From Dehalococcoidia bacterium (GTDB lineage: Bacteria > Chloroflexota > Dehalococcoidia > Lucifugimonadales > UBA1127): a DNA stretch of 64,000 nt. The stretch is from NCBI GenBank assembly GCA_965249605.1, contig OZ252245.1, forward strand, positions 830,250 to 894,249, written 5' to 3'. Of the stretch, positions 1 through 64,000 are shown piece after piece; within the stretch, counting starts at the first letter, position 1, and each line of letters starts with the position of its first letter. The notes beneath the pieces are model-generated. The model saw only the letters and a program-made list of their open reading frames with translations, had not been told where the DNA came from and ran no database searches. Both the position numbers and the translations under genes were made by a program.

Positions 1-147
1 GTGCAGATCTACAACTGGACCAACAGGCCACAGGACTTCCAGTCGCTGGCAGCCGCGGCCATCATCGTTCTACTGGTGATGCTGCTCTCCATGAACGCTG
101 TGGCCGTCTACATCCGGAACCGCTTCCAGAAGCGGTCTGAGGAGTAG
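1..147 (+). CDS. C-terminal fragment of an ABC-transporter permease, PstA-like (phosphate); the gene starts upstream of the window
   Basis: Frame 1 is open from the window edge to TAG at 145-147: [48 protein letters not shown]. It has a final TM helix plus a basic tail, as in PstA-type permease C-termini. It is absent from the ORF track because it has no start in the window. Confidence 0.5.
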
Positions 148-185
148 TCCGGCTCAAGCTATTCAACAAGATAATTACGAATAGG

Positions 186-219
186 ACAGGCCCCGGCAGC
201 ACCCCCCGGGGCCTGTTTC
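186..219 (+). terminator. Stem-loop downstream of the permease fragment
   Basis: Perfect 11-bp stem: acaggccccgg (186-196) pairs with ccggggcctgt (206-216), followed by ttcc. Confidence 0.45.
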
Positions 220-319
220 CGTGCCTGCGGCGATTCCTTGACGCCCCAATGTGCCAAACCGATACTGTAGCTACGAAGATCCCTTGGCGGTGAACTGCTT
301 CCGCAGCGAGGAGTGAGCC

Positions 320-2602
320 ATGACGACAACAGCGCCCACACCCAGAGTCATCGGCACGCGTACGCCCAAGGTGGACGGCGTCGAAAAGGTGACGGGCCGC
401 GCCCAGTACGGGGCGGACGTGCAGCTGCCCGGCCTGCTCGTCGGACGAATCCTGCCCAGCCCGCACGCCCATGCCCGCATCGTGCGCATCGACACGTCCG
501 CCGCGGAGGCCCTGCCGGGCGTCATGGCGGTTGTCACGGGTGCGGACTTCCCGCTGCCGTCACCGGGTACGGAGACCCCCTTTGGGACGGCCACCGAGCG
601 AAGCTACTTCACCGCGCAGGAGGTCATCGCGCGAGACAAGGCGCTGTACCACGGGCACACCATCGCCGCGGTGGCGGCGCGGACGGCGGAGGCGGCGGAG
701 CGGGCGCTGGAGCTCATAGACGTCGAGTACGAGCCACTGCCACCAGTACTTGATGCCGTGGTGGCGATGCTGCCCGGCGCGCTCGTCCTGCACGACGACC
801 TCTTCACCAAGTCGCCTGAGGGCATCGCGTCCGATCCGAGCAACGTCGCCGAGCAGGTCGTGTTCGAGCGCGGGGACGTCGGCGCGGGTTTCGCCGAGGC
901 CGACGTCGTCGTCGAGCGTGAGTACAAGACGCAGGTTGTACATCAGGGGTACATCGAGCCGAACGTGGACTCCGCCTATATGGACCCGCAGGGCAACGTG
1001 ACGGTTTGGGCCAACACGCAGGGCATCTTCGGGCAGCGCCGCGACATCGCAATGATTGCGGGCGTGCTGCCCAGCCGCGTCAAGGTGGTCCCGACGGAGG
1101 TCGGCGGGGCATTCGGCGGCAAGACCAACGTTCGGTGCAGCGCGTTGGCCGTCGCGCTCTCCCGGAAGACGGGGATGCCGGTGCGCGTTGCCCTCAGCCG
1201 CGAGGAGGTGTTGCGCACGGCGGGGCCGGGCAACGCCATCACCTGCCGCGTCAAGCTCGGCGCAAAGTCCGACGGGACGCTGACCGCCGTAGAGGGCAGC
1301 TTCGTCTACGACGCGGGCGCCTTCCCCGGCGCGCCGGTGCGGCTGGCTATCCGCCGCGTGTTCTCCCACTACCGTTCCGCCAACCTCCGCGTGGAGGGCT
1401 TCGACGTGCTGACCAACCACGCGCACGTGCACGCCTACCGTGCGCCGGGTGGCACGCCGACGGCCTTCGCGCTCGAGTCGGCGATGGACGAGCTGGCAGA
1501 GGCGCTTGGCATGGATCCGCTGGAGCTGCGCCGCATCAACGTCTCCCACGCTGGCGACCCGATGCCGGACAACGTGCCGCTGACCTCCGTGAGCTTCGAC
1601 CGGGTGCTGGACGCCATTGAGGCGCACCCATGCTGGACGACGCCACTAGAGGGCGCAAATCGCGGTCGAGGGATCGCCCTCGGCATGTGGACGGTGCCCG
1701 GAGGCACGGCAAGCAGCCACATCACGCTGAGCGGCGACGGCTCGGTGGCGCTTGTGCTCGGCACCGTGGACCTGTCCTCCACGCGCACGAGCCTCGCGAT
1801 GGTGGCGGCGGAGCTGCTGGGCATCGACATGCGGGACGTGCGGGTCATCATGGGCGATACGGACATCGTGGGGTACTCGGACTCCAGCTCTGGCGACATG
1901 GTGACGTACGTCGCCAGCCGCGCGGTGCGGGAGGCGAGCATCGACCTGCTGGGCAAGATGAAGGCGGTGGCAGCGGCGCACTTCAGCGTCGACGTGGCCG
2001 ACATCGAATACGCCGACAAGCGCTTCTACGTGCTGGGCGCTTCTGAGATGGCCATCGGCTGGGCGGATGTGGCGCAAAAGGCCCCGGGCAGCGGAGGCGC
2101 GCTGGTGGGGTACGGCAGCGTAAACACGCCGTCGATGAACCTGGGCGTGCTGGCGCCGAACGCCGCCGCGCACGTTGTCGACGTTGAGGTTGACCCGGAC
2201 ACGGGCAAGGTTGAGCTGCTGCGCTACACGGCTTTTCAGGACGTGGGTCTCAGCGTCAACCCGGACCAGGTTGAGGGGCAGGTGCAGGGCGGCGTCGCGC
2301 AGGGCATCGGATGGGCCCTGCACGAGGAGTACGACTTCGACGAGAGCGGCGTGTTGCGCAACGCGACGCTGCTGGACTATCGCCTGCCGACGTCCCTGGA
2401 CGTGCCTCCCATCGAGACGGTGGTCCTGGAGGAGGCGGCCCCGGAGCACCCGTTAGGCATTCGGGCCGCGGGACAGGTGCCCATCGTGCCGCCGGTCGCG
2501 GCCATCGCAAACGCCATCCGCAATGCAACGGGCGCGCGTATCCGTCGGCTGCCAATGAAGCCGGAAACGGTGTTCTGGGCGCTGCAGGAGAACAGCAAGT
2601 AG
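320..2602 (+). CDS. Xanthine dehydrogenase / aldehyde oxidase / CO-dehydrogenase family molybdopterin-binding large subunit
   Basis: 760-aa ORF. The N-terminus VIGTRTPKVDGVEKVTGRAQYGADVQLPGLLVGRILPSPHAHARIVRID is the classic a/b-hammerhead start of this family. Family-typical blocks continue to the C-terminus (GQVQGGVAQGIGWALHEE). Confidence 0.9.
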   Translation: MTTTAPTPRVIGTRTPKVDGVEKVTGRAQYGADVQLPGLLVGRILPSPHAHARIVRIDTSAAEALPGVMAVVTGADFPLPSPGTETPFGTATERSYFTAQEVIARDKALYHGHTIAAVAARTAEAAERALELIDVEYEPLPPVLDAVVAMLPGALVLHDDLFTKSPEGIASDPSNVAEQVVFERGDVGAGFAEADVVVEREYKTQVVHQGYIEPNVDSAYMDPQGNVTVWANTQGIFGQRRDIAMIAGVLPSRVKVVPTEVGGAFGGKTNVRCSALAVALSRKTGMPVRVALSREEVLRTAGPGNAITCRVKLGAKSDGTLTAVEGSFVYDAGAFPGAPVRLAIRRVFSHYRSANLRVEGFDVLTNHAHVHAYRAPGGTPTAFALESAMDELAEALGMDPLELRRINVSHAGDPMPDNVPLTSVSFDRVLDAIEAHPCWTTPLEGANRGRGIALGMWTVPGGTASSHITLSGDGSVALVLGTVDLSSTRTSLAMVAAELLGIDMRDVRVIMGDTDIVGYSDSSSGDMVTYVASRAVREASIDLLGKMKAVAAAHFSVDVADIEYADKRFYVLGASEMAIGWADVAQKAPGSGGALVGYGSVNTPSMNLGVLAPNAAAHVVDVEVDPDTGKVELLRYTAFQDVGLSVNPDQVEGQVQGGVAQGIGWALHEEYDFDESGVLRNATLLDYRLPTSLDVPPIETVVLEEAAPEHPLGIRAAGQVPIVPPVAAIANAIRNATGARIRRLPMKPETVFWALQENSK

Positions 2603-2659
2603 GGGGCGATTCTTGAATCACCCCCTACTCGGCGCCATACCGTCGACGCCTGCGAGACG

Positions 2660-3805
2660 CTAGCGTCCCCAGAGGGCCTTGGTCGCGATGCCGGCGCCCT
2701 CAACCATTGAGCGGAACTTGCCCCACACGATGTCCGGGTGCACCCTCCCGCCGAGTCCGCAGTCAGTGCCCGCCACGACGTTCTCGCGCCCGACGAGGTT
2801 TGCCAGCCGCTCGATGCGGTCCGCGATGAGTTCCGGGTGCTCGATGACGTCGTTGGTGTGCGCGACGACGCCGGGGATGAGCACCTTGCCGTCGGGGAGC
2901 TTAACATCGCGCCACAGCTTCCACTCGTGCTCGTGGCGCGGGTTCTGGTCGTAGGAGATGCCGGACGACCGGACCTGCAGCAGCAGGTCGACGAACTCGT
3001 TGAGGTTGATGTCCTCCGAGTGGGGGCCGCGCATGCCGCCGTAGCAAATGTGGAGCCGGATCTGTTCCTCAGGGATGTCCTGCAGCGTGTGGTTCAGCAG
3101 CTCCACCAGCCGCCCAATCCGCATCCGAAAGTCGGGCAGCTCCATGCCGAGGGCGTTGAACTTCATCACCGGGGTGTCCACCTGCAGGACGAAGCCGGCG
3201 TCAGTAATGACCTTGTACTCCGCGCGCATGGCCTCGGCGCAGGCGCGGGTGTACTCCTCTTCTGAGCCGTAGTACTCGTTCTGCTCCGGCTGGTAACCCA
3301 CGTTGTCCGGCCCCACGGAGGCCATGAAGCCCTCGGCCACGTCGACTGCCTGGAGGGCGGCCTGGAAGTTCTCAACGTCCGCTTGGATTTCGGCGTGGCC
3401 GGTGTAGGAAATGGGGCTTGTGCAGATTATCTGCCTGGCGGGCGCGGCGCCCCGGTTTCTGGCCAGGTCGGCGAAGTAGCGCTCGTAGTCGCCCTTGACG
3501 CGCTCCGTGCCACGCTCCGTGTTGCCTCCGCCGGTCGCAACTTCACGGAACTCGAAGCCGCTGAGGCGGTCCCGGATGTAGCCCGACCAGCCGGTCTTGT
3601 ACTGCTCGCCGTCATTGATGATGTCCAGGCCCACGTCCGCTTGCTGTCGAACGATGTTGGCGACAGACTCCTTCACCAGCGCCGCCATCGCCGCCTCGTC
3701 GTAGGGCTCCAGGGCCTGCTTGGCGTCGAGCATTGCCCGCAACTCCGGCGGTCGGGGCATGCTGCCGACATGGGTGGTCAGGATCCGGTCCGTGCTGTGT
3801 CTCAT
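2660..3805 (-). CDS. Cobalamin-independent methionine synthase (MetE) C-terminal-domain-like Zn enzyme, single domain (paralog 1 of 5)
   Basis: Start chosen at MRHSTDRILTTHVGSMPRP (ATG 3805, AAGGAG upstream) rather than the track start at 3862. Contains H-x-C (RLHICYGG), NPRHEHEW and TDCGLGG motifs. Confidence 0.85.
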   Translation of the reverse strand: MRHSTDRILTTHVGSMPRPPELRAMLDAKQALEPYDEAAMAALVKESVANIVRQQADVGLDIINDGEQYKTGWSGYIRDRLSGFEFREVATGGGNTERGTERVKGDYERYFADLARNRGAAPARQIICTSPISYTGHAEIQADVENFQAALQAVDVAEGFMASVGPDNVGYQPEQNEYYGSEEEYTRACAEAMRAEYKVITDAGFVLQVDTPVMKFNALGMELPDFRMRIGRLVELLNHTLQDIPEEQIRLHICYGGMRGPHSEDINLNEFVDLLLQVRSSGISYDQNPRHEHEWKLWRDVKLPDGKVLIPGVVAHTNDVIEHPELIADRIERLANLVGRENVVAGTDCGLGGRVHPDIVWGKFRSMVEGAGIATKALWGR

Positions 3806-3916
3806 GAAGTTCTCCTTTGCTGCTTGGGTTCGCCGCCCCGCACGAGGCGGCAGGGCATCCATGGCGGCAGGCGATTCTCGAATCGCCCCTACGGGACCTG
3901 CTTAGGACGCAGGGAG

Positions 3917-4894
3917 CTAGGTGTCCAGGGTGCTGGCGGCCATCCAGTCCTCCAACGAGAGCCGTTTGCTGGTGAGGCCCTGCTCAGCGTTGTACGTCAG
4001 GAACGTGTCGATGGTCCCCATATCGTCCTTGACGCCGTAGGTCCATGGGTCGCCCCACACCTTCTCCTGCTCAACCACCGCCTCCCGCTGGTACATAAGG
4101 GAGAAGCCCGCGCGGTCGTTCACGGCGTCGATGTAGGCGAGCCGCTTGGCCTCAACGAAGGCGTCGAACACGCGGAGGGCCAACTCGGGGTCCTCCCGGT
4201 CCAGCTTCCGGCTCATCACCATCTGGTGCATTGGCGCGTGGATGCGCATCTCGTTCCAGAGGGCCAGGTCCTCTTCCTGGTAGTTGGGGAAGACGCGCTT
4301 CACGTCAGGGCTCGCCTCCAGCATGGCGAAGGCCGCCCCGTCCGAGATGTCCGAGATGATGGCGTCGACGTCCCCCGCCATGAGTCGGTCAAGAGGGCCA
4401 ACGGGCGCCTGGCCGTCAGTCGCCTCGAGAGAGGGCAAAACAGAAGGGCGGTCCACGTGCAGCGGGAAGACGCGCCGGCTGTTGGTGACCTCCCACCTGA
4501 GTGTCGAGATGTCGACGCCGTGCCGATGTTGCAGCAGCCCGGCCGCCCACACGGTGATCGACGTCGGGTACGACCCCGATCCGATGCGCTTGCCCTCAAG
4601 GTCCTTCGGTGTCTCAATTCCGGCGTCGGCGCGGCAGTAGATGAAGGTGTAGACCGGCTTGCGCTTGACCATGATGGGCAGGCCGACGATCTCCCATCCG
4701 GCCTCGATGGCGGGCAGCACGTAGCCGAGGTTCAGGTCCCACAGGCCGAAGTCGCCGGACTGCAGGGCGGGCATTTCGTTGAAGACCATCGCGGCCGTCG
4801 GGCCGGGCGCAAGCTCCACGCCGGGAATCTGGACGCGCCCGTCGAGCAGGGGCATGGTGATGTCGTAGCGCATGGTGGAAATTGGTATCTGCAT
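3917..4894 (-). CDS. 4,5-dihydroxyphthalate decarboxylase (PhtD)-like protein with a periplasmic-binding-protein-type fold
   Basis: 325 aa with GGAGGT 5 nt upstream of the ATG. Blocks match my recollection of PhtD-family proteins: PLLDGRVQIPGVEL, PKDLEGKRIGSGSYPTSITVWAAGLL..HGVD, MAGDVDAII. Confidence 0.6.
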   Translation of the reverse strand: MQIPISTMRYDITMPLLDGRVQIPGVELAPGPTAAMVFNEMPALQSGDFGLWDLNLGYVLPAIEAGWEIVGLPIMVKRKPVYTFIYCRADAGIETPKDLEGKRIGSGSYPTSITVWAAGLLQHRHGVDISTLRWEVTNSRRVFPLHVDRPSVLPSLEATDGQAPVGPLDRLMAGDVDAIISDISDGAAFAMLEASPDVKRVFPNYQEEDLALWNEMRIHAPMHQMVMSRKLDREDPELALRVFDAFVEAKRLAYIDAVNDRAGFSLMYQREAVVEQEKVWGDPWTYGVKDDMGTIDTFLTYNAEQGLTSKRLSLEDWMAASTLDT

Positions 4895-4936
4895 GGTTCA
4901 CCTCCCAGGCGTTGTATCTTTGAGCGTGCTGAGTCG

Positions 4937-5563
4937 CTAGGCCGGCCGGACCTTCACTGTGCAGTCCCACTCGCTGAGCGGGGCGCAGTGCCACCACCAG
5001 TTGGGCGCCTGCCGCTCCTTCGCACCGAGGGGCACGCGGCCGACGGCATAGAGCAGCGCCTCCCACGGGTCGCCCTCGTCTTGCACCCACGGAAAGAGTC
5101 GGGCGAGCGCCATGGCCGGGATCTCGGGCGGCGGCTCGAAGTCGAGTCCGAGCCCCTGCGCGATGTCCGAAGCATGCACCAGCGTCTCGGTGCATGCCAT
5201 TGCGGCGAATCCGTGTCGGTCGGCGAGCCCCGCTGGGTGGAAGCCGCGGGCGTCCTCCGGCATCGAGCGGAGGACGGCGGCGAGCACGTTGGCCAGCGCC
5301 CGGTGGAGCGTCACCAGTTCGGCTATCGATTGGTCGGGGTTGTTGGCGCGCGCGCCCGGCAGGCGGCTGCGCGTCTCGTTGGCCGCGTTGGAGGCAAGGA
5401 AGATCTGGACGGTGGTGACGTGCTCCAGCGTCTGGCGGCAGTCCCAGTCCAGGTCACCTGCGATGACGGACCAGTCGAGGTCCGCCAGCGTCGCGAAGAG
5501 TTGGTAGGCGATTTCGGCGGCGACTACTACGTCGTCCGGGCCGGGTTCGTGCAGGTCTTCCAT
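4937..5563 (-). CDS. DinB / MDMPI_N-like (mycothiol maleylpyruvate isomerase N-terminal domain superfamily) protein, tandem copy A
   Basis: 208 aa. Has WDCRQTLEHV and HPAGLADRHGFAAMACTETLVH blocks. Family assignment is from motif memory only. Confidence 0.55.
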   Translation of the reverse strand: MEDLHEPGPDDVVVAAEIAYQLFATLADLDWSVIAGDLDWDCRQTLEHVTTVQIFLASNAANETRSRLPGARANNPDQSIAELVTLHRALANVLAAVLRSMPEDARGFHPAGLADRHGFAAMACTETLVHASDIAQGLGLDFEPPPEIPAMALARLFPWVQDEGDPWEALLYAVGRVPLGAKERQAPNWWWHCAPLSEWDCTVKVRPA

Positions 5564-5642
5564 GGAGAAGCGGTCCTCCTCGGTGTGCGGGTCGCGGCTA
5601 TAGTATCACGGGGCCAACGTCGTGCAAGAGGGCCGTCCACAG

Positions 5643-6269
5643 CTAGGCCGTGCGGACCCTCACGTCACCCTTCCACTCGCTTAGAGGCGCGCATTGCCAT
5701 GACCAGTTTGGGGCCCGCCGATCCTTGCCGCCCAGGTCCCGCCGTCCTGCGGCGTAGAGCAGCGTCTGCCACGGGTATCCCTCGTCCTGCACCCATGGGA
5801 AGAGGCGTGCCAGCGACTTCGCGGCGAGGTCCTCAGGCGGCGTGAAGTCGACGCCGAGACCGCGCGCGATGTCCCATGTGTGCACAAGGGTCTCCGTGCA
5901 TGCCATCGCCGCGAAGCCGTAGCGGTCGGCGAGCCCGGCGGGGTGGAAGCCCCGCGCGTCCTCCGGCATGGAGCGCAGCACGGCGGCAAGGACGTTGCTC
6001 AATGCGAGGTGGACCTGGACCAACTCGCCTATAGACTGGCCCGGATTGTTGATGCGAGCGGTTGGACGGCGGCGCTGAGACGGATCGGCGGCGTGAGTGG
6101 CATAGAACAGCTGGACGAAGGCGACGTGCTCCAGGGTCTGGCGGCAGTCCCATTCGAGATCGCCGGCAATGACGGACCAGTCCATGTCCGCAAGCGGGGA
6201 CAGGAGGGCGTAGGAGGCCTCCGCGGCGGCTATGACTTCGTCCGGACCGGGTTCGCGCAGGTCATCCAT
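5643..6269 (-). CDS. DinB / MDMPI_N-like protein, tandem copy B
   Basis: Also exactly 208 aa and colinear with 4937-5563 along the full length (same WDCRQTLEHV, HPAGLADRYGFAAMACTETLVH and APNW.W.CAPLSEW blocks). Confidence 0.55.
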   Translation of the reverse strand: MDDLREPGPDEVIAAAEASYALLSPLADMDWSVIAGDLEWDCRQTLEHVAFVQLFYATHAADPSQRRRPTARINNPGQSIGELVQVHLALSNVLAAVLRSMPEDARGFHPAGLADRYGFAAMACTETLVHTWDIARGLGVDFTPPEDLAAKSLARLFPWVQDEGYPWQTLLYAAGRRDLGGKDRRAPNWSWQCAPLSEWKGDVRVRTA

Positions 6270-6410
6270 GGCGTCGCGCTCCTTCTCAGTGGGCGGGTCG
6301 CCGGCATGGTATCACGGGAGAGAGGGAGCGCGAGGAACGGGCTGCTCGTCGTTGACGGGTCATGGGCTCGCCCTTACGCTGGCTGAGCAAACCAAAACGG
6401 GAGATAACGT

Positions 6411-6740
6411 ATGACGAGGGCAGTCTATCAAGTGCGCCTCATTGTGAAGCCGGAGCTCGAGGAAGAGTTCAATGCCTGGTACGAGGGCTGGTACATCCCC
6501 AAGCTCATGGCGGAGGTTCCACACTTCTTTTCCTGCCATCGCTACGTGGGGGAGTTCGACGGGCACAATATTTACATAACAGACTATGAGACAACCGTCG
6601 AGGACATGGAGACGGCCATCGCGGAGATGCGCGTGCCGGAGCGCGCCCCCGTGAACGCCCTGTTCTACGAGTGGCGCGACAAGGCGATCACGCTCCACGA
6701 GTCCATCCGCTTCACGGAGCGCGTCACGGTGGAGCGCTAG
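6411..6740 (+). CDS. Small hypothetical protein, possibly a dimeric alpha/beta-barrel (EthD/DUF4286-like)
   Basis: 109-aa ORF with G/C-rich third codon positions. Its stop is 1 nt before the next start (6742). The fold guess is weak and from memory. Confidence 0.45.
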   Translation: MTRAVYQVRLIVKPELEEEFNAWYEGWYIPKLMAEVPHFFSCHRYVGEFDGHNIYITDYETTVEDMETAIAEMRVPERAPVNALFYEWRDKAITLHESIRFTERVTVER

Positions 6741-6741
6741 C

Positions 6742-7281
6742 ATGGCGTCGATCGAGGAACGGCTGCAGCAACTGGAGGACCGGCAGGCCATTCGCGACCT
6801 GGTCGCCGAGTACTGCCGCGCCATAGACGACCGCGACCTCGAGGCGTTCGTGGGGAACTACACGGACGACTGCGTCCATCGCCAGCGGGACGGTTCGCTG
6901 CACTTGGAGGGCAGGGCCGCGCTTCGGGAGCACTATGCGGCACGATTCTTACAATACGGTGTCACCCTCCACACGCCGCACGCCCACGTCATCACTTTCG
7001 ACGGGCCGGACAGCGCCCACGGCTGGGTGAGCGGCCACGCCGAGATGGGGCTGCAGGGCGAGGGCTGGCTCGCCGCCTTCCGCTACGCCGACGAGTACCG
7101 CCGCGAGGACGGCGTGTGGCGGTTCGCCAAGCGTGAGCTGAACACCTACTACTACCTGCGCATGGCGGACCTCGCGACGGGCCTTGGCGGCGCTATGCGC
7201 AAGCACTACCGCGGCGAGCTGGGCCCAGCGGACCTGCCGGAGGGCCTAGACACGTACAAGCGCCTGCATGGGCTGGGGTGA
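6742..7281 (+). CDS. SnoaL-like / NTF2-family protein
   Basis: N-terminus IEERLQQLEDRQAIRDLVAEYCRAIDDRDLEAFVGNYTDDCV is typical of SnoaL_4-type NTF2-like proteins. Confidence 0.75.
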   Translation: MASIEERLQQLEDRQAIRDLVAEYCRAIDDRDLEAFVGNYTDDCVHRQRDGSLHLEGRAALREHYAARFLQYGVTLHTPHAHVITFDGPDSAHGWVSGHAEMGLQGEGWLAAFRYADEYRREDGVWRFAKRELNTYYYLRMADLATGLGGAMRKHYRGELGPADLPEGLDTYKRLHGLG

Positions 7282-7333
7282 CCGGGTGCCACTGCTGATT
7301 TTGAGGCCGCACCCATTGTGAGGAGGACAATCA

Positions 7334-7741
7334 ATGTCTACCCAGGACTCTGAGGACTCTGTCCCCATCAGAGAAAGGGTCCGCTTCTGGGAAGAGCAGG
7401 ACAAGATCAACCAGGAGCTCATCCCACGGGTCATTCGCCAGCATGAACTGTTGACCCGCCACATCGGCGAGCACGAGTCCCTGCCTGAGGTGGTCGCTAG
7501 CGCCGTCCATAACGCGGTCACCGCAATGCGCGAAGAGCAAAAGCGTGAGTTTGATACGAAGGTCACACAGATCGCGGCCGCGATAGAGCAACAAGTGGAG
7601 GTTGTCGTAAGCAAGGCAGTTGCGGAATCTGAGCGAAGGGCCCGTCATACACGGAATCTCGTAATCGGCCTAGCTGCGGGGTCCGCTTCAATGGGAGTAG
7701 CTGCAATAGCCATGAGTGCCCTCACACTGCTAGGAAGGTAG
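7334..7741 (+). CDS. Hypothetical tail-anchored membrane protein (coiled-coil N-terminus, single C-terminal TM)
   Basis: 135 aa with GAGGAGG upstream of the ATG. The N-terminal ~105 aa are charged and helical. The C-terminus LVIGLAAGSASMGVAAIAMSALTLLG is hydrophobic and rich in small residues. It lies in a low-G+C stretch. Confidence 0.6.
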   Translation: MSTQDSEDSVPIRERVRFWEEQDKINQELIPRVIRQHELLTRHIGEHESLPEVVASAVHNAVTAMREEQKREFDTKVTQIAAAIEQQVEVVVSKAVAESERRARHTRNLVIGLAAGSASMGVAAIAMSALTLLGR

Positions 7742-7745
7742 CAGC

Positions 7746-8909
7746 ATGTCCATGCAGTCCTCTGAACAGATAGGCGACTTGCAAGAACTTCCAGGCAGCG
7801 CCTATCTGGAGCACCATTCGGCGCAAGAGGTCGTGTCTGATTTGGTGGAAACGGATTCCGCATTATACGTCGCGGAATCCATGTCTGATTCCTCAGAGGC
7901 CTTGTATTCCGCCTTTAGCGGCGGCGAAGTAGACGACAAGGCGCAACAGGCCTATGAGTTGGCCTACCCTAACCAGGCTGAAGAACACACGCTGCACGAA
8001 CATTGGGTCGAACTGGAGGCTCGAGGAGAAGGGTCGACTCAGGGGTTCATAAATGGGCTCAACGGAAAGATGGCAGAAATCGATGCCAAAGAATTCCTGG
8101 AACAACGAGGGTTTCAAAATGTGGAGATAGCCGCTGACCCTACTCAGCCAATTTGGGACATCTCCGCAATCGGCGACAACGGCGAACAAATTTTGTTCCA
8201 GGTAAAGACCGGTTCCGAGAATTACGCCCCAGACGTCGTAGACGCCATGGAATCCAGCCCGAACGTCGAGTTCTTGGTGAACACTGAAATCTACAATTGG
8301 GTTTCTTCAAACCACTCGCACTTGCTTGGCCGGTTGGGAAACTTTGAGGCTGCTTTCGGGCCCGAGTACCAGCAAGTTGAGGGCGTGGAAGATGGGTTGA
8401 CCACCCTGAGCGACAACATGGACATCGACGTCCCAGATGGAGCGACTGACTTTCTCCCTTACGTCGGGGCCATCATTGCCGGTGCGCGCCTCATTTACAG
8501 CGTCGTAAGCACGGAGCGGAACTTTAAGGACGTTGACCGCACCACGAAGAACAAGATTCAGGTCGTACAGACCCTCACACTGATGTCGCGGATGGGCGTC
8601 TCCGCAGTGTTAGCGATTGCTGGAGGACAGGCTGGCGCGGCGGCGGGAGGGATCATCGGAAGTGTAGTTCCCGGCATCGGCAATGCAGTTGGCGGAATAG
8701 GCGGCGGCTTAAGCGGTAGCGTCGCAGGCGCAGGGATGGGCATTTACCTCAACAGGCGCCTGCGACCCCACATGCTCAACTTGGCCCTGGACATAACGGG
8801 ATTAACTAACGTTGACTTGTTCTACTACAAGAACAAGCAGCGCATCGACGAAATAGGTGATTCAATCCAAAGCTCCGCATTCGCACTGGCAGCCCTGCCT
8901 GCAATTTAG
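7746..8909 (+). CDS. Hypothetical membrane protein: acidic N-terminus, PD-(D/E)xK-like (Mrr-type) motif block, C-terminal glycine-zipper TM region
   Basis: 387 aa, starting 4 nt after the previous stop. The central block is GKMAEIDAKEFLEQRGFQNVEIAADPTQPIWDISAIGDNGEQILFQVKTG. The TM region includes AGGQAGAAAGGIIGSVVPGIGNAVGGIGGGLSGSVAGAGMG. The nuclease-fold call rests on motif spacing only. Confidence 0.6.
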   Translation: MSMQSSEQIGDLQELPGSAYLEHHSAQEVVSDLVETDSALYVAESMSDSSEALYSAFSGGEVDDKAQQAYELAYPNQAEEHTLHEHWVELEARGEGSTQGFINGLNGKMAEIDAKEFLEQRGFQNVEIAADPTQPIWDISAIGDNGEQILFQVKTGSENYAPDVVDAMESSPNVEFLVNTEIYNWVSSNHSHLLGRLGNFEAAFGPEYQQVEGVEDGLTTLSDNMDIDVPDGATDFLPYVGAIIAGARLIYSVVSTERNFKDVDRTTKNKIQVVQTLTLMSRMGVSAVLAIAGGQAGAAAGGIIGSVVPGIGNAVGGIGGGLSGSVAGAGMGIYLNRRLRPHMLNLALDITGLTNVDLFYYKNKQRIDEIGDSIQSSAFALAALPAI

Positions 8910-9147
8910 AGCTCGGGTATTCAGTTCTTTGGGTAGGATTAAGACAAACGTACCGTTAGAGTCCAATCTCGCAATATAAGCCAATTGAATGGTGTGAGCA
9001 GCAAGCACTGTTCTTTACCTGCAATCCTGCCCCGTCAACTAAAAGTTATGCTATAACAGAAGTGCCGCGATTTCGCGCCCTGCTGTCGTGCGGCTCAGGG
9101 GCGGCGCGGACGTTATCGTGAACAATCGCAAAGGAGTGAGGGACAAC

Positions 9148-10299
9148 ATGGCAACACAGTTTCGAGCGGACCACGTGGGCAGCTTCCTCCGGCCTGCCGA
9201 AGTGAAGGAGGCCCGCCAGGCGTTCGTTGCGGGGCAGATCTCCGAGGACGCGCTGCGGCTGGTGGAGGATGAGCACATCCTGCGCGTGATCGAGCTGCAG
9301 AAGCAGTCGGGCATTGGCATCTACACGGACGGCGAGATTCGCCGCAGTGGCTGGGCCGGCGGTTTCGGCGAGTCCGTGGAGGGCTACGTCGAGGGCACTC
9401 CCGCCGTCAGCATGCCCTTCCAGGGCGGACGCAGCGACTGGGTTGGCGCCGGAATCACCCCGGACAACCCCATCGGCGTTCCCGGGGGTGGCGCCGGTGG
9501 CCGTGTCATCGGCGGCAAGCTGACACAGACGCGGCGGCTGACGGGGCACGAGTCGGCCTTCATCAAGCAGCACGCACCGGGGCCCTACAAGGTGACGATG
9601 CCCGCGGCCAGCTACGTCACGGCGCGCGGCTTCAAACCGGGCGTCACCGACCAGGTCTACAAGTCGCGGGTGGCCGTGCTGGCCGACGCGGCCGCCATCA
9701 TCCGCGGCGAAGTCGTGACCCTCATTGAGGAGGGGTGCCCGTACGTGCAGATCGACAACCCCCACTACCCGGACTACATCCCTGACGACCGGCGTGCCCA
9801 GTGGACAGCCCTCGGTATCGACCAGGACCAGGCGCTGAGCGACGACATCGAGGCGGACAACGCCAGCGTTCGCGGCGTCGACCGGAGCAACACCATCGTG
9901 GCGATGCATCTGTGCCGTGGCAACGGGGCCTTCGGCGCCTTCCACACGTCGGGCGGGTACGACCGCATCGCCGAGCAGCTCTTCAGCCGCCTCGAGGTGG
10001 ACGCGTGGTTGCTGGAGTACGACAGCGAGCGCGCGGGCGGCTTTGAGCCGCTGCGGTTCATGCCCAAGGGGGTGACGGTGGTGCTGGGGCTGGTGACGAC
10101 CAAGGCCGGCGAGATGGAATCACAGGACCTGCTGCTGAGCCGGATTGAAGAGGCGGCCAAGTACGCGGACATGGACGACCTCGCGCTGAGCCCGCAATGC
10201 GGGTTCTCCTCGACGCTGCAGGGGAACCCGCTGCAGTGGGACGACCAGCTGCGGAAGCTGGAGCTCGTGGTGGAGACAGCCCGCCGCGCCTGGGGCTAG
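9148..10299 (+). CDS. MetE C-terminal-domain-like Zn enzyme (paralog 2 of 5; distinct YxjG/YxjH-like subtype)
   Basis: Start moved to ATG 9148 (MATQFRADHVGSFLRP), with AAGGAG at 9131-9136. Contains the H-x-C motif AMHLCRGN and the distal SPQCGFSS motif. Confidence 0.85.
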   Translation: MATQFRADHVGSFLRPAEVKEARQAFVAGQISEDALRLVEDEHILRVIELQKQSGIGIYTDGEIRRSGWAGGFGESVEGYVEGTPAVSMPFQGGRSDWVGAGITPDNPIGVPGGGAGGRVIGGKLTQTRRLTGHESAFIKQHAPGPYKVTMPAASYVTARGFKPGVTDQVYKSRVAVLADAAAIIRGEVVTLIEEGCPYVQIDNPHYPDYIPDDRRAQWTALGIDQDQALSDDIEADNASVRGVDRSNTIVAMHLCRGNGAFGAFHTSGGYDRIAEQLFSRLEVDAWLLEYDSERAGGFEPLRFMPKGVTVVLGLVTTKAGEMESQDLLLSRIEEAAKYADMDDLALSPQCGFSSTLQGNPLQWDDQLRKLELVVETARRAWG

Positions 10300-10335
10300 T
10301 TCCAGACTCGGCTTACTGAGAAGCTACTACAGAGT

Positions 10336-10372
10336 GCCCCGTTCACCCTTTAAGGGCGAACGGGGCGCTTTG
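10336..10372. terminator. Stem-loop between convergent genes (possible bidirectional terminator)
   Basis: gccccgttcaccc (10336-10348) pairs with gggcgaacggggc (10354-10366) with one mismatch, followed by gctttgtg. Confidence 0.55.
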
Positions 10373-10403
10373 TGCCTAACACTGTCAAGCCTACAAGCAT
10401 GCG

Positions 10404-10429
10404 CCCTTCGACAAGCTCAGGGCGAACGG
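10404..10429 (+). repeat. REP-like intergenic repeat, CCCTTCGACARGCTCAGGGCGAACGG family
   Basis: cccttcgacaagctcagggcgaacgg is a near-identical copy of the elements at 46143-46168 and 46185-46210. Confidence 0.7.
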
Positions 10430-10442
10430 GGTGGCGGCGCGC

Positions 10443-11321
10443 CTACACCTGGTCGGCGGGGCTGGTGAAACCGACGCCTGAGCCGGAGTCGCGCGCATCC
10501 CAGCGGCCCGCTTCTACTGCGGTCAGGAAGTCGGCGACGGCGCGGTTGAACAGGTCGGGCTCCTCTACGTTGCAGGCGTGGCCCGTCTGGGGCAGCACCA
10601 CGATGCCGCTGCGGGGGATGCGGCGCTTCATGTAGATGGCGGGCTCCAGGCACGGGTCGTCCTCGTCGCCGAGGATGATGAGTGTGGGCACCTGCATCGC
10701 GCGAAGCTCCTCGTCGAGCGTCATGATGGAGCGACGCCGCGCCTGGTAACCGCGCAGCGTCAGCGCCTTGCCCTGCGCTGAGTGGTCCGCAAAGAGGTCC
10801 GCGAACTCTTGCCAGCCAAGCGGGTCCTTTTGCAGAAAGCGGATGCGCGTTGGCCCGCGCAGGTAACCCCCCATTGCGGCGGTGCCACCCGACTCCAGCG
10901 TTGCAGCGTAACCGATGGACTGCCGGTTGAACGTCTCGGGGTCCGTGCTGCCCGTGCCTGCGCCCGCTACGATGATCGACTTCGCGACCTCGGGGTGGGT
11001 GAGGCCGAACCAGAGGGCCATGTTGCCGCCCATGGAAAGCCCGGCGACGTGCGCCTGCTCGATGCCGAGATACTGCAAGAGCTGGTATAGGTCCTCCACC
11101 ACCTGCTCCTGCGAGTAGTCTTCCATGCTCTGCGGCACGTCCGACGGCGGGTAGCCGCGGGCGTTGTAGGTGATGACGCGGTACCGGCGCGAGAAGTAGC
11201 TCACCTGGGCGCGCCAGCTCTCGTAGCTGCCCGCAAGCTCGTGGGCGAAGACTAGGGGGAAGCCCTGGCCCGTTTCCTCGTAGTAGAGGCTGACGCCGTT
11301 TTGCAGTTGTGCCATCGGCAT
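10443..11321 (-). CDS. Alpha/beta-fold hydrolase
   Basis: Start chosen at ATG 11321 (MPMAQLQNGVSLYYEETGQG), GGAG upstream. Has the HELAG oxyanion region and the nucleophile elbow GLSMGG. The longer track ORF would overlap the divergent MFS gene. Confidence 0.85.
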   Translation of the reverse strand: MPMAQLQNGVSLYYEETGQGFPLVFAHELAGSYESWRAQVSYFSRRYRVITYNARGYPPSDVPQSMEDYSQEQVVEDLYQLLQYLGIEQAHVAGLSMGGNMALWFGLTHPEVAKSIIVAGAGTGSTDPETFNRQSIGYAATLESGGTAAMGGYLRGPTRIRFLQKDPLGWQEFADLFADHSAQGKALTLRGYQARRRSIMTLDEELRAMQVPTLIILGDEDDPCLEPAIYMKRRIPRSGIVVLPQTGHACNVEEPDLFNRAVADFLTAVEAGRWDARDSGSGVGFTSPADQV

Positions 11322-11500
11322 GGCAATGCTCCAGTCTCGCGCCCATGGGATGCGCGGTGTAATGGTCTCGTGGGCAGGGGCAACGTAGCCGCCGTATGGG
11401 ACGGTGTCAAGGCAGGGCGCGCCGCCTCCGTCGCCGTCCCCGCGCTGCATGACGCGTCGGCCCGTGTGGGGTATGCTATCCCCAGCTGCACGAGGAGCGC

Positions 11501-12898
11501 TTGTTGTCCACACCAGTAGCCGAAACAACCCCTCGGTTCTTTTATGGATGGGTTATCGTCTTTGTGGCGGCGGTCAAGGGCGCGTTCAACGTCGGCAGCG
11601 CGGTCTTCGCCACCAGCGTATTCCTGGTCCCCATGCAGGACGACCTCGGTTGGAGCCGCACCCTCATATTCGGCGCGCTGTCGGTGCGGACGCTCGCCGG
11701 CGGGATGCTCAGTCCCATCGTGGGCCCGTGGGGAGACCACCCGTGGGCGCCGCGGGTCGCGCTGCCCATCGGCTCCGTGCTCTTCGGCCTTTCCTTCATG
11801 CTCGTCAAGTGGGCGGACACGCCGCTTGAATACTACTTGACCTACGGTGTCCTCGGCGCGTTGGGGCTGGCCCTGACCAGCAACCCCATCCTCGAAGGCG
11901 TCGTGCTCAAGTGGTTCATCCGGCGAAGGGCGCAGGCCATCATGTGGATGCAGGTGGGCCCTCCCACCGGACCGATGATCTTCCCGCTTATACTCACGTT
12001 TCTTATCGCCGCTGTCGGGTGGCGCGATGCCTGGATGTGGTTGGGCATCGCTGCGACGGCAGTCTTCCTGCCCCTCTCGCTGTTGGTGCGGACGTCGCCC
12101 GAGTCTATGGGCCTTCTCCCGGACGGCGACCGCCCCGGCGCGGCGCCCCCGCCCTCGACCTCCGGCGGCCGACGCGGCGTCCCGGGCAACGAGCGCAGCT
12201 TCACTCGTGGTGAGGCGATCCGCAGCAAGTCGTTCTGGATGCTGTGCCTCGCGTTGGCGTTGAGCATCGTCGGGCTGCCGGGGTTCCAGGCCCACTGGGT
12301 GCCCTACCTGGTCGACATCGACTTCAGCCGTGAGGTGGCTGCCACCGCGCTTGTGGTCTTCGGCATCTTCTCTGTCGCGGCGCGCTTTGTCTGGGGCTAC
12401 CTCACAGCGCGGCATGACATCCGCAACCTCATGGTTCTCCAGGCATTGCTGGCCGTATTGGGGGTGCTCTTCCTGTTGAACGTGCAGAACACTGTGATGA
12501 TGTACGCTTGGGCGGTCTACCACGGTCTCACTCTGGCCGTCTTCTTCCAACTGCAGGCGCTCCTTGTGGTCACCTACTTCGGCAGGGGCCACATTGGGGC
12601 CATTCGAGGCGTCATGTTTCCCTTCATCACGCTGGGCTCCGCCATGGGTCCCATCCTGCTGGGCGCGCTGTACGACTGGCAGGGGTCCTACTTGGTGCCC
12701 TTCTCTCTGGTCATCGTCATGTGGTTGCTGGCCGCGTTGGTCGTATTCATGACCCGGCCGCCACGTCCGATAGAGGAGCCTGCGACGGAGGCTGAAGCAG
12801 CGCCTGCTCCAGAAGCTCAGGCAGCGCCCTTACCCGTGGCCGGGACTGCGCCTGCGTCGGAAACACAGGTGGCGCCCAAGCCGGAGGCGGCCGCGTGA
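11501..12898 (+). CDS. MFS transporter (FFYGWVIV family; related to 36696 and 38115) with an Ala/Pro/Glu-rich C-terminal tail
   Basis: 465 aa, TTG start with GAGGAG at 11492-11497. Multiple TM segments. The N-terminus PRFFYGWVIVFVAA...VPMQDDLGWS is shared with the two tandem MFS genes. The tail is EEPATEAEAAPAPEAQAAPLPVAGTAP. Confidence 0.85.
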   Translation: MLSTPVAETTPRFFYGWVIVFVAAVKGAFNVGSAVFATSVFLVPMQDDLGWSRTLIFGALSVRTLAGGMLSPIVGPWGDHPWAPRVALPIGSVLFGLSFMLVKWADTPLEYYLTYGVLGALGLALTSNPILEGVVLKWFIRRRAQAIMWMQVGPPTGPMIFPLILTFLIAAVGWRDAWMWLGIAATAVFLPLSLLVRTSPESMGLLPDGDRPGAAPPPSTSGGRRGVPGNERSFTRGEAIRSKSFWMLCLALALSIVGLPGFQAHWVPYLVDIDFSREVAATALVVFGIFSVAARFVWGYLTARHDIRNLMVLQALLAVLGVLFLLNVQNTVMMYAWAVYHGLTLAVFFQLQALLVVTYFGRGHIGAIRGVMFPFITLGSAMGPILLGALYDWQGSYLVPFSLVIVMWLLAALVVFMTRPPRPIEEPATEAEAAPAPEAQAAPLPVAGTAPASETQVAPKPEAAA

Positions 12899-14031
12899 TC
12901 GCGCCACTCTCACCGACGTACACGCTGGTCACGAAGTACCCACAGTTCCTTGACCTCTGCAATACCCTCGAGCGCTGCGACCGCATCGCCATCGACACCG
13001 AGGCGGACAGCATGCACCACTACCCGGAGCGGGTGTGCCTGGTGCAGGTGGCGACGCCGCAGTCAACGTACCTGCTGGACCCGCTGGCGCTTGTCGATCT
13101 CTCGCCCCTCGGGCCCGTGATGGCGAATCCCCGCGTCGTGAAGCTGCTCCACGGCGCCGACTACGATGTGCGCGGGCTCAACCGCGATTGGGGCTTGACC
13201 TTCACCAACCTATTCGACACGCACATCGCGGCGCGGTTCCTGGGGCTGGAGCGCCTCGGCCTCGCCGCGCTGCTGCAGGACCTGCTGGGCATCGACATCC
13301 CCAAAGACCGCAAGATCCAACGGGCCGATTGGTCCAAGCGTCCGCTGAACGACCGGGCGCTGGAGTACGCCGCAGCCGATGTCTGTTACCTCTTTGATCT
13401 GCACGACATCCTGGCCGAGCGGCTTCAGGAACAGGGGCGGAGGGAGTGGGTCCGGGAGGAATGCGAGCGGCTTTGCGAAGTTCGGTACACCCCGCAGGAC
13501 CTGCGCGCCTCCGTGCTCGCGTTGCCGGAGTCACGCAAGATGGACAGCCGACAGCGGGCAGTGCTGCTGGCGCTCTACCGGTTCCGAGAGGGACAGGCGC
13601 GGCGGCTTGACCGCCCGCCGTCGCATGTGCTTCCTCCTGAGGCGCTGGCCGCCGTGGCCACGGATCCAGCGGCGTCGTTGGAGTCGCACCCGACGCTCAA
13701 TGCCAAGCTTGCGAGTCGCTTCGGAAGGGATATTCGAGCGGTGGTGAAAGAGGGGCTGAGCGGTCCGTCCCTCGAACGCCCCGCGCCCACGATGCCACCG
13801 CGGGGCAGGCCAACTCAGGCGCAGACCCGGAAGCTGGCCGCGTTGAAGACGTGGCGCAATGTAGAGGCCCAGACGCTGGGCGTACACGTGTCACTGGTAT
13901 GGCCCATGCGCAGCCTGGAGAGGCTGGCCCGCGAGCCGCAGTCGTTCTCGGAGGAGCTGCAATCGCCGGAGGTGCGAGAGTGGCAACGCGAGCGCTTCCA
14001 GGCGTCGCTCAAGCGGGCCGCAGGTGCCTAG
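12895..14031 (+). CDS. rnd: Ribonuclease D (DEDD 3'-5' exonuclease plus HRDC domain)
   Basis: Has the IAIDTEADSMHHYPERVCLVQVAT exo motif, HGADYDVRGL and YAAADVCYL. The GTG start overlaps the MFS stop (GTGA). Confidence 0.85.
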   Translation: MIAPLSPTYTLVTKYPQFLDLCNTLERCDRIAIDTEADSMHHYPERVCLVQVATPQSTYLLDPLALVDLSPLGPVMANPRVVKLLHGADYDVRGLNRDWGLTFTNLFDTHIAARFLGLERLGLAALLQDLLGIDIPKDRKIQRADWSKRPLNDRALEYAAADVCYLFDLHDILAERLQEQGRREWVREECERLCEVRYTPQDLRASVLALPESRKMDSRQRAVLLALYRFREGQARRLDRPPSHVLPPEALAAVATDPAASLESHPTLNAKLASRFGRDIRAVVKEGLSGPSLERPAPTMPPRGRPTQAQTRKLAALKTWRNVEAQTLGVHVSLVWPMRSLERLAREPQSFSEELQSPEVREWQRERFQASLKRAAGA

Positions 14032-14972
14032 AGGCTTGCGGCCTTCGGGGCCAACTCTTCGCCCAGGTACGCGATGAACTCATCGTCCGAGAAGTTCATG
14101 TGCTGGAACATGACCTCGCCCACGCCGAGCTCCGCCAGTTGACCCAGCCGGTCGATCGCCTCCTCCGTGCCTCCCACGATCATGCCCCGCTCTCGAGCGG
14201 CGGACATAATGTCGTCGATTGACGTAGAGCGGACGTTCCGCATGAAGCCGCGGTAGCCTTCTGCGGCCGCCTCCGGGTTTGGCCCGACGACGCCGAAGGT
14301 CATCATGGAGCGCTTGAGCGTCGACGGATCGCGCTTCAAGGCATCGCAATGGCCCTGCAGCACCTCGACCTTGTGAGTGTAGGCCTCCGGGGACATGCTC
14401 AGGCAGTTCCACTCGTTGGCGTACTGGGCGGCAAAGCGCATGGTGCGCCGCTCGCCGCCGCCACCGATGAGCAGCGTCGGACGGCCCTCCGGCGGCTTGG
14501 GCAGGCAGTCGGCGTCCTTGAGGGTGTAGAAGCGGCCCTCGTAGCTGGCGGGGCCAGGGCCCCACAGCCCGCGCATCACGTGGATGGCCTCCTCGAGCCG
14601 GCTGAGGCGCTCGCCGACGGGCGGGAAGGGCACGCCGTACGCCACGTGTTCCGACTCGTTCCACCCGCCGCCGAGGCCCATGACAAAGCGGCCGTTGCTG
14701 AGCTGGTCGAGCTGCGCGGCCATGCGGCCAACGTTCACGGGCGGGCGGAAGGTCACGGGCGTCACCAGCGGCCCGAAGCGGATGCGCTCGGTCTGCAGCG
14801 CAGCCATGGTGAAGGAGAGATACGGCTCCAGCGAGTCCTGCTGGGTGCCGATGAAGAAGTGGTCGGACCGGAAGACGCCGGACAGCCCCGCCTCCTCAGA
14901 CCTGCGTAGGATGTTGCTCCACTTGTCCCAGGTGAGGCCGTTTTGTCCTTCCACCATCAGGCTGATGTCCAT
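14028..14972 (-). CDS. LLM-class (luciferase-like) flavin/F420-dependent oxidoreductase
   Basis: 314 aa starting MDISLMVEGQNGLTWDKW...FRSDHF, with GGGWNESEH. AAGGAG lies upstream. Its 3' end overlaps the rnd stop by 4 nt. Confidence 0.85.
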   Translation of the reverse strand: MDISLMVEGQNGLTWDKWSNILRRSEEAGLSGVFRSDHFFIGTQQDSLEPYLSFTMAALQTERIRFGPLVTPVTFRPPVNVGRMAAQLDQLSNGRFVMGLGGGWNESEHVAYGVPFPPVGERLSRLEEAIHVMRGLWGPGPASYEGRFYTLKDADCLPKPPEGRPTLLIGGGGERRTMRFAAQYANEWNCLSMSPEAYTHKVEVLQGHCDALKRDPSTLKRSMMTFGVVGPNPEAAAEGYRGFMRNVRSTSIDDIMSAARERGMIVGGTEEAIDRLGQLAELGVGEVMFQHMNFSDDEFIAYLGEELAPKAASL

Positions 14973-14992
14973 GGGCGCTCCTTGAGTTTATT

Positions 14993-15005
14993 GGGAATTA
15001 TATAC
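14993..15005 (+). mobile_element. Orphan 13-nt copy of the outer end of the IS1595-family inverted repeat
   Basis: gggaattatatac is identical to IR-L positions 1-13 (41144-41156). Similarity is lost after nt 13. Confidence 0.5.
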
Positions 15006-15009
15006 AATC

Positions 15010-15192
15010 CTAGCGGCGTGGGACGGCAGCGCCGGGTTTGAACTCGTCATTCAGCCAGCGGACGAATTGGCGGGCGTGGTGGCAGTAGGTTTGCTTAGTT
15101 GCAAGTTTCAACGGTGCGGCCTCGACCTCAGCGATGTACACCGCAATGGCGGCCTTGACCTCCGTCATGGTCGACGGGGCGACCTTTGGCAT
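15010..15192 (-). CDS. Small hypothetical protein (60 aa)
   Basis: This is the last 60 codons of track ORF 15010-15552. ATG is at 15192 with GGAGGGAGG upstream: MPKVAPSTMTEVKAAIAVYIAEVEAAPLKLATKQTYCHHARQFVRWLNDEFKPGAAVPRR. It faintly resembles an integrase N-terminal SAM-like segment. Confidence 0.4.
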   Translation of the reverse strand: MPKVAPSTMTEVKAAIAVYIAEVEAAPLKLATKQTYCHHARQFVRWLNDEFKPGAAVPRR

Positions 15193-15247
15193 GATTCCTC
15201 CCTCCTTACGCTTCTGCGTGGCTTTGGTGGCCGTCTGGCGCCCCGGG

Positions 15248-15676
15248 TCAGGCCCAGGTATCCGCTTCGCCGAAGGGGTCCAGGACGGAGACGCCGGTGG
15301 GCGCAAAATGGCGGACGTTGCGAGTGACCATGGTGAGGCCGTGCTCAAGGGCAGTGGCGGCAATGAGCAAATCAACGTCCTGATTGCCGAGCGACGCCGA
15401 GAGATGACCCCATCGCCGTGCCGCGGCAGCGTCCACCGGAAGGATGCGGTCCGCAAACCATGCCAGTATCCGCTCAGCCCATAGCGCCAGGTCACGGGCA
15501 AAGTCCGGGTTGAGGGGACGCTGAAGGGCAATCCCCCGTTCCACCTCGGCAATGGTCACTACGCTCAGGAAGATGTCGGAGTCTCTCTGCGCCTCCAGCC
15601 AGGCAGCGGGACCCGGGTTCCGATCCGGGCGGCGCAGGGCCGAGAGCACGTTGGTGTCGAGGAGATACATCACCAC
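15248..15676 (-). CDS. vapC: Type II toxin, PIN-domain ribonuclease VapC/FitB family
   Basis: YLLDTNVLSAL at the N-terminus (PIN acidic residue), with LLIAATALEHGLTMVTRNVRHF near the C-terminus. It overlaps the upstream antitoxin gene by 7 nt. Confidence 0.9.
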   Translation of the reverse strand: MVMYLLDTNVLSALRRPDRNPGPAAWLEAQRDSDIFLSVVTIAEVERGIALQRPLNPDFARDLALWAERILAWFADRILPVDAAAARRWGHLSASLGNQDVDLLIAATALEHGLTMVTRNVRHFAPTGVSVLDPFGEADTWA

Positions 15677-15930
15677 TCGACGTCGCGGAGATTCAGGGAG
15701 GGTCGCTCAAACACCTCGTCCGGCCCGCCTTGGGGGATGGCCAGGAGGTGCTCGACGAAGGTCGGCGCCCTGACCGCCTCAGCACGGCGCAGGAGCAGAT
15801 AGTCGTCCACAGCGAGCACTACGACGGCCGGGGCGCCGCGGCGGGTGACGGTTTGCGGCTCTCCCCGGAGGGCAGCGTCCACCAGGGCGCTGAATCGATT
15901 CTTGGCGTCCTGCAGGGCCCACTGAGCCAT
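15670..15930 (-). CDS. Type II antitoxin, Phd/YefM family
   Basis: 86 aa starting MAQWALQDAKNRFSALVDAALRGEPQTVTRRGAPAVVVL. It is coupled to vapC. Confidence 0.85.
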   Translation of the reverse strand: MAQWALQDAKNRFSALVDAALRGEPQTVTRRGAPAVVVLAVDDYLLLRRAEAVRAPTFVEHLLAIPQGGPDEVFERPSLNLRDVEW

Positions 15931-16056
15931 GATTTCCTTCCTTTCCAGTTGTTCTGGCTAGATTATCGCGCTAGCCAGCAGGCGAGTCAAGGGAAAGAGG
16001 GTTGCCCCTACGCGGGGACCCGTTGAGAGCCTTAGGGTGAGCGTGGAAAGAGAGGG

Positions 16057-16131
16057 TGGAGCCACCGGTCGGAATCGAACCGACGACCTGTTGTTTACGA
16101 AACAACTGCTCTGCCTCTGAGCTACGGTGGC
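16057..16131 (-). tRNA. tRNA-Thr (anticodon CGU)
   Basis: Hand-folded cloverleaf: GCCACCG TA GCTC AGAGGCA GAGC A GTTGT TTCGTAA ACAAC AGGTC GTCGG TTCGATT CCGAC CGGTGGC T CCA. CCA is encoded. Confidence 0.9.
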
Positions 16132-16144
16132 CCGGGGTTGGCGG

Positions 16145-17044
16145 CTAGGAATCGGTGGGCAGGTCGACCTCGTAGTCCTGCATCAGCTTGTCCAGCCAGG
16201 CCGCCGTTGTGGCGTCGGGCGCTACGAGCGGCAGGCGCGGCTCGCCCACGTCGAATCCCGCCTTGTTTACAGCGTACTTCACAGGAATGGGGTTTGCCAG
16301 CACAAAGAGACCTTGGAACAACGGCAGCAGGCGTCGGTGCTCTGCCGCGGCGCGTTCCAGGTCGCCCTCTAGCGTCAAGCCCATCATCGCCTTGATCTGG
16401 TTGCCGACGAGGTGCGACGCGACGCTGATGATGCCGTAGCCGCCCATTGCCATCATGGGATACGTCTGGTCGTCGTTGCCGGACCAGACGAGGAAGCCGG
16501 GTCGCGCATCGCGGATGATGTGCGCGGCCTGCCCCAGGTCGCCGCCGGCCTCCTTGATGCCGACGATGTTGGGGATTTCGCTCAGACGGATGACGGTCTC
16601 CGCCGACATGTTGATGGCGGTGCGGCTGGTCACGTTGTAGAGGATGACCGGAAGGTCTGTGCTCTCCGCGATGGCCTTGAAGTGCCGGTACAGCCCCTCT
16701 TGCGGAGGCTTGTTGTAGTAGGGCACTACGGAGAGGACGGCGTCGGCGCCGACCTTGGTGGCATCCTCGGTGTACTTCACGGCTTCTGCGGTGCTGTTGC
16801 TGCCCGTGCCGGCCACTACGTCGCCGACTCCGTCGAGGGCTTCCTTGATCTCGGCGAAGAGGCGCGTCTGCTCGTCGGGGGTCAGTGTGGGCGACTCGCC
16901 GGTGGTGCCCGCGACGACGACGCCGTCGCTGCCGGACGCGACAAGGGCGAGGGCGAGCTTGCGGGCCTGCGCGTAGTCCACGCGGCCTTCGGAGTCGAAG
17001 GGGGTCACCATCGCGGTCAAGAGTCTGCCGATTTGCGTGGCCAT
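16145..17044 (-). CDS. dapA: 4-hydroxy-tetrahydrodipicolinate synthase
   Basis: TAMVTPFDSEGRVDY...VVAGTTGESPTL and full-length family similarity. Confidence 0.95.
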   Translation of the reverse strand: MATQIGRLLTAMVTPFDSEGRVDYAQARKLALALVASGSDGVVVAGTTGESPTLTPDEQTRLFAEIKEALDGVGDVVAGTGSNSTAEAVKYTEDATKVGADAVLSVVPYYNKPPQEGLYRHFKAIAESTDLPVILYNVTSRTAINMSAETVIRLSEIPNIVGIKEAGGDLGQAAHIIRDARPGFLVWSGNDDQTYPMMAMGGYGIISVASHLVGNQIKAMMGLTLEGDLERAAAEHRRLLPLFQGLFVLANPIPVKYAVNKAGFDVGEPRLPLVAPDATTAAWLDKLMQDYEVDLPTDS

Positions 17045-17047
17045 ACG

Positions 17048-18082
17048 CTACCTCCCGTTGCCGTTGGAGCCGGCGAGCCTCCGTTCAAGCAGTTCTTCCG
17101 CTATCTGCACGGCGTTCAGGGCGGCGCCCTTCCTCAGGTTGTCACCCACGGTCCAGAGGGTGAGGCCGTTGGTCAGCGCCTTGTCTGGGCGGATGCGCCC
17201 CACAAAGACCTCGTCCTTGCCCGCCGCAAATCCGGCAAGCGGGTAGCTCTTGTTGGCAACGTCGTCGACGACACGAACGCCGGGGAACTCGGAGAGGATG
17301 TCGCGCGCCTCTTCAGGTGACATAACGCGCTCAAACTCCACGTGAACGGCCTCGCTGTGAGAGACGGGCACGGGCACGCGAACGCATGTCGCGGAGACGG
17401 GCAGGTCCGGAAGGTGCATGATCTTCCGGGTCTCGTTCTCCATCTTGGTCTCTTCCGTCGTGTAGCCGTCGTCCGTGAAATCCTCAACGTGGGGAAGCAC
17501 GTTGAACGCCAGCGCGTACGGGAAGGTGACGGCGTTGGTCGACTTGTTGTCGAGCAGGTCGTGCGTCTGTTGGAACAGCTCCGTGATGCCCTTGCCGCCC
17601 GCGCCCGACGCCGACTGGTACGTGTCGACGATGACCCGCTGGATAGGGTTGGCTCGGTGCAGCGGCGCGAGTGCCATCAGCATGACGATGGTGGAGCAAT
17701 TGGGGCTGGAGATGATGCCGTTGTGCGCCTCCAGGTCCTCCGCGTTGATCTCTGGTATGACCAGCGGCACCGCAGGGTCCATCCGCCAGGCCGACGACTT
17801 GTCGACGACGACTGCCCCGCGCCTGGCGGCCTCTGGTGCGAGCTGTTTACTCGTCCCGCCGCCCGCCGCGAAAAAGACGATGTCCGTGCCCTCGAAAGCG
17901 TCCGGCGAGGCTTCCTCGACCACCAGCTCATCGCCCATGAAGGGCAGCTTGGTCCCAGCAGAGCGGCTGCTGGCCAGCAGCTTGACGCGACCGACGGGGA
18001 ACCCGCGCTCTTCCAGGATGCTGAGGACCACGCGCCCCACGGCGCCAGTGGCCCCAACGACGGCGATGTTAGCTCCGGTCAT
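17048..18082 (-). CDS. asd: Aspartate-semialdehyde dehydrogenase
   Basis: IAVVGATGAVG N-terminus, SPNCSTI active-site Cys block, SHSEAVHVEF. Confidence 0.95.
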   Translation of the reverse strand: MTGANIAVVGATGAVGRVVLSILEERGFPVGRVKLLASSRSAGTKLPFMGDELVVEEASPDAFEGTDIVFFAAGGGTSKQLAPEAARRGAVVVDKSSAWRMDPAVPLVIPEINAEDLEAHNGIISSPNCSTIVMLMALAPLHRANPIQRVIVDTYQSASGAGGKGITELFQQTHDLLDNKSTNAVTFPYALAFNVLPHVEDFTDDGYTTEETKMENETRKIMHLPDLPVSATCVRVPVPVSHSEAVHVEFERVMSPEEARDILSEFPGVRVVDDVANKSYPLAGFAAGKDEVFVGRIRPDKALTNGLTLWTVGDNLRKGAALNAVQIAEELLERRLAGSNGNGR

Positions 18083-18136
18083 GTGTGTATGTTCCTTTGC
18101 GATGTGGGTGCTGGAGCAGCGCTGGGGGGTGCGAGT

Positions 18137-18934
18137 CTACAGGTTGAGAAGCTTCTCCAGCCCTACTACGAGACCCCTGTATTGTACCACCTGCCGGATA
18201 GCAGTGAGAACGCCCGGCATGTAGCACTCGCGGCCTATGGTGTCGTGGCGAAGGGTGAGGGTCTGCCCCAGCGTGCCCAGGACGACCTCGTGGTGCGCGA
18301 GGCGGCCCGGCATGCGTTGCGCGTGAATCGACACGCCGTCGACCTCCGCGCCGCGGCTGCCCGGGGCGGGCTCCCGCTGCGGCATCTGCCGCGCGAAGGG
18401 CTCCGCTCGGCCCGCGACCAGCGCGCGGGCGATGGCGAGCGCGGTGCCGGACGGGGCGTCCACCTTGGCGTCGTGGTGCGCCTCCACTATCTCTGCGACC
18501 TCGAAGAAGCGCCCTAGCATCTGCGCAAGCTGTACCAGCAGGACCGCGCCAATCGCGAAGTTGGGCGCGACCACCACCCCAACGCCGTTCTCTCTGGCGA
18601 GGACGTCGATGGCTTGCAGTTCAGCCTCTGGGATGCCCGTGGTGCCCGCGACCCCGTGAACGCCGCGCTCGGCTGCCGCCCGCAGGGCGGCCGGGGACGC
18701 GTCGGCAACGGAGAAGTCCACCATCACGTCGGGAGCGCAGGCCTCGATGGCCGTTCCCACGTCCGTGAAGAAGGGAAAGTCAGCGGCAAGCTCCGAGGAC
18801 GCGCGAACGTCGACTCCGCCCACGGCGACCATGTCGGGAGCGGAGCGCACTGCCGCTAGCACCTCGCCGCCCATGCGGCCGGAGACGCCGTGTATGAGCA
18901 CTCGGAGCTGACTGCCGCTGGACTCTGTAGTCAT
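18137..18934 (-). CDS. dapB: 4-hydroxy-tetrahydrodipicolinate reductase
   Basis: GVSGRMG N-terminus, EIVEAHHDAKVDAPSGTA signature. Confidence 0.9.
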   Translation of the reverse strand: MTTESSGSQLRVLIHGVSGRMGGEVLAAVRSAPDMVAVGGVDVRASSELAADFPFFTDVGTAIEACAPDVMVDFSVADASPAALRAAAERGVHGVAGTTGIPEAELQAIDVLARENGVGVVVAPNFAIGAVLLVQLAQMLGRFFEVAEIVEAHHDAKVDAPSGTALAIARALVAGRAEPFARQMPQREPAPGSRGAEVDGVSIHAQRMPGRLAHHEVVLGTLGQTLTLRHDTIGRECYMPGVLTAIRQVVQYRGLVVGLEKLLNL

Positions 18935-18949
18935 GGCTGCTTACCTATC

Positions 18950-21175
18950 TCAGTCGCGATTGAAGCGCGGCGGGCCGCTGCGAGGGGGGCCGCCACGCCG
19001 GAAGTCCGGCCGACGGTCCCTGTCGAAGCCCGGGCGTCCACCACCGCCCCCGCCGTTGGACGGAGGCGCCGACGCCAGCGCGGCCTCAGGCGTGAGGCCC
19101 TGCAGCACGGCGCGGCGAGAGAGGTTGATGCGGCCCAGCCGGTCAACCTCGATAACCATGACCTGCACTGAGTCGCCGATGTTCACGGCGTCCTCGACGC
19201 GGGCCACCGGCTCCTCGGCGAGTTCGCCCAAGCGCACGAGGCCGTCCTTGCCGGGAAGGATCTCCACGAATGCACCAAAGTTGGTGCTGCGGACCACCTT
19301 GCCGTTGAAGATGGAGCCGATTTCAGCTTCCTTGGTGAGGCCCTCCACCTTGCTGCGGGCCAGCTCCAGCGACTCCTCGTTGGGGGAGCCGATGAACACC
19401 GTGCCGTCGTCCTGCACGTCGATGGTCGCCTTGGTCTCGGCGATGATTGCGCGGATGGTCTTGCCGCCTGGCCCGATGACCGCGCCAATCTTGTCGACGG
19501 GGATGGAGATCTTGATCATCCGGGGTGCGAAGGGGCTCATGTAGCCGCGCGCCGCCGGGATGGTCTGCAGGATCTTGTCCAGGATGAAGAGGCGGGCGTC
19601 CTTGGCCTGAGCCAGCGCCTCCCGCATGATGGTGGGAGTGATGCCCTTCACCTTGATGTCCATCTGCAGGGCGGTGATGCCCTCGGCGGTGCCCGCCACC
19701 TTGAAATCCATGTCACCCAGGTGGTCTTCCAGGCCCTGGATGTCGGTCAGAACGGCGTAGTCGCCGTCCTCACCCATGATGAGGCCCATGGCCACGCCGG
19801 CCACGGGCGCCTTGATGGGCACGCCGGCGTCCATGAGGCTCATGGTGCTGCCGCACACGCTGCCCATGGAGGTGCTGCCGTTGGAGCTGAGCGCCTCAGA
19901 CACCACACGGATGGTGTACGGGAAGTCATCCTTGTCAGGGATCATCGGTTCCAGCGCGCGCTCCGCCAGTGCGCCGTGGCCGATCTCCCGGCGGCCGGGG
20001 GTCCCGACGCGCCGGACTTCGCCGACGGAGTAGGGCGGGAAGTTGTAGTGATGCAGATAGCGTTTGGAGTCGATGGGGCTGAGGGTGTCCAGGCGCTGCT
20101 CGTCGCTGAGGGATCCCAGAGTGACCACGCTGAGGATCTGCGTCTGCCCGCGGGTGAACAGCCCCGTGCCGTGGGTCCGGGGCAGCACGCCGACCTCGCA
20201 GGTGATGGGGCGCACCTCCGTGCGCTTTCGCCCGTCTGCGCGGACGTCCTCCTTCAGGACGCCGTGCCGGAAGACCTGGTTGACCACGTTGTCAAAAGCG
20301 CCCGCCACTTGGGAAGCCGGGACGTTCTCGGCCACAGTTGCGGCCACTTCGCCTTCGATGATGCCTAGCTCGCGGTCGCGCTCGCCCTTCTCACGGCCCG
20401 CGAATACGGCCGACTTGATGCGGCCGCGGACCTCGTCAGTGATGGCGGCGACGGCCGCGGGTTCCGGCGCGGGCGGCGGCGTAACAGTGACCTTGGGCTT
20501 GCCGGCCAGCCTGACCAGCTCCTCGATGGCGGCAATGACCTTGGCGTTGGCGCGCTGGGCCTCGTCCAAGGCGTCCAGCACCAGGGACTCGGACACGACC
20601 TTGGCGCCTGCTTCGACCATGACCACGGCGTCCTTGCTGCCGGCCACCACGAGTTCCATGGTGCCGCGTGCAATCTGCTCATAGGTGGGGTTGACCACCA
20701 GCTGGCCGTCGACGTAACCGACTCGGCAGCCGGAGATGGGCCCATCAAAGGGGATGGAGGAGATGGACAGGGCCGCGGACGCTCCCACGATGGAGAGGAT
20801 GTCCGGGGGGTTCTCCTGGTCGGCGGAAAGCACGGTGGCCACCAACTGGACCTCATTGCGGAAGCCCTTGGGGAAGAGGGGCCGGATGGGACGGTCGGTC
20901 AGACGGGCGGCAAGAATGCCGTCGGTGCCTGGGCGGCCTTCCCTGCGGAAGAAGCTGCCGGGGATCTTGCCGACGGCGTAGTGCCGCTCCTCGTAGTCCA
21001 CGGACAGGGGAAAGAAGTCGATCCCCTCGCGGGCGTTGGGACTCATGCAGGCGGTGACGAGGACAACGGAGTCGCCAAGGCGAAGGGTAACGGAGCCGTC
21101 GGCTTGGCCGGCTACCCAGCCGGACTCGATGGTAAGCGTTTTGCCGCCAATTTCACATTGAACGGATTGGCGCAT
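18950..21175 (-). CDS. pnp: Polyribonucleotide nucleotidyltransferase (PNPase)
   Basis: 741 aa with two RNase PH domains, KH and S1 domains. The C-terminal tail is Gly/Arg/Pro-rich. Confidence 0.97.
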   Translation of the reverse strand: MRQSVQCEIGGKTLTIESGWVAGQADGSVTLRLGDSVVLVTACMSPNAREGIDFFPLSVDYEERHYAVGKIPGSFFRREGRPGTDGILAARLTDRPIRPLFPKGFRNEVQLVATVLSADQENPPDILSIVGASAALSISSIPFDGPISGCRVGYVDGQLVVNPTYEQIARGTMELVVAGSKDAVVMVEAGAKVVSESLVLDALDEAQRANAKVIAAIEELVRLAGKPKVTVTPPPAPEPAAVAAITDEVRGRIKSAVFAGREKGERDRELGIIEGEVAATVAENVPASQVAGAFDNVVNQVFRHGVLKEDVRADGRKRTEVRPITCEVGVLPRTHGTGLFTRGQTQILSVVTLGSLSDEQRLDTLSPIDSKRYLHHYNFPPYSVGEVRRVGTPGRREIGHGALAERALEPMIPDKDDFPYTIRVVSEALSSNGSTSMGSVCGSTMSLMDAGVPIKAPVAGVAMGLIMGEDGDYAVLTDIQGLEDHLGDMDFKVAGTAEGITALQMDIKVKGITPTIMREALAQAKDARLFILDKILQTIPAARGYMSPFAPRMIKISIPVDKIGAVIGPGGKTIRAIIAETKATIDVQDDGTVFIGSPNEESLELARSKVEGLTKEAEIGSIFNGKVVRSTNFGAFVEILPGKDGLVRLGELAEEPVARVEDAVNIGDSVQVMVIEVDRLGRINLSRRAVLQGLTPEAALASAPPSNGGGGGGRPGFDRDRRPDFRRGGPPRSGPPRFNRD

Positions 21176-21182
21176 GGGGAAA

Positions 21183-21208
21183 CCTCCTCTAGTCGTTGTG
21201 TGAGGAGG
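21183..21208 (-). promoter_or_regulatory. pnp leader hairpin pairing the Shine-Dalgarno with an anti-SD
   Basis: The minus-strand RNA reads CCTCCTC-acacaacgacta-GAGGAGG-tttcccc-AUG. This is a perfect 7-bp stem that contains the pnp SD. Confidence 0.4.
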
Positions 21209-21232
21209 AAGGGGCCGTCCGCGTGAAGGTGG

Positions 21233-21496
21233 TTACCTGCGGAGACCGAGGTTGGTCAAAAGGGCGCGATATCGTGTGGGCGCGGTGCTGCCGATGTAGT
21301 TCAGCAGGCGCCGGCGTTGCCCAACAAGCTTCAATAGACCACGCCGGGTGTGGTGGTCCTTTTTGTGGACTTGAAGGTGGCGGTTCAGCTCATTGATGCG
21401 ACCGGTGAGGACCGCAATCTGGACGTCGGCTGAACCGGTATCCGTCGCGTGGGTCTTGAAGTTGCTGATGATGGCTTGCTTTTGCTCGATGTCCAC
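21233..21496 (-). CDS. rpsO: 30S ribosomal protein S15
   Basis: 87 aa with [48 protein letters not shown]. Confidence 0.97.
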
Positions 21497-21648
21497 GTTG
21501 CGTCGGGACCTATTCCTCTCTCATTCTGTCGCAGGGAGTATAGCATGCCCTTTTCCTTGTGGGAAGGGTCGGCCTGCAGGTGTTTCAGGGCGCGGGTCGC
21601 TGCTATCATTTGAGGGGTCCACTACAACAGCGACGGAGGTACGCATCC

Positions 21649-22536
21649 ATGGCGGCGGAGATCATCAGCGGGACGGAGATAGCCAAGCAGGTGCGGGCGG
21701 AGGTCGCCGAGGGCGTGAAGGCGCTTACGGCGTCGACGGGCGTCGCGCCGGGGCTCGCGGTGGTGTTGGTCGGCGACGACCCGGCATCCGCAGTCTACGT
21801 CCGAAACAAGGGCCGCGCCGCCGAGGAAGTGGGCATCTTCTCCGAGACCTACACGCTGCCGCAGGAGACGCCGCAGGACGACGTCGTCGACCTGGTGCGG
21901 CAGCTGAACGCCGACGCGCGCTTTCACGGCATCCTGGTGCAGTTGCCGCTGCCGCCGCAGGTGAACGAGGAGGCAGTGCTCTACACAATCGATCCGGAGA
22001 AGGACGTCGACGGCCTGCACCCGTTCAATCTAGGCCGGTTGGCCGCCGGGAACCCCACATTTGTGCCGTGTACGCCCGCGGGGGTGCAGGAGATGCTGGT
22101 GCGCTCCGGCCATGACCCGGCGGGCAAGCACGTGGTCGTGTGCGGGCGCAGCAATATCGTTGGCAAGCCCGTGGCGTTGCTGATGCTGCAGAAGGCGGCT
22201 GGCGCCAACGCCACCGTCACCGTCTGCCACACGGGCACCCGCGACCTCGGCGAGATCACGCGGCAGGGTGACATCCTCATTGCGGCTGCGGGCAGGCCAG
22301 AGTTCATCACGGCGGATATGGTGAAGGAGGGTGTCGTGGTCATCGACGTGGGCATCAACCGCGTTGACGACCCATCGAGAGAGCGAGGCTATCGCCTGAC
22401 GGGCGACGTCGACTTTGGGCCGGTGTCGGAGGTGGCGTCAGCAATCACGCCGGTGCCGGGCGGTGTCGGGCCGATGACCATCGCCATGCTGTTGAAGAAC
22501 ACGCTGCAGTCTGCGCGTCGCGCTGCGGGGGTGTAG
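21649..22536 (+). CDS. folD: Bifunctional methylenetetrahydrofolate dehydrogenase / methenyl-THF cyclohydrolase
   Basis: Start moved to ATG 21649 ([13 protein letters not shown]), with GGAGG at 21635-21639. Contains GRSNIVGKP and [11 protein letters not shown] motifs. Confidence 0.95.
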
Positions 22537-22837
22537 CGGGCGCTGCACCTGCCACGACACTCTTGCCCCGTCGCTTCGCCCATCGGTACCCTCCCCGCAT
22601 GGGGTAGGCCTCCGCCGCGTGACGGGACCCCTGCAGGTGAGGTTGAATTGATGACCGGCATCGGAATTATTTTCACCGGGAATTTTTTTGAAATCCAGGA
22701 ATCCGTATTTGGGAACGAATCTCTCAGATACGAAGTTGACTGTAATAGTCAAATCCCCTGCCAGCCCCAACCTGACCTCCCTCTGTCAGCGCGGAAGGTT
22801 CATTCATGGGTCTTGCTTTGCGGGAATGGGGCGCAAC

Positions 22838-23149
22838 CTAGCTGGAGGCCACCCAGATGCCGCCGTCCTCCACCTTCACCGGGTATTTGGTGATGCCCGG
22901 GTCGTAGGGCGAGGCTTTCACGTAGTTACGGATGTTGAAGGCGATGCTGTGGCCCGAGCAGACGATCTGCTCCCCGTCGAGAAAGCCGGCGTCCAGCGGC
23001 CAGCTCGCATGAGGGCACTCGTTGCTGACAGCGATGACCTCGCCTTCGATGTTGGCGAGGCAGATCTCGTAGCCGTGGGCCTCGGCGCGCATGAGTTCGC
23101 CGGGGGGCAGGTCGGACGCGTCGGCGACGCGGATGTAGTCTTCGGCCAA
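22838..23149 (-). CDS. Stand-alone Rieske [2Fe-2S] ferredoxin
   Basis: 103 aa with CPH...CSGH ligand motifs. Confidence 0.8.
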   Translation of the reverse strand: MAEDYIRVADASDLPPGELMRAEAHGYEICLANIEGEVIAVSNECPHASWPLDAGFLDGEQIVCSGHSIAFNIRNYVKASPYDPGITKYPVKVEDGGIWVASS

Positions 23150-23383
23150 GGTGGCGCTCCTTCGGTGGTGTCGGCCCCCTGCCGCGCGGCCCTGCGAGCG
23201 GCCGGACGGGCCCGTCTCAGGATAGCAGGTTCAGGGCGCCGCGGGCGAGGTCTCCGGTTGACGCACCGAGCCCCAGGAATCACCATGGGCGGTGCGAAGA
23301 CAGGGGCATGTGACATAGTTTGTGACATCCTGTGAGTCTGAATGCGTAGCTGAAATTGGCCATTGCAGGCGAGGAGACACGGA

Positions 23384-23956
23384 ATGACACAAGATGCGGG
23401 CGGGGAGAAGTCGAAGCCGCGGACGGGCCGACGGAAAGCAACGGGCCTCGTCATCGTGAACACCGGCAACGGCAAGGGCAAGACGACGGCCGCGCTTGGC
23501 GTGTTGTTTCGCGCGTGGGGGCGCGGCCTCAACGTGCGTATGTTCCAGTTCATCAAGAACTCAGGCTCTCGCTACGGCGAGCAACGGGCTGCGGAGAAGA
23601 TGGGCATTCCCATGACCGCGGTGGGGGACGGCTTCACGTGGCTGTCCAAGGACCTTGACCACTCCGGTGAGCTGGCGGCGCAGCAGTGGGAGAACTGCAA
23701 GGAGGCGCTGCTGCACGGCGATTACGACGTCATCGTCATGGACGAAATGACGTATGCGTTGCAGTTTGGGTGGGTTTCCACCGCGGAGGTCATTGAGACG
23801 CTGAAGCAGCGGCCGTCGACATTGCACGTCATCATCACGGGTAGGGGCGCGCCTGATGAGCTCGTTGAGTACGCCGACCTCGTGACGGAGATGCGGGAGA
23901 TCAAGCATCCCTTTGCGGACAAGGGCATCAAGGCGCAGCCGGGGATCGAGTTCTAG
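23384..23956 (+). CDS. cobO: Cob(I)yrinic acid a,c-diamide adenosyltransferase
   Basis: GLVIVNTGNGKGKTTAALG P-loop and DEMTYAL motifs. Start chosen at ATG 23384 (GAGGAG 7 nt upstream) rather than TTG 23363. Confidence 0.9.
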   Translation: MTQDAGGEKSKPRTGRRKATGLVIVNTGNGKGKTTAALGVLFRAWGRGLNVRMFQFIKNSGSRYGEQRAAEKMGIPMTAVGDGFTWLSKDLDHSGELAAQQWENCKEALLHGDYDVIVMDEMTYALQFGWVSTAEVIETLKQRPSTLHVIITGRGAPDELVEYADLVTEMREIKHPFADKGIKAQPGIEF

Positions 23957-24016
23957 CGCGTCGTCGCGTCCGAAGGCGCTCAGATACGAATGCTGGGCCC
24001 TTTGAGGCCTGTTTGC

Positions 24017-24328
24017 CTAGCCCAGGTCCACCAGAATGTCGTCGCCGTCTACCTTTACAGGGAAAGACCGGGCCGACTCCTCGGGGACGCCGGTGCGCTG
24101 GCCGTTCTTGACGCTGTAGAAGTGGCTGTGGCCGGGGCACTCGACGCAATCATCCTCCAGAATGCCCTCGTGGAGCGCCCAGCCCTCGTGCGGACAGAAG
24201 TTGTCGAGGGCGTAGAACTCGCCGTCCAGGTTGGCAATCATGACTTCCACGTCGCCCACCTTGGTCATAGCAAGCATTCCGGGCTTGACGGCGGATGTCT
24301 GGGCGACTTTTACATAGTTCTCCGGCAT
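24017..24328 (-). CDS. Stand-alone Rieske [2Fe-2S] ferredoxin (paralog of 22838-23149)
   Basis: 103 aa with CPH...CPGH ligand motifs. It is the same length as its paralog. Confidence 0.8.
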   Translation of the reverse strand: MPENYVKVAQTSAVKPGMLAMTKVGDVEVMIANLDGEFYALDNFCPHEGWALHEGILEDDCVECPGHSHFYSVKNGQRTGVPEESARSFPVKVDGDDILVDLG

Positions 24329-24586
24329 GGAAATCCTCCGATTAGCGTGCTGCCGCCATACGATAGCAATTGTAGCTGAAGTTGTCCAATGGACCGCGAG
24401 CTAACCCGGCAAGCCTAATTACGTTCTCAATAGTGAGAGAGGCCTGCCACTGGCCCATTGGCGAATGTTCGTGAAGAGGAGGCCCACAGATACAAAATAG
24501 AGGATGGGACAATGAATCCTAATCGAATGCCATACAAACGCTCAACAAACGCTTTACTTATAAATCAGCTACAGGAGCGAAAAACC

Positions 24587-25600
24587 ATGAGCGCTGGCAT
24601 CGTTTTCTACATAGGAGCGGCCCTCGTCTTCCTCCTGGCCGCCTGCAACACCACGGAGGACGTCACAGGGCCGGAAGCCGACACGGCCACACCCAGCCCG
24701 ACGCCGACTGCGATCACCACCTCCGTAGGCCTTGTCACAGACACCCTCGTCGACCCGGTCGCGGTCGAACCCCGGACTACGGAGAACGGCTCGATGCCGG
24801 CCGTCGTGGATGTGCAGATCGACGCTATGGACATCGTCGCGGCAAGGGAAGAGGTGCTGGCCCGTATCTACGAGGACTCCTTGCCTTCTGTCGTCTTCGT
24901 ACGCGTGGTCCATCGCCTTGACCCCGACGACAGGCAGTTCGGCGGCGACTTCTTCGGTGGGATTCCCCGTGACCGCTTTGACGAGTACCAACACGGTTCC
25001 GGCTCGGGCTTTGTCTGGGATGAGGAGGGCCACATCCTCATCAACTGGCACGTGGTAGAGGGATCGGACAGCGTAAGCGTCGTCTTCGCCGACGGTGAGG
25101 AGTTTGAGGCTGAGCTCCTGGGCGGCGATCCTGATTCTGACCTGGCCATTCTGAAGATAGATACGGCACAGCGTCAGGTCAAGCCATTGCCGCGCGGGGA
25201 CATAGATGACCTTCGGGTCGGTCAGCTGGCGCTCGCCATCGGCAGCCCCTTTGGGCAGGACTTCACCCTGACCAGCGGCATCGTGAGCGCGCTGGGGCGC
25301 ACCATTCGTAGCAGGAGCGGCCCATATTCCATCCCGCTGGTGGTGCAAACGGACGCGCCCATCAACCCGGGCAACTCCGGCGGCCCGCTGCTGGACCGGC
25401 TTGGACAGGTCATCGGCATCAACACCCAGATCCTGAGCCAATCGGGGGCCAACTCCGGCGTGGGCTTCGCCGTGCCCATCGACATCGCGAAGCAAGTCGT
25501 GCCGGACCTGATCGAACACGGTAAGTACGAGTACGCGTGGCTGGGCATCAGCGGCGCCACGCTGACCGCCGATGTTGTCGAGCACATGGGCCTGCCGTAG
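24587..25600 (+). CDS. HtrA/DegP-family trypsin-like serine protease (lipoprotein signal plus protease domain), terminated by an in-frame TAG
   Basis: Start at ATG 24587 (AGGAG upstream) gives MSAGIVFYIGAALVFLLAAC (lipobox). Catalytic triad contexts are NWHVVEG, DLAILKI and GNSGGPLLD. The ORF ends at TAG 25598-25600, just before the expected PDZ domain. Confidence 0.8.
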   Translation: MSAGIVFYIGAALVFLLAACNTTEDVTGPEADTATPSPTPTAITTSVGLVTDTLVDPVAVEPRTTENGSMPAVVDVQIDAMDIVAAREEVLARIYEDSLPSVVFVRVVHRLDPDDRQFGGDFFGGIPRDRFDEYQHGSGSGFVWDEEGHILINWHVVEGSDSVSVVFADGEEFEAELLGGDPDSDLAILKIDTAQRQVKPLPRGDIDDLRVGQLALAIGSPFGQDFTLTSGIVSALGRTIRSRSGPYSIPLVVQTDAPINPGNSGGPLLDRLGQVIGINTQILSQSGANSGVGFAVPIDIAKQVVPDLIEHGKYEYAWLGISGATLTADVVEHMGLP

Positions 25601-25885
25601 GCGTCCCGCGGCGTCCTCATCGTAAAAGCCATCGAAGACGGCCCTGCAGAGGGGGCAGGCATCAAGGGCGGTGAGGAAGATGTGACCATCGAGGGTGAAG
25701 ACATTGTCTTGGGCGGCGACGTCATCGTGGCCATCAACGGCAGACCCGTGAAGGAGATGCATGACCTCATTTCCTACCTGGTCGAAAACACCCGCCCGGG
25801 AGACGAAATCGAGTTGGATGTCTTGTACAGCAACGGCGAGACGGAGACCATAACCGTCACCTTGGGGATCAGGCCAGAAAACTAG
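25601..25885 (+). pseudogene. PDZ-domain remainder of the HtrA gene, in frame after the internal TAG
   Basis: Same frame as 24587. ASRGVLIVKAIEDGPAEGAGIKGG...GDVIVAINGRPVKEMHDL is a typical HtrA PDZ. There is no further stop until TAG 25883-25885. Confidence 0.7.
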
Positions 25886-25908
25886 TTAGCTTCGGGCACC
25901 CCACCTCG

Positions 25909-25947
25909 GAGGAGGGCTGCGCAAGGGGCCAGCCCTCCTCTGAATTT
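25909..25947 (+). terminator. Rho-independent-type terminator after the HtrA/PDZ gene
   Basis: Perfect 11-bp stem: gaggagggctg (25909-25919) pairs with cagccctcctc (25930-25940), followed by tgaattt. Confidence 0.6.
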
Positions 25948-26125
25948 GCCAAGGCGCACTGTTTTCGACACAACCAATAGCCCTCGAACACCTGCACCAT
26001 CGTTGTGGAGGCCCGCCGCGTTCCAACCGCTTGGAACCATCCCGGCGCAAACGGTGTCTAAGTATGTGAGAGGCCGCCGGAGGGCATTCCCTCGGAGGCC
26101 CAATTCGCCCGGTAGAGGTGACACG

Positions 26126-27289
26126 ATGCAGGGCTCACACAACACCGCTTTCCTCGCCGCCATTGCCGTGCTCGCGCTGCTGTTTGCGGCGGCCGCTTGC
26201 AGCAGCAGCCCCGCGGCAAACCCGACGGCCACCGTTACCGCCGTCGTGCCGTCGGGCAAGGAGCCCAACGCCTCGGTGCGCGGCACGATCACGTACAAAG
26301 AGGACATCCCCCTGACCCAGGGGGCGCAGCTCATCGTCAGTCTGCGCGACACCTCGCTGCAGGACGCAGCCGCTCCGCTCATCGCCCAGCTGATCATTGA
26401 GGACCCCGGGCAGGTTCCCATTGCCTTTGAGGTTGAGTACAACCGCCACGACATCGAAGAGCGCAACACGTACTCCGTCAGCGCCCGCATCGTGGAGGCC
26501 GACGGTCGCCTCGCCTTCATCAACGACACGGCGTACGACGTCATCACGCGCGGCAAGCCGGACCGCGTGGACATGCAGCTCAAGTTGGTGCAGCCGCCGC
26601 CCGAGCTGGCAGAGCAGGTGGAAGGCGACCACCGAACGTGGGTGGAAGCGCCGCCCTGGGTCATCCGTGCCAACCGCATCCCCAACGAGCAGGAGCACTT
26701 CCTGCGTATCGATTTCTATCAGTCGAGCGTGGAGGACTGCGCTCGCCCGGGCAGCCAGAGCATCGAGGTTGAGGGGAATGAGATTGCCGCGACACTCACC
26801 CTGCAGCAGCCGCCGAATGTGCCCTGGGACACGGGCTGCGCGGCCGAGTTCGTGGAACTGGAAGCCGTCGAGCCTATTCCCGCTGAGCTATCGGCGGGCA
26901 AGCCCTACACGGTCACCGTGAACGGTGTGGTTGTCAGCACCTTCACACTGCCCGGGGAGGGCCTCCGCGACTCGATCATCGTGAAGTCGCCCGTGCAGCG
27001 CGTCGAGGTGTATGAGTTGGAGAGCGATCCGGTGCAGTACGTCGTTGAGGTGGTCTCCGGCAGGCCGTCGGGAAGCTGCACCCAGTTCAACGGATACGAG
27101 ATCGTCCGAAGGAACGACAATACGATCAACGTGGAGATCACCCACCACCAGATTGTCGACCCGCGGGCCATCTGCACCAAGGACTACCCCATCGAGGAGA
27201 CAACCGTGCCGCTCGGGGCACTGGAGAAGGGTGTTGAGTACACGGTCACCGTCAACGGCGCGCACAAGCAGACGGTCGTGGGTAGGTAG
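26126..27289 (+). CDS. Lipoprotein: YbaY-like N-terminal domain plus two repeated Cys-pair modules
   Basis: Start at ATG 26126 (MQGSHNTAFLAAIAVLALLFAAAAC, lipobox). The N-terminal domain (GTITYKEDIPLTQGAQLIVSLRDTSLQDA...YSVSARI) resembles YbaY-type lipoproteins. It is followed by two ~100-aa modules, each with two Cys and ending in YTVTVNG. Confidence 0.65.
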   Translation: MQGSHNTAFLAAIAVLALLFAAAACSSSPAANPTATVTAVVPSGKEPNASVRGTITYKEDIPLTQGAQLIVSLRDTSLQDAAAPLIAQLIIEDPGQVPIAFEVEYNRHDIEERNTYSVSARIVEADGRLAFINDTAYDVITRGKPDRVDMQLKLVQPPPELAEQVEGDHRTWVEAPPWVIRANRIPNEQEHFLRIDFYQSSVEDCARPGSQSIEVEGNEIAATLTLQQPPNVPWDTGCAAEFVELEAVEPIPAELSAGKPYTVTVNGVVVSTFTLPGEGLRDSIIVKSPVQRVEVYELESDPVQYVVEVVSGRPSGSCTQFNGYEIVRRNDNTINVEITHHQIVDPRAICTKDYPIEETTVPLGALEKGVEYTVTVNGAHKQTVVGR

Positions 27290-27400
27290 CCTGAAGCCGA
27301 ATGTCGAACAGCCCCAGCGGGGGAGGGTTGAGGGGGCCCTCCCCTCCATGCGTCGCGCTATATGGGAGGCGCCACACGACGCGGGCCTCTCGGCGCACGG

Positions 27401-29149
27401 TTACCGGGGCCAGTCGTTGGAATGGGCGTCGGTCTCGACGTCCCCGGGACTGCTGAAGCGGAGCTCGGCGCGCAGGCGGTCCACCAGCCCCTCGACTTCG
27501 GTTTCGTCGGCCCTGTAGCGGAAGAGCGAGTGGCGCAACGCTTCGAGAGCCCCCTCCAGCTCCGGCCAGACCACCTCTCCGACGCCCAGGCGCTTGAGCC
27601 GCTCGCCCTCCTCCCGCTGGCGCACCAGGACCACCGTGTCCAGCTCCGGGTTCATGGCAAGGGCGTTGTGCGCGGTGAGCCAGGTCGAGACGGGGTCGGT
27701 GACGCAAACCACAAGGAGCCTGGCGTACCGCACGCTAGCCGCCTCCAGCACGCGCTCGTTGTGGCTGTCGCCGTGAAGGACGGTAAGGCCGCGCTCCCGC
27801 CACTGCCGGAGGAGGTTGGGGTCAAGGTCTATGGCAATGAATGGGACGTGATGCTCGCTGAGGACCTGCGCCACGAGGGTGCCGACGCGACCCAGGCCGC
27901 ACACGATGGCATGACCACGCATGTGGTGGGGCCGCGTTTCGAATTCAGGGTGGCCGATTCGGTAGGGACGGAGGGACCGGAAGCGGGAGCTCACCGATGT
28001 AAGGGTCGCGGCCCCGCCCGCCAGTATGCCCGGGGTTAGCGCCATCGTGATTACGGCGGATACGATGACCAGCGAAAAGAGTTCATCATCAACAATGCCC
28101 AACTTCAGCGCCGTGGCCGCGAGGAGAAAGCTGAACTCACCGATCTGCATCATGCCGAACCCCACCAGCATCGCCGTAAGCGGCAGATAGCCGAACGCCC
28201 GCCCGATAATCGCCGTGACGCAGAACTTGCCCACCAGCACGACTGCGACGATGGCCAGGACGGGCACGGGGTCCTGCATGATGTGCACGGGGTCTGTGAG
28301 CATGCCCAGGGAGACGAAGAACAGCGCGGCAAACGTGTCGCGGAGCGGGGTGATCTCGCCCAGGGTGCGGTGGCCAAACTCGGACTCGCTGAGCAGGACG
28401 CCGGCCACAAAGGCGCCTAGGGCGGCGGAAAGGCCGGCGGCGCTGGTGAGCGCTGCTGTGGTGAAGGAGATTGCCACCAGCGAGAGGATAAACATCTCGC
28501 GAGACCCAAGCTGCGTTACACGGTGGAGGAGCCACGTCAGGGCGCGGCCCCCCAGCAGGGCCATGCCTCCCAGCACGGCGGCCGCCTTGAGCAGGCCGAT
28601 GACCAGTTCGATGAGAAAGCCGCCGCCTTCGCCGCTCAGCGCCGGCAGGACAGCGATCATAGGGATGAAGGCTAGGTCCTGCACCAGGAGCATGCCGGTG
28701 AGAATGCGTCCGTGGAGGCTCAGCAGGTCTCCTCGGTCGTTCAGGGTCTTCAGGACGACCATCGTGCTGCTGAGTGAGATTGCCAGGGCCAGCGTCACAC
28801 TGCTGGGGGCATCGAGGCCCAGCAGGTGTCCTACGCCGTAGCCTATGGCCCCCATCAACGCAATCTGCGCGAGGGTCCCGAATACAGCGATGTTGCGGAG
28901 CTTCACCACGTCGCGGAAGGAGACCTCAACACCCACGGCAAAGAGCAGCAGGATCACCCCGAACTCGGCAAGCGACTCGACCGTCGCCTGATTGCCGATC
29001 ACCTCCAGCACGTGCGGGCCGATGATCATCCCGGCGGCCAGGTAACCCACCAGCATTGGCAGGCGCAACAAACGCGCCGCCAGCGATCCAACAAACGCGG
29101 CTGCGAAGATGATGACGATGTCCCAGAAGAGGGTAAGCTCGTGGGGCAT
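27401..29149 (-). CDS. Cation:proton antiporter (CPA2, Kef-type) with a C-terminal RCK/TrkA-N domain
   Basis: 582 aa. N-terminus LPMLVGYLAAGMIIGPHVL, about 12 TM segments, then HAIVCGLGRVG (Rossmann GxGxxG). Confidence 0.9.
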   Translation of the reverse strand: MPHELTLFWDIVIIFAAAFVGSLAARLLRLPMLVGYLAAGMIIGPHVLEVIGNQATVESLAEFGVILLLFAVGVEVSFRDVVKLRNIAVFGTLAQIALMGAIGYGVGHLLGLDAPSSVTLALAISLSSTMVVLKTLNDRGDLLSLHGRILTGMLLVQDLAFIPMIAVLPALSGEGGGFLIELVIGLLKAAAVLGGMALLGGRALTWLLHRVTQLGSREMFILSLVAISFTTAALTSAAGLSAALGAFVAGVLLSESEFGHRTLGEITPLRDTFAALFFVSLGMLTDPVHIMQDPVPVLAIVAVVLVGKFCVTAIIGRAFGYLPLTAMLVGFGMMQIGEFSFLLAATALKLGIVDDELFSLVIVSAVITMALTPGILAGGAATLTSVSSRFRSLRPYRIGHPEFETRPHHMRGHAIVCGLGRVGTLVAQVLSEHHVPFIAIDLDPNLLRQWRERGLTVLHGDSHNERVLEAASVRYARLLVVCVTDPVSTWLTAHNALAMNPELDTVVLVRQREEGERLKRLGVGEVVWPELEGALEALRHSLFRYRADETEVEGLVDRLRAELRFSSPGDVETDAHSNDWPR

Positions 29150-29279
29150 CAGTTCGTCCTTCCGGTTGGCTTTCGGCGAGGTGCAGTGGAAGCGGGAGGT
29201 GTCCTGCGGTTGTCCGTACGGGTGTCATGGTAGAGGACGGACGCGGGTGGGGCAAGGAAGGTCTGGAGACGCCGTTTGC

Positions 29280-30554
29280 TTAGGACCCCTGGGGAGTCGA
29301 CGCGGACCGGGCGGCCCGAATGCGGTCGAGGCGGCCCCGAATGCCCGTCTCCGGCATGAGTATGCCGTTGATGAAGAGGGTGATGTTCAGTGGCGCAACG
29401 ATAAACAGGCCAATGAAGAGCGAACCAGTCGCTTCCTCCATGATCCCGACGAAGAGCGGGCCCCACATTGCGCTGAGAGGGAAAAGGGTGCGCATAAGGC
29501 CCTGCGCCACGGCGACCTCGCGGTGGGTGAGGCGCATGTCCATGGGGATGGTGAAGAGCACGGGAGGCACTGCCATCGCGGAGACGCCGGCGGTGAAGAG
29601 GAACAGCGCGGCAAGAGGTACGTTCGATGCCTGCAATAGCAGAAGGTAGCTCGCCGGCAGAATGAGACCGGGGACCCAGATGAAGGGCTTTCGCCTTCCC
29701 ATCCACTGGGATAGCGGTCCTGACGACAGCGTGCCCACGATGCCGCCGACGGGGAACGCGCTCATCAGCAAGCCCGCCGTTTCCAGGGAGATGTTCAGCT
29801 TTTCGATGGAGTAGGTGGGGTAGAAGGTAAGAATGGCGCCGAAGCAAATTGCGACGCCCACTTGCGCACTCGCGACGACCCAAAGCGACTTATGGCGTCG
29901 CAGCACGCCCGCCGGGTTTATCTCCGGCGGTGGAGGAGCTCCCTCGACCCTTCCCGCGCGGTTCTCGCGGCCAAGGAATACCCAGGACAGGGTGATGAGC
30001 AGCAGCATCGCCGCGGCCATGTAGTAATAGCCCCGCCATCCTCCCAACACCAAGATGAGCGCAGGCGCCGCCGCCAGTGACAGCGTCTGCCCGAATGAGC
30101 GGTTGCCGAAGTCCAGGCTGTTGATGGACGCGTAGAGCCGGGGCCGGAACCACTGCTGAATGAACATAACCTGTATCTGGGTCCTCGCGGCGGCAAGCAT
30201 GACAAAGAGGAACCTGCCGAGCATCAGGAGGAGCGCGCCGGGGGCCAGCGCCTGTATCAGCGTGGTCGCCGCCATGCCGAGACAGCATAGGAGCGTGATG
30301 AGCTTGGGGCTGTAGCGCGTAAGCCAGATGCTCGCGGGGAGCGCCATGAGGCCGAAGCCAAAGAAGCCTACGGTGCCCATGAGGCCCGCCTGGGTCGGGG
30401 TCAGGTTGAGCTCGTCCTTCCAGATAGGCACCATGACGCCCAGGGAAAAGAAGATGAGGTTGTTGACCTGGTCCATGGCCCATAGATGGGGCATGACTAC
30501 CCAGGCGTAACGGGGTTGGCTGGCGTTGCGCCCGATGTTTGGCTGCGCGCTCAT
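29280..30554 (-). CDS. MFS transporter (unrelated subfamily to the FFYGWVIV group)
   Basis: Polytopic membrane protein. Start tentatively at ATG 30554 (MSAQPNIGRN...). The track ORF extends to 30716, and the start is uncertain. Confidence 0.75.
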   Translation of the reverse strand: MSAQPNIGRNASQPRYAWVVMPHLWAMDQVNNLIFFSLGVMVPIWKDELNLTPTQAGLMGTVGFFGFGLMALPASIWLTRYSPKLITLLCCLGMAATTLIQALAPGALLLMLGRFLFVMLAAARTQIQVMFIQQWFRPRLYASINSLDFGNRSFGQTLSLAAAPALILVLGGWRGYYYMAAAMLLLITLSWVFLGRENRAGRVEGAPPPPEINPAGVLRRHKSLWVVASAQVGVAICFGAILTFYPTYSIEKLNISLETAGLLMSAFPVGGIVGTLSSGPLSQWMGRRKPFIWVPGLILPASYLLLLQASNVPLAALFLFTAGVSAMAVPPVLFTIPMDMRLTHREVAVAQGLMRTLFPLSAMWGPLFVGIMEEATGSLFIGLFIVAPLNITLFINGILMPETGIRGRLDRIRAARSASTPQGS

Positions 30555-31163
30555 GAGTGGGCGCTTCCAGGGAGGAGTTTCATCCCATCCATCTTGACAC
30601 GGAGGGAACCCCAACACAATTGCGAGGGCCGGGCGCCAGCCCTCGGATGCGGCTGCGTGATTCGAGGCTGGAACCTTCACGCCGCGCGTCGCTCTTCTAG
30701 CAATCGCTAGATACAAGCCGGATGTGTTCTATTCACCTAACCGATAACATATGTCCGCCCAGCAACGATCTTGCGAATATTGAAAATGTGCATGAATCGT
30801 CGTGAATTGGAAGAAAATGGGCGATATACAAAAATAACATCTGGCGAGTTAGCGATGTTGCGTAAATTCTTTGGCTATTGTCGTTGGGAATATGACGAAA
30901 TCGGTCGCCCGGTCGGTTTGACATGCCTTGCGCTCGGCCATAGCATCCCCTCGTCACCGGCAACACATTGAGGGCCGCTGCATTGCGTCCCTTACGCCTG
31001 AAGAACGGTTAGCGGCTATGTTTAGACAAATCGCACTCTACCAGAATAAATGGATCACCCCGGGTCAGGCCCTCGCCGACCTGGGCTTACGCAATCGCGT
31101 CCCCTGACCTCACTACCGGCCAACTTCTTTCTTCTCTCAGGCCTTACCAATCAGGAGGATGCT

Positions 31164-31529
31164 ATGCGTACTGTTTTGAAGTCAAAGATCCACCGTGGCT
31201 ACGTTACCGGCACGGGCTTGGACTATGTCGGCAGCGTTGAGATTGACCGTGCCCTGATGCAGAAGTGCGACCTCTGGGAATACGAGCAGGTCGTCATCTG
31301 CAACGTCAACAACGGCAACCGCTGGGAGACCTACGTCCTGCCCGCCGAGTACGGCTCCGGCACAATCGCCGTGCAGGGACCGGGCGCGCGCCTCTGCGAG
31401 CCGGGCGACATCGTCGTCATTCTCGCCTACGAGGTCACCGACGCCCCCATCGAACCCAAGCAAATCCTTGTCGACGAGAACAACCGCTTTACCGACTACC
31501 TTAGGACGAAGTATGAACAGAGGGTTTAG
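31164..31529 (+). CDS. panD: Aspartate 1-decarboxylase (pyruvoyl-dependent)
   Basis: Start at ATG 31164 (AGGAGG upstream). MRTVLKSKIHRGYVTGTGLDYVGSVEID carries the G-S self-processing site. Confidence 0.9.
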   Translation: MRTVLKSKIHRGYVTGTGLDYVGSVEIDRALMQKCDLWEYEQVVICNVNNGNRWETYVLPAEYGSGTIAVQGPGARLCEPGDIVVILAYEVTDAPIEPKQILVDENNRFTDYLRTKYEQRV

Positions 31530-32337
31530 CGAAGCCGAAACCGAGCGGTTCTACGACGAAGAGGACGCCATCTACCGCTCCTTCTGGGACTCCGAAGGCA
31601 GCCTGCACTGGGGCTACTTCGACGAGACCACCAGCGGAGACTTCATGCGGGCCTCTGCCAGGCTGGACAAGGTCATGGCGGCAAAGGGCCGCATCGACGC
31701 GAGCTCCCGCGTGCTGGATCTGGGATGCGGCAATGGTGTCACCTCGCGGTGGCTGGCCGCAACGTACGGGTGTCATGTAACCGGCATCGACCTGAGCAGT
31801 GTCCGTGTGAACAATGCCCGGGATATGGCGTCGCGGGAGTTTGAGGAGCTGCAGCGGTTGATGCGCTTCGAGCACGGCTCCGCGACGGACCTCCCCTTCG
31901 AGGACGGCGAGTTCACCCACGTTTGGAGCCAGGCCACCATCTACCATGTGCCGGACAAGGAGAAAGCCCTGCAGGAGTCCCGCCGCGTCCTGGCGCAGGG
32001 CGGCCTGCTGGTGCTGGACGACCTGCTGAAGCCCAAGCCGGTCGTGAGCGAGCAATCGCGCCAGTACGTCTACGACCGCCTGCTCTTCGACACGCCCCTC
32101 AGCTTTACCGGATACCAGGACTACCTGAAGCGGATCGGCTTCACCATCCTGGAGGCGGAGGATCTCTCTGTGTACCTGAAGCAGAGCTACCAGCACCTGG
32201 GCGCGATGGCCCGTGAGCATGCCCGTGGCGAGCTCGAGGAGAAGCTGACGGCGCTGAACTTCGCGTACGGGAAAATGGTGGAGGCTGTAGATTGTGGAGA
32301 GCTCGGCTGGGGCCTGTACATCGCGCAAGCAAGCTAG
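31513..32337 (+). CDS. SAM-dependent methyltransferase of the sarcosine/dimethylglycine N-methyltransferase-like (FYD..W....H.GYF) group
   Basis: ATG 31513 overlaps the panD 3' end by 17 nt. Motifs are FYDEEDAIYRSFWDSEGSLHWGYFDE, VLDLGCGNG, WSQATIYHVPDK and C-terminal GWGLYIAQ. They resemble SDMT as I recall it, but the N-terminal motif is shared with other methyltransferases of this fold. Confidence 0.8.
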   Translation: MNRGFSEAETERFYDEEDAIYRSFWDSEGSLHWGYFDETTSGDFMRASARLDKVMAAKGRIDASSRVLDLGCGNGVTSRWLAATYGCHVTGIDLSSVRVNNARDMASREFEELQRLMRFEHGSATDLPFEDGEFTHVWSQATIYHVPDKEKALQESRRVLAQGGLLVLDDLLKPKPVVSEQSRQYVYDRLLFDTPLSFTGYQDYLKRIGFTILEAEDLSVYLKQSYQHLGAMAREHARGELEEKLTALNFAYGKMVEAVDCGELGWGLYIAQAS

Positions 32338-32386
32338 CCTGCGCGAAGAGACTGACATAACGAGACCACGCATGGAGGACCAAGCA

Positions 32387-33013
32387 ATGACCGGGCAAAA
32401 CAGGGTGCAGTGGATCTACTCGTCCAAGGACGTCAACGAGCTTCAAGAGCGCTATGACGTTTGGGCAGCCGATTACGACTCGGACCTGGATCGCGACTTC
32501 GGTTGGTATGGCCCGCAGCTGGCCGCGGGAGTCCTCGAGAAGTACGCGCCGTCCACCGCGCGCATCCTGGACGCCGGAGCGGGCACGGGGCTGGTCGGCA
32601 AAGTGCTGAAGGAGAAGGGCTACTCCTCCATCGTCGCGATGGACCTCTCCGAGGGCATGCTGGAGATAGCCAGGAAGACCGAGGCGTACGAGAGCCTCGA
32701 CCAGATGACCATGGGCGAGACCCTTGGCTACGAGACGGACAGCTTTGACGCCGCAATTAGTGTGGGCGTGTTCACTGTCGGCCACGTACCGGCAAATGGC
32801 CTCGATGAACTGGTGCGCGTGGTCAAGCCGGGGGGGCACATCGTTTACTCGCTGCGCCCCGACGTGTACGAGGAGAACGGCTTCAAGGAGAAGCACGCGG
32901 AGCTAGAGGCCGCCGGCAAGGCCGCCGTCGTGGAGGCGACCGAGCCAGAGCACGTGCTGCCCATCGGCGAGCCGGAGGTGGAGCACCAGGTCTGGGTGCT
33001 CCGGGTTACCTAG
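32387..33013 (+). CDS. Class I SAM-dependent methyltransferase (Methyltransf_11, METTL27/WBSCR27-like), tandem copy A
   Basis: Start at ATG 32387 (GGAGGA upstream), 208 aa. Motifs: RYDVWAADYDSD, ILDAGAGTGLVG, VKPGGHIV. Confidence 0.8.
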   Translation: MTGQNRVQWIYSSKDVNELQERYDVWAADYDSDLDRDFGWYGPQLAAGVLEKYAPSTARILDAGAGTGLVGKVLKEKGYSSIVAMDLSEGMLEIARKTEAYESLDQMTMGETLGYETDSFDAAISVGVFTVGHVPANGLDELVRVVKPGGHIVYSLRPDVYEENGFKEKHAELEAAGKAAVVEATEPEHVLPIGEPEVEHQVWVLRVT

Positions 33014-33037
33014 TTGTACGGGCAAAGGAGGTCTGCC

Positions 33038-33664
33038 ATGACCGAGCAGAACAGGGTGCAGTGGGTCTACTCGTCCAGGGACAATGCGGAGCTTGAGGCC
33101 CGCTACGACGAGTGGGCGTCCGAGTATGACGCGGATGTCATCGACGAGTTCGGCTACTTCGGGCCGCAGCGAGGCGCGGATATCCTCCAGAAGTACGCGC
33201 CAACGAGCGCACACATCCTCGACGCCGGCGCGGGCACAGGCCTTGTCGGCGCGGCGCTGAAGGAGAAGGGCTACGGTTCCATCGTCGCCATGGACCTGTC
33301 CAACGGCATGCTGGAAGAGGCGAAGAAGACCGGCGCCTACGAGAGCTGCGACCAGATGGTGCTCGGCGAGACGCTGGGCTACGAGACCGCCAGCTTTGAC
33401 GCAACCATCAGCATCGGCACGTTCTCGCTCGCCCACGCGCCGGCCAGCGGCCTCGACGAGCTGGTGCGGGTCACCAAGCCCGGGGGCCACATCGTCTACT
33501 CCGTCCGGGCCGACGTCTATGTCGAAAGCGGCTTCCAGGCCAAGCACGAGGAGCTCAACGCCGCCGGCAAGATCACGATCGTGGAGGGGACGGCGCCGGA
33601 GCACCTGCTGCCCAAGGGCGAGCCTGAGCTGGAGCACCAGTTCTGGGTCCTCAAGGTCAACTAG
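33038..33664 (+). CDS. Class I SAM-dependent methyltransferase, tandem copy B
   Basis: Start at ATG 33038 (AAGGAGG upstream), also 208 aa. Colinear with copy A. Confidence 0.8.
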   Translation: MTEQNRVQWVYSSRDNAELEARYDEWASEYDADVIDEFGYFGPQRGADILQKYAPTSAHILDAGAGTGLVGAALKEKGYGSIVAMDLSNGMLEEAKKTGAYESCDQMVLGETLGYETASFDATISIGTFSLAHAPASGLDELVRVTKPGGHIVYSVRADVYVESGFQAKHEELNAAGKITIVEGTAPEHLLPKGEPELEHQFWVLKVN

Positions 33665-33695
33665 ACCAAGAACCCACGGCAACGCGAACCACAAG

Positions 33696-33724
33696 GGGCC
33701 CGGCGCACCGCTGGGCCCGTCTTG
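33696..33724 (+). terminator. Stem-loop after the methyltransferase genes
   Basis: GGGCCCGGC pairs with GCTGGGCCC (one G-U pair), followed by gtcttg. Confidence 0.45.
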
Positions 33725-33832
33725 ATGTACAGCCTCGCAGCTTGCCACGCGCGCCCCGATGCTGCTACCGTTCCGCTGCATCCCGCGTCGTCGAAGTGCT
33801 GCGCCGCGGGCGAGCATCGCATGGAGGCAACA

Positions 33833-34222
33833 ATGGGCAGAAGGCAGACCATCCACATCCCCGGCGTCGCCCACAATGCGCCGATACCCTTTGGCGCGCG
33901 CGTCGGCAACATCGTCTACAGCTCCGGCATCCAGGGCATCAACGCCGACAACGGCGAGCTGAGCGAGGACGTCGCCGAGCAGGCGCGGCAATGCTTCCGC
34001 AACCTTCGAACGTTCCTGGATCACGCGGGCGCCACACCGGACGACGTCGTGCGGCTCACGTGCTACTTGCAGGACTTTGGCGACCGAACCCACATCAACG
34101 CGCCGTGGCTCGAGATGTTCCCGGACGAGAACGACCGTCCGGCGCGGCACACCAGCCAGTACAACCCACCCCCCGGCGGCATGAAGGTGCAGATAGAGGT
34201 CATCGCGGTGGTGGAGGACTAG
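33833..34222 (+). CDS. RidA/YjgF-family (reactive intermediate/imine deaminase) protein
   Basis: Start at ATG 33833 (GGAGG upstream). Typical family blocks (VGNIVYSSGIQG, QARQCFRNLRTFLDHAGATPDDVV, VQIEVIAVV). Confidence 0.85.
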   Translation: MGRRQTIHIPGVAHNAPIPFGARVGNIVYSSGIQGINADNGELSEDVAEQARQCFRNLRTFLDHAGATPDDVVRLTCYLQDFGDRTHINAPWLEMFPDENDRPARHTSQYNPPPGGMKVQIEVIAVVED

Positions 34223-34259
34223 CGGGCGGGCTCCGTAGGATTGGAAAAGAGGAGGAAAC

Positions 34260-35225
34260 ATGAAGGCGGTACAGGTATTGGAGGCCGGCGGGCCGGAAGT
34301 CCTGAAGTACATGGACGTGGACGATCCGACGCCCGGTCCCGGCGAGGCGCTCGTTGAGCTGAAGGCGGCGGGCGTCAATTACATGGACGTCTACGTCCGG
34401 TCCGGCGCGAACAACCCCGCGCTCCCCATCATCCCCGGCGGCGAGGGCTCTGGCATCGTCGTGGAGGTTGGCGAGGGCGTGACCGAGGTGGCTGTCGGCG
34501 ACCGCGTCGCGTACACCGGCGCGGGGCGGTCGTATGCCGAGAGGGTCGTCGCGCCGTCGTGGCGGCTGATCAAGGTGCCCGACGATCTCGACATCGAGGT
34601 GGGCGCGGCGGTCATGCTCCAGGGCATGACCGCGCACTACCTCTCGAACTCCACGTACCCGCTCAAAGAGGGCGACACCGCGCTGGTGCACTCCGGCGCG
34701 GGCGGCGTCGGCCTGCTGCTCATCCAGATGGCCAAGATGCGGGGCGCGACGGTCATCACCACCGTCTCCACCGGCGAGAAGGCGGAGCTGGCGAAGGGCG
34801 CCGGCGCGGACCACGTCATCCTGTACACCCAGCAGGACTTCGCTGAAGAGGTAAAAAACATCACCGGCGGGGCCGGCGTGCAGGTGGTGTACGACGCCGT
34901 GGGCGCCGACACCTTTGAGGGCGGCATTGCCTGCCTGGCGCCCCGCGGCCTGATGGCCCTCTACGGCCAATCGAGCGGGCCTGTGCCGACGGTCACCCTG
35001 TCGACGCTGAACCCCAAGTCGCTGTACCTGACGAGGCCGGGCCTGAACTCGTACACGGCGACTCGTGAGGAGCTTGAAGCGCGCGCCGGAGAGGTGCTGG
35101 GCTGGGTGCAGTCGGGGAAGCTCAACGTGAGGGTGCACGGCCGCTTCGCGCTGCAGGACGCCTCGGAGGCGCACCGGCAGTTGCAGGGCCGGCTGACCAC
35201 CGGCAAACTGCTGCTGATTCCATAG
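34260..35225 (+). CDS. NADPH:quinone oxidoreductase, zinc-independent MDR family
   Basis: 321 aa: MKAVQVLEAGGPEVLKY, GAGGVGLLLIQMAK, C-terminal HRQLQGRLTTGKLLLIP. Confidence 0.9.
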   Translation: MKAVQVLEAGGPEVLKYMDVDDPTPGPGEALVELKAAGVNYMDVYVRSGANNPALPIIPGGEGSGIVVEVGEGVTEVAVGDRVAYTGAGRSYAERVVAPSWRLIKVPDDLDIEVGAAVMLQGMTAHYLSNSTYPLKEGDTALVHSGAGGVGLLLIQMAKMRGATVITTVSTGEKAELAKGAGADHVILYTQQDFAEEVKNITGGAGVQVVYDAVGADTFEGGIACLAPRGLMALYGQSSGPVPTVTLSTLNPKSLYLTRPGLNSYTATREELEARAGEVLGWVQSGKLNVRVHGRFALQDASEAHRQLQGRLTTGKLLLIP

Positions 35226-35337
35226 GCGAATGTACAATATCGCGATTCTTGTCTAGCGTGCGCGCGTGGAGTGGAGTACACTCGCGGGCAAGTTCTAGTT
35301 TCCGGAAAGTGCATAGACTCAAGAGGAGGCTTCAGCA

Positions 35338-36597
35338 ATGCTGACCACGCAAGAGACGGAATACCTCTGCAGAGTGGGCCCCGGCACGCCCATGGGCAAC
35401 CTGATGCGCCGCTTCTGGCACCCGGTGCTGCTCTCGAAGGAGCTGCCCGGACCGGACTGCCCGCCGCTGCGCTCGCGCATTTTGGGTGAGGACCTCGTCG
35501 CGTACCGTGACTCCAACGGCAAGGTGGGGTTGCTGGACAACAACTGCCCGCACCGGCGCGCAAGCCTGTTCTTCGGCAGGAACGAGGAGGCCGGGCTGCG
35601 CTGCGTCTACCACGGATGGAAGTTTGACACGAGCGGCGCCTGCGTCGACATGCCGTCGGAGCCGGCGGATAGCAACTTCAAGGACAAGGTCAAGATCAAG
35701 GCGTACCCGGTAAAGGAAGCGGGCGAGTTGATCTGGGCGTACATGGGGCCACCGGAGCTTGAGCCGCCTCTGCCGATGCTGGAGTACAACTCGCTCGGGG
35801 CGGACCAGGTGTCCGTGTCCAAGCTCCGCTATGAGTCCAACTACGTGCAAGTCGTCGAGGGCGACATCGACACGGTGCACGCCTCTCTGCTGCACAGCCG
35901 GTTGTCCGCGCTGGATGACGCCCCTACGGCGACGTCGCTGGCGGGCAAGTACTCGTACCCGGACCGCGCGCCCAAGTTCTTCGTCGAGGACACGGACGGC
36001 GGCATCCTCATCGGCGCGCGGCGCCGTGCGGAGGAAGACAGCTACTACTGGCGCATCTCCCGGTGGCTCTTCCCCTATTTCACCATGATTCCAAGGGAGC
36101 CGCATGGCATCACCCAGGGCGGCGCCATGGTGCCTATCGACGACGAGAACTGCTGGTTCGTGCACATCCGCTGGAACCCCTACGGCCCCTTGACTGAGGA
36201 CCAGCGGTACGAGAACAACTTCGACCTGAACATCAGGGACGACGGTTCCTGGCTGGCCATCGGCAACCGCCGCAACGACTACCTCATCGACCGGGAGAAG
36301 CAGCGGACCGAGTCTTACACCGGCATCGCCTTTGTGCGGGCGCAGGACTCCGCCATGACGGACAGCATGGGCACTATCGCCGACCGCTCCAAGGAGCACC
36401 TGGCGACGACAGACACGGCGATCATCCGCATGCGCCGGCGTCTCATCAAGGCGGCCCGGGCGTTGGAGGACGGCGTCGAGCCGTTCCCGCCGCACCACCC
36501 CGAGTCCTACAAGGTGCGCTCTGGCGGATGCGTGCTCCCAAGAGATGTATACTTCACCGAAGACACCGAGGTCTTGGCCGACATAACCGTGAAGTAG
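35338..36597 (+). CDS. Rieske non-heme iron oxygenase alpha subunit, phthalate-dioxygenase-like (class IA type)
   Basis: Rieske site CPHRRASLFFGRNEEAGLRCVYHGWKF and mononuclear Fe site DIDTVHASLLH. The N-terminus LCRVGPGTPMGNLMRRFWHP is typical of the phthalate-dioxygenase clade. Confidence 0.9.
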   Translation: MLTTQETEYLCRVGPGTPMGNLMRRFWHPVLLSKELPGPDCPPLRSRILGEDLVAYRDSNGKVGLLDNNCPHRRASLFFGRNEEAGLRCVYHGWKFDTSGACVDMPSEPADSNFKDKVKIKAYPVKEAGELIWAYMGPPELEPPLPMLEYNSLGADQVSVSKLRYESNYVQVVEGDIDTVHASLLHSRLSALDDAPTATSLAGKYSYPDRAPKFFVEDTDGGILIGARRRAEEDSYYWRISRWLFPYFTMIPREPHGITQGGAMVPIDDENCWFVHIRWNPYGPLTEDQRYENNFDLNIRDDGSWLAIGNRRNDYLIDREKQRTESYTGIAFVRAQDSAMTDSMGTIADRSKEHLATTDTAIIRMRRRLIKAARALEDGVEPFPPHHPESYKVRSGGCVLPRDVYFTEDTEVLADITVK

Positions 36598-36617
36598 ACG
36601 CTGCCCACCGGTAGCAG

Positions 36618-36665
36618 AGAGCCCCACGGCTCACCTCGCGGAGGGTCGTGGGGCTCTTCTTTTGT
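36618..36665 (+). terminator. Rho-independent terminator
   Basis: Perfect 11-bp stem: agagccccacg pairs with cgtggggctct, followed by tcttttgtg. Confidence 0.7.
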
Positions 36666-36695
36666 GCGGCGGACCCAGGGTAGGGAGAGCAATAC

Positions 36696-38015
36696 TTGGC
36701 GGAGAATCGCACGGGCGCGGAAGCGCAGCCTGAGCCGCAGTCGTGGCAGGGAAGGCTGCCCTTCTTCTACGGCTGGGTCATCGTCGTAATCGCCTTCATG
36801 ATGAGCTTCATGACGGCGGGCGTCGGCTGGTCGACGAGCGTCATCGCCGTGCCCATGCGCGACGACCTTGGCTGGAGCCTGTCGTCCATCTACCTTGGCC
36901 TGACGATGCGTGGGCTGGTTGGGGCCGGCGGGATGTTCCTGCTGGGGCGCTTCGCCGACCTGAAGCACGGTGCGCGCTCCCTGGCGGTCGTGAGCGGCGG
37001 TCTGTCGGCGGTGACGTTGATCGCGATCTCGCAGGTGGATTCGCACTGGGAGTTCCTCTTGCTCTATGGCGTCGTCGGCGGGATTACGACGGCGGGGACC
37101 GGCTTCCTGATCATGTCGGCGGTGGTGCCGCGCTGGTTCTTCCGCAAGCGGGGCCGCGCCGTGGCCTTCGCGACGATGGGGTCGGGCGCGGCGGCCTTCA
37201 TTCTGCCGCCTGTGATGGCGTTAATCTTTGAATACGTTGGCTGGCGGGGCACATGGGTGGTGCTGGGGGCCATGACGGCGATGTTCACCATCCTCCCCGC
37301 TTTCCTCATCTGGCGGCAGCCGGAGGACATTGGCCTAGTGCCCGATGGCAAGATCGAGCCCATCCCGGCAAACCGAGCCGGGGCGGTGCAGCACGTGCGC
37401 AACTACACCATGTCGGAGGCGCTCCGGACGCCGGTGTTGTTCGTTCTGGTGTTCGCCGTCGCGGCGGCGAGCCTCTCGCCCAACGGCGTGCCCGCCTCCC
37501 TGGTGCCCATGTACATCGACAAGGGGCACACTACTCAGGTGGCGGCGCTGGGCTTCAGCATCTACGGGTTGTTCAGCATGCTGGCCCGCTTCTTCTGGGG
37601 GTTTCTGGCGGAACGCTACCACATCCGGACGGTGATCATCGGCATTGGCGTGTTCACGGGGCTCGTCATGCCCCTGTTGATCTTTGTGGGCGGTTATCCT
37701 GCGCTGTTGTACTCCGCGCTCGCGGGCTTCGGCATTGGCGGCTTCATAGGAACGCAGACGTTGGTGTGGCCGGCGTACTTCGGGCGGACGCACCTGGGCG
37801 CGATCGTGGGCGTCAGCCGACCCTTCGCGACGGTGGTGAACGCGTCGGGGCCGCTGCTCATGGCACAGAGCTTCGACCGCACGGGCAGCTACAGCTTTGG
37901 CCTCTGGTGCATGGGGGTCTCCTGGCTGCTGTGCGCCGCCGCGATGTTCTTTGCCCGCCCCATGCGCCAGGTGGAACTGTCGCAGGAAGCGGCCAAGGCG
38001 CAGCAGGCTGGGTAG
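36696..38015 (+). CDS. MFS transporter, FFYGWVIV family, tandem copy A
   Basis: 439 aa, TTG start. RLPFFYGWVIVVIAFMM...VPMRDDLGWS, about 12 TM segments. Confidence 0.85.
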   Translation: MAENRTGAEAQPEPQSWQGRLPFFYGWVIVVIAFMMSFMTAGVGWSTSVIAVPMRDDLGWSLSSIYLGLTMRGLVGAGGMFLLGRFADLKHGARSLAVVSGGLSAVTLIAISQVDSHWEFLLLYGVVGGITTAGTGFLIMSAVVPRWFFRKRGRAVAFATMGSGAAAFILPPVMALIFEYVGWRGTWVVLGAMTAMFTILPAFLIWRQPEDIGLVPDGKIEPIPANRAGAVQHVRNYTMSEALRTPVLFVLVFAVAAASLSPNGVPASLVPMYIDKGHTTQVAALGFSIYGLFSMLARFFWGFLAERYHIRTVIIGIGVFTGLVMPLLIFVGGYPALLYSALAGFGIGGFIGTQTLVWPAYFGRTHLGAIVGVSRPFATVVNASGPLLMAQSFDRTGSYSFGLWCMGVSWLLCAAAMFFARPMRQVELSQEAAKAQQAG

Positions 38016-38028
38016 GGCATCGGCCCTT

Positions 38029-38077
38029 CGACAAGCCCTTCGAGAGCCTCAGGACCGGCCCAGGGCGAGCGGTAGGA
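38029..38077 (+). repeat. Degenerate REP-like repeat (CCCTTCGACAAG... family)
   Basis: cccttcgacaagcccttcgagagcctcaggaccggcccagggcgagcgg shares both ends with the 46143 element. Confidence 0.5.
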
Positions 38078-38114
38078 AAGGGTCGGCGTTAAGCAGTTCA
38101 ACCAGGGGTGGCGG

Positions 38115-39422
38115 ATGGCAGAACAGGATACAGATGAGCGCCCACAGTCGTGGCAGGCCAGGCTGCCCTTCTTCTACGGCTGGGTGATTGTGGCCATCAC
38201 CTTCGTGATGGGCTTCATGACGGCCGGCGCTTTCTGGGCGACCAGCGTCATCGCCGTCCCCATGCGCGACGACCTCGGCTGGAGCCTCTCGTCCATCTAC
38301 CTTGGCCTGACGATGCGCATGCTGGTTGGGGCGGGCTGCATAGTCGTGCTGGGGCGGTTCGCCGACCTCAAGCACGGCGCAAGGACGCTCGCCATCATCG
38401 GCGGGGTTCTGGCGGCGCTCTCTTTGGCAGGGGTGTTCTACGTCAATGAACTCTGGCAGTTCCTCGCCCTGTACGGCGTGGTGGGCGGCTTCTCTGTGGC
38501 CGGAGCCGGCTTCCTCATCATGTCCGCTGTCGTGCCGCGCTGGTTTTTCCGCAAGCGCGGCCGAGCCATGGCCTTCGCGACGATGGGGTCGGGCGCGGCG
38601 GCGTTCGTGTTGCCGCCGCTGCTTGCCTTCGTGCTGGAGCTTGTGGGGTGGCGCGGCACGTGGGTGTTCCTCGGCGTGCTTACGGGGGTCTTCACAGTGC
38701 TCCCGGCCTTACTGGTATGGCGGCAGCCGGAGGACGTCGGGCTGGAGCCTGACGGCGGCATCGAGCCGATCCCGGCCAACCGAGCCGACGCGGTTCAGCA
38801 CGTCCGCAACTACACCCTGAGGGAGGCGGTTCGAACGCCCGTCATGTGGGTGCTGATCTTTGCCCTGGCGTCGGCGAGCCTGTCGCCCAACGGCGTTCCC
38901 TCGACGCTCGTGCCCATGTTCATCGAGAAGGGCCACTCGACGCAGGCGGCGGCGCTGGGCTTCAGCATCTACGGCCTCTTCAGCATGCTGGCACGCTTCT
39001 TCTGGGGCTTCCTGGCGGAGCGCTACCACATCCGCACGGTAATCATCGGCATCGGCCTGTTCTCCGCAGTGGTGATGCCGATGCTCATATTCATGGAGGG
39101 CAACGTCGCGCTGCTTTACGCGGCGTTTGCGGGCTTCGGCATCGGCGGACTCATCGGCACGAATTCGCTCGTGTGGCCGGCCTACTTTGGCCGGAGCCAC
39201 CTTGGCGCGATCGTGGGCGTCAGCCGGCCCTTCGAAACAGCCGTCATGGCTTCCGGGCCGCTGCTGATGGCGCAGAGCTTCGACCGGACCGGCGGCTACA
39301 CGTTCGGCCTGTGGTGCATGGGGCTGTCCTGGCTGCTCTCAGCCGGCGCCCTGCTGCTTGCCCGGCCGCCTCGGCAGGTGGAGTCGTCGACGGAGGCGGC
39401 GAGGGCGCAGGAGGCCGGGTAG
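38115..39422 (+). CDS. MFS transporter, FFYGWVIV family, tandem copy B
   Basis: 435 aa, colinear with 36696-38015. By eye roughly three quarters of residues are identical. Confidence 0.85.
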   Translation: MAEQDTDERPQSWQARLPFFYGWVIVAITFVMGFMTAGAFWATSVIAVPMRDDLGWSLSSIYLGLTMRMLVGAGCIVVLGRFADLKHGARTLAIIGGVLAALSLAGVFYVNELWQFLALYGVVGGFSVAGAGFLIMSAVVPRWFFRKRGRAMAFATMGSGAAAFVLPPLLAFVLELVGWRGTWVFLGVLTGVFTVLPALLVWRQPEDVGLEPDGGIEPIPANRADAVQHVRNYTLREAVRTPVMWVLIFALASASLSPNGVPSTLVPMFIEKGHSTQAAALGFSIYGLFSMLARFFWGFLAERYHIRTVIIGIGLFSAVVMPMLIFMEGNVALLYAAFAGFGIGGLIGTNSLVWPAYFGRSHLGAIVGVSRPFETAVMASGPLLMAQSFDRTGGYTFGLWCMGLSWLLSAGALLLARPPRQVESSTEAARAQEAG

Positions 39423-39464
39423 GGTAAGCGCCTCAATGGCCCTCGGCATCCAGTTTCATGCCCC

Positions 39465-40211
39465 CTACCGAATCAGCCTGCGCACGTACGCCGCCAACCC
39501 TGCACACGAATCCCTCAGCAGCCTGTCGTCGCCGGGTTGCTCAAGGCAGTCGTACCAGCGGACTGCGGCGAGGACCGGCTCTCGCCATTGCTGCGGCAGC
39601 GACGCCAACGCCCAGCGTGCCGACTCCAACTTCGTGACTGCAGCCTCGTGGGTGGTCAGCGTGTGCGCAATGCGACAGCAGTTCAGTACGACGTACTGCG
39701 CGAACAGCTCTGTCTCTACCCTGTGAAGGCGGTCCTCCATCCACGCGATCTCATGTTGCAACGCGGTCAGCACCTCTTCCCAATCTGGCCAGTTGACGAC
39801 GTCCCTTGGCTGCGCCCCGTGAAGCAGCACGTAGCGGCCTGACAGCAGGTGGCAGCGGTGGAGCGCCCACATGTAGTCGACCAGGTGCGGGGACAGCAGG
39901 TGGGACGGAGTCCGCGAAACGTGTGCAGCACCTAAGTGGATGTACCAGGCGTCCAGTTCTGCGCCTAAGTCCGACTCGATCTCGCGTCTCATCGCTTCCA
40001 TTCCGGCTGCCTGCGCCGAAGAGGGCGATCGAGTGAGAACACCGTGGACGTCCACGTCGCCCAGCCGGGCGGGCGGCTCGGGTGAGACCGCCGCACCGTA
40101 GACCCACAGTGCAGCGAGGTCATCGCCGAGCAGGCGAAGCAGTCCATCACGCAGTCGCTCACACGCCAAGCGCACCTGGGGAAGTAGCGATGCTAGGGAG
40201 ACTCCGTCCAA
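39465..40211 (-). CDS. Nucleotidyltransferase-domain protein with a DUF4111-like C-terminus (AadA/ANT(3'')-like architecture)
   Basis: The NTase motif context is VYGAAVS...LGDVDVHGVL. The C-terminal helical region resembles aminoglycoside adenylyltransferase-like proteins. No resistance function is implied. Confidence 0.55.
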   Translation of the reverse strand: MDGVSLASLLPQVRLACERLRDGLLRLLGDDLAALWVYGAAVSPEPPARLGDVDVHGVLTRSPSSAQAAGMEAMRREIESDLGAELDAWYIHLGAAHVSRTPSHLLSPHLVDYMWALHRCHLLSGRYVLLHGAQPRDVVNWPDWEEVLTALQHEIAWMEDRLHRVETELFAQYVVLNCCRIAHTLTTHEAAVTKLESARWALASLPQQWREPVLAAVRWYDCLEQPGDDRLLRDSCAGLAAYVRRLIR

Positions 40212-40244
40212 CGCAAGCAGTGCCCTTCTCAGACCACGGTCTGA

Positions 40245-41057
40245 CTACCCCTCCCGCACCCGGAAGGCCTGCAGCGCTGTTTTGCTGAAGGCCCACTCGC
40301 GCTCCTCTTCGGTCTTGAAGACGGGGTGGTCTTGCACCCCGAGGAGGGAGTTGCGGTAGCCCTCTCGGCCGGCTACGGGCGGGAAGTCGCTGCCCCACAT
40401 CATGCGCTGCGCGCCGAAGACCTCGTAGGCCATCTCCATGGCGGGCGGGACGTCCTCGAAGCGCAGCTCCGGGGAGAGCCGCCCCGGCCGCTGCCCAAAC
40501 TCGCCGATGCCGCCGAACTTGATGTAAGTGTTGGGCCGGGACGCCAGCTCCAACGCCTTCTTGTAGTTATCGTACGGGGCCACCACCGACTCCGGGCTGC
40601 GGGGGTGGTACATGCCGCACAGGTGCTCCAGCACGATGGTGGTGTCCGACACGCCGAGGATGAGCTCCTGAAAGCCCGCGTCCGCCGTGTGAGCGGTGTT
40701 GACCAAGAACACGCTGACGGGGAGGCCGACCTCGCCGGCCTTGCGCCAGATGGCCGAGGGGTCGTCGCCGGGCGAGCGGTCCGTGGGCAGCAGGCGGACG
40801 CCGCAGACGTCCGGGTTGGCGGCGAGGGCTTCAAGCGTCGCGGGGGCGTCGGGGTCCGAGGCGTCGACGCCGGCGATGGCGCTGAAGCGGCCCGGGAACC
40901 GCTCAATGCACTCTAGCAGGTAGGAGTTGTCGTACATGCCGCGGTGCTGGGTGAGCAGGGCGCGCTGCACGCCGTTGTTGTCCATGCAGGCCAGCAGGGT
41001 CTCGATGGGCTCGAACCAGCTCGTGCCCGCGTGGCAGTGGGTGTCGACGTAGTCCAT
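40245..41057 (-). CDS. Amidohydrolase-2 family TIM-barrel metal-dependent hydrolase (LigI/ACMSD superfamily)
   Basis: MDYVDTHCHAG N-terminal metal motif, GSDFPP near the C-terminus. Confidence 0.85.
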   Translation of the reverse strand: MDYVDTHCHAGTSWFEPIETLLACMDNNGVQRALLTQHRGMYDNSYLLECIERFPGRFSAIAGVDASDPDAPATLEALAANPDVCGVRLLPTDRSPGDDPSAIWRKAGEVGLPVSVFLVNTAHTADAGFQELILGVSDTTIVLEHLCGMYHPRSPESVVAPYDNYKKALELASRPNTYIKFGGIGEFGQRPGRLSPELRFEDVPPAMEMAYEVFGAQRMMWGSDFPPVAGREGYRNSLLGVQDHPVFKTEEEREWAFSKTALQAFRVREG

Positions 41058-41214
41058 GGCGTAGCCCCCTTCATTCGCGATGATGGCCGTACGCTAGCAT
41101 CGGCCTGCGCGGTCGTCAAACGGGGCTGCCGGGGGATTTGTTTGGGAATTATATACTTGACTTCACAACCCCTATCTAAGACAATACGGGTAGAGCGATA
41201 GGAGGTCAAGAGCA

Positions 41215-42165
41215 ATGGCCCACCACGACGGAACCACCATCAGCGCCTACGAGTTCTTCCGGGAGTTCCCCGACGAGCAGGCCGCCATTGAGCGCGTCGA
41301 GCGCATCCGCTGGGATGGCGCGGTGACGTGTCCCTTCTGCGCGAGCGAGCGCACCACGCGGCTGAAGGACTACCAGTACCACCTCTGCAAGGACTGCCGC
41401 AAGAAGTTCACCGTCCGCACAGGCACCATCTTCGAGCGGTCGCACATCCCTCTGGACAAGTGGCTCTACGGTATGTACATCCTTCAGACGGCCCGCAAGG
41501 GCGTGTCCAGCCTTCAGTTGTCCAAGGAGCTGGGCATCACGCAAAAGTCCACCTGGTTCATGCTGCACCGGCTGCGCGAGGCGTGTGACGTGGAGGTGGA
41601 TATCATGGCGGGGCCGGTCGAAGCGGATGAGACGTACTTCGGCGGCAAGGAAGGCAACAAGCACGAGGCCAAGAAGCTGAACGCTGGACGCGGAGCTGTA
41701 GGCAAGGTCGCGGTGGCGGGGGTCAAGGACCGGACGACGGGCCAAGTCAAGGCGAAGGTGGTGGAGCACGTTGACGCGCCGACGTTGCAAGGGTTCGTGC
41801 ATGGCGCGACGGAGCCGACGGCGACGGTCTACACCGACGAGGCGCGAGCCTATGAGGGCCTGCGGCGACCTCACGCCGTCGTGAAGCACAGCGTCAAGGA
41901 GTTCGTGAACGAGATGGCCCACACCAACGGCATCGAGTCCGTGTGGGCGGTGATGAAGCGCGGCTACAACGGCGTCTACCACCACTGGAGCGCGAAGCAC
42001 CTGAAGCGGTACGTCAACGAGTTCACCTTCCGGCTCGGCAAGGGCAATGTTCGCCGGACGACGATGCAACGGTTGGACAGCCTTGTACGGGGCGCGATGG
42101 GAAAGCGGCTCACCTACGAGAAGCTGATAGGGCCGGAGTACACGCGCAGCCCCCGGATACTGTAG
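41215..42165 (+). CDS. IS1595-family (ISXO2-like) transposase
   Basis: 316 aa with an N-terminal zinc ribbon (CPFCASERTTRL..CKDCRKKFT), then GVSSLQLSKELGITQKSTWFMLHRLREA and DETYFGG. GGAGG lies upstream. Confidence 0.9.
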   Translation: MAHHDGTTISAYEFFREFPDEQAAIERVERIRWDGAVTCPFCASERTTRLKDYQYHLCKDCRKKFTVRTGTIFERSHIPLDKWLYGMYILQTARKGVSSLQLSKELGITQKSTWFMLHRLREACDVEVDIMAGPVEADETYFGGKEGNKHEAKKLNAGRGAVGKVAVAGVKDRTTGQVKAKVVEHVDAPTLQGFVHGATEPTATVYTDEARAYEGLRRPHAVVKHSVKEFVNEMAHTNGIESVWAVMKRGYNGVYHHWSAKHLKRYVNEFTFRLGKGNVRRTTMQRLDSLVRGAMGKRLTYEKLIGPEYTRSPRIL

Positions 42166-42206
42166 ACTCACAGGGCGAACGGGAAGATTCGGCCAGGAGG
42201 ACGCCC

Positions 42207-42311
42207 ATGCCGGAGGAACCCAAGGTAGACCAGAAGGCCCTCGACGCGATGATCAAGAAGGTCGTGACCTACCGCCCCAAGAAACAGGAGCGGAAGCCCG
42301 CAAAGAGATGA
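42207..42311 (+). CDS. Small Lys-rich ORF (34 aa) inside the IS
   Basis: AGGAGG at 42195-42200 precedes the ATG: MPEEPKVDQKALDAMIKKVVTYRPKKQERKPAKR. It is too short to validate. Confidence 0.3.
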   Translation: MPEEPKVDQKALDAMIKKVVTYRPKKQERKPAKR

Positions 42312-42324
42312 CAGGAGGTGGATC

Positions 42325-42540
42325 GTGAATGGATTTGAGACTTTGCTTACGCCCCTCGCCCTTCTTGCGCTCAACTTGCTCATGTTGGGAGTGTGGGTGA
42401 CTCTCCGGCGACTAGAGGTTCAAGTGACTGAATTGCGCTCACCAACCCATACGACGCTAGAAACACCACAACCCCAAATAGCGGAACAACCCACCAGTGT
42501 AACCGCCAAGCACGATGATCTAGTAGGTCCACGTAGTTAG
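42325..42540 (+). CDS. Hypothetical single-TM ORF (71 aa) inside the IS; mutually exclusive with 42380-42610(-)
   Basis: GTG start with AGGAGG at 42313-42318. N-terminal TM segment LLTPLALLALNLLMLGVWVTL. Confidence 0.3.
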   Translation: MNGFETLLTPLALLALNLLMLGVWVTLRRLEVQVTELRSPTHTTLETPQPQIAEQPTSVTAKHDDLVGPRS

Positions 42541-42610
42541 CGGCGAGGCACCCAATGACTACGACGGCTGTTATCGCTATGGCGATTGGCAGCGGGGTCT
42601 CTGGCCACAT
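42380..42610 (-). CDS. Hypothetical two-TM ORF (76 aa) inside the IS; overlaps 42325-42540(+)
   Basis: ATG 42610 with GAGGAG upstream on the minus strand: MWPETPLPIAIAITAVVVIGCLAAN...WWVVPLFGVVVFLASYGLV. It cannot be distinguished from the opposite-strand ORF by sequence alone. Confidence 0.3.
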   Translation of the reverse strand: MWPETPLPIAIAITAVVVIGCLAANYVDLLDHRAWRLHWWVVPLFGVVVFLASYGLVSAIQSLEPLVAGESPTLPT

Positions 42611-42768
42611 ACTCCACTCCTCTCGATTGACGCACCTTGACCACGGGCGGTACGATGGGGTTGCAGGTTCCCCCAGCACCACCATGAGGCCCCCGGTTGC
42701 CGCCGGGGGCCTCGCTATGTTCGGGCACCTTATACAAGGTCAATCGAGGCAGTCAACCCGTTCGGCTT

Positions 42769-43176
42769 CTAGGCGACCCGTTCCACGCCGTCATACGAAC
42801 GCTGGATGGGGAGGCTGGGCATAAACGCGACGACGAGGGAGAGGAGCAAACCGGGGAAGACCCAAAAGAGGAACAACAGCAGCCACCACCGGGCAACACC
42901 GGCATCTCGATAGCGGCGGGCCAGCACCGTTAAGAACGGGCAGAGGTGGGTTGCTATGAGGACTAGGGAGACGCCGTTGGCGAAGGCGTAGACGTCCTCG
43001 GCCGCCTTGGCGGTCAACGCCATTGCCTCGGCGATCACCCCCGCGATGAAGAGGGGACTTGCCAGAAGGACCACGAGGTAGAGAAAGAACCACAAGAACT
43101 CTGCCCGCGTTGCCCGGCCCGCCCCATTGAAATACTGCCAGTACCCGGACCGCACGGCCTGCTTTGGTGTGAGCAT
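42769..43176 (-). CDS. DUF805-family inner-membrane protein (IS cargo)
   Basis: Start at ATG 43176. GRATRAEFLWFFLYLVVLL ... RRYRDAGVARWWLLLFLF matches the DUF805 pattern (R.EFW.F ... RR.HD.G.SGWW). Confidence 0.75.
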   Translation of the reverse strand: MLTPKQAVRSGYWQYFNGAGRATRAEFLWFFLYLVVLLASPLFIAGVIAEAMALTAKAAEDVYAFANGVSLVLIATHLCPFLTVLARRYRDAGVARWWLLLFLFWVFPGLLLSLVVAFMPSLPIQRSYDGVERVA

Positions 43177-43388
43177 TGAGCACCCCTTTGTACCGCACAC
43201 AGGGGCGCCCGTGGAATCAACAGGAGACCCCATGCGGTAGGATTTGCGCTCTCTGCCAAAAGGACGCCACTCCTAATGTGCCCGCATGGGGCCACGGGGC
43301 AAATCCCCGCACTAGGAGTAGGCCGCTCTTGGCAGAGAGGGTGAGGATGCTACAATGAGTGGGTTGTGAAGTCAACTATATAATTCCC

Positions 43389-43671
43389 ATTTGTTTTCTA
43401 GCCTCGTCGTAGCTGAGGCGACCTTCCCTCGCTGTAGCTGAGGCAACCTTGCTTCGGCATTCGAAATATAGCTGTCGTGACGCATTTTAGCTACAATTCC
43501 AATCCAAGAACCTTATGCCGGTGGAAACAAATCCTCCCCGGTGCGTGCCGAACGCCACCGGGCCATGGCCACAGAACACACTGGCACCTTGCCAATAGGC
43601 GCCCAGGTGGAGGTTGTAGGACAGGTTGCGGATGCTGATCTGCATTGCCATGAGGTGAGGGTAGTGGAAGG
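43389..43671. repeat. Copy 1 of the perfectly conserved core of a 462-bp tandem duplication (the part to the right of the IS)
   Basis: Identical base-for-base to 43851-44133. With 41132-41143 on the other side of the IS, the perfect match totals 287 bp. Confidence 0.9.
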
Positions 43672-43735
43672 TGCCGCCTAGGGGCAACGGGCCGGTGTCA
43701 GGGTAGCGAGGCACTTGTGAGGGGAGAGTTCGCGC

Positions 43736-43772
43736 TTGTGCCCGCGTGGCAGTGCGTGTCGACGAAGTCCAT
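43736..43772 (-). pseudogene. Duplicated 5' stub of the amidohydrolase gene (first ~12 codons)
   Basis: ATGGACTTCGTCGACACGCACTGCCACGCGGGCAC (MDFVDTHCHAG) versus the real start MDYVDTHCHAG at 41057. The reading frame terminates after 24 codons. Confidence 0.8.
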
Positions 43773-43850
43773 GGCGTAGCCCCCTTCATTCGCGATGATG
43801 GCCGTACGCTAGCATCGGCCTGCGTGGGCGTCAAACGGGGCTGCCTGGGG

Positions 43851-44133
43851 ATTTGTTTTCTAGCCTCGTCGTAGCTGAGGCGACCTTCCCTCGCTGTAGC
43901 TGAGGCAACCTTGCTTCGGCATTCGAAATATAGCTGTCGTGACGCATTTTAGCTACAATTCCAATCCAAGAACCTTATGCCGGTGGAAACAAATCCTCCC
44001 CGGTGCGTGCCGAACGCCACCGGGCCATGGCCACAGAACACACTGGCACCTTGCCAATAGGCGCCCAGGTGGAGGTTGTAGGACAGGTTGCGGATGCTGA
44101 TCTGCATTGCCATGAGGTGAGGGTAGTGGAAGG
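43851..44133. repeat. Copy 2 of the perfectly conserved duplication core (uninterrupted, preserves the empty IS target site)
   Basis: Offset is exactly 462 bp from copy 1. It contains a single ATTTGTTT at 43851-43858 where copy 1 carries the IS. Confidence 0.9.
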
Positions 44134-44368
44134 CGCTGCGAAGGGGCAACGGACCGGCGTCAGGGGAGTGAGGCACTGGTGAGGGGAGAGCTCGCGCCCG
44201 CGCTCTCGCGGGGGTGGCGTTTTCTCGCTCGTACTGCGGGCGGGAGTACTGCGGGAGCGGGGATTCGGGTCGTCGGCTGCTTTGCCATGCCTGCCAACTT
44301 CCTGTATGTTGACGGCGCACAAATCGGCATCGGGTATTCCGTGCGTGACATAACGATGGGGGGACACC

Positions 44369-44809
44369 ATGCAAGCTAAGGGGTTCAGCCACATCTATCT
44401 GCCGTCCCGGAGCGTGGACGAGTCCATCGCCTTTTACACGGAGCGGCTGGGGTTCAAGCTGCTCCGGAAGTACAGGACGGGGACCGGAGGATCGGCGTCG
44501 GCGTACTGCGAGCTTGGGGGCGTGCTGCTGGAGCTGACGCAGGGACAGAACACGCCGGACTCGGACGGGCGGACGGAGCCGCGCATCGGGCTGCAGGTGG
44601 ACGACATCGCGGAGGCCATTGCGGAGCTGAAGGCCGCGGGCGTGCACGTGGAGCGCGAGCCATGGACCGCGCGAACCTTCTGGGGGCTGCAGGCGATGAT
44701 CAAGGACCCCTCCGGCTGGATCATCTCGCTGCGAGAGTGGAGGGAGCCGGACAACCCCTACTACGCCGACTGGCAGCCCGTGCATGACGACGTGGAGCGG
44801 CTGGCGTAG
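44369..44809 (+). CDS. VOC (glyoxalase/bleomycin-resistance/dioxygenase) family protein
   Basis: 146 aa. GFSHIYLPSRSVDESIAFYTERLGFKL and KDPSGWIISL are typical VOC beta-alpha-beta-beta-beta modules. Confidence 0.85.
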   Translation: MQAKGFSHIYLPSRSVDESIAFYTERLGFKLLRKYRTGTGGSASAYCELGGVLLELTQGQNTPDSDGRTEPRIGLQVDDIAEAIAELKAAGVHVEREPWTARTFWGLQAMIKDPSGWIISLREWREPDNPYYADWQPVHDDVERLA

Positions 44810-44833
44810 GGGGAGTTCCTCCCTTCTTGTTCA

Positions 44834-44860
44834 CCCTTCGATTTCCCTCAGCACGAACGG
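44834..44860 (+). repeat. Degenerate REP-like repeat
   Basis: cccttcgatttccctcagcacgaacgg is related to CCCTTCGACAGGCTCAGGGCGAACGG. Confidence 0.45.
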
Positions 44861-44954
44861 CCCCACCCCCTAGGCTCGTGCTCCGTACCTGGGTAAGGGC
44901 GGGGCCCTGCGCGGGAATGACGGTTGAAGACTACGAATTGCAGAGGAGGCTTCC

Positions 44955-46139
44955 TTGAAGCGCAGTGAGGACAGGATTTTGACCACCCACGTGGGCGCGT
45001 TGCCCCGGCCGCAGGAGCTTGGCGCGATGGTGCTCGCGAAGACGACCGGGCGATTGCTCGACGCCGACCAACTCGCGGAGTGGCTGCGGAACGCGGTCGC
45101 CGACGTGGTGCGCGCGCAACTGGACGCGGGCATCGACATCATCAACGACGGGGAATACGGCAAGACCAACTGGAACAACTACATCGGCGGGCGGCTGTCG
45201 GGGTTCGAACACCGTGACCCCACGCCGGACGAGGTGACGGGGTCCGGGACACAGGCGGGGATCGTCGGGCGAGACCGGCGCGCCTTCGATGAATTCTACG
45301 CGGACTATGACGCCAACGCCGCACGCATCCGGCAGGCGCGCGCAGGCGGGGCCTCCGCCACGTCCCAGAACCTGGTCAACGTCGGGGCGGTGTCGTACAC
45401 AGGGCAGGCAGCCATCCAAACGGACGTCGACAACCTGCGGGGGGCAATCGGGTCGGCGCCGGTCGTGGACGTGTTCATGCCCTCCGTAGGCCCGGACAAC
45501 GTTTTGCCGCAGAGCCGCTACGAGCACTACGCAGGCGAGGCGGAGTACGTGGCGGCGGTGGCCGAGTCGATGCACTCCGAGTACAAGGCCATCACGGACG
45601 CTGGGTACATCCTGCAGATCGATGCGCCGGTGGGCAAGTTTGAGACGCAGGACATGACGCTGGAGGGCTTTCGCGCCCGGTTTGCCCGCAGTGTGGAGGC
45701 GCTGAACCACGCGCTGGAGGGCATCCCGGAGGAGCAGGTGCGTTTCCACCTGTGCTTCGGGAGCTGGCACGGCCCCCACGGCTACGACCTGGAGCTGAAG
45801 AACGTGGTGGACCTGGTGCTGCAGGTGAACGCGCAGGCCTACTCCATAGAGGCGGCAAACCCGCGACATGAGCACGAGTGGAAGGTCTGGCGCGACACCA
45901 AGCTCCCCGACGGGAAGATCCTCATGCCTGGGGTTGTGACCCACTCCACCAACACCATCGAGCACCCGGAGTTGGTGTCGGACCGGATCGAGCGCTTCGC
46001 CGGTGTGGTCGGGCGGCAGAACGTGGTGGCGAGCACCGACTGCGGGCTGGGGGCGCGGGTACACCCGCAGGTCGCGTGGGCCAAGCTGCGGACATTGTCG
46101 GAGGGTGCGCGGATGGCCAGCGGTCGGCTGTGGGGATAG
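44955..46139 (+). CDS. MetE C-terminal-domain-like Zn enzyme (paralog 3 of 5)
   Basis: TTG start with GAGGAGG upstream: MKRSEDRILTTHVGALPRP. Motifs: FHLCFGSW, NPRHEHEW, TDCGLGA. Confidence 0.85.
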   Translation: MKRSEDRILTTHVGALPRPQELGAMVLAKTTGRLLDADQLAEWLRNAVADVVRAQLDAGIDIINDGEYGKTNWNNYIGGRLSGFEHRDPTPDEVTGSGTQAGIVGRDRRAFDEFYADYDANAARIRQARAGGASATSQNLVNVGAVSYTGQAAIQTDVDNLRGAIGSAPVVDVFMPSVGPDNVLPQSRYEHYAGEAEYVAAVAESMHSEYKAITDAGYILQIDAPVGKFETQDMTLEGFRARFARSVEALNHALEGIPEEQVRFHLCFGSWHGPHGYDLELKNVVDLVLQVNAQAYSIEAANPRHEHEWKVWRDTKLPDGKILMPGVVTHSTNTIEHPELVSDRIERFAGVVGRQNVVASTDCGLGARVHPQVAWAKLRTLSEGARMASGRLWG

Positions 46140-46142
46140 GGG

Positions 46143-46210
46143 CCCTTCGACAGGCTCAGGGCGAACGGTGGAAGGGATGACAGGCCCATCGACAGGCTCA
46201 GGGCGAACGG
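46143..46210 (+). repeat. Two tandem REP-like elements, 42-bp period
   Basis: cccttcgacaggctcagggcgaacgg (46143-46168) and cccatcgacaggctcagggcgaacgg (46185-46210). A CCTTCCCCC/GGGGGAAGG hairpin follows at about 46231-46253. Confidence 0.8.
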
Positions 46211-46327
46211 TGGGACTCACCCCCATCCCAACCTTCCCCCATCGAGGGGGAAGGGGCTCGCAGCACGGCCCCGCCCCTGGATTCCTGCCTCCGCCGAATA
46301 GCGGTATGTTTGACATAAGGAGCTGAC

Positions 46328-48046
46328 ATGGCTAGCTCAGCGGAGCACATTCTGCAGGTGTTGGAAGAGGCCGGTGTCGAGTACGTATTCGGGATACCCG
46401 GGGGCGGGACCAGCCAGATCTTCGCGCTGATGCATGGGCGAGAGGACCGCATCAAGCCGATCCTCGTACGGCACGAGCAGGTGGCGGGGATCATGGCGGA
46501 CGCCTACGGCCGGGCAACAGGCAAGCCCGCCGCCGTGATGGGACAGGGGCTGTTCATCGGCTCGAACGCGAGCTTCGGCATCATGGAGGCGATGCTGAGC
46601 AGCTCGCCGATGCTGGTGGTCACGGACACGTCCGACGGCGGGGCGGGGCAGCACCCGGCGAACCAATCGGGCGCAGGGGAGTACGGCAGCATCGACCTGC
46701 CGGCCATCTTCCGCGCGATGACCAAGTACACCACGCTGGCGGCCAGCCCCAAGGAGGCGGTCATCGGCACGCAGCTCGCGCTGAAGCACGCCACCACGGG
46801 GCGGCCGGGCCCCGCGGCAGTCGTCATGCGCTCGGCGGCGGCGGGGGGCGAGGTCGACGTGGAGTCGCCGCCGTTTCTCCACCACACGGCGGGGTACCTG
46901 AACAACGCCAAGCCGCAGAGCGCGCCGGAGGACATCAGCCGGGCCGTCGACATCCTGGCGGCGTCGCAGCGGCCGGTGATCGTCGCGGGCAACGGCGTCC
47001 ACGTCTCACGCAGCCACGAGCTCCTGCGGGAGCTGGCCGAGGCGTTGGGCGCGCCGGTGGCGACGAGCTACAAGGGCAAGAGCGCCATCGCGGAGACGCA
47101 CCCGCTGTCGGTGGGCATGGCGGGCGTCTACGGGCAGGCCGCGGCCAACGCGGTCGTGGGGGACGCCGACACGGTGCTCGTTGTCGGGGCGAAGCTCTCG
47201 CCGCAGGACACGGTGCGGGAGCGGCCGAGCGTCTTCGACCCGCGGCGGCAGCGGATCATCCAAATAGACATCGACGAAAACAACGCGGGGTGGACCTTCC
47301 CCGTCGAGCTTGGGCTTGTCGGCGACGCGGCAAAGGTGATGGGGCAACTGCTGGAGGAGACGCGCTCTCGCGGCGCCACGGCGACGCCGGAGCGCGCGGC
47401 ATGGACGGCCTCGCTGCCGGAGCGCAGGCAAAGCCACGGCTACTACGATGAGCCCGCCATGCACGAGGAGAGTTCGCCAGTGACGCCGCAGCGGCTCGTG
47501 TCGCTGCTGCGCGCAACGATGCCGGAGGACACGGTGTACGCGCTGGACGCGGGCAACAATCGGACATGGATGGCGCACATCTTCCAGGCCGTGCAGCCGC
47601 ACACCTTCTTCTGCCCAGGCGGCACCGCGGGCATGGGCTGGGGGCTGCCGGCGGCCGTCGCGCTGAAGCTGGTGTACCGCGACCGGCCCGTCGTGTGCGT
47701 CACGGGCGACGGCGGCTACATGATGACGGTGAACGCCCTGTCGACGGCGATGCAGTACGACCTGCCGATGATCTGCGTGGTGTTCAACGACGGCGCGTTG
47801 GGCATGGTGAACCAGCACCAGGCGGAGGGGAAGAAGGTCGCGTCCGAGTTCTACCCGACGGACAACGCGGCGGTGGCGCGCGGTTTCGGGGCCTACGGGG
47901 TGCAGGTGCGGGACTCGCGCGACCTGCCGGGGGCGTTGCGCGACGCGATGGCGTCGGGGCTGCCGGCGGTCGTCGACGTGATCATCGACCGGGAGCAGCG
48001 CCCGGACGACTTCCGCGCCGACGTGCGGAGGGCGACCGAAACGTAG
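46328..48046 (+). CDS. Thiamine-diphosphate-dependent enzyme (acetolactate synthase large-subunit-like family)
   Basis: 572 aa. N-terminal GVEYVFGIPGGG...VRHEQVAGIMADAYGRATGKPAAV and C-terminal TPP motif GDGGYMM...NDGALG. Confidence 0.9.
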   Translation: MASSAEHILQVLEEAGVEYVFGIPGGGTSQIFALMHGREDRIKPILVRHEQVAGIMADAYGRATGKPAAVMGQGLFIGSNASFGIMEAMLSSSPMLVVTDTSDGGAGQHPANQSGAGEYGSIDLPAIFRAMTKYTTLAASPKEAVIGTQLALKHATTGRPGPAAVVMRSAAAGGEVDVESPPFLHHTAGYLNNAKPQSAPEDISRAVDILAASQRPVIVAGNGVHVSRSHELLRELAEALGAPVATSYKGKSAIAETHPLSVGMAGVYGQAAANAVVGDADTVLVVGAKLSPQDTVRERPSVFDPRRQRIIQIDIDENNAGWTFPVELGLVGDAAKVMGQLLEETRSRGATATPERAAWTASLPERRQSHGYYDEPAMHEESSPVTPQRLVSLLRATMPEDTVYALDAGNNRTWMAHIFQAVQPHTFFCPGGTAGMGWGLPAAVALKLVYRDRPVVCVTGDGGYMMTVNALSTAMQYDLPMICVVFNDGALGMVNQHQAEGKKVASEFYPTDNAAVARGFGAYGVQVRDSRDLPGALRDAMASGLPAVVDVIIDREQRPDDFRADVRRATET

Positions 48047-48115
48047 TCGTTGCGCCGCCCCCTGCTTTTGGCGACAATGGGCCGAACGTTCGGATAGACA
48101 GAAGGAGGGACTACT

Positions 48116-48457
48116 ATGGAACCGATCACGCGCATGTACACGGGCGACGACGGCGAGTCCCACATCGAGGACGTGAACCTGGCGGACCACCCGGAGCTGG
48201 CGGAGGGCCTGAAGGCCACGAACATCACCTTCCGCGAGTACCCGCCGGGCCACTTCGTCGACTGGCACCCCGGACCGCGGCGGCAGTTCGTCATCACGAT
48301 TGCGGGTGAGGGCGAGATCGGGCTGGGGGACGGCACCCTCCATAGCTTTGGGCCAGGGCACGTGAACTTGGTGGAGGACACCACAGGACACGGTCACACC
48401 ACGCGTGTCGTCGGCGACGTGCCGCGCATCACGTGCACGATTCCCATCGAGGAGTAG
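48116..48457 (+). CDS. Cupin-domain protein
   Basis: 113 aa with GGAGGG upstream. Beta-rich sequence with WHPGPRRQFVITIAGEGEIGLGDGT..FGPGHVNLVEDTTGHGH. Confidence 0.65.
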   Translation: MEPITRMYTGDDGESHIEDVNLADHPELAEGLKATNITFREYPPGHFVDWHPGPRRQFVITIAGEGEIGLGDGTLHSFGPGHVNLVEDTTGHGHTTRVVGDVPRITCTIPIEE

Positions 48458-48565
48458 GGGCCGCGACAAGGGATAAGGGGGACTCCCCCACTGCAACCCT
48501 CTCCCTCAGCGGGAGGGGGTTAGGCTGTATGGCCGTCTACGTTAATTTCTGTAACGGAGTGGAAG

Positions 48566-49705
48566 ATGCTGCGGAGTACGGAACGCATTCTGACCATGCA
48601 CGCGGGCACGACGCCGCGAGTGCCTGACCTGCGGCAGATGGTGCTGGACAAGAGCTCAGGTGGGAAGGTGGACGAGGCCGATCTGACCGCTCGGCTGCGA
48701 GAGGCCATCGCGGAGGCGGTCGGGCGGCAGGTGGCGATCGGGCTGGACAGCATCAACGACGGCGAGCTCGGCAAGTCGAGCTTCACCAACTACGCGCGAG
48801 AGCGGCTGACGGGGCACGTGAACCGGCTGGCGCAGCTGGGCAACGTGCTGGCGAGGATCTACGGCCGGGACGCGGCGGACTTTCCCGACTACTTTGAGGG
48901 CCGGGGCAACCTGGGAGGCTTCGAGGTGGTGTGCGTCGGGCCGCTGGCCTACACCGGCCAAGAGGCCATCGCGGAGGACATCGCCAACTTCAAGGCGGCG
49001 CTGGACGGCGTCGACGGGCCGGAGCCGTACCTGCCCGCCGTCGCGCCGGGCACCATCGAGCACTGGATGAAGAACGAGCACTACGCCTCTGACGAGGAGT
49101 ACCTCTTTGCCATTGCCGACGCCATGCACGAGGAGTACAAGGCAATCGTCGACGCGGGTTTCCTTCTGCAGATCGACGACCCGGACCTGGCGGACGGCTG
49201 GCAGATACAGTCGGGGCTGACGGTGCCGGAGTACCGGAAGTTCGCGCAGCTCCGCGTCGAGGCGCTGAACCACGCCTTGCGGGACATCCCGGAGAGCAGC
49301 GTGCGCTTCCACATGTGCTGGGGGAGCTACAAGGGGCCCCACGTCCACGACATCCCGCTGGCGGACATTGTCGACATCATCCTGAACGTCAAGGCAGAGG
49401 GCTACTCCATCGAGGCGTCCAACCCTCGCCACGATCACGAGTACGAGGTGTGGCAGGACGTGAAGCTGCCGGAGGGCAAGCTGCTCATACCCGGCGTCAT
49501 CGGGCACGCAAACGACTTCATCGAGCACCCGGAGCTGGTGGCGCAGCGGCTGGTGCGCTACGCCGAGGCTGTCGGGCGCGAGAACGTCATGGCGGGGACG
49601 GACTGCGGCATCGGCTCGCGGGTGGGACACTCGTCGGTGTGCTGGGCCAAGTTCGAGTCGCTGGTGGAGGGCGCACGGCTGGCTACCAAGGAGCTGTGGG
49701 GCTAA
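48566..49705 (+). CDS. MetE C-terminal-domain-like Zn enzyme (paralog 4 of 5)
   Basis: MLRSTERILTMHAGTTPR; FHMCWGSY; NPRHDHEY; TDCGIGS. Confidence 0.85.
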   Translation: MLRSTERILTMHAGTTPRVPDLRQMVLDKSSGGKVDEADLTARLREAIAEAVGRQVAIGLDSINDGELGKSSFTNYARERLTGHVNRLAQLGNVLARIYGRDAADFPDYFEGRGNLGGFEVVCVGPLAYTGQEAIAEDIANFKAALDGVDGPEPYLPAVAPGTIEHWMKNEHYASDEEYLFAIADAMHEEYKAIVDAGFLLQIDDPDLADGWQIQSGLTVPEYRKFAQLRVEALNHALRDIPESSVRFHMCWGSYKGPHVHDIPLADIVDIILNVKAEGYSIEASNPRHDHEYEVWQDVKLPEGKLLIPGVIGHANDFIEHPELVAQRLVRYAEAVGRENVMAGTDCGIGSRVGHSSVCWAKFESLVEGARLATKELWG

Positions 49706-49720
49706 CGGAGGGGATAGACC

Positions 49721-50875
49721 ATGCCTAGCGGCGTCGAGCGCATCCTGACCACGCACACCGGCAGCCTGCCGAGGCCAGCGGACCTGCTTGCCATGATCCA
49801 GGCCAAGGAGACGGGGCAGCCCTTCGACGCGGAGGAACTCGCTGCCGCGGTGCGGCGGTCGGTCGCGGAGGCGGTGGAGGCGCAGGCCAACGCCGGCATC
49901 GACATCGTCAACGACGGCGAGTTCAGCAAGCCGGGGTTCTCCGACTACATCAAGGACCGGGTGAGCGGCCTCGGGGGCGTGGACCCGTCTCCGCAGGCGC
50001 CAACGGAAGTGGACTTCCCCGAATTCGCGGAATGGTGGCGCGGCGTCGGATTCCTGGGCAGCGTCGCGTTCCCGCGGCCGGTGTGCGTCGGGCCGATGGC
50101 GTGGACGCACCCGGAGACGGTGGAGACGGACCTCGCCAACTTCAGGGACGCGCTAACGGGCGTCGACGTTGCGGGCGCCTTCATGACGGCATCGTCGCCG
50201 GGCATACTCGACCTGCGCATCGCCAACCGGCACTACGCCTCCGAGGAGGAGTACGTCTACGCCCTCGCGGAGATGATGAAGGTGGAGTATCGCGCCATTG
50301 CGAACGCGGGGTTCGTGCTGCAGGTGGACGCGCCGGAGATGGCGATGGGGCGCAACTGGGCGCGGTTCCGCGACGGCTCGCTGGGGGACTTCCGCCGGGT
50401 CATGGGCCTGTGGGCGGAGGCGCTGAACTACGCGCTGGGGGGCATCCCGGAGGAGCAGGTGCGCTACCACATCTGCTGGGGCAACAACGAGGGGCCGCAC
50501 GTTCGCGACGTGCCGCTGCGGGACATCGTGGACATTGTAATGCAGGTGCGCGCGGGCGCGTACTCCGTCGAGGCGTCCAACCCCCGGCACGCGCACGAGT
50601 GGCGGGTGTGGCAGGACGTGAAGCTGCCGGAGGGCAAGACGCTCATCCCCGGAGTCATCGACTCCACCACGAACTTCGTTGAGCACCCGGAGCTGGTGCG
50701 CGACAGGATCCTGAGCTACACCAACGTCGTCGGGCGAGACAATGTCGTTGCAAGCACGGACTGCGGGTTCGGCACCTTTGCGGGCCGGTCGCGCGTCCAT
50801 CCCACCGTCGTGTGGGCAAAGCTGCAGGCAATGTCGGAGGGCGCGAGGCTGGCAAGTCAGGAACTTTGGGGCTAG
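49721..50875 (+). CDS. MetE C-terminal-domain-like Zn enzyme (paralog 5 of 5, tandem with paralog 4)
   Basis: MPSGVERILTTHTGSLPRP; YHICWGNN; NPRHAHEW; TDCGFGT. It starts 15 nt after the previous stop. Confidence 0.85.
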   Translation: MPSGVERILTTHTGSLPRPADLLAMIQAKETGQPFDAEELAAAVRRSVAEAVEAQANAGIDIVNDGEFSKPGFSDYIKDRVSGLGGVDPSPQAPTEVDFPEFAEWWRGVGFLGSVAFPRPVCVGPMAWTHPETVETDLANFRDALTGVDVAGAFMTASSPGILDLRIANRHYASEEEYVYALAEMMKVEYRAIANAGFVLQVDAPEMAMGRNWARFRDGSLGDFRRVMGLWAEALNYALGGIPEEQVRYHICWGNNEGPHVRDVPLRDIVDIVMQVRAGAYSVEASNPRHAHEWRVWQDVKLPEGKTLIPGVIDSTTNFVEHPELVRDRILSYTNVVGRDNVVASTDCGFGTFAGRSRVHPTVVWAKLQAMSEGARLASQELWG

Positions 50876-50920
50876 GCTAGGAGAGAGACAGGGAAGGGAA
50901 AGAGGAGACCCAGAAACGAC

Positions 50921-51364
50921 ATGCAAATGAGGAGGATCACCAACGCGGGCGCGCTGCAGAAAGCGGCGGCTGCACGAATGCGTGAGTCGCAGGCGCTGCG
51001 GGCCAACGCGCAATGGCAGGGCCACCACACGGACGACGAGGTCGAGATCAACGGCGCAAGCGGCGTCACTGGCGGCTACGTCGGGCTCTACGGCGGCGTC
51101 GTTGCCGCGTGCATTGGCGCAGCCACCGGCGATCGGGACCTGTACTTCTGGAGCCTGCTAGCCATCATCGTTGTGGCCTTCGCGTATGGCGTCCTCTCCG
51201 GCGGCGCGAACACCAAGACCATGAAGGCGAAGCTGAGCACCGCCTGCCTGTACGGCAGCCTGTTCAGCTTCGTGGCCTTTGTGGTGGGGGTCGTCGTTAG
51301 CGTCATGGTCATGGTGCCGGTGCTCATGGTGCTTGCCGCGCTGAACGTGGGTCGGTACGGGTAG
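50921..51364 (+). CDS. Hypothetical membrane protein (soluble N-terminus plus 3 TM segments)
   Basis: 147 aa with G/C-rich third positions. TM segments are YGGVVAACIGAA, FWSLLAIIVVAFAYGVL and LFSFVAFVVGVVVSVMVMVPVLMVLAAL. No family recognised. Confidence 0.5.
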   Translation: MQMRRITNAGALQKAAAARMRESQALRANAQWQGHHTDDEVEINGASGVTGGYVGLYGGVVAACIGAATGDRDLYFWSLLAIIVVAFAYGVLSGGANTKTMKAKLSTACLYGSLFSFVAFVVGVVVSVMVMVPVLMVLAALNVGRYG

Positions 51365-51507
51365 AACGGGCGCCGCGGGTTCAGGGAGCGATGCTGGATA
51401 TTCGAGATTCGTTTGGGAAATCGGCAGAACCGGTGTTCACTTTCTCCAAATCCCTGTTACAATCGCTGAGACATAACCCCTGCTGCTCAAGACAGAAGGA
51501 GGCATAG

Positions 51508-52836
51508 ATGCTCACGCAAGTAGAGACGGACCTGCTGTGTAGGGTTGGACCCGGTACGCCGATGGGCGCCCTCATGCGGGAGTACTGGCTGCCCGCCGCC
51601 TACGAGTGGGAGCTTGAGCCGGACGGCCAACCGCAGCGGGTGCGCCTGTTGGGCGAGGACCTGCTGGCGTGGCGTGACTCGGAGGGCAACGTCGCCTTCA
51701 CGCAGCAGCGCTGCCCCCACCGGGGCGCGGGCCTGTTCTTCGGCCGCAACGAGGCTGGAGGGCTGCGGTGCGCGTACCACGGCTGGAAGTTCGACGTGAA
51801 CGGCAGCTGCATCGACATGCCCAACGAGCCGCCCACGAGCAACTTCAAGAACAAGATGAAGATCACTTCCTACAAGGGAGCGGACTTCGGCGGCGTGGTG
51901 TGGGCCTACATGGGCCCCAAGCAGGACGACCCTCCCGGGATGCCGCAATTCGAGTGGGGGCTTGTCCCCGAGGAACAGCGGCGGCACTACCGGCGGTTCA
52001 TCTACGAGTGCAACTGGATGCAGGCGCTGGAGGGCGAGCTTGACTCCACCCACGCGCCCATCCTTCACGGCCGCCTGCACGCTGAGGACGAGCCCAAGTA
52101 CGGCGGTTACACCGTAGAGAAGGTTGCGGACTTCTACGTGGAAAAGACGGTATACGGCCTGGTCTACGGCGCCGAGCGAAAGCAGCCGGACGGCAACTCC
52201 TACTGGCGCGCCAGCCACTTCCTCTTCCCCTTCTACGGCATGTTCCCCGCCACAAATTCTCGAGTGCCCCTGTCCATCTATGTGCCCATCGACGACTACT
52301 ACACGATGCACTTCGGCCTGCAATGGCACCCCACCGAGGCCATGGCCGGCAGCCGCTTCCCGACGCCGGACCTGCCGGACGAGCCGGGTGTGTTGTCGCT
52401 GAACCAGGGCCCGTGGAAGCCCGAGCAGAAGGGGACGTTCTACGCCAACTGGTGGCCGGAGATCAGTCCTGAGACGGACTTCCACATGGACCTGTGGGCC
52501 AAGAAGAACAAGAACACTACCGGCATCCCCAGCGTCCGACAACAGGACGCGGCGATCGAGTGGAGCATGGGCGCCATCATGGATCGGACCAAGGAGCACC
52601 TGGGCACGGCGGACGCGAGCATCATCCGGGCGCGGCGGCAACTGCTCTCGGCGGCGCGAGCGCTGGTCGAGGACGGCACGCCACCTCCGGGCGTGGAAAC
52701 GCCGGAGTCGTACAAGGTGCGCTCCTGCGCCGTGGTGCTGCCGGGCGGTGTCCCGTGGATGGAGGCGCTGGGCGATTGGTTCTTCGCCCGCACAACCGAC
52801 TACCCGGAATCGGCCGGAACGCTGACCGGCCAATAG
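51508..52836 (+). CDS. Rieske non-heme iron oxygenase alpha subunit, phthalate-dioxygenase-like
   Basis: CPHRGAGLFFGRNEAGGLRCAYHGWKF and ELDSTHAPILH. GGAGG lies upstream. Confidence 0.9.
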   Translation: MLTQVETDLLCRVGPGTPMGALMREYWLPAAYEWELEPDGQPQRVRLLGEDLLAWRDSEGNVAFTQQRCPHRGAGLFFGRNEAGGLRCAYHGWKFDVNGSCIDMPNEPPTSNFKNKMKITSYKGADFGGVVWAYMGPKQDDPPGMPQFEWGLVPEEQRRHYRRFIYECNWMQALEGELDSTHAPILHGRLHAEDEPKYGGYTVEKVADFYVEKTVYGLVYGAERKQPDGNSYWRASHFLFPFYGMFPATNSRVPLSIYVPIDDYYTMHFGLQWHPTEAMAGSRFPTPDLPDEPGVLSLNQGPWKPEQKGTFYANWWPEISPETDFHMDLWAKKNKNTTGIPSVRQQDAAIEWSMGAIMDRTKEHLGTADASIIRARRQLLSAARALVEDGTPPPGVETPESYKVRSCAVVLPGGVPWMEALGDWFFARTTDYPESAGTLTGQ

Positions 52837-52865
52837 GAATTACACGCCAAGCGAGGAGACGAAGC

Positions 52866-54152
52866 ATGCTGACGCCGGAAGAAAACGAACTTCTCTGTAG
52901 AGTTGGGGCGGGAACGCCCATGGGCAACCTGATGCGGGAATACTGGTTTCCCGGCCTGAAGTCGGATGAGCTGCCGGAGCCGGACTGCCCGCCTGTTCGC
53001 ATCAAGCTGCTGGGCGAGGAGCTCGTCGCGTTTCGCGACAGCAACAACAACGTGGGCCTCATCGACAGCAACTGCCCGCACCGTCGGGCCAGCCTCTTCT
53101 TTGGTCGAAACGAGGAGAGCGGCCTCCGGTGCGTCTACCACGGATGGAAGTTCGACGTGAACGGCGACTGCGTCGACATGCCCTCGGAGCCTGCGGAAAG
53201 CAACTTCAAGGACAAGGTGCGGATCAAGTCGTACCGGTGCCATGAGCGTAACGGCATCATCTGGGTGTACATGGGCCCGCGCGAGGTCCCGCCGGAGCTC
53301 CCGGAGCTCGAGGGCAACATGCACGAGCGCTCCACCGTCACCGTCCTGCACCGCAACTGCAACTGGATGCAGGGGCTTGAGGGTGAGATGGACACGGTCC
53401 ACGTGACCTTCCTGCACCTGGGGCATTTCACCATCCACAACACCGAACCCGGCTCGATGAACTACCACCAGGCGAAGAACCGCTACGGCCAGTTCAGCGT
53501 CAAGGTGACGGAGCACGGCACCTCCTACGGCATGTTCCGCCCCACGGACGACGGGCAGGAGTACTGGCGCGTCGGCCACATCCTCTTCCCCTTCTTCGCG
53601 ATGGTCCCGGGCATCGACAACCCGCTCGGCTCCAACGCCAGCTTCCTGGCCTACGTGCCCATGGACGACCACAACACGCTGGAGTGGGGCGTTCGGGCGT
53701 TGAAGCCGGGCGAGGAGCCCAGGGACCAACTGCGGGACTACAAGCCCAACGGCACCGGCTGGTTCGACCGCTACAACCTCGACCAGAACTGGGACAACGA
53801 CTTTCAGGTTGACCGTGAGGCCCAGAGGAACAACGTCAGCTTCACGGGCATCAAGGGCATCCGCCAACAAGACATGGCGATGACCGAGAGCATGGGCAGC
53901 ATCTACGACCGCACCAAGGAGCACCTGGGCACGACGGACCAGATGATCATCCGGACGCGCCGTCGCTTCACGGACGCGGCGCGGGCACTTCTGGAAGACG
54001 GCACGCCGCCCCCCGGGCTGGAGACGCCGTGGGCGTACCACCAGCGCTCGGGCCAGGCGGTATTGCCGGGCGGCGTCGACTGGTGGGAGTACACCAAGGA
54101 CGTCCGGGAGCGCTTCGAGGCCAGTGGCCTGGTGCTGGAGCCGGGCGGCTAG
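52866..54152 (+). CDS. Rieske non-heme iron oxygenase alpha subunit, phthalate-dioxygenase-like (tandem paralog)
   Basis: Start set at ATG 52866 (MLTPEENELLCRVGAGTPMGNLMREYW; GAGGAG upstream). The track ORF from 52494 is a spurious 5' extension overlapping the previous gene. Motifs: CPHRRASLFFGRNEESGLRCVYHGWKF and EMDTVHVTFLH. Confidence 0.9.
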   Translation: MLTPEENELLCRVGAGTPMGNLMREYWFPGLKSDELPEPDCPPVRIKLLGEELVAFRDSNNNVGLIDSNCPHRRASLFFGRNEESGLRCVYHGWKFDVNGDCVDMPSEPAESNFKDKVRIKSYRCHERNGIIWVYMGPREVPPELPELEGNMHERSTVTVLHRNCNWMQGLEGEMDTVHVTFLHLGHFTIHNTEPGSMNYHQAKNRYGQFSVKVTEHGTSYGMFRPTDDGQEYWRVGHILFPFFAMVPGIDNPLGSNASFLAYVPMDDHNTLEWGVRALKPGEEPRDQLRDYKPNGTGWFDRYNLDQNWDNDFQVDREAQRNNVSFTGIKGIRQQDMAMTESMGSIYDRTKEHLGTTDQMIIRTRRRFTDAARALLEDGTPPPGLETPWAYHQRSGQAVLPGGVDWWEYTKDVRERFEASGLVLEPGG

Positions 54153-54173
54153 CCGACTCCTTTTAGGCGACAT

Positions 54174-54208
54174 AACAAGAGGGGCCACGTTTGTGGCCCC
54201 TTCTTGTT
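54174..54208 (+). terminator. Rho-independent-type terminator
   Basis: aacaagaggggccac-gttt-gtggccccttcttgtt forms a 15-bp stem with one bulge. Confidence 0.65.
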
Positions 54209-54287
54209 GGCCTGGGCGCCGTGCCGTCTGTTATAGTGGCGTCACGCCCGTTTGTGGTTGGCGGGATGCGGTGAGGTAGAAATCTCC

Positions 54288-54800
54288 ATGCGCTACGTGA
54301 TGTCCCTTCTCATATTCATCGGGTTGTCTATAGGCATCTCCGCTCTGCTTAACATTGACACTGACGACGAATCCTCGCGGTTTGTTGGATCAGCTCGTTG
54401 GATTGAGTTCACAGTTGAACCTACCGTTTGTGGAGGAAGGCTAGATGTGGCTGGCCAGACAACTAGCGGTGCCCGCTTCGGAGGAGAAAGTGGGGACTTC
54501 TCGATATTCGTGCTCTATGAAAGTTCAGCCCTTAGCTATGGGAGAAGTGGGACCATAGCCCCCGTTTTGGGGTTTCTCTCGCCGCTCGGACCAAATGAGT
54601 TCTATCCGACACTGGACTCCGCTGACCAAGTCGCGACTCGATTGGAGACTTCCTCGGCAAACGGGCAATTCCTTCTTGAGTCCAAATTACCTAGCTGGGT
54701 CGCAGAAGCCCCCTCTGACTATGAACTCGGCATATGGGGGTATCGTCGCCTCGGTGAACCTCCTGAGATTCTTCGAAGCTCTACCCTTCAAACCTGCTAG
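54288..54800 (+). CDS. Hypothetical secreted or membrane-anchored protein (ORFan) in a lower-G+C stretch
   Basis: Start at ATG 54288 (MRYVMSLLIFIGLSIGISALL, a signal/anchor). No family recognised. Confidence 0.5.
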   Translation: MRYVMSLLIFIGLSIGISALLNIDTDDESSRFVGSARWIEFTVEPTVCGGRLDVAGQTTSGARFGGESGDFSIFVLYESSALSYGRSGTIAPVLGFLSPLGPNEFYPTLDSADQVATRLETSSANGQFLLESKLPSWVAEAPSDYELGIWGYRRLGEPPEILRSSTLQTC

Positions 54801-54946
54801 CCCCTAAGTGCCTACCGCAAATTATCCTGCTATTGACGGCCTTGTGCCCTAGTCTGTTACAGTTTCCGCATCCAATGGCTGACTTGACCTGCGGTCGCGC
54901 TATGCCCGCACGGTTGAGCCAAGACCGCTTGAGCAAGGAGAAGCCC

Positions 54947-55981
54947 ATGGCTGCCAAGAAGCTCGTGTACTTTGACCGGTTCATTGCCCCAGTGGGTGAG
55001 CTGGAGTTGCAAAACCACTCGGACGTGGTGGAGTTGGTGAAGCTGAGCTCTCAGGACCCACGCGAGCGATTGTGGGAGGCGATGGCGGACGCCCACGGCC
55101 TCCACGTGCAGGGCCGCTCCATGCCGCCCAACACCCAGGAGGTCATCGACAAGAGTCCGAACCTGCTGGCCATCGTATCGGGACTCGCGGGCTATGACAC
55201 CATCGACATCCCGGCGTGCACAGAGGCGGGCGTGCTCGTCTGCAACCAGACCGGCATGGGCAACGAGCCCGTGGCCGAGCAGGTGACGGGCGCGATGCTC
55301 CTGCTGTCGCACCGGGCGCTGCTGGCGGACCGGCAGCTCCATGCACGCATCCAGCGCAAGCCCGGCGAGCTTACGGGCAACGATCTGCTGGAGAAGACAG
55401 TGGGCATTGTCGGTTTCGGCGCCATCGGCTCGCGTGTGGGCGAAATCCTGAGCGCCGCATTCCGTATGCGCGTGCTGGTGCACGACCCCATCATGGGCGA
55501 CGAAGAGATCGCCCGGCGAGGCGGCGAGAGCGTCGAGTTGGACGATCTGCTCAAGGAGAGCGACTACGTCACGCTGCACACGCCGCTAACGGACCAGACC
55601 AAGGGCATGATCGGCGAGCGGGAGTACCGGCTGATGAAGCCCACGGCATTCTTCGTCAACAACGCTCGCGGCGGGCTGTACGACGAGGAGGCGCTGGAGC
55701 GCATGCTCAAGGAGGGCGTCATCGCCGGCGCAGCGCTGGACGTTTGGGAGATTGAGCCTCCCTCCTTTGACCACCCGCTGCTGAAGCTGGACAACGTCCT
55801 CGCGACGCCGCACAGTTCCGGGCAGTCGCAGGAGGCCATCTTCAACATGAGCGAGAACGCCGGCAGGCAGTGGCTCGCCATCTTCCGGGGGCAACGGCCG
55901 TCGCCCATCGTGAACCCGGAGGTCTGGCCGGCGTACGTGGCGCGGCACAAGGCCATCGTTGGGGAGGCGCCAGTCGGCTAA
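54947..55981 (+). CDS. D-isomer-specific 2-hydroxyacid dehydrogenase family protein
   Basis: Start at ATG 54947 (AAGGAG upstream). GIVGFGAIGSRVG NAD motif, NNARGGLYDE, TPHSSG. Confidence 0.85.
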   Translation: MAAKKLVYFDRFIAPVGELELQNHSDVVELVKLSSQDPRERLWEAMADAHGLHVQGRSMPPNTQEVIDKSPNLLAIVSGLAGYDTIDIPACTEAGVLVCNQTGMGNEPVAEQVTGAMLLLSHRALLADRQLHARIQRKPGELTGNDLLEKTVGIVGFGAIGSRVGEILSAAFRMRVLVHDPIMGDEEIARRGGESVELDDLLKESDYVTLHTPLTDQTKGMIGEREYRLMKPTAFFVNNARGGLYDEEALERMLKEGVIAGAALDVWEIEPPSFDHPLLKLDNVLATPHSSGQSQEAIFNMSENAGRQWLAIFRGQRPSPIVNPEVWPAYVARHKAIVGEAPVG

Positions 55982-56015
55982 TGCTGGAACGCGTCGCCAC
56001 GGGCTGCGGGATTCA

Positions 56016-56044
56016 TTGACTTATATGTGCCCAAGCTATAAGAT
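56016..56044 (+). promoter_or_regulatory. Sigma-70-like promoter candidate upstream of the SBP gene
   Basis: TTGACT (56016-56021), a 17-nt spacer, then TAAGAT (56039-56044). This leaves a 5' leader of about 170 nt before ATG 56213. Confidence 0.3.
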
Positions 56045-56212
56045 TTCGCGCAACAATCGGGCTGAAACACAGGGGGTAATTCCGCGCCCTCGTCTTCGTG
56101 TAAGCGGATTGATGACGCGGGTTTCGCCGAGATGGGAACCGTTGGCGAACAACCGGCGTCTTAGTGTTTACGGCAGAATTCGGCACAAACAGACTCGGTA
56201 GGAGGAAAGGGC

Positions 56213-58033
56213 ATGGGTTTTTGTAGACGTTCAGGGGGGATAGTGGCGCTGTTGGCGATGAGCCTCGCGCTACTGCTGGCCGTTGCCGCATGCGGCGGTG
56301 ACGACGGCGACAGCACGACCGCCACTACGGGCACCACGACCACCACGACTACGACGACGACCACGGCGGCAGTTGCTCCTACGGTGGCGCCCGCGGAAGC
56401 GCCGAGCAGCGGCGACACAATGGCGAAGCCCGCGGACGACGTAATGATGCCGAAGGCGGTAGTCGACCGGCTGATCTTCGCAACCACCACCCCATCCACC
56501 GAACACAGCGACGCGCGTGTTCTCTGTTGCTTCAACGCGCTGCAGCTGCGGCCGATGTACGAGAACCTGTTGGCGGTAAACCCGGCGGGCGAGTTCGTGC
56601 CTGGGCTTGCCACCTCATGGACGCTGGAGCCCGACGGCCAGTCCATGCGGATCGAGCTTCGCGAGGGCGTGGAGTTCCACAACGGGAACGGCGAGTTCAC
56701 GTCTGACGACGTCATAAACTTCTTCGACGAGTTTGTGACCTTTGATGACGCTCACGTCTTTTCCCGCATCTTCTGGCGGGCCTTCACGGAATCCGTGGAC
56801 AGGGTTGACGACCACGAGATCGTCTTCCGCATGAGTCGCCCCAACAGCTTCCTGTTGCTGGCGCTCTCTGACCGCTGGACGCAGTTGCCGATGGTAAGTA
56901 AGGCCGACTGGGATGCGAACGGCGCCCCGGAGACGCCCAACAGCACGCCGTTGGCGGGCACCGGCCCGTACCAGTTCTTGGAGCGGGAACAGGGCCAGCG
57001 CATCGTCTTTGAGCGCGCCCCCGGCGAGCACTGGCGTGTGACCCCGGACTTCCCTGAGCTGGAGTTGCGCTGGATTAGCGAGGTCTCGACGCGGCTGTCC
57101 GCGCTGTTGGCCGGAGAGGTCCAAATGACCGACCTGCCGCCAGACCTGCAACCGCAAGCCATCTCCACTGGTTTCGAAATCAAGAGCAACAGCAACTTTG
57201 GCACTCGCGTATGGATGCAGTTCTACGCGGCCTTCCCGGACCCGGAGACGGGCGTTGCCGGCTGGCCGCTCTACCCAGATGCAAAGCTGCTTGACGTGCG
57301 GGTGCGCAAGGCCCTGAACAAGGCAATCAACCGCGACGAGGTCCAGAGCGCCTTTGCACCCCAGGGCGAAAAGATGATCCTCAACCACTTCCACCCGCAG
57401 TTTGTGGGCTGGAACCCGGAGTGGGCACAGAACTTTGAGTCCGAGTACGGTTACGACCCGGCAGCGGCACGGTCGCTGCTCCGTGAAGCGGGATATGACT
57501 CCAACAACCCGCTGGAAATCAAGACGCGCATCAGGTCTTGCGTCGTCATGGCCGGCTGTGAGGACGTGACCGAGGCGGTGGCCGGCTACTGGAGCGACGT
57601 GGGCGTCGACGTGGAGCTGGTGACCATTGACGGCGCTTCGCGGAACGCCCTGAGCCGGGCGACCCGTGGCGGCAAGGCGGGCATTGGCGAGGGCATCGTG
57701 GACTGGGTGGACGTCGACAACAGCAGCACGCACCCGGTCTTCGCGCTGGCGAACCGGCAGACCTGGCACGCCACCGGCGGCGTCAACGGCTTCGCGACGC
57801 CGGAGATGTACGAGATCGTGGGCAGGATCCAGTCCGAGATGGACTGGTCCAAGCACGAAGCCAACATCCGGGCGGTTGGTGAACTGAGCTACAGCCTCCA
57901 CGCCAACGTGCCTCTGTGGTACCTACCTGCGCAGGTCGCCGTGGACCCGGACATCATTGCTGAGTACGTCTGGAACGGCACAGAACACGGCACCTTCACC
58001 CACCTCGAGGAAATTGTGGCGGTGAAGAAGTAG
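56213..58033 (+). CDS. ABC-transporter substrate-binding lipoprotein, family 5 (peptide/nickel/opine type), with a poly-Thr linker
   Basis: Signal plus lipobox LLAVAACGG, linker TTATTGTTTTTTTTTTTAAVAP, then family-5 SBP blocks (GVEFHNGNGEFTSDDV, GTGPYQF). Confidence 0.85.
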   Translation: MGFCRRSGGIVALLAMSLALLLAVAACGGDDGDSTTATTGTTTTTTTTTTTAAVAPTVAPAEAPSSGDTMAKPADDVMMPKAVVDRLIFATTTPSTEHSDARVLCCFNALQLRPMYENLLAVNPAGEFVPGLATSWTLEPDGQSMRIELREGVEFHNGNGEFTSDDVINFFDEFVTFDDAHVFSRIFWRAFTESVDRVDDHEIVFRMSRPNSFLLLALSDRWTQLPMVSKADWDANGAPETPNSTPLAGTGPYQFLEREQGQRIVFERAPGEHWRVTPDFPELELRWISEVSTRLSALLAGEVQMTDLPPDLQPQAISTGFEIKSNSNFGTRVWMQFYAAFPDPETGVAGWPLYPDAKLLDVRVRKALNKAINRDEVQSAFAPQGEKMILNHFHPQFVGWNPEWAQNFESEYGYDPAAARSLLREAGYDSNNPLEIKTRIRSCVVMAGCEDVTEAVAGYWSDVGVDVELVTIDGASRNALSRATRGGKAGIGEGIVDWVDVDNSSTHPVFALANRQTWHATGGVNGFATPEMYEIVGRIQSEMDWSKHEANIRAVGELSYSLHANVPLWYLPAQVAVDPDIIAEYVWNGTEHGTFTHLEEIVAVKK

Positions 58034-58129
58034 ATGTGTTGCCGTCCGGTTAGGTCGGAAGGGTAGCCCGCAAGGCGGGGATGGCACGCCGCTGTCCCCG
58101 CCTTCCGCCGGAAAAGCAAAGGAGGAGTC

Positions 58130-59350
58130 ATGGCAAGGAAACTGTGTATCTCGGCGGACTCGCACATCGTGGAACCGGCTGAGTTCTTTGACCCGCTGAT
58201 CAAGAAATACGGAGACCGGGCTCCGCACATGGCCATTTCTAACCCTGAGATGGGGCCACAGATGCACCTGGGCAACGGCAAGATTGGCCTGCCCGCCGCG
58301 GGCTTCCTCCAGCAGAACGTCGACTTTACGAGCCCGGAGGCCCGCGCCGACATGAAGCGCGGCTACGACCTCGCGCTGCCCGGCTGCTACGACGTCGCCG
58401 AGCGCGTGAAGGAGCAGGAGCAGGACGGCATCGACGCGGAGGTGCTGTACCCCAGCCTGCTCTTCAACGTGTACCAGGTGGAAGACCTGAACATCGTCAA
58501 GGACACCTTCTCGGTGTTCAACGACTGGATCACCGACTACGTCAGCCCCGCCCCCGACCGCCTGTTTGCGCTCGGCGCGGTGCAGCTTTGGGACCTGGAC
58601 CAGGCGATTGAGGAGATGGAGCGCTGCAAGTCCATGGGGCACGTAGGCATCTGCGTTCCAATTACGGCGCCTCCCGACCACCTCTACGTGGACACGTGGT
58701 ACGACAAATTCTGGGCAGCCGCCCAGGACCTTGAGATGCCGCTGAACATGCACCTGTTTACGGGTGCGACCGAGAACCACGGCCTTCCGCCCCGGCAGGC
58801 CCCCAGCCGCGCGAACGGCCCCATGGGCTTCGCCGGCGCCGCCTTCACCATCGCCGACATGATCCAGTCCGGCGTTCTGGAGCGGTTCCCCAAGCTGAAG
58901 GTCGTAATCACTGAGTTTGAGACCGGCTGGATCGGCCACGTGCTGAAGAGGCTCGACTGGGCGTACATCCGTGGCGGCGGCGAGCGCACCTCGGGTCTCC
59001 CGATGATGCCCAGCCACTATTGGCTGCGCAACTTCTACGCCACCTTTGAGGACGACCCTCTAGGCATCCGCACCCGCGACTTCATCGGCACCAAGACGCT
59101 GATGTGGGGCAACGACTACCCCCACGGTGACTCCGTCTTCCCGCACTCGCAGCAGGTCCTGACTGAGATCCTGGACGAGTGCACGGACGAGGAGCGGTAC
59201 GAGATGACCGTCAAGAACGTCGTTGAACTGTACAAGCTGCCCTTCGAGCTGGAGGGCCCGGAGCAGGCCAAGGTCAACTACCTGGACTTCGGCAAGGAAA
59301 AGACCTGGCGGGCCTCTCTCCCCGGCTACGCGTCGCTGACGCATGCCTAG
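58130..59350 (+). CDS. Amidohydrolase-2 family protein (ACMSD/LigW-type decarboxylase/hydrolase superfamily)
   Basis: ISADSHIVEP N-terminal metal motif, WGNDYPHGD near the C-terminus. AAGGAGG lies upstream. Confidence 0.85.
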   Translation: MARKLCISADSHIVEPAEFFDPLIKKYGDRAPHMAISNPEMGPQMHLGNGKIGLPAAGFLQQNVDFTSPEARADMKRGYDLALPGCYDVAERVKEQEQDGIDAEVLYPSLLFNVYQVEDLNIVKDTFSVFNDWITDYVSPAPDRLFALGAVQLWDLDQAIEEMERCKSMGHVGICVPITAPPDHLYVDTWYDKFWAAAQDLEMPLNMHLFTGATENHGLPPRQAPSRANGPMGFAGAAFTIADMIQSGVLERFPKLKVVITEFETGWIGHVLKRLDWAYIRGGGERTSGLPMMPSHYWLRNFYATFEDDPLGIRTRDFIGTKTLMWGNDYPHGDSVFPHSQQVLTEILDECTDEERYEMTVKNVVELYKLPFELEGPEQAKVNYLDFGKEKTWRASLPGYASLTHA

Positions 59351-59391
59351 CCGGTGATAGAGGGTCCGGCCCATTGCGATTGACATAAGCA

Positions 59392-59430
59392 AACGAGGGT
59401 TGGGGGCAACTCCAACCCTCGTTGCTTGTC
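59392..59430 (+). terminator. Rho-independent-type terminator
   Basis: Perfect 12-bp stem: aacgagggttgg pairs with ccaaccctcgtt, followed by gcttgtctg. Confidence 0.6.
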
Positions 59431-59478
59431 TGAGTCCCCACGTTCTGCGCGGCGCGCCGATGCCAACGGAGGTGAGCG

Positions 59479-60504
59479 GTGAAGAAGCAACTGGTCTACT
59501 TTGGCCATTGGACCAACCCCCTGGGCGAGCAGATGCTTGCCGAGGACGAGAACACGGAGCTGGTATGCCTGGACCGCGGCCTGCCGATCGAGGAGAAGCG
59601 GGAGGCGCTCGCCACGGCGCACGGCTACCTGCTGTCCCTGCGGGAGCTGGATGTGGACGCCGAGTTGCTGTCGGAGTGCCCCGACCTGCTCGCAGTGGGC
59701 TCTCGCGTTGCGGGGTTTGAGGCGGTCGACGTGGACGCGTGTACAGCGGCCGGCGTGCTCGTGGTCAACCAGGGCGGCATCGGCAATGAGCCGGTCGCCG
59801 AGCACGTCATCGCGGCGATGATCAGCCTCTCCAAGGAGATCCCGCAGGCCGACCGAGCGTTGCGCCAGGGCATCGTGAAGCGGCCGGGGCAATTTGTCGG
59901 CGACAACGTGCAGTACCGCACCATGGGCGTCATCGGCATGGGGAACATCGGCGCGCGGGTGGCCGACATCTGCAAGCTGGCCTTCCAGATGCGCGTCCTG
60001 GTGCATGACCCGTTTCTCACCGACGCGGAGATCACCGAGCGTGGCGGCGAGCCCTGCTCGCTGGAAGACCTGATGCGAGAGAGCGACTACGTCACGCTGC
60101 ACGTGCCGCTGAGCGAGCAGACCCGGGGGATGATAGGCGCGCGGGAGTTCGGCATGATGAAGCCCACCGCGTACTTCATCAACACCTCGCGCGGGCCCAA
60201 CATCGACGAACGGGCGCTGACGGTCGCGCTGCAAGAGGGATCGCTGGCGGGGGCGGCGCTCGACGTGTGGGACCCGGAGCCGCCGCTGCCGGACAACCCG
60301 CTGTTGCAGATGGACAACGTGCTGGCCACGCAGCACACGTCGGGTCCGACCAAGCAGGCGCACGCGGCGATGTCGGAGTCGGTGGCGCTGCAGTGGGCGG
60401 CGATCTTCCGCGGCGAACGGCCGCCGAGGCTCATCAACCCGGAGGCGTGGCCGGCCTACGTCGAGCGCCACACGCGCATCGTGGGCGAGCCGCCGCTGGA
60501 CTAG
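59479..60504 (+). CDS. D-isomer-specific 2-hydroxyacid dehydrogenase family protein (paralog of 54947)
   Basis: GTG start with GGAGG upstream. GVIGMGNIGARVA, NTSRGPNIDE, TQHTSG. The C-terminus NPEAWPAYVERH parallels NPEVWPAYVARH in the paralog. Confidence 0.85.
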   Translation: MKKQLVYFGHWTNPLGEQMLAEDENTELVCLDRGLPIEEKREALATAHGYLLSLRELDVDAELLSECPDLLAVGSRVAGFEAVDVDACTAAGVLVVNQGGIGNEPVAEHVIAAMISLSKEIPQADRALRQGIVKRPGQFVGDNVQYRTMGVIGMGNIGARVADICKLAFQMRVLVHDPFLTDAEITERGGEPCSLEDLMRESDYVTLHVPLSEQTRGMIGAREFGMMKPTAYFINTSRGPNIDERALTVALQEGSLAGAALDVWDPEPPLPDNPLLQMDNVLATQHTSGPTKQAHAAMSESVALQWAAIFRGERPPRLINPEAWPAYVERHTRIVGEPPLD

Positions 60505-60514
60505 CGTTCCGCAG

Positions 60515-61270
60515 CTAGCCCCGCCCGATGAAGGGCATCTTGGTCGCCATGATGGTCATGAACTGCACGTTGGCCCACAGCGGCAGGCTGTCCATGTAGA
60601 GGATTGCCTCGCCAGACTGCCGCGAGGTCATCGTCGCCTCCATGATCATGTCGCCGTTGGGCTGCTCGTTGCCCGCGCGGTTCACCGACCGTTCCGTCGC
60701 CGCGTTGCCGATGTCGATCTGGCAGCAGGCGATGTCGTACTTGCGACCGTCGAGCGAGGTGGCCTTGGTGAGGCCGGTCACGGCGTGCTTCGTAGCGGTG
60801 TAGGGCGCGGAGTTGGGCCGCGGCACGTGGGCGGAGATGGAGCCGTTGTTGATGATGCGCCCGCCCATGGGCGTCTGGTTCTTCATGATCTTGATGGCCT
60901 CTTGCGTGCAGTAGAAGACGCCATTGAGGTTGACGTTGACCACCGTGGTCCACTGCTCAATGGTCAGGTCCTCCAGGGGGTCACGGGGCGAGAATTGGCC
61001 GGCGTTGTTGAAGAGCAGGTCCAGCCGGCCAAAGGTCTCAACGGTCCTGGCAAAGAGGTTCTTGATCGACTCCGGTTCGCTGACGTCTGTCGGAACGGCG
61101 AGGGCCTTGCCGGCTGGCGCGCCGGCCTCCTCGATGGCGGAGTCGAGTAGCTCGGCGCGGCGGCCCGCCAGCACGACGGAGTAGCCCGCCTCCAGCAGCA
61201 CCAGCGCCGACTGCCTGCCGATGCCGCTGCTGGCCCCAGTGATCACCGCGACCTTGTCCTTTGCTTCCAT
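60515..61270 (-). CDS. Short-chain dehydrogenase/reductase (SDR)
   Basis: [12 protein letters not shown] cofactor motif, NNAG, and the YTATK catalytic Y-x3-K. Confidence 0.9.
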
Positions 61271-61542
61271 GTCACCTTCTCCCGCGTTGGTTGACGCGAG
61301 ACACCCCAGGGGGGCATCTCACGCGCCCGGCTATCATCGCACAGCGGCGGGGAAGGCGCACGTAACGGGGCGTTGCATTGCAGGCCAAGACCATCGTTGC
61401 GACGCCTTGCGTCACAGTCGTAACGAGCGCAAAATGGCGGTGCCGGGCCGCATGAGGCCGGTGGCGCAGTGCGGGGCCCGGGACCGAATGGCCGAGTCGT
61501 CGGCGGGCCGCCCACGTTGTGGGCGCGGAAACGGAGGTCCTC

Positions 61543-62151
61543 ATGGCAGACGCAGGTTCGGCGCCCGTCAGTCTCGGTGTGGAGTATCCGGAGCAGTTAT
61601 CAAGGCTGTACCTGGTTGCCAAAGTCCTTTTCGGCTGGCTGTACGTCGGCATACCCCACGGCATCATCCTCTATATCTTGTCGATCGTAGCGTTGGTGTT
61701 GCACGCGATTGCATTTGTCATCGTGCTCGTCACAGGCCGCTACCCGCGAGGGATATTCGACATCATGCTGGGCTACCACGCCTGGAGCGTTCGTGTGGAC
61801 GCGTACACCAACCTCATGACGGACCGGTACCCGCCCTTCGCGCTCACCTCGAACGACTACCCGGCGGCGATCGGCATCGAGTACCCGGAGCAGGTGTCGC
61901 GTGGCACGGCGGCGCTGCGGTTCTTCCTTGGCTGGCTGTACGTGGGCATCCCGCACGGAATCGCGCTGCTGGTCTTGAGCATCGTTGCTCTTGTCCTGTT
62001 GATCGTTTCGGCCTTCGCCATCCTCTTCACCGGGAAATACCCCCAGGGTCTCTTCGACTTCATTCAAGGGGTCATGCGGTGGAGTATTCGCGTGAGCACG
62101 TACCTGTACCTGCTCCAGGACAAGTACCCGCCCTTCAGCTTGAAGGCGTAG
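61543..62151 (+). CDS. Membrane protein with two tandem DUF4389-like repeats
   Basis: Start at ATG 61543 (GGAGG upstream). Two ~95-aa repeats each contain (G)(V/I)EYPEQ(L/V)SR...GWLYVGIPHGI...TG(R/K)YP(R/Q)G(I/L)FD...(D)(R/K)YPPF. Confidence 0.7.
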   Translation: MADAGSAPVSLGVEYPEQLSRLYLVAKVLFGWLYVGIPHGIILYILSIVALVLHAIAFVIVLVTGRYPRGIFDIMLGYHAWSVRVDAYTNLMTDRYPPFALTSNDYPAAIGIEYPEQVSRGTAALRFFLGWLYVGIPHGIALLVLSIVALVLLIVSAFAILFTGKYPQGLFDFIQGVMRWSIRVSTYLYLLQDKYPPFSLKA

Positions 62152-62181
62152 GCACGGCGGCGGCGCTAGCCTCGAAAAGCG

Positions 62182-62240
62182 ATTGGCCAAGCCTCCGGTC
62201 GGGCAAATGCCCTTGCGTTGGCTTGGCCAATCTTGTGTTC
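62182..62240. terminator. Long stem-loop between the DUF4389 gene and the tmRNA 3' end
   Basis: attggccaagcc (62182-62193) pairs with ggcttggccaat (62220-62231), with an inner GGGCA/TGCCC hairpin, followed by cttgtgttc. Confidence 0.5.
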
Positions 62241-62242
62241 GC

Positions 62243-62592
62243 TGGTGGAGACGGGGGAGAGTCGAACTCCCCGTCCAGAAAGCGCTCAAGGGGATGTACT
62301 CCAGGCGTAGCCGCTGATTTGAGTTTCGCCCTCACAGCCCCCGGCGGCAGGGTCTGGTCAGGCTAGCCGAGACAAGTCTTAAGCCTTCGCGGATCGGCGT
62401 GAGCTAGGGCAGCACCCTGTTTTTGTTGCGCCCGGCTCTTCCCTACAGGGGAGGGAAGGACGGACGGGCCGCTCTAGGCGGCCAGTGCGAGTTCACGCTC
62501 GCCAGTTACTTTTGTTCCGCCTGTTTAACGAGGAGGGCGGACCTCGGCCTGCAATCCCGCTCTGCTACCCCCTGTCGATACCACGCGTCCCC
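62243..62592 (-). ncRNA. ssrA: tmRNA (SsrA)
   Basis: 5' end GGGGACGCGTGGTATCGACAGGGGG and 3' end GGACGGGGAGTTCGACTCTCCCCCGTCTCCACCA (tRNA-Ala-like acceptor/T-arm). The internal tag reading frame is GGC GGA ACA AAA GTA ACT GGC GAG CGT GAA CTC GCA CTG GCC GCC TAG (…GERELALAA*). It is adjacent to smpB. Confidence 0.9.
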
Positions 62593-62639
62593 ATGACGAT
62601 TTGTGTCTCTCTAGGATAGCACACCGAACGAGCCTGCCC

Positions 62640-63143
62640 CTAGCGGTCTTCCTTCATGTGGCGCTCTGCCTCGCGGTCGAGTTCCCGCTGGATCAGCGCG
62701 TCCTTCTTGCTGTATTGGCGCTTGCCCTTGGCGAGCCCCAACAACACCTTGGCGACGCGCCCCTTGATGTACAGCCGCAGCGGCACGATGGTGTGCCCCT
62801 TCTGCGAGACCGCCACCGACAGATCATCCATCTGACGGCGATGGAGGAGCAGCTTGCGAGGTCGCTTGGGCTCGTGGTTGTTGACGTTGCCCTGCTCGTA
62901 CGGGGCGAGGTGCATGCCCTCGAGCCAGAGCTCGCGCTTCTGCTCGCGAGCGTAGGCGCCTCGCAGGTCGACCCTGCCGGTGCGGATGGACTTGATCTCC
63001 GTGCCGGTCAACACCAGGCCAGCCTCGACGGTCTCGAGGATGTCGTAGTCGTAGGAGGCGCGGCGGTTGACCGCCACAGGCCCCGTGCGTTTGGCGATGG
63101 GCGTCGAAGACTTGGACGGCTTGCGGCCTCTATTAGTAGACAT
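62640..63143 (-). CDS. smpB: SsrA-binding protein
   Basis: 167 aa with NRRASYDYDILETVEAGLVLTGTEIKSIR and typical SmpB blocks. Confidence 0.95.
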   Translation of the reverse strand: MSTNRGRKPSKSSTPIAKRTGPVAVNRRASYDYDILETVEAGLVLTGTEIKSIRTGRVDLRGAYAREQKRELWLEGMHLAPYEQGNVNNHEPKRPRKLLLHRRQMDDLSVAVSQKGHTIVPLRLYIKGRVAKVLLGLAKGKRQYSKKDALIQRELDREAERHMKEDR

Positions 63144-63169
63144 AATCGTTACCTATGAACACCACTTGC

Positions 63170-64000
63170 CTATTGCTCTGCCGGCGGCGCGATGTCGGCG
63201 ATCAGTTCCAGGGCGTAGAGCATCTGCTCGTCGCGTTGAATCGGGCCACGCGCGACCTCGTTGTCCGGCTCAAGCCCGCTGCCCTCGATGAGATGACCGT
63301 TGGGAGTATACCAGCGGCCATAGGAGTAGTAGAGGCCGCCGCCGTCAGAGAGGGGCGCCAGCAGGTTGACGCTGCCCTTGCCGAAGGTGGTGACGCCAAC
63401 TACGGTAGCGCGCTCGCGGTCCTGCAGCGCGCCCGCGAGAACCTCGCCGGCGCTGGCGGTGAATTGGTTGACCAGCAGTATAAGGGGCAGGTCTGTCGCG
63501 ACGCCGCCGTCCTCGGCGTTCCAGTCTTTGCGCTCGCCCGCGCCGTCCAGCTCGTAGACCACGAGCCCGCCGTCGAGGAAGAGGCTCGCGATGTTGACGG
63601 TCGTGGAGAGCAGGCCGCCGGGGTTGTTGCGCACGTCCAGGATGAGGCCGCGCGCGCCGGACTCCTCGATCTCGACCAGGGCCTCCTCCAGCGCTTCGTC
63701 AGTGTTGGCGTAGAAGCCGGAGAGGCGGATGTAGGCGTGCCCGTCCGGGGTGCTCTGCCATGTCACGCTCTCCAGGTTGATGTCGCCGCGAGTGATGGAC
63801 AGCTCCACGACTTCCGACTGGCCCTCATGCGTGACGCCCAGCACGACGACGGTGTCCTTGGGTCCGCGCACCTTGCTGACGACGTCCAGGGTTGTCCACC
63901 CCTCGACGCTGACGCCGTCCACGGTCAACAGCCGGTCACCGGCGCGGAGGCCTGCCTTCTCAGCGGGGCTGTCGGGCATCGGCGTGAGGATAAAGGTCTC
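63170..64000 (-). CDS. S41-family C-terminal processing (tail-specific) peptidase, N-terminally truncated by the window edge
   Basis: PDZ (SPAEKAGLRAGDRLLTVDG), then LILDVRNNPGG, the TASAGEVLAG Ser site and the TFGKGSV Lys site. The frame stays open to nt 64000. Confidence 0.85.
   Translation of the reverse strand, partial: ETFILTPMPDSPAEKAGLRAGDRLLTVDGVSVEGWTTLDVVSKVRGPKDTVVVLGVTHEGQSEVVELSITRGDINLESVTWQSTPDGHAYIRLSGFYANTDEALEEALVEIEESGARGLILDVRNNPGGLLSTTVNIASLFLDGGLVVYELDGAGERKDWNAEDGGVATDLPLILLVNQFTASAGEVLAGALQDRERATVVGVTTFGKGSVNLLAPLSDGGGLYYSYGRWYTPNGHLIEGSGLEPDNEVARGPIQRDEQMLYALELIADIAPPAEQ

Follow-up and report, generated by a model that had tools for sequence, protein, structure and literature searches.

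The catalytic barrel of the methionine synthase MetE recurs in several described proteins. In MetE (EC 2.1.1.14) itself, the C-terminal barrel carries four zinc ligands and three homocysteine-binding positions, for which we follow the definitions in PMC7857596 and PMC539065, and an additional Meth_synt_1 barrel provides the polyglutamyl-folate site. MesA-MesD (Price et al. 2021, PMC7857596) are folate-independent single barrels with conserved zinc and homocysteine residues. EaCoMT (EtnE of Nocardioides JS614, XecA) is a single-barrel MetE homolog that was recruited to catabolism and lies beside an oxygenase. The YxjG/YxjH type (1YPX, PRK06520/PRK06233) is marked by the motifs PQCGF(S/A)S and HxCRGN. 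Protist 'MetE-fusion' proteins are described as carrying a core-MetE domain without the folate barrel, for which alternative methyl donors were proposed; their prokaryotic homologs are single-domain (PMC10861871).

Here, we analysed a 64-kb stretch of DNA (the window) from a Dehalococcoidia bacterium, in which a sequence-only reading had placed five single-domain MetE-like paralogs. Open reading frames, Pfam and tblastn confirmed all five, termed A to E (Table 1): the window holds exactly five intact single-barrel Meth_synt_2 genes and no fragments, and the sole Pfam match of each product is PF01717 (Meth_synt_2), at E 9e-13 to 3.5e-19 and with every score over the gathering threshold. The motifs HxC, distal DCG/QCG, RILT.H.G..PR and NPRH.HE[W/Y] were found in the translations, the latter two shared by A, C, D and E as had been claimed. 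Pairwise identity among these four is 45-51%, against about 22% with B, which forms a clade of its own in the tree and is indeed a different subtype.

We conclude with high confidence that each of A to E is a single (beta/alpha)8 barrel homologous to the catalytic domain of MetE. The best Foldseek match of an AlphaFold2 model of D (pLDDT 91.4) is the C-terminal barrel of T. maritima MetE (TM 0.77, rmsd 2.9 Å), and the MesD structure 3RPD aligns with TM 0.74/0.81, although the sequence match to the latter reaches only E about 4e-7. A bona fide MetE identity was ruled out: the proteins are half the size of MetE, share 18-24% identity with it, lack the N-terminal Meth_synt_1 barrel and hence the polyglutamyl-folate site, and score 21-39 bits against NCBIfam MetE models with cutoffs of 541-930 (TIGR01371: 26-39 bits, cutoff 930). 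They also fall below the cutoff of every other NCBIfam methionine-synthase model (15-99 bits against 258-406 for MesA-MesD); the earlier reading had held that the name 'methionine synthase' does not explain their function. B aligns end to end with PDB 1ypx (E 1.9e-53) and shares both motifs of the YxjG/YxjH type, but reaches only 261.8 bits against PRK06520 (cutoff 313); its synteny is with A, SnoaL, hydrolase and MFS genes rather than methionine genes, and no SAM or B12/cobalamin riboswitch was detected in the window.

Table 1 MetE-like genes and neighbouring features in the window.
Feature	Position	Strand	Remarks
Molybdopterin hydroxylase large subunit (xanthine DH / 4-hydroxybenzoyl-CoA reductase alpha-like)	320..2602	+	adjoins A
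MetE-like paralog A, 381 aa	2660..3805	-	PF01717 E 2e-14; NPRHEHEW subfamily
PhtD-like (4,5-dihydroxyphthalate decarboxylase-like) cytoplasmic protein	3917..4894	-	PDB 9jp7 full length, E 6e-29
DinB_2 / maleylpyruvate-isomerase-family gene pair	4937-5563 and 5643-6269	-	Pfam DinB_2, MDMPI_N
109-aa conserved ORF and SnoaL_4/NTF2-like protein (6742-7281)	6411..7281	+	SnoaL_4 E 8e-27; between A and B
MetE-like paralog B, 383 aa	9148..10299	+	PF01717 E 3.5e-19; YxjG/YxjH/1YPX type
Alpha/beta hydrolase	10443..11528	-	adjoins B; distant PcaD-like matches
Third LigXa-type Rieske monooxygenase	35338..36597	+	
Amidohydro_2 (LigW/LigY-class fold) protein	40245..41057	-	
Glyoxalase/VOC-fold protein (VOC/FosA-like)	44369..44809	+	upstream of C
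MetE-like paralog C, 394 aa, TTG start	44955..46139	+	PF01717; NPRHEHEW subfamily
TPP-dependent enzyme (acetolactate-synthase/Xsc-like, under all cutoffs)	46328..48046	+	between C and D
Cupin-like ORF, 113 aa	48116..48457	+	upstream of D; weak Cupin_2 match, E 0.0034, under cutoff
MetE-like paralog D, 379 aa	48566..49705	+	PF01717; NPRHDHEY
MetE-like paralog E, 384 aa	49721..50875	+	PF01717; starts 16 bp downstream of D
Hydrophobic (membrane) ORF, 147 aa	50921..51364	+	downstream of E; kept in L001 and L011
Two LigXa-type Rieske monooxygenases	51508-52836 and about 52866-54152	+	Rieske and LigXa_C domains
Second Amidohydro_2 protein	58130..59350	+	

Zinc-ligand motifs had been described as intact in all five proteins. 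This holds for His, Cys and Cys, which align throughout with H641, C643 and C726 of E. coli MetE, and for the Glu at E665 in B, C, D and E; A carries Asp at this position. As this Asp is invariant in all 8 A-orthologs, it is not an error, and an Asp-for-Glu zinc ligand is known also from the characterised MesB (PMC7857596). The homocysteine triad (S433, E484 and D599 in E. coli) is retained in the window copies as well, the first position being Ser/Thr(Ala), with Ala in C. Equivalents of E484, D599, H641, C643 and C726 are 100% conserved across 101 subfamily members and 12 B-type members (n = 113). The homocysteine residues, which the sequence-only reading had put forward as a check against methionine-type chemistry, thus point the other way. 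CoM is a thiol without an alpha-amino group. EtnE of Nocardioides JS614, which uses CoM (PMC8727900), keeps the zinc ligands but has Asn at S433 and Lys at E484; the triad therefore tracks the thiol substrate, so that formation of methionine or S-alkyl-homocysteine from a donor other than folate is favoured rather than excluded. Given the intact Cys2-His-Glu/Asp site, zinc-thiolate alkyl transfer is the most economical chemistry.

Other parts of the site set these proteins apart. Where MetE touches the homocysteine sulfur with an Asp-Met-Val motif, they have x-Trp/Phe/Tyr-x, and the loops GPH, NPRHEHEW and EHPEL bring invariant His and Arg residues beyond those of MetE. Invariant in the subfamily are H12, K70, R247, H259, D262, N286, R288, H291, E292, E320, H321, R352 and H355 (D numbering), all of which lie at strand C-terminal ends or in the following loops, i.e. 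on the active-site face of the D model. The HxCWG and TDCG zinc motifs are common to EtnE, which lacks NPRHEHEW and EHPEL.

A, C, D and E belong to a subfamily with the motifs HxCWG…GPH, (S/L)xE/D-x(1,2)-NPRHEHEW, IEHPEL and TDCG, which comprises 1026 clusters at 50% identity (E ≤ 1e-30), has more than 600 matches in GTDB representative genomes and ranges over Dehalococcoidia, Acidobacteriota, Proteobacteria, Actinobacteria and haloarchaea. With high confidence, it is very large, phylogenetically broad and functionally uncharacterised; its NCBI name, which is equally generic for EaCoMT, is only 'cobalamin-independent methionine synthase II family protein', and we found no assayed member in the searchable literature and no member in the PDB. 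The four copies are old paralogs rather than a local expansion: they occupy separate branches, and other genomes carry distinct orthologs of each. A is 91% and 87% identical to its orthologs in L012 and L003, C is 98% identical to P0001 (443-kb ENA contig) and 79% to a copy in a Tara Dehalococcoidia MAG, D has orthologs at 61-64% identity in other phyla, and E sits on a long separate branch. Such separate orthologs would fit different specificities. Of the proposal of an expanded family recruited to catabolism, the recruitment is supported by a catabolic context that recurs in distant relatives, while the expansion is not local; nor is the copy number as unusual as had been thought, since multi-copy clusters are common in relatives (2-3 copies within about 20 kb at 14 of 86 other loci carrying a family member).

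The MetE-like genes do lie among oxygenases and decarboxylases, as had been noted, but they form two catabolic islands rather than a single group. A+B occupy 2.6-10.3 kb and C+D+E 45-51 kb, and the roughly 35 kb in between carry housekeeping genes (dapA, asd, dapB, pnp, folD, cobO and others). The three Rieske, two Amidohydro_2, PhtD-like and TPP neighbours were all recovered; the reported cupin is only a weak match. In the first island, the PhtD-like gene directly precedes A in the same orientation, 111 bp away from the start of A at 3805. Its product has no predicted signal peptide, and its neighbour cluster (15) has 7 members at 7 loci, none of them more than 1.5 kb from a MetE-like gene. 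The molybdopterin hydroxylase (cluster 12) has 8 members at 8 loci, 5 of them within 1.5 kb, and the alpha/beta hydrolase (cluster 9) recurs in 9 loci. Both the 109-aa ORF and the SnoaL_4 gene are kept beside MetE-like genes in L008, L012 and L013; L003 likewise has the SnoaL_4 protein with a called 109-aa ORF alongside. The maleylpyruvate-isomerase/DinB_2 family comprises thiol-dependent metalloenzymes; against TIGR03083 (cutoff 50), the gene at 4937 scores 45.9 bits and that at 5643 scores 51.3 bits. In the second island, the order C, TPP enzyme, D is conserved in L001, whose gene calls also agree with the same-strand Rieske pair downstream of C-D-E, and the 147-aa membrane ORF has no Pfam match.

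Distant relatives show comparable settings. Sphingomonads (Novosphingobium, Sphingobium) carry a MetE-like/NTF2/IclR trio inside lig/ferulate clusters, roseobacters have cupin/MetE-like/hydrolase/RraA operons, and Actinobacteria pair the gene with 2OG oxygenases. A cupin gene adjoins the homolog in Octadecabacter and lies two genes upstream of it in Ruegeria, where a SAM-methyltransferase gene is adjacent; a natural MetE-like::Cupin_2 fusion (P0234) makes cupin the sole fusion partner found in the subfamily, whereas the protist proteins have PP-binding and CzcO domains. In Croceicoccus, the gene overlaps its neighbours in a metF-purU-folD-folB operon beside a ligM homolog, consistent with translational coupling. 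Over 90 loci, the commonest neighbours are uptake proteins (TctC, Liv-type ABC transporters, NMT1-like), with TctC (carboxylate-type) receptors ranking first. Cysteine synthase occurs in 15 loci, about 6 kb from the MetE-like gene and on the opposite strand in all but 2. The neighbourhoods are heterogeneous, and a single donor class is not apparent from them.

For A, C, D and E, attachment of a methyl or alkyl group to homocysteine from a donor other than folate is a real possibility, short of a probable function. Our best reading, offered with the same caution, is that all five proteins may be S-methyl or S-alkyl transferases that act on homocysteine, depend on zinc but not on folate, and receive their donors from catabolism. 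The thiol substrate would be homocysteine or a closely similar alpha-amino acid, held in place by the retained Ser/Thr(Ala), Glu and Asp, and its thiol would be bound and deprotonated by zinc on His, Cys, Cys and Glu, or Asp in the case of A. The resulting thiolate would then attack a donor other than folate at its methyl carbon or another alkyl carbon, the donor being held by the invariant, subfamily-specific His/Arg-rich loops after strands beta5-beta8. Donors may be organic compounds with methyl or methoxy groups, either imported or produced in the pathway, because there is no folate barrel and no corrinoid or MesX partner, and the operons hold oxygenases, decarboxylases, NTF2/cupin or uptake genes; different paralogs would take different donors. 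Several observations speak against this reading. Glu and Asp could be conserved for a different role, the sulfur-contact motif of MetE is replaced by an aromatic-centred one, zinc-thiolate attack on an aryl methyl ether is chemically demanding, and Rieske O-demethylase-type enzymes in the window would make an aryl-ether route redundant; moreover, the MetE-like genes have heterogeneous neighbourhoods and, in the window, no adjacent methionine- or SAM-cycle gene.

Instead of accepting a methyl group, zinc-activated homocysteine, cysteine or another low-molecular-weight thiol might add to an electrophile that arises during catabolism, such as an epoxide, an arene oxide, a quinone methide or an activated ether, with NTF2/SnoaL and DinB-type proteins making or resolving the adduct. 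EaCoMT is a proven precedent in the same superfamily (PMC8727900), two DinB_2 genes adjoin A, the NTF2/SnoaL association recurs across phyla, adjacent oxygenases could generate electrophiles, and a VOC/FosA-like protein is encoded upstream of C. We nevertheless consider such conjugation unlikely: the identity of the window proteins to EtnE (24-27%) is no higher than that to E. coli MetE, the positions of Lys and Asn in EtnE are still Glu and Ser in them, and the window has neither CoM-biosynthesis nor alkene monooxygenase genes, nor an evident conjugate-releasing lyase. The fold shared with uroporphyrinogen decarboxylase (UROD) raises another prospect, namely that these zinc enzymes work without a thiol and that their substrate is an aromatic or alicyclic carboxylic acid. 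Cys2-His-Glu would then serve as a Lewis acid, on the pattern of beta-carbonic anhydrase or alcohol-dehydrogenase-type sites, for decarboxylation/carboxylation, hydration, hydrolysis or isomerisation, and the MetE-like residues would be merely inherited. Abundant decarboxylase-type neighbours (PhtD-like, Amidohydro_2, TPP, RraA), the frequent TctC receptors and the many invariant His and Arg residues, which suit carboxylate or phenolate binding, would agree with this prospect. It appears rather improbable, as all characterised members with the Cys-rich four-ligand zinc site (MetE, MesA/B/D, EaCoMT) alkylate thiols (PMC7857596), the fully retained amino-group-binding Glu and Asp are hard to explain without an amino-acid ligand, and Foldseek matches to UROD (TM about 0.5) are far weaker than those to MetE and MesD (0.74-0.77).

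Finally, the proteins might be housekeeping 'core' methionine synthases that, like MesA-D, receive methyl groups from a corrinoid protein or MesX-type partner, their catabolic location being coincidental. The single barrel with intact zinc and homocysteine residues, a homolog 30 bp downstream of the true metE in Rhodococcus PD04, and the induction of protist core-MetE fusion proteins by B12 limitation (PMC10861871) are in line with this. We regard it as very unlikely given the number of paralogs (four to five in 64 kb, 2-3 at a locus in relatives), the wide margins to all NCBIfam methionine-synthase models, the lack of a riboswitch, the absence of DUF1852/MesX, B12-binding protein or Wood-Ljungdahl partners (the former two sought among about 60 window ORFs), and an aerobic, oxygenase-rich context with catabolic operon partners in several phyla.

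The four window copies A, C, D and E thus represent a large, widespread subfamily amid genes for the breakdown of aromatic compounds. If the proposed transfer to homocysteine is true, its members would be oxygen-, folate- and corrinoid-independent demethylases that yield methionine.

The window has a G+C content of 62–68%, and about 60 genes were picked out in it by codon-position G+C. Five of these, here called A to E, encode single-barrel MetE-like proteins of 379–394 amino acids each. All five open reading frames named in an earlier sequence-only reading proved intact and translate as claimed, and a tblastn search with A–E and E. coli MetE as queries detected exactly these five copies and zero fragments. 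The sole Pfam match of each protein is PF01717 (E 9e-13 to 3.5e-19, all exceeding the gathering score), the catalytic domain of cobalamin-independent methionine synthase. A, C, D and E share 45–51% identity with one another and about 22% with B. They also carry a common motif set (RILTTHxG(S/T/A)xPR, HxC(W/F/Y)G…GPH, N-x-RH-x-HE(W/Y), IEHPEL and TDCG), which B does not, and we refer to them and their relatives as the NPRHEHEW subfamily. B is probably of the YxjG/YxjH type, with full-length similarity to PDB 1YPX (E 1.9e-53) but a sub-cutoff 261.8 bits against PRK06520 (cutoff 313), and a rough neighbour-joining tree (BLOSUM distances, no bootstrap) placed the B-type clade apart from the NPRHEHEW clade. 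The motifs quoted in the earlier reading were all found in A–E, and its assignment of B to a different subtype agrees with both motif set and tree. An exact-sequence lookup of D found no record; P0001, which is 98% identical to C, is on record. Plasmid megablast with the C–E region returned an 89-bp Rieske match only; the window is not a known plasmid.

Coordinates of the MetE-like genes, of other features in the window and of related loci (L numbers denote fetched loci of relatives)
Feature	Position	Strand	Remark
A	2660-3805	-	intact ORF
B	9148-10299	+	intact ORF
C	44955-46139	+	intact ORF, TTG start
D	48566-49705	+	intact ORF
E	49721-50875	+	intact ORF
PhtD-like protein	3917-4894	-	PDB 9jp7 (4,5-dihydroxyphthalate decarboxylase), E 6e-29, full length; no signal peptide
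Inserted ORFs, 135 aa and 387 aa	7334-8909	+	no Pfam match; between SnoaL_4 and B
Luciferase-like oxidoreductase	14028-14972	-	TIGR03560 (F420-dependent LLM subfamily) 243 bits, cutoff 231
cobO-type adenosyltransferase	23363-23956		at least 13 kb from any copy
Three consecutive class I SAM-dependent methyltransferase genes	31468-33664	+	289, 239 and 216 aa
IS1595-family transposase	41215-42165	+	upstream of C
381-aa ORF	61221-62366		overlaps tmRNA; no Pfam match
tmRNA and adjoining smpB	62243-63143	-	tag peptide GERELALAA
98% relative, island edge	L001 7424-9966		HAD hydrolase and rve integrase in place of the IS1595 transposase
Tandem MetE-like trios	L006 5488-9158; L007 940-4610		each one B-type and two NPRHEHEW-type
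Sphingomonad MetE-like/NTF2/IclR trios	L094 7618-10277 (Croceicoccus marinus, pCME4A9I); L092 8995-11287; L097 6995-9285		coding regions overlap or nearly abut
etnE, Nocardioides JS614	L100 34268-35359	-	on pNOCA01

That the function is not explained by the name 'methionine synthase', as the earlier reading held, was borne out: A–E fall below all methionine-synthase cutoffs and lack the folate barrel. MetE (EC 2.1.1.14) transfers a methyl group from 5-methyl-THF-Glu3 to homocysteine and comprises about 750 residues in two barrels, the N-terminal of which (Meth_synt_1) binds folate and polyglutamate, whereas A–E possess one barrel and no Meth_synt_1. Against the MetE models TIGR01371 and PRK05222 they reach 21–39 bits (equivalog cutoffs 929.95 and 541), and no NCBIfam methionine-synthase cutoff is reached by any of the five. 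With the core synthases MesA–MesD the window proteins have the single catalytic barrel and the zinc and homocysteine residues in common. Judged by HMM cutoffs and about 40% identity (the criterion of Price et al.), they nevertheless stand apart, with 15–99 bits against cutoffs of 258–406 in the core and archaeal models (PRK04326, 75–99 versus 406; PRK09121, 42–67 versus 392; PRK00957, 31–53 versus 258) and a sequence match to the MesD structure 3RPD of only E 3.7e-7. The partners of MesA–MesD (MesX/DUF1852 for MesD, a corrinoid protein or Wood-Ljungdahl genes for MesA–C) are likewise absent from the scanned window ORFs, as is any B12-binding protein, the cobO-type adenosyltransferase being the sole corrinoid-related gene in the window. 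The YxjG/YxjH genes of Bacillus are controlled by a SAM (S-box) riboswitch; no SAM or cobalamin riboswitch was found in the window, where Rfam matched only one tmRNA and one tRNA. A PDB sequence search with the A/C/D/E type matched only MetE, MesD (3RPD) and 1YPX, at E values around 1e-7. The AlphaFold2 model of D (pLDDT 91.4) superposes on the C-terminal barrel of T. maritima MetE with a TM score of 0.77 and on MesD with 0.74/0.81. UROD gave a weaker match to the model (TM about 0.5, 10–14% identity) and is a metal-free decarboxylase barrel, whereas the window proteins have a predicted zinc site.

Using the C-terminal domain of E. coli MetE as alignment reference, we found that the zinc-ligand motifs are intact, as had been claimed: His, Cys and Cys of all five paralogs align with H641, C643 and C726, and the fourth ligand, E665, is Glu in B–E and Asp in A. 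This Asp is common to 8/8 A-orthologs, the characterised core synthase MesB has it too (PMC7857596), and it is thus a lineage feature of A and not a defect. Homocysteine is held by S433, E484 and D599 in E. coli MetE, the T. maritima counterparts being S411, E462 and D577 (PMC7857596, PMC539065). Position 433, where the MetE contact is partly made via the backbone (PMC539065), varies: A, B and E have Ser, D has Thr and C has Ala. The sequence-only reading had looked to this site for signs of departure from methionine chemistry, and here the outcome went the other way: Glu and Asp are retained in five of five window paralogs and in 113/113 relatives, favouring an amino-acid thiol. Across the fetched loci, E484, D599, H641, C643 and C726 are in fact 100% conserved (101 subfamily and 12 B-type sequences). 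In the window proteins, x-Trp/Phe/Tyr-x takes the place of the Asp-Met-Val motif, which in MetE packs against the sulfur of homocysteine.

Which thiol could such a site activate? To our knowledge, epoxyalkane:CoM transferase (EaCoMT) is the one superfamily member with a non-amino-acid thiol substrate. For comparison we used EtnE, the EaCoMT of Nocardioides JS614, the gene of which lies beside etnABCD and the CoM-biosynthesis genes; its function and gene cluster have been described (PMC8727900). The zinc ligands and D599 are common to EtnE and the window proteins. At S433 and E484, however, EtnE carries Asn and Lys, whereas the window proteins, like every subfamily member examined, have Ser/Thr/Ala and Glu. 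The change of E484 to Lys would be a charge reversal suiting the sulfonate of CoM. Since EtnE differs at these positions and the subfamily does not, the retained triad is informative, and it speaks for an alpha-amino-acid thiol, homocysteine being the simplest candidate. Overall, EtnE and the window proteins share 24–27% identity (blastp 36–60 bits), so that the latter are no nearer to EtnE than is E. coli MetE (63 bits), nor nearer to it than they are to E. coli MetE themselves, and the alkene monooxygenase and CoM-biosynthesis genes present around etnE are absent from the scanned window ORFs. NCBI calls both EtnE and the window proteins 'cobalamin-independent methionine synthase II family protein', a name devoid of functional information.

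The five genes lie in two islands, A and B in one and C, D and E in the other. Between them are housekeeping genes: an F420-dependent LLM oxidoreductase, tRNA-Thr, dapA, asd, dapB, pnp, folD, cobO, an HtrA-like protease and a Na/H exchanger. The TIGR03560 match of the luciferase-like oxidoreductase suggests that F420 is used by the host organism. Island 1 consists, in order, of a molybdopterin hydroxylase, A, the PhtD-like gene, two DinB_2/maleylpyruvate-isomerase-family genes, a 109-aa ORF, SnoaL_4, the inserted ORF pair, B, an alpha/beta hydrolase, an MFS transporter and RNase D. It is syntenic in the Dehalococcoidia contigs L003, L008, L012 and L013, and the inserted 387-aa protein, which has lower third-position G+C and a hydrophobic Gly-rich C-terminus, occurs in L012 and is missing from L003 and L008. 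We rejected the PhtD-like gene product as an NMT1-like solute-binding protein and prefer a cytoplasmic PhtD-like decarboxylase, given its weak NMT1/THI5 Pfam match, its lack of a signal peptide and its match to 9jp7; NMT1-like neighbours of MetE-like genes elsewhere (e.g. L002, L048) may thus be decarboxylases as well, not binding proteins.

Island 2 runs from a quinone reductase through a LigXa-type Rieske oxygenase, two MFS transporters, a nucleotidyltransferase-like ORF with AadA_C domain, Amidohydro_2, the IS1595 transposase, DUF805 and a VOC-fold protein to C, a TPP enzyme, a 113-aa cupin-like ORF, D and, after a gap of 16 bp, E. There follow a 147-aa membrane ORF, two LigXa-type Rieske oxygenases, a 2-hydroxyacid dehydrogenase, SBP_bac_5, Amidohydro_2, a second 2-hydroxyacid dehydrogenase and an SDR. 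The neighbours listed in the earlier reading (Rieske, amidohydrolase-2, PhtD-like, TPP, cupin) were right, the cupin match being weak (E 0.003). Gene order from C to the Rieske genes is identical in the 98%-identical relative (443-kb contig), and the difference at the island edge, where the transposase is replaced, is a strain-level rearrangement. Elsewhere in the window, the three SAM-dependent methyltransferase genes are followed 3' by a RidA/L-PSP gene and a quinone reductase, and the 381-aa ORF across the tmRNA is probably spurious.

The subfamily is large and widespread. At the 90% identity level, a word-indexed search returned at least 8000 clusters with E<=1e-10; among the matches listed, the nearest were Chloroflexota MAG proteins, and those clusters that had a name were called 'cobalamin-independent methionine synthase II family protein' or bore an automatic MetE label. 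HMMER found 1026 clusters at 50% identity (E<=1e-30, 1.84 billion representatives). The motifs N[PVA]RH[ED]HEW and EHPEL occur at no fewer than 600 places in GTDB species representatives, the listed matches including Dehalococcoidia, Chloroflexia, Acidobacteriota, many Alphaproteobacteria, Gamma- and Betaproteobacteria, Verrucomicrobia and Planctomycetes. Plasmid-borne copies were seen in cultured Novosphingobium, Sphingobium, Croceicoccus, Ruegeria, Octadecabacter, Rhodococcus, Dietzia, Pantoea and many haloarchaea. The motifs are kept in four of five cultured homologs examined (Novosphingobium, Rhodococcus, Croceicoccus, Ruegeria), that of Dietzia having the variant NHRHSHEI and no EHPE. A literature search found no function, structure or paper for the subfamily. 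The sequences are already in databases and belong to a well-known superfamily; the subfamily is large and mislabelled, and the hypothesis on its function is testable.

In the tree, A, C, D and E sit on different branches, each grouped with its own orthologs, and share 38–64% identity with members from other phyla. D is 61–64% identical to proteins of other Chloroflexota and of a deltaproteobacterial MAG and 44–48% to its window neighbours, the best match of C (79%) is from a Tara Oceans Dehalococcoidia MAG, and A and B are 91–95% identical to copies of another Dehalococcoidia genome, which makes a Dehalococcoidia bacterium the most likely source of the window. On the tree and the ortholog identities we rejected recent tandem duplication; by sequence, A, C, D and E are old paralogs and not a local burst. 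Two or three copies within about 20 kb were found in 14/86 other loci carrying a family member. The impression of an expanded family, unusual for five copies in 64 kb, stands as to density, but what it describes is the sum of two conserved islands and no anomaly. Three MetE-like genes stand in tandem on L006 and L007, with abundant transposases around both trios and a GMC oxidoreductase adjoining that of L006.

To rank recurrent neighbours, we clustered about 1500 ORFs of 90 loci in an unbiased way. Among the most recurrent were TctC receptors (17 loci), Liv-type ABC components, Peripla_BP_6 and NMT1-like proteins, and an M24 creatinase/prolidase-like protein was adjacent at 7 loci. Cysteine synthase A recurred at 15 loci, about 6 kb off and on the opposite strand in all but 2/15; as a sulfur-metabolism link it was judged weak by distance and strand, and its recurrence probably reflects lineage synteny. 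Croceicoccus marinus has the order metF-purU-folD-folB-[MetE-like]-NTF2-IclR, in which the MetE-like gene overlaps its neighbours at both start and stop, consistent with translational coupling. This cluster adjoins a ligM-type aminomethyltransferase (O-demethylase) gene and the protocatechuate 4,5-cleavage genes ligAB, and Novosphingobium pentaromativorans and Sphingobium RAC03 have MetE-like, NTF2 and IclR genes as a trio within lig or hydroxycinnamate clusters. Sphingomonads obtain their methyl-THF through O-demethylation by LigM, and strain SYK-6, when deprived of methoxylated substrates, is auxotrophic for methionine (PMC11868366). Roseobacters show cupin/(SAM-MT)/MetE-like/hydrolase/RraA arrangements with SnoaL-type 'ester cyclases', Dietzia and Rhodococcus NJ-530 MetE-like/2OG oxygenase/YaaH/PhyH/HD, and in Rhodococcus PD04 the MetE-like gene lies 30 bp 3' of the true metE. 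P0234 (683 aa) is an NPRHEHEW-type domain naturally fused to a C-terminal Cupin_2, in keeping with the cupin-like ORF that precedes D and with the roseobacter cupin genes; P0251 (MetE-like plus LysR) is likely a gene-call fusion artefact. The earlier proposal of Zn-dependent alkyl or methyl transferases recruited to catabolism is thus upheld for the catabolic or uptake context, which recurs in several phyla, while the transferase chemistry is something we only infer.

As a tentative reading, held at somewhat less than even confidence, we suggest folate-independent S-methyl or S-alkyl transfer to homocysteine from catabolic donors. Zinc would activate the homocysteine thiolate for attack on a methyl or alkyl carbon in a donor other than folate, bound by subfamily-specific loops; invariant His/Arg-rich loops follow beta5–beta8 on the active-site face of the D model. 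The donor would differ from paralog to paralog, and a single reaction would demethylate a catabolic substrate and make methionine. A plain housekeeping core methionine synthase would share the barrel and the zinc and homocysteine residues, but the sub-cutoff scores and missing Mes partners make this most improbable. Conjugation of a thiol to a non-methyl electrophile, for which EtnE is a proven precedent, appears unlikely, the window proteins differing from EtnE at S433 and E484. We are equally doubtful of thiol-independent Lewis-acid chemistry such as (de)carboxylation: it would use the predicted zinc and would suit a PhtD-like neighbour, and it would leave the conserved homocysteine residues idle.

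Should homocysteine be methylated from non-folate donors, this would be a new route of methyl harvest from lignin-derived or marine methylated compounds, and the enzymes would be potential biocatalysts for oxygen-independent O-demethylation. A bolder extension, to which we assign a low probability, is that the NPRHEHEW subfamily comprises unrecognised cofactor-independent demethylases, passing methyl groups from methoxylated aromatics or methylated dissolved organic matter (DOM) to homocysteine without O2, folate or corrinoid. Demethylation of lignin and DOM would then feed methionine and SAM supply directly, and the paralog arrays of Dehalococcoidia would be a palette of donor specificities. 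As the strains with the sphingomonad trio in their lig clusters can be cultivated and are genetically tractable, the question is directly testable. About 1000 clusters (50% identity) from many bacterial phyla and haloarchaea are labelled 'methionine synthase' without supporting evidence, so that databases predict methionine biosynthesis too often and overlook a catabolic or assimilatory role.

Follow-up and report, generated by a model that had tools for sequence, protein, structure and literature searches.

From our analysis of a 64,000-nucleotide stretch of a Dehalococcoidia genome (hereafter the window), we found that panD, the gene of a pyruvoyl-type aspartate 1-decarboxylase, belongs to a cassette with the genes of two distinct SAM-dependent methyltransferases (MT1 and MT2), and that this cassette recurs in dozens of uncultured Chloroflexi from the sea, sponges, and soil. 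We tentatively propose, with rather less than even confidence, that panD(Gln72)-MT1-MT2 encodes an undescribed bacterial pathway leading de novo from aspartate, by way of beta-alanine, to beta-alanine betaine; such a pathway would occur widely among the SAR202/Dehalococcoidia of ocean, sponge, and soil.

In the window, panD (31164-31529, plus strand) encodes a 121-aa protein of the Gln72/Cys47 subfamily (Pfam PF02261 Asp_decarbox, 126 bits; cut-off 25), with AGGAGGA placed 5 nt 5' of its ATG. The MT1 gene (31513-32337, plus strand) encodes a 274-aa class I SAM methyltransferase (Pfam Methyltransf_11/25/31), the putative beta-alanine N-methyltransferase, and starts at an ATG 17 nt within panD, whose TAG ends at 31529. 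Since the N-terminus predicted from this ATG agrees with the N-termini of homologues in the alignment, 31513 was taken as the correct start; the TTG at 31468 was ruled out on the same grounds. Two further class I methyltransferase genes follow on the same strand, each behind a GGAGG-type ribosome-binding site: MT2 (32387-33013), encoding a 208-aa METTL27-like protein (Pfam Methyltransf_11/25) and candidate second N-methyltransferase, and MT3 (33038-33664), a tandem paralogue, also of 208 aa, whose product is 69% identical to that of MT2. The overlap and the two 208-aa methyltransferases 3' of it are thus as the preliminary description had placed them, and so is the distance of panD from the pantothenate genes, as a Pfam annotation covering some 50 of the window's 57 likely genes turned up neither panB nor panC, nor a second panD. 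The MT1 motifs which that description had picked out (FYDEEDAIYRSFWDSEGSLHWGYFDE, WSQATIYHVPDK, and GWGLYIAQ) are all there, mostly in invariant or near-invariant columns of the family. Outside the core lie an MFS transporter gene divergent from panD (29280-30716, minus strand; Pfam MFS_1), found upstream only in the clade of the window (L001, L003-L008, L010, and L014), and a plus-strand group (33830-39422; Pfam/NCBIfam) for RidA, a quinone oxidoreductase, a Rieske/LigXa_C oxygenase, and two MFS transporters. The latter group was considered for membership of the unit and rejected, being found with the cassette only in relatives whose MT1 identity is 73% or higher; none of its genes occurs at any more distant panD-MT1-MT2 locus.

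We then compared the locus across 80 species-level genomes carrying an MT1 homologue (53-91% identity). In 64 of the 80, MT1 has panD immediately upstream, and the overlap with the MT1 start, for which the preliminary description had proposed a search in other genomes, is present in 61 of these 64 (by -4, -17, or -20 nt); in two further loci panD is frameshifted or truncated by the end of the contig. A MT2-type gene comes directly after MT1 in 56/80 and lies somewhere in the locus in 63/80, and the complete trio is found in 56/80. Variants include the order panD-MT2-MT1 (L019, L035, and L045), tandem duplications of panD-MT1 (L024 and L044), and several MT1-MT2 pairs without a linked panD. Homologues of MT1 number more than 1000, mostly from Dehalococcoidia/SAR202, and MAGs that bear the labels Latescibacterota, Hyphomicrobiaceae, and Myxococcota carry the cassette too. 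No fusion of panD with MT1 or of MT1 with MT2 was seen among the best 120 matches per family, all lengths being those of single domains, and an exact-match look-up of the MT1 protein of the window returned no record. Several homologues carry the JGI label 'UbiE'. A gene for a CPA2 antiporter near the cassette was set aside as independent support for osmoregulation, as it occurs in 11/80 loci only, six of them from the clade of the window. The arrangement of panD with methyltransferases is more than chance or a local accident. Its conserved core is panD-MT1-MT2, the pairing of MT1 with a second, different methyltransferase being dominant and apparently ancestral, and MT3 is a duplicate of MT2 in the clade of the window, two MT2-like copies being confined to 8/80 loci, all of close kin. 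Of the four-gene unit first described, therefore, the three-gene core stands and MT3 falls outside it. That panD acts with the methyltransferases as one functional unit on beta-alanine is a proposal now much better supported than before, by the conserved overlap and the MT2 partner in dozens of species, by the MAGs assigned to three other phyla or classes, and by a dedicated PanD subfamily.

This subfamily shares with canonical PanD (E. coli and M. tuberculosis) its fold family, its Gly-Ser self-cleavage site, and its catalytic residues. The window protein aligns with M. tuberculosis PanD (2c45, E = 5e-25), including the Gly24-Ser25 cleavage site, and Lys9, His11, Tyr22, Gly24, Ser25, Arg54, Thr57, and Tyr58 are present in it and in at least 119 of the 121 subfamily members (numbering by an E. 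coli reference sequence, with the residues cross-checked on the 2c45 alignment). The linked PanDs differ from the canonical ones in carrying N72Q (119/121) and W47C (121/121), together with A75G and F55W, changes that lie in or near the substrate loop; the canonical loop Asn72-Gly-Ala-Ala-Ala reads QGPGA in the window and QGAGA in the subfamily consensus. The PanD of the window also stands away from panB/panC, and the linked PanDs fall below the TIGR00223 equivalog cut-off (98.9 bits in the window against 106). On metagenome contigs, MT1 lies downstream of 23/31 Gln72 PanDs versus 0/44 Asn72 PanDs. Judged by sequence and linkage, the MT1-linked PanDs are a separate, dedicated subfamily.

These observations bear on the explanation that panD here is a housekeeping gene of pantothenate/CoA synthesis, sharing an operon with unrelated methyltransferases of, for example, quinone or lipid metabolism. 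We consider it highly improbable. The 'UbiE' labels and the MT1-MT2 pairs that lack panD would suit it, but it has to contend with a stop/start overlap retained in 61/64 species across 53-91% identity, with tandem panD-MT1 duplicates, with canonical Asn72 PanDs of which none (0/44) is linked to the methyltransferase, and with the lack of panB/panC nearby; for a quinone methyltransferase, moreover, the score of MT1 on UbiE/MenG is low (TIGR01934, 59.1 bits against a cut-off of 158).

With a dedicated PanD, the substrate itself comes into question. The sequence establishes a PanD-type decarboxylase. The conserved catalytic residues suggest that its substrate is aspartate, and the altered loop (QGAGA for NGAAA) could mean a substrate difference. 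Conceivably, the enzyme has shifted to cysteate, cysteine sulfinate, 3-methylaspartate, or O-phosphoserine, such that another amine is methylated and the product is an N-methylated taurine or phosphocholine. The four substitutions of the linked subfamily and its sub-cut-off equivalog score would fit such a shift, and there is a precedent in CrpG, a PanD homologue of cryptophycin biosynthesis that reportedly decarboxylates 3-methylaspartate. Nevertheless, all residues known to be essential for the decarboxylation of aspartate are kept, including Arg54, Thr57, and Tyr58, and position 72 seems to be tolerant, as the E. coli N72A mutant is said to mature still. We give this explanation a low probability, and the relationships of MT1 bear on it as well.

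The preliminary description had likened the motifs of MT1 to those of sarcosine/dimethylglycine N-methyltransferases, and as an assignment to the GSMT/SDMT type this did not hold. The best NCBIfam match of MT1 is indeed the SDMT family NF041675, but its 116.8 bits fall far short of the cut-off (550). Among solved structures, MitM, AtmM, and RebM are closest to it, with the phosphoethanolamine N-methyltransferases (PMTs) next, together with a putative SDMT. The AlphaFold2 model of MT1 (pLDDT 90) has AtmM, MitM, 2o57 (the putative SDMT), SpnF, RebM, and PfPMT as fold neighbours, with TM scores of 0.73-0.81 for the PMTs. The nearest solved relatives thus include the O-methyltransferases AtmM/RebM, the C-methyltransferase TleD, and the cyclase SpnF, and the fold group also holds N-methyltransferases that make quaternary amines, namely the PMTs and the putative SDMT. 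Since N-, O-, and C-methyltransferases and a cyclase are all neighbours, the fold of MT1 does not tell N-methylation from the rest; fold and PDB sequence searches were tried for separating N- from O-methylation and were not diagnostic. N-methylation is favoured here by analogy. By hhalign, the invariant H145, R189, and Y185 of MT1 fall on PfPMT H132, R179, and Y175, whereas Ala141 stands at the place of Asp128 and an invariant Met at that of Lys247 (the N-terminal Tyr region lying outside the alignment). In PfPMT, we take His132 (with Tyr19) and Asp128 to be catalytic, and Arg179, Tyr175, and Lys247 to bind phosphate. The resemblance to PMTs in fold and in the His/Arg/Tyr trio would speak for a shifted substrate; the missing counterparts of Lys247 and Asp128 speak against one that bears phosphate. 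PfPMT, the plant PEAMT, and the bacterial PmtA are alike in triply N-methylating an aminoethyl compound from a decarboxylated amino acid head group, which is the kind of chemistry proposed here, but sequence identity with such enzymes is only 20-25%, and the cassette has no linked genes of lipid or phosphobase metabolism.

MT2 and MT3 have a different kinship. The best solved relative of MT2 is human METTL27/WBSCR27 (7qcb; phmmer E = 8.7e-20 over residues 22-183), which also ranks first by Foldseek (TM 0.71/0.62, 25% identity). Closest as it is to MT2/MT3 by both sequence and fold, METTL27 is only about 25% identical, and as a substrate orphan it brings no functional information. Second by Foldseek is the bacterial phosphatidylethanolamine N-methyltransferase PmtA (8ys9), which takes a primary to a quaternary amine. 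On UbiE/MenG (TIGR01934, cut-off 158), MT2 scores 43.9 and MT3 41.0 bits, and on SDMT NF041675, MT3 reaches 19.4 bits and MT2 has no listed match. MT1 and MT2 have only the Rossmann core in common (28% identity over 107 aa), with the invariant H133 of MT2 aligned to H145 of MT1. Two distinct SAM methyltransferases are therefore kept side by side as a pair, in 56/80 species and also where panD is absent.

For the cassette, we propose the following route. The dedicated PanD would decarboxylate L-aspartate to beta-alanine; decarboxylation has to precede methylation because the pyruvoyl enzyme requires a primary amine for its Schiff base. MT1 would then methylate the amino group of beta-alanine with SAM, the overlapping stop and start codons presumably securing production of PanD and MT1 in a fixed ratio, and MT2 may act as the second N-methyltransferase, so that methylation would proceed stepwise with beta-alanine betaine as its proposed furthest point. 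The model for two enzymes is the GSMT/SDMT route to glycine betaine (Halorhodospira, Aphanothece, and Methanohalophilus), where two distinct, adjacent class I SAM methyltransferases likewise take the primary amine of an amino acid stepwise to a quaternary one; SDMT being the best NCBIfam match of MT1 and 2o57 its fold neighbour add to the likeness. The two systems differ in that MT1 stays below the SDMT cut-off, that MT2 shows no relationship to GSMT/SDMT (19 bits), and that a precursor-supplying panD is here translationally coupled, pointing to beta-alanine over glycine. From gene linkage and this analogy, we think it somewhat probable that the product is an N-methylated beta-alanine; that methylation runs to the full betaine is a more tentative proposition, for which we see slightly less than an even chance.

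Not all loci need end in the same product. An ATP-grasp ligase takes the place of MT2 after MT1 in about 10/80 loci, whose MT1s cluster together, and the end product therefore differs among loci. The replacement suggests that the product of MT1 can be ligated, and it favours an explanation in which beta-alanine is the precursor of something other than the betaine: a partial methylation product (N-methyl- or N,N-dimethyl-beta-alanine), a methyl ester at the carboxyl group, or a conjugated building block. The O-methyltransferases in the fold group of MT1 and the weak generic matches of MT2/MT3 to BioC-type carboxyl O-methyltransferases point the same way, but those matches lie far under the cut-off (49 versus 342 bits), no assembly genes (NRPS, PKS, or other) are conserved beside the cassette, and MT1 with a second, different methyltransferase in 56/80 suits successive methylations of one nitrogen better. 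On balance, we regard a non-betaine product as unlikely. If beta-alanine betaine is what the cassette makes, its likely role is that of a compatible solute which Dehalococcoidia/SAR202-type bacteria synthesize de novo, with neither choline nor oxygen required.

The flanks of the unit were also inspected for control elements. A promoter scan gave a plus-strand site 5' of panD (30918-30946; TTGACA-17 nt-TAGCAT, 10/12 matches), which by its consensus is a promoter-like candidate; TTGACA is invariant in nine aligned relatives of the clade, and in most of these the second box, at the same spacing, reads TAGCAT, TAGGAT, or TACTAT. Between this site and panD runs a leader of about 215 nt (30947-31163, plus strand), conserved in the clade of the window only and not found at the distant loci. 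Within it lie a conserved block (about 31050-31108) and a CTTCY stretch that could pair with the Shine-Dalgarno sequence of panD, a helix kept in nearly all nine sequences by alignment and RNAalifold, with little covariation. A riboswitch or other known RNA 5' of panD was considered and rejected, as 30650-31200 has no Rfam match at E <= 1 and the leader is clade-restricted and poor in covariation; at gathering thresholds, Rfam finds one tmRNA and one tRNA in the whole window and nothing else. The GC-rich hairpin noted earlier after MT3 does exist (33692-33724, plus strand; a 14-bp interrupted stem), and its reading as a terminator fared worse: it has no U-tract, the region folds no better than its shuffles (z = -0.8), and the terminator scan made no plus-strand call there. 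A terminator at this place is possible but unconvincing.

Beta-alanine betaine is present in particulate metabolomes from the sea, and in natural marine communities its methyl groups acquire label through SAM (PMC9321204). The sole enzyme known for the reaction is from a plant, the BANMT of Limonium latifolium, which is cited as carrying beta-alanine through its N-methyl- and N,N-dimethyl- forms to trimethyl-beta-alanine (PMC9321204; PMC13577585). BANMT thus catalyses the chemistry that we propose, but as a single trifunctional enzyme. Neither MT1, MT2, nor MT3 matches PF00891 (Methyltransf_2) at E <= 0.01. The BANMT family is presumably the plant O-methyltransferase family, and any function common to BANMT and the cassette, if shared, would be convergent. 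The preliminary description had known of no such pathway in bacteria, in agreement with our search of the searchable literature under several synonyms, where we found nothing relevant to a bacterial beta-alanine betaine pathway or to a link of this compound with SAR202 or sponges. Nor did we find anything about osmolytes of SAR202/Dehalococcoidia; a paper on the cultivation of SAR202 makes no mention of betaine, osmolyte, or compatible solute (PMC10444878).

In the dark ocean and in sponges, SAR202/Dehalococcoidia rank among the most abundant bacteria. The cassette is small, and a direct test by heterologous expression is feasible. If our proposal is true, it would supply a microbial source for the beta-alanine betaine of marine metabolomes, with the cassette as a genetic marker of its production by bacteria, and would add a betaine route independent of both oxygen and choline. 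PanD would be split into CoA-related and osmolyte-related subfamilies, and automatic calls of 'pantothenate biosynthesis' would need revision. For METTL27-like methyltransferases, it would be a first small-molecule function and, for the orphan METTL27 family, a functional lead.

The + strand of the window carries a head-to-tail run of four genes: panD (31164-31529; 121 aa, preceded by the ribosome-binding site AGGAGGA), which encodes a pyruvoyl-type aspartate 1-decarboxylase, MT1 (31513-32337; 274 aa), whose ATG lies 17 nt inside panD, and MT2 (32387-33013) and MT3 (33038-33664), both of 208 aa and each with its own GGAGG-type ribosome-binding site. This is the arrangement given in the preliminary description, which had also placed panD away from panB and panC; neither of these genes, nor a second panD, was seen among the ~50 genes annotated in these 64 kb. 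MT2 and MT3 are 69% identical, and MT1 has the Rossmann core alone in common with them (107 aa aligned, 28% identical). Upstream of panD (30918-31163), we found an invariant promoter-like TTGACA-17-TAGCAT site followed by a leader of ~215 nt, whose conservation is confined to the window's clade and which gave no Rfam match. A strongly conserved 60-nt block of the leader (~31050-31108) includes an imperfect palindrome (GGTCAGGC..GCCGACC); the leader also has a run of CTTCY that could pair with the panD Shine-Dalgarno sequence. The GC-rich hairpin noted earlier after MT3 is present (33692-33724), although it is without a U-tract and statistically unremarkable.

We then scanned an MT1 alignment against one genome per GTDB species, which yielded 280 confirmed loci, and located homologues of the window proteins in the best 80 of these (53-91% identity). 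panD lies directly upstream of MT1 in 64 of the 80 loci, and in 61 of these 64 the panD stop and the MT1 start overlap (usually by 4, 17 or 20 nt). An MT2-type gene directly follows MT1 in 56/80 loci and occurs anywhere in the locus in 63/80, and all three genes are present together in 56/80. L019, L035 and L045 keep the trio in altered order (panD-MT2-MT1), L024 and L044 carry tandem copies of panD-MT1, and MT3 is a clade-local duplicate (8/80 loci). The state with both panD and MT2 is scattered across nearly the whole MT1 tree (rough neighbour-joining), and MAGs labelled as Latescibacterota (with a chromosome of 5.9 Mb), Hyphomicrobiaceae and Myxococcota carry the cassette too. The panD-methyltransferase arrangement generalises strongly.

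Two further loci carry a frameshifted or contig-truncated panD. Ahead of intact MT1-MT2 pairs, panD is broken across two reading frames in a Latescibacterota chromosome (L034, 5643-5986) and reduced to a 74-aa remnant in a 5.7-Mb contig (L085, 4920-5144); such copies are pseudogenes or else reflect errors in long-read assembly. One MT1-MT2 subclade (L015, L016, L021, L029, L041) has no panD and carries a conserved ~301-aa alpha/beta hydrolase after the pair (~7500-8500); hydrolases of this cluster are present in 19/80 loci overall.

The window PanD aligns to solved PanDs, among them that of M. tuberculosis (2c45; E = 5e-25), retains the Gly24-Ser25 self-cleavage site along with Lys9, His11, Tyr22, Arg54, Thr57 and Tyr58, and falls slightly short of the TIGR00223 equivalog cut-off (98.9 vs 106). 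With its 120 closest relatives it forms a dedicated subfamily, in which Asn72 of canonical PanD is replaced by Gln (119/121), Trp47 by Cys (121/121) and, in almost all relatives, Phe55 by Trp and Ala75 by Gly. It is possible that the substrate has shifted, as the substrate loop is altered, but full conservation of the catalytic residue set speaks against this. In a reverse test, 80 metagenome contigs were fetched with a PanD alignment, canonical PanDs among them serving as a built-in control, and those extending 200 nt or more beyond the end of panD were counted. An MT1 homologue lies downstream of 23/31 Gln72 PanDs and of 0/44 Asn72 PanDs, so the linkage belongs to this subfamily and not to PanD generally. 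That a housekeeping panD merely came to lie beside unrelated methyltransferases is unlikely in view of this control, the conserved panD-MT1 overlap and the tandem duplications of the pair.

MT1 is a class I SAM methyltransferase (AlphaFold2 model pLDDT 90). Its best-scoring NCBIfam family is sarcosine/dimethylglycine N-methyltransferase (SDMT), the likeness proposed earlier, and the motifs quoted for it sit mostly where the MT1 family alignment is invariant or almost so; the likeness is nevertheless weak, and with 116.8 bits, where the cut-off is 550, MT1 is not a member. The closest solved sequences and folds are MitM (an N-methyltransferase), AtmM and RebM (sugar O-methyltransferases), SpnF (a cyclase), 2o57 (a putative SDMT), TleD (a C-methyltransferase) and phosphoethanolamine N-methyltransferases. 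This mixture of N-, O- and C-methyltransferases, of which the preliminary description had warned, means that the fold group does not settle the methylated atom. In a profile alignment with phosphoethanolamine N-methyltransferase PfPMT, the invariant MT1 residues H145, R189 and Y185 pair with His132 (catalytic), Arg179 (anion-binding) and Tyr175. Lys247, a phosphate ligand in PfPMT, is an invariant Met in MT1, and Asp128 is Ala. The pattern would fit an amine acceptor with a single anionic group, which is only a lead. The closest relative of MT2 and MT3 is human METTL27/WBSCR27, for which we know of no substrate, followed by a bacterial phosphatidylethanolamine N-methyltransferase; in MT2, the residue aligned with MT1 H145 is His133, which is likewise invariant. 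The plant O-methyltransferase domain, to whose family the plant beta-alanine N-methyltransferase (BANMT) belongs, is matched by neither MT1 nor MT2 nor MT3.

The genes after the cassette, encoding RidA, a quinone oxidoreductase, a Rieske/LigXa_C oxygenase (35338-36597, +) and two lactate/oxalate-formate-type MFS transporters, are excluded from the conserved unit, being confined to relatives whose MT1 is 73% or more identical. This oxygenase has a faint likeness to glycine betaine monooxygenase GbcA (18.6 bits), and a second one lies at 52494-54152 (+). Five weak Meth_synt_2 matches (cobalamin-independent methionine synthase catalytic domain; 49-69 bits) occur within the 64 kb (2660-3862, -; 9088-10299, 44955-46139, 48566-49705 and 49721-50875, +), and such MetE-like paralogues together with Rieske/LigXa_C oxygenases are a SAR202-like signature. 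The named hosts among more than 1000 MT1 homologues are Chloroflexi, Dehalococcoidia or SAR202 MAGs, the closest genomes being those of uncultured Dehalococcoidia, with chromosomes of 2.5-2.9 Mb; within the window's clade, one relative bears the isolate label RHO3, the name of a sponge MAG series. An IS1595-family transposase (DDE_Tnp_IS1595 + zinc ribbon; 41215-42165, +) has no counterpart at this position in L001 and L003, which are close relatives, and a tmRNA gene (62243-62592; 149 bits) next to smpB (62640-63143) and a tRNA gene (16060-16131), all on the - strand, are ordinary housekeeping features.

Alongside the established gene-family identities, conserved coupling and dedicated PanD subfamily, we propose that the Gln72 PanD would convert aspartate to beta-alanine, that MT1, made in step with PanD by translational coupling, would methylate its nitrogen, and that MT2 would finish the series to beta-alanine betaine. 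Pyruvoyl decarboxylases require a primary amine, so decarboxylation must precede extensive N-methylation, a logic paralleled by choline head groups, in which serine/phosphatidylserine decarboxylation is followed by triple N-methylation; the MT1-MT2 pair would likewise resemble the GSMT/SDMT pair for glycine betaine. The earlier suggestion of a beta-alanine methylation unit holds in part: a functional unit and its link to beta-alanine are well supported by comparative genomics, the SDMT likeness is weak, and the methylation chemistry is a proposal.

The cassette could instead turn beta-alanine into a derivative that is not the betaine. Directly after MT1, in MT2's place, ~10 loci of one MT1 subclade (L028, L043, L051, L054, L056, L063, L066 at 7014-8021, L075 at 6916-7941, L082; also L036 and L072) carry a gene of ~335 aa with weak Dala_Dala_lig_C and RimK (ATP-grasp) matches (~24 bits), so the end product is not uniform; in these, a ligated beta-alanine derivative may be made.

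Beta-alanine betaine from the standard cassette would serve as an osmolyte. A CPA2-type cation/proton antiporter (Na_H_Exchanger + TrkA_N; 27401-29149, - strand in the window) is found no more than 6 kb from the cassette in 11/80 loci, including L043, L075 and L082, and may link it to ion/osmotic homeostasis, but six of the 11 loci are from the window's own clade; in L107, one (3669-5651) comes ~300 nt after a Gln72 panD that lacks a methyltransferase. A field study of marine communities found beta-alanine betaine labelled from SAM (PMC9321204), and a SAR202 cultivation paper does not mention osmolyte or pantothenate biology (PMC10444878). As the preliminary description had supposed, full-text literature searches under several names gave no bacterial synthesis of beta-alanine betaine and credit the plant methyltransferase alone, including a September 2026 paper. 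In essence, stepwise N-methylation to a betaine is known, and the enzymes, the arrangement for precursor supply and the host group would be the new, as yet unproven, part.
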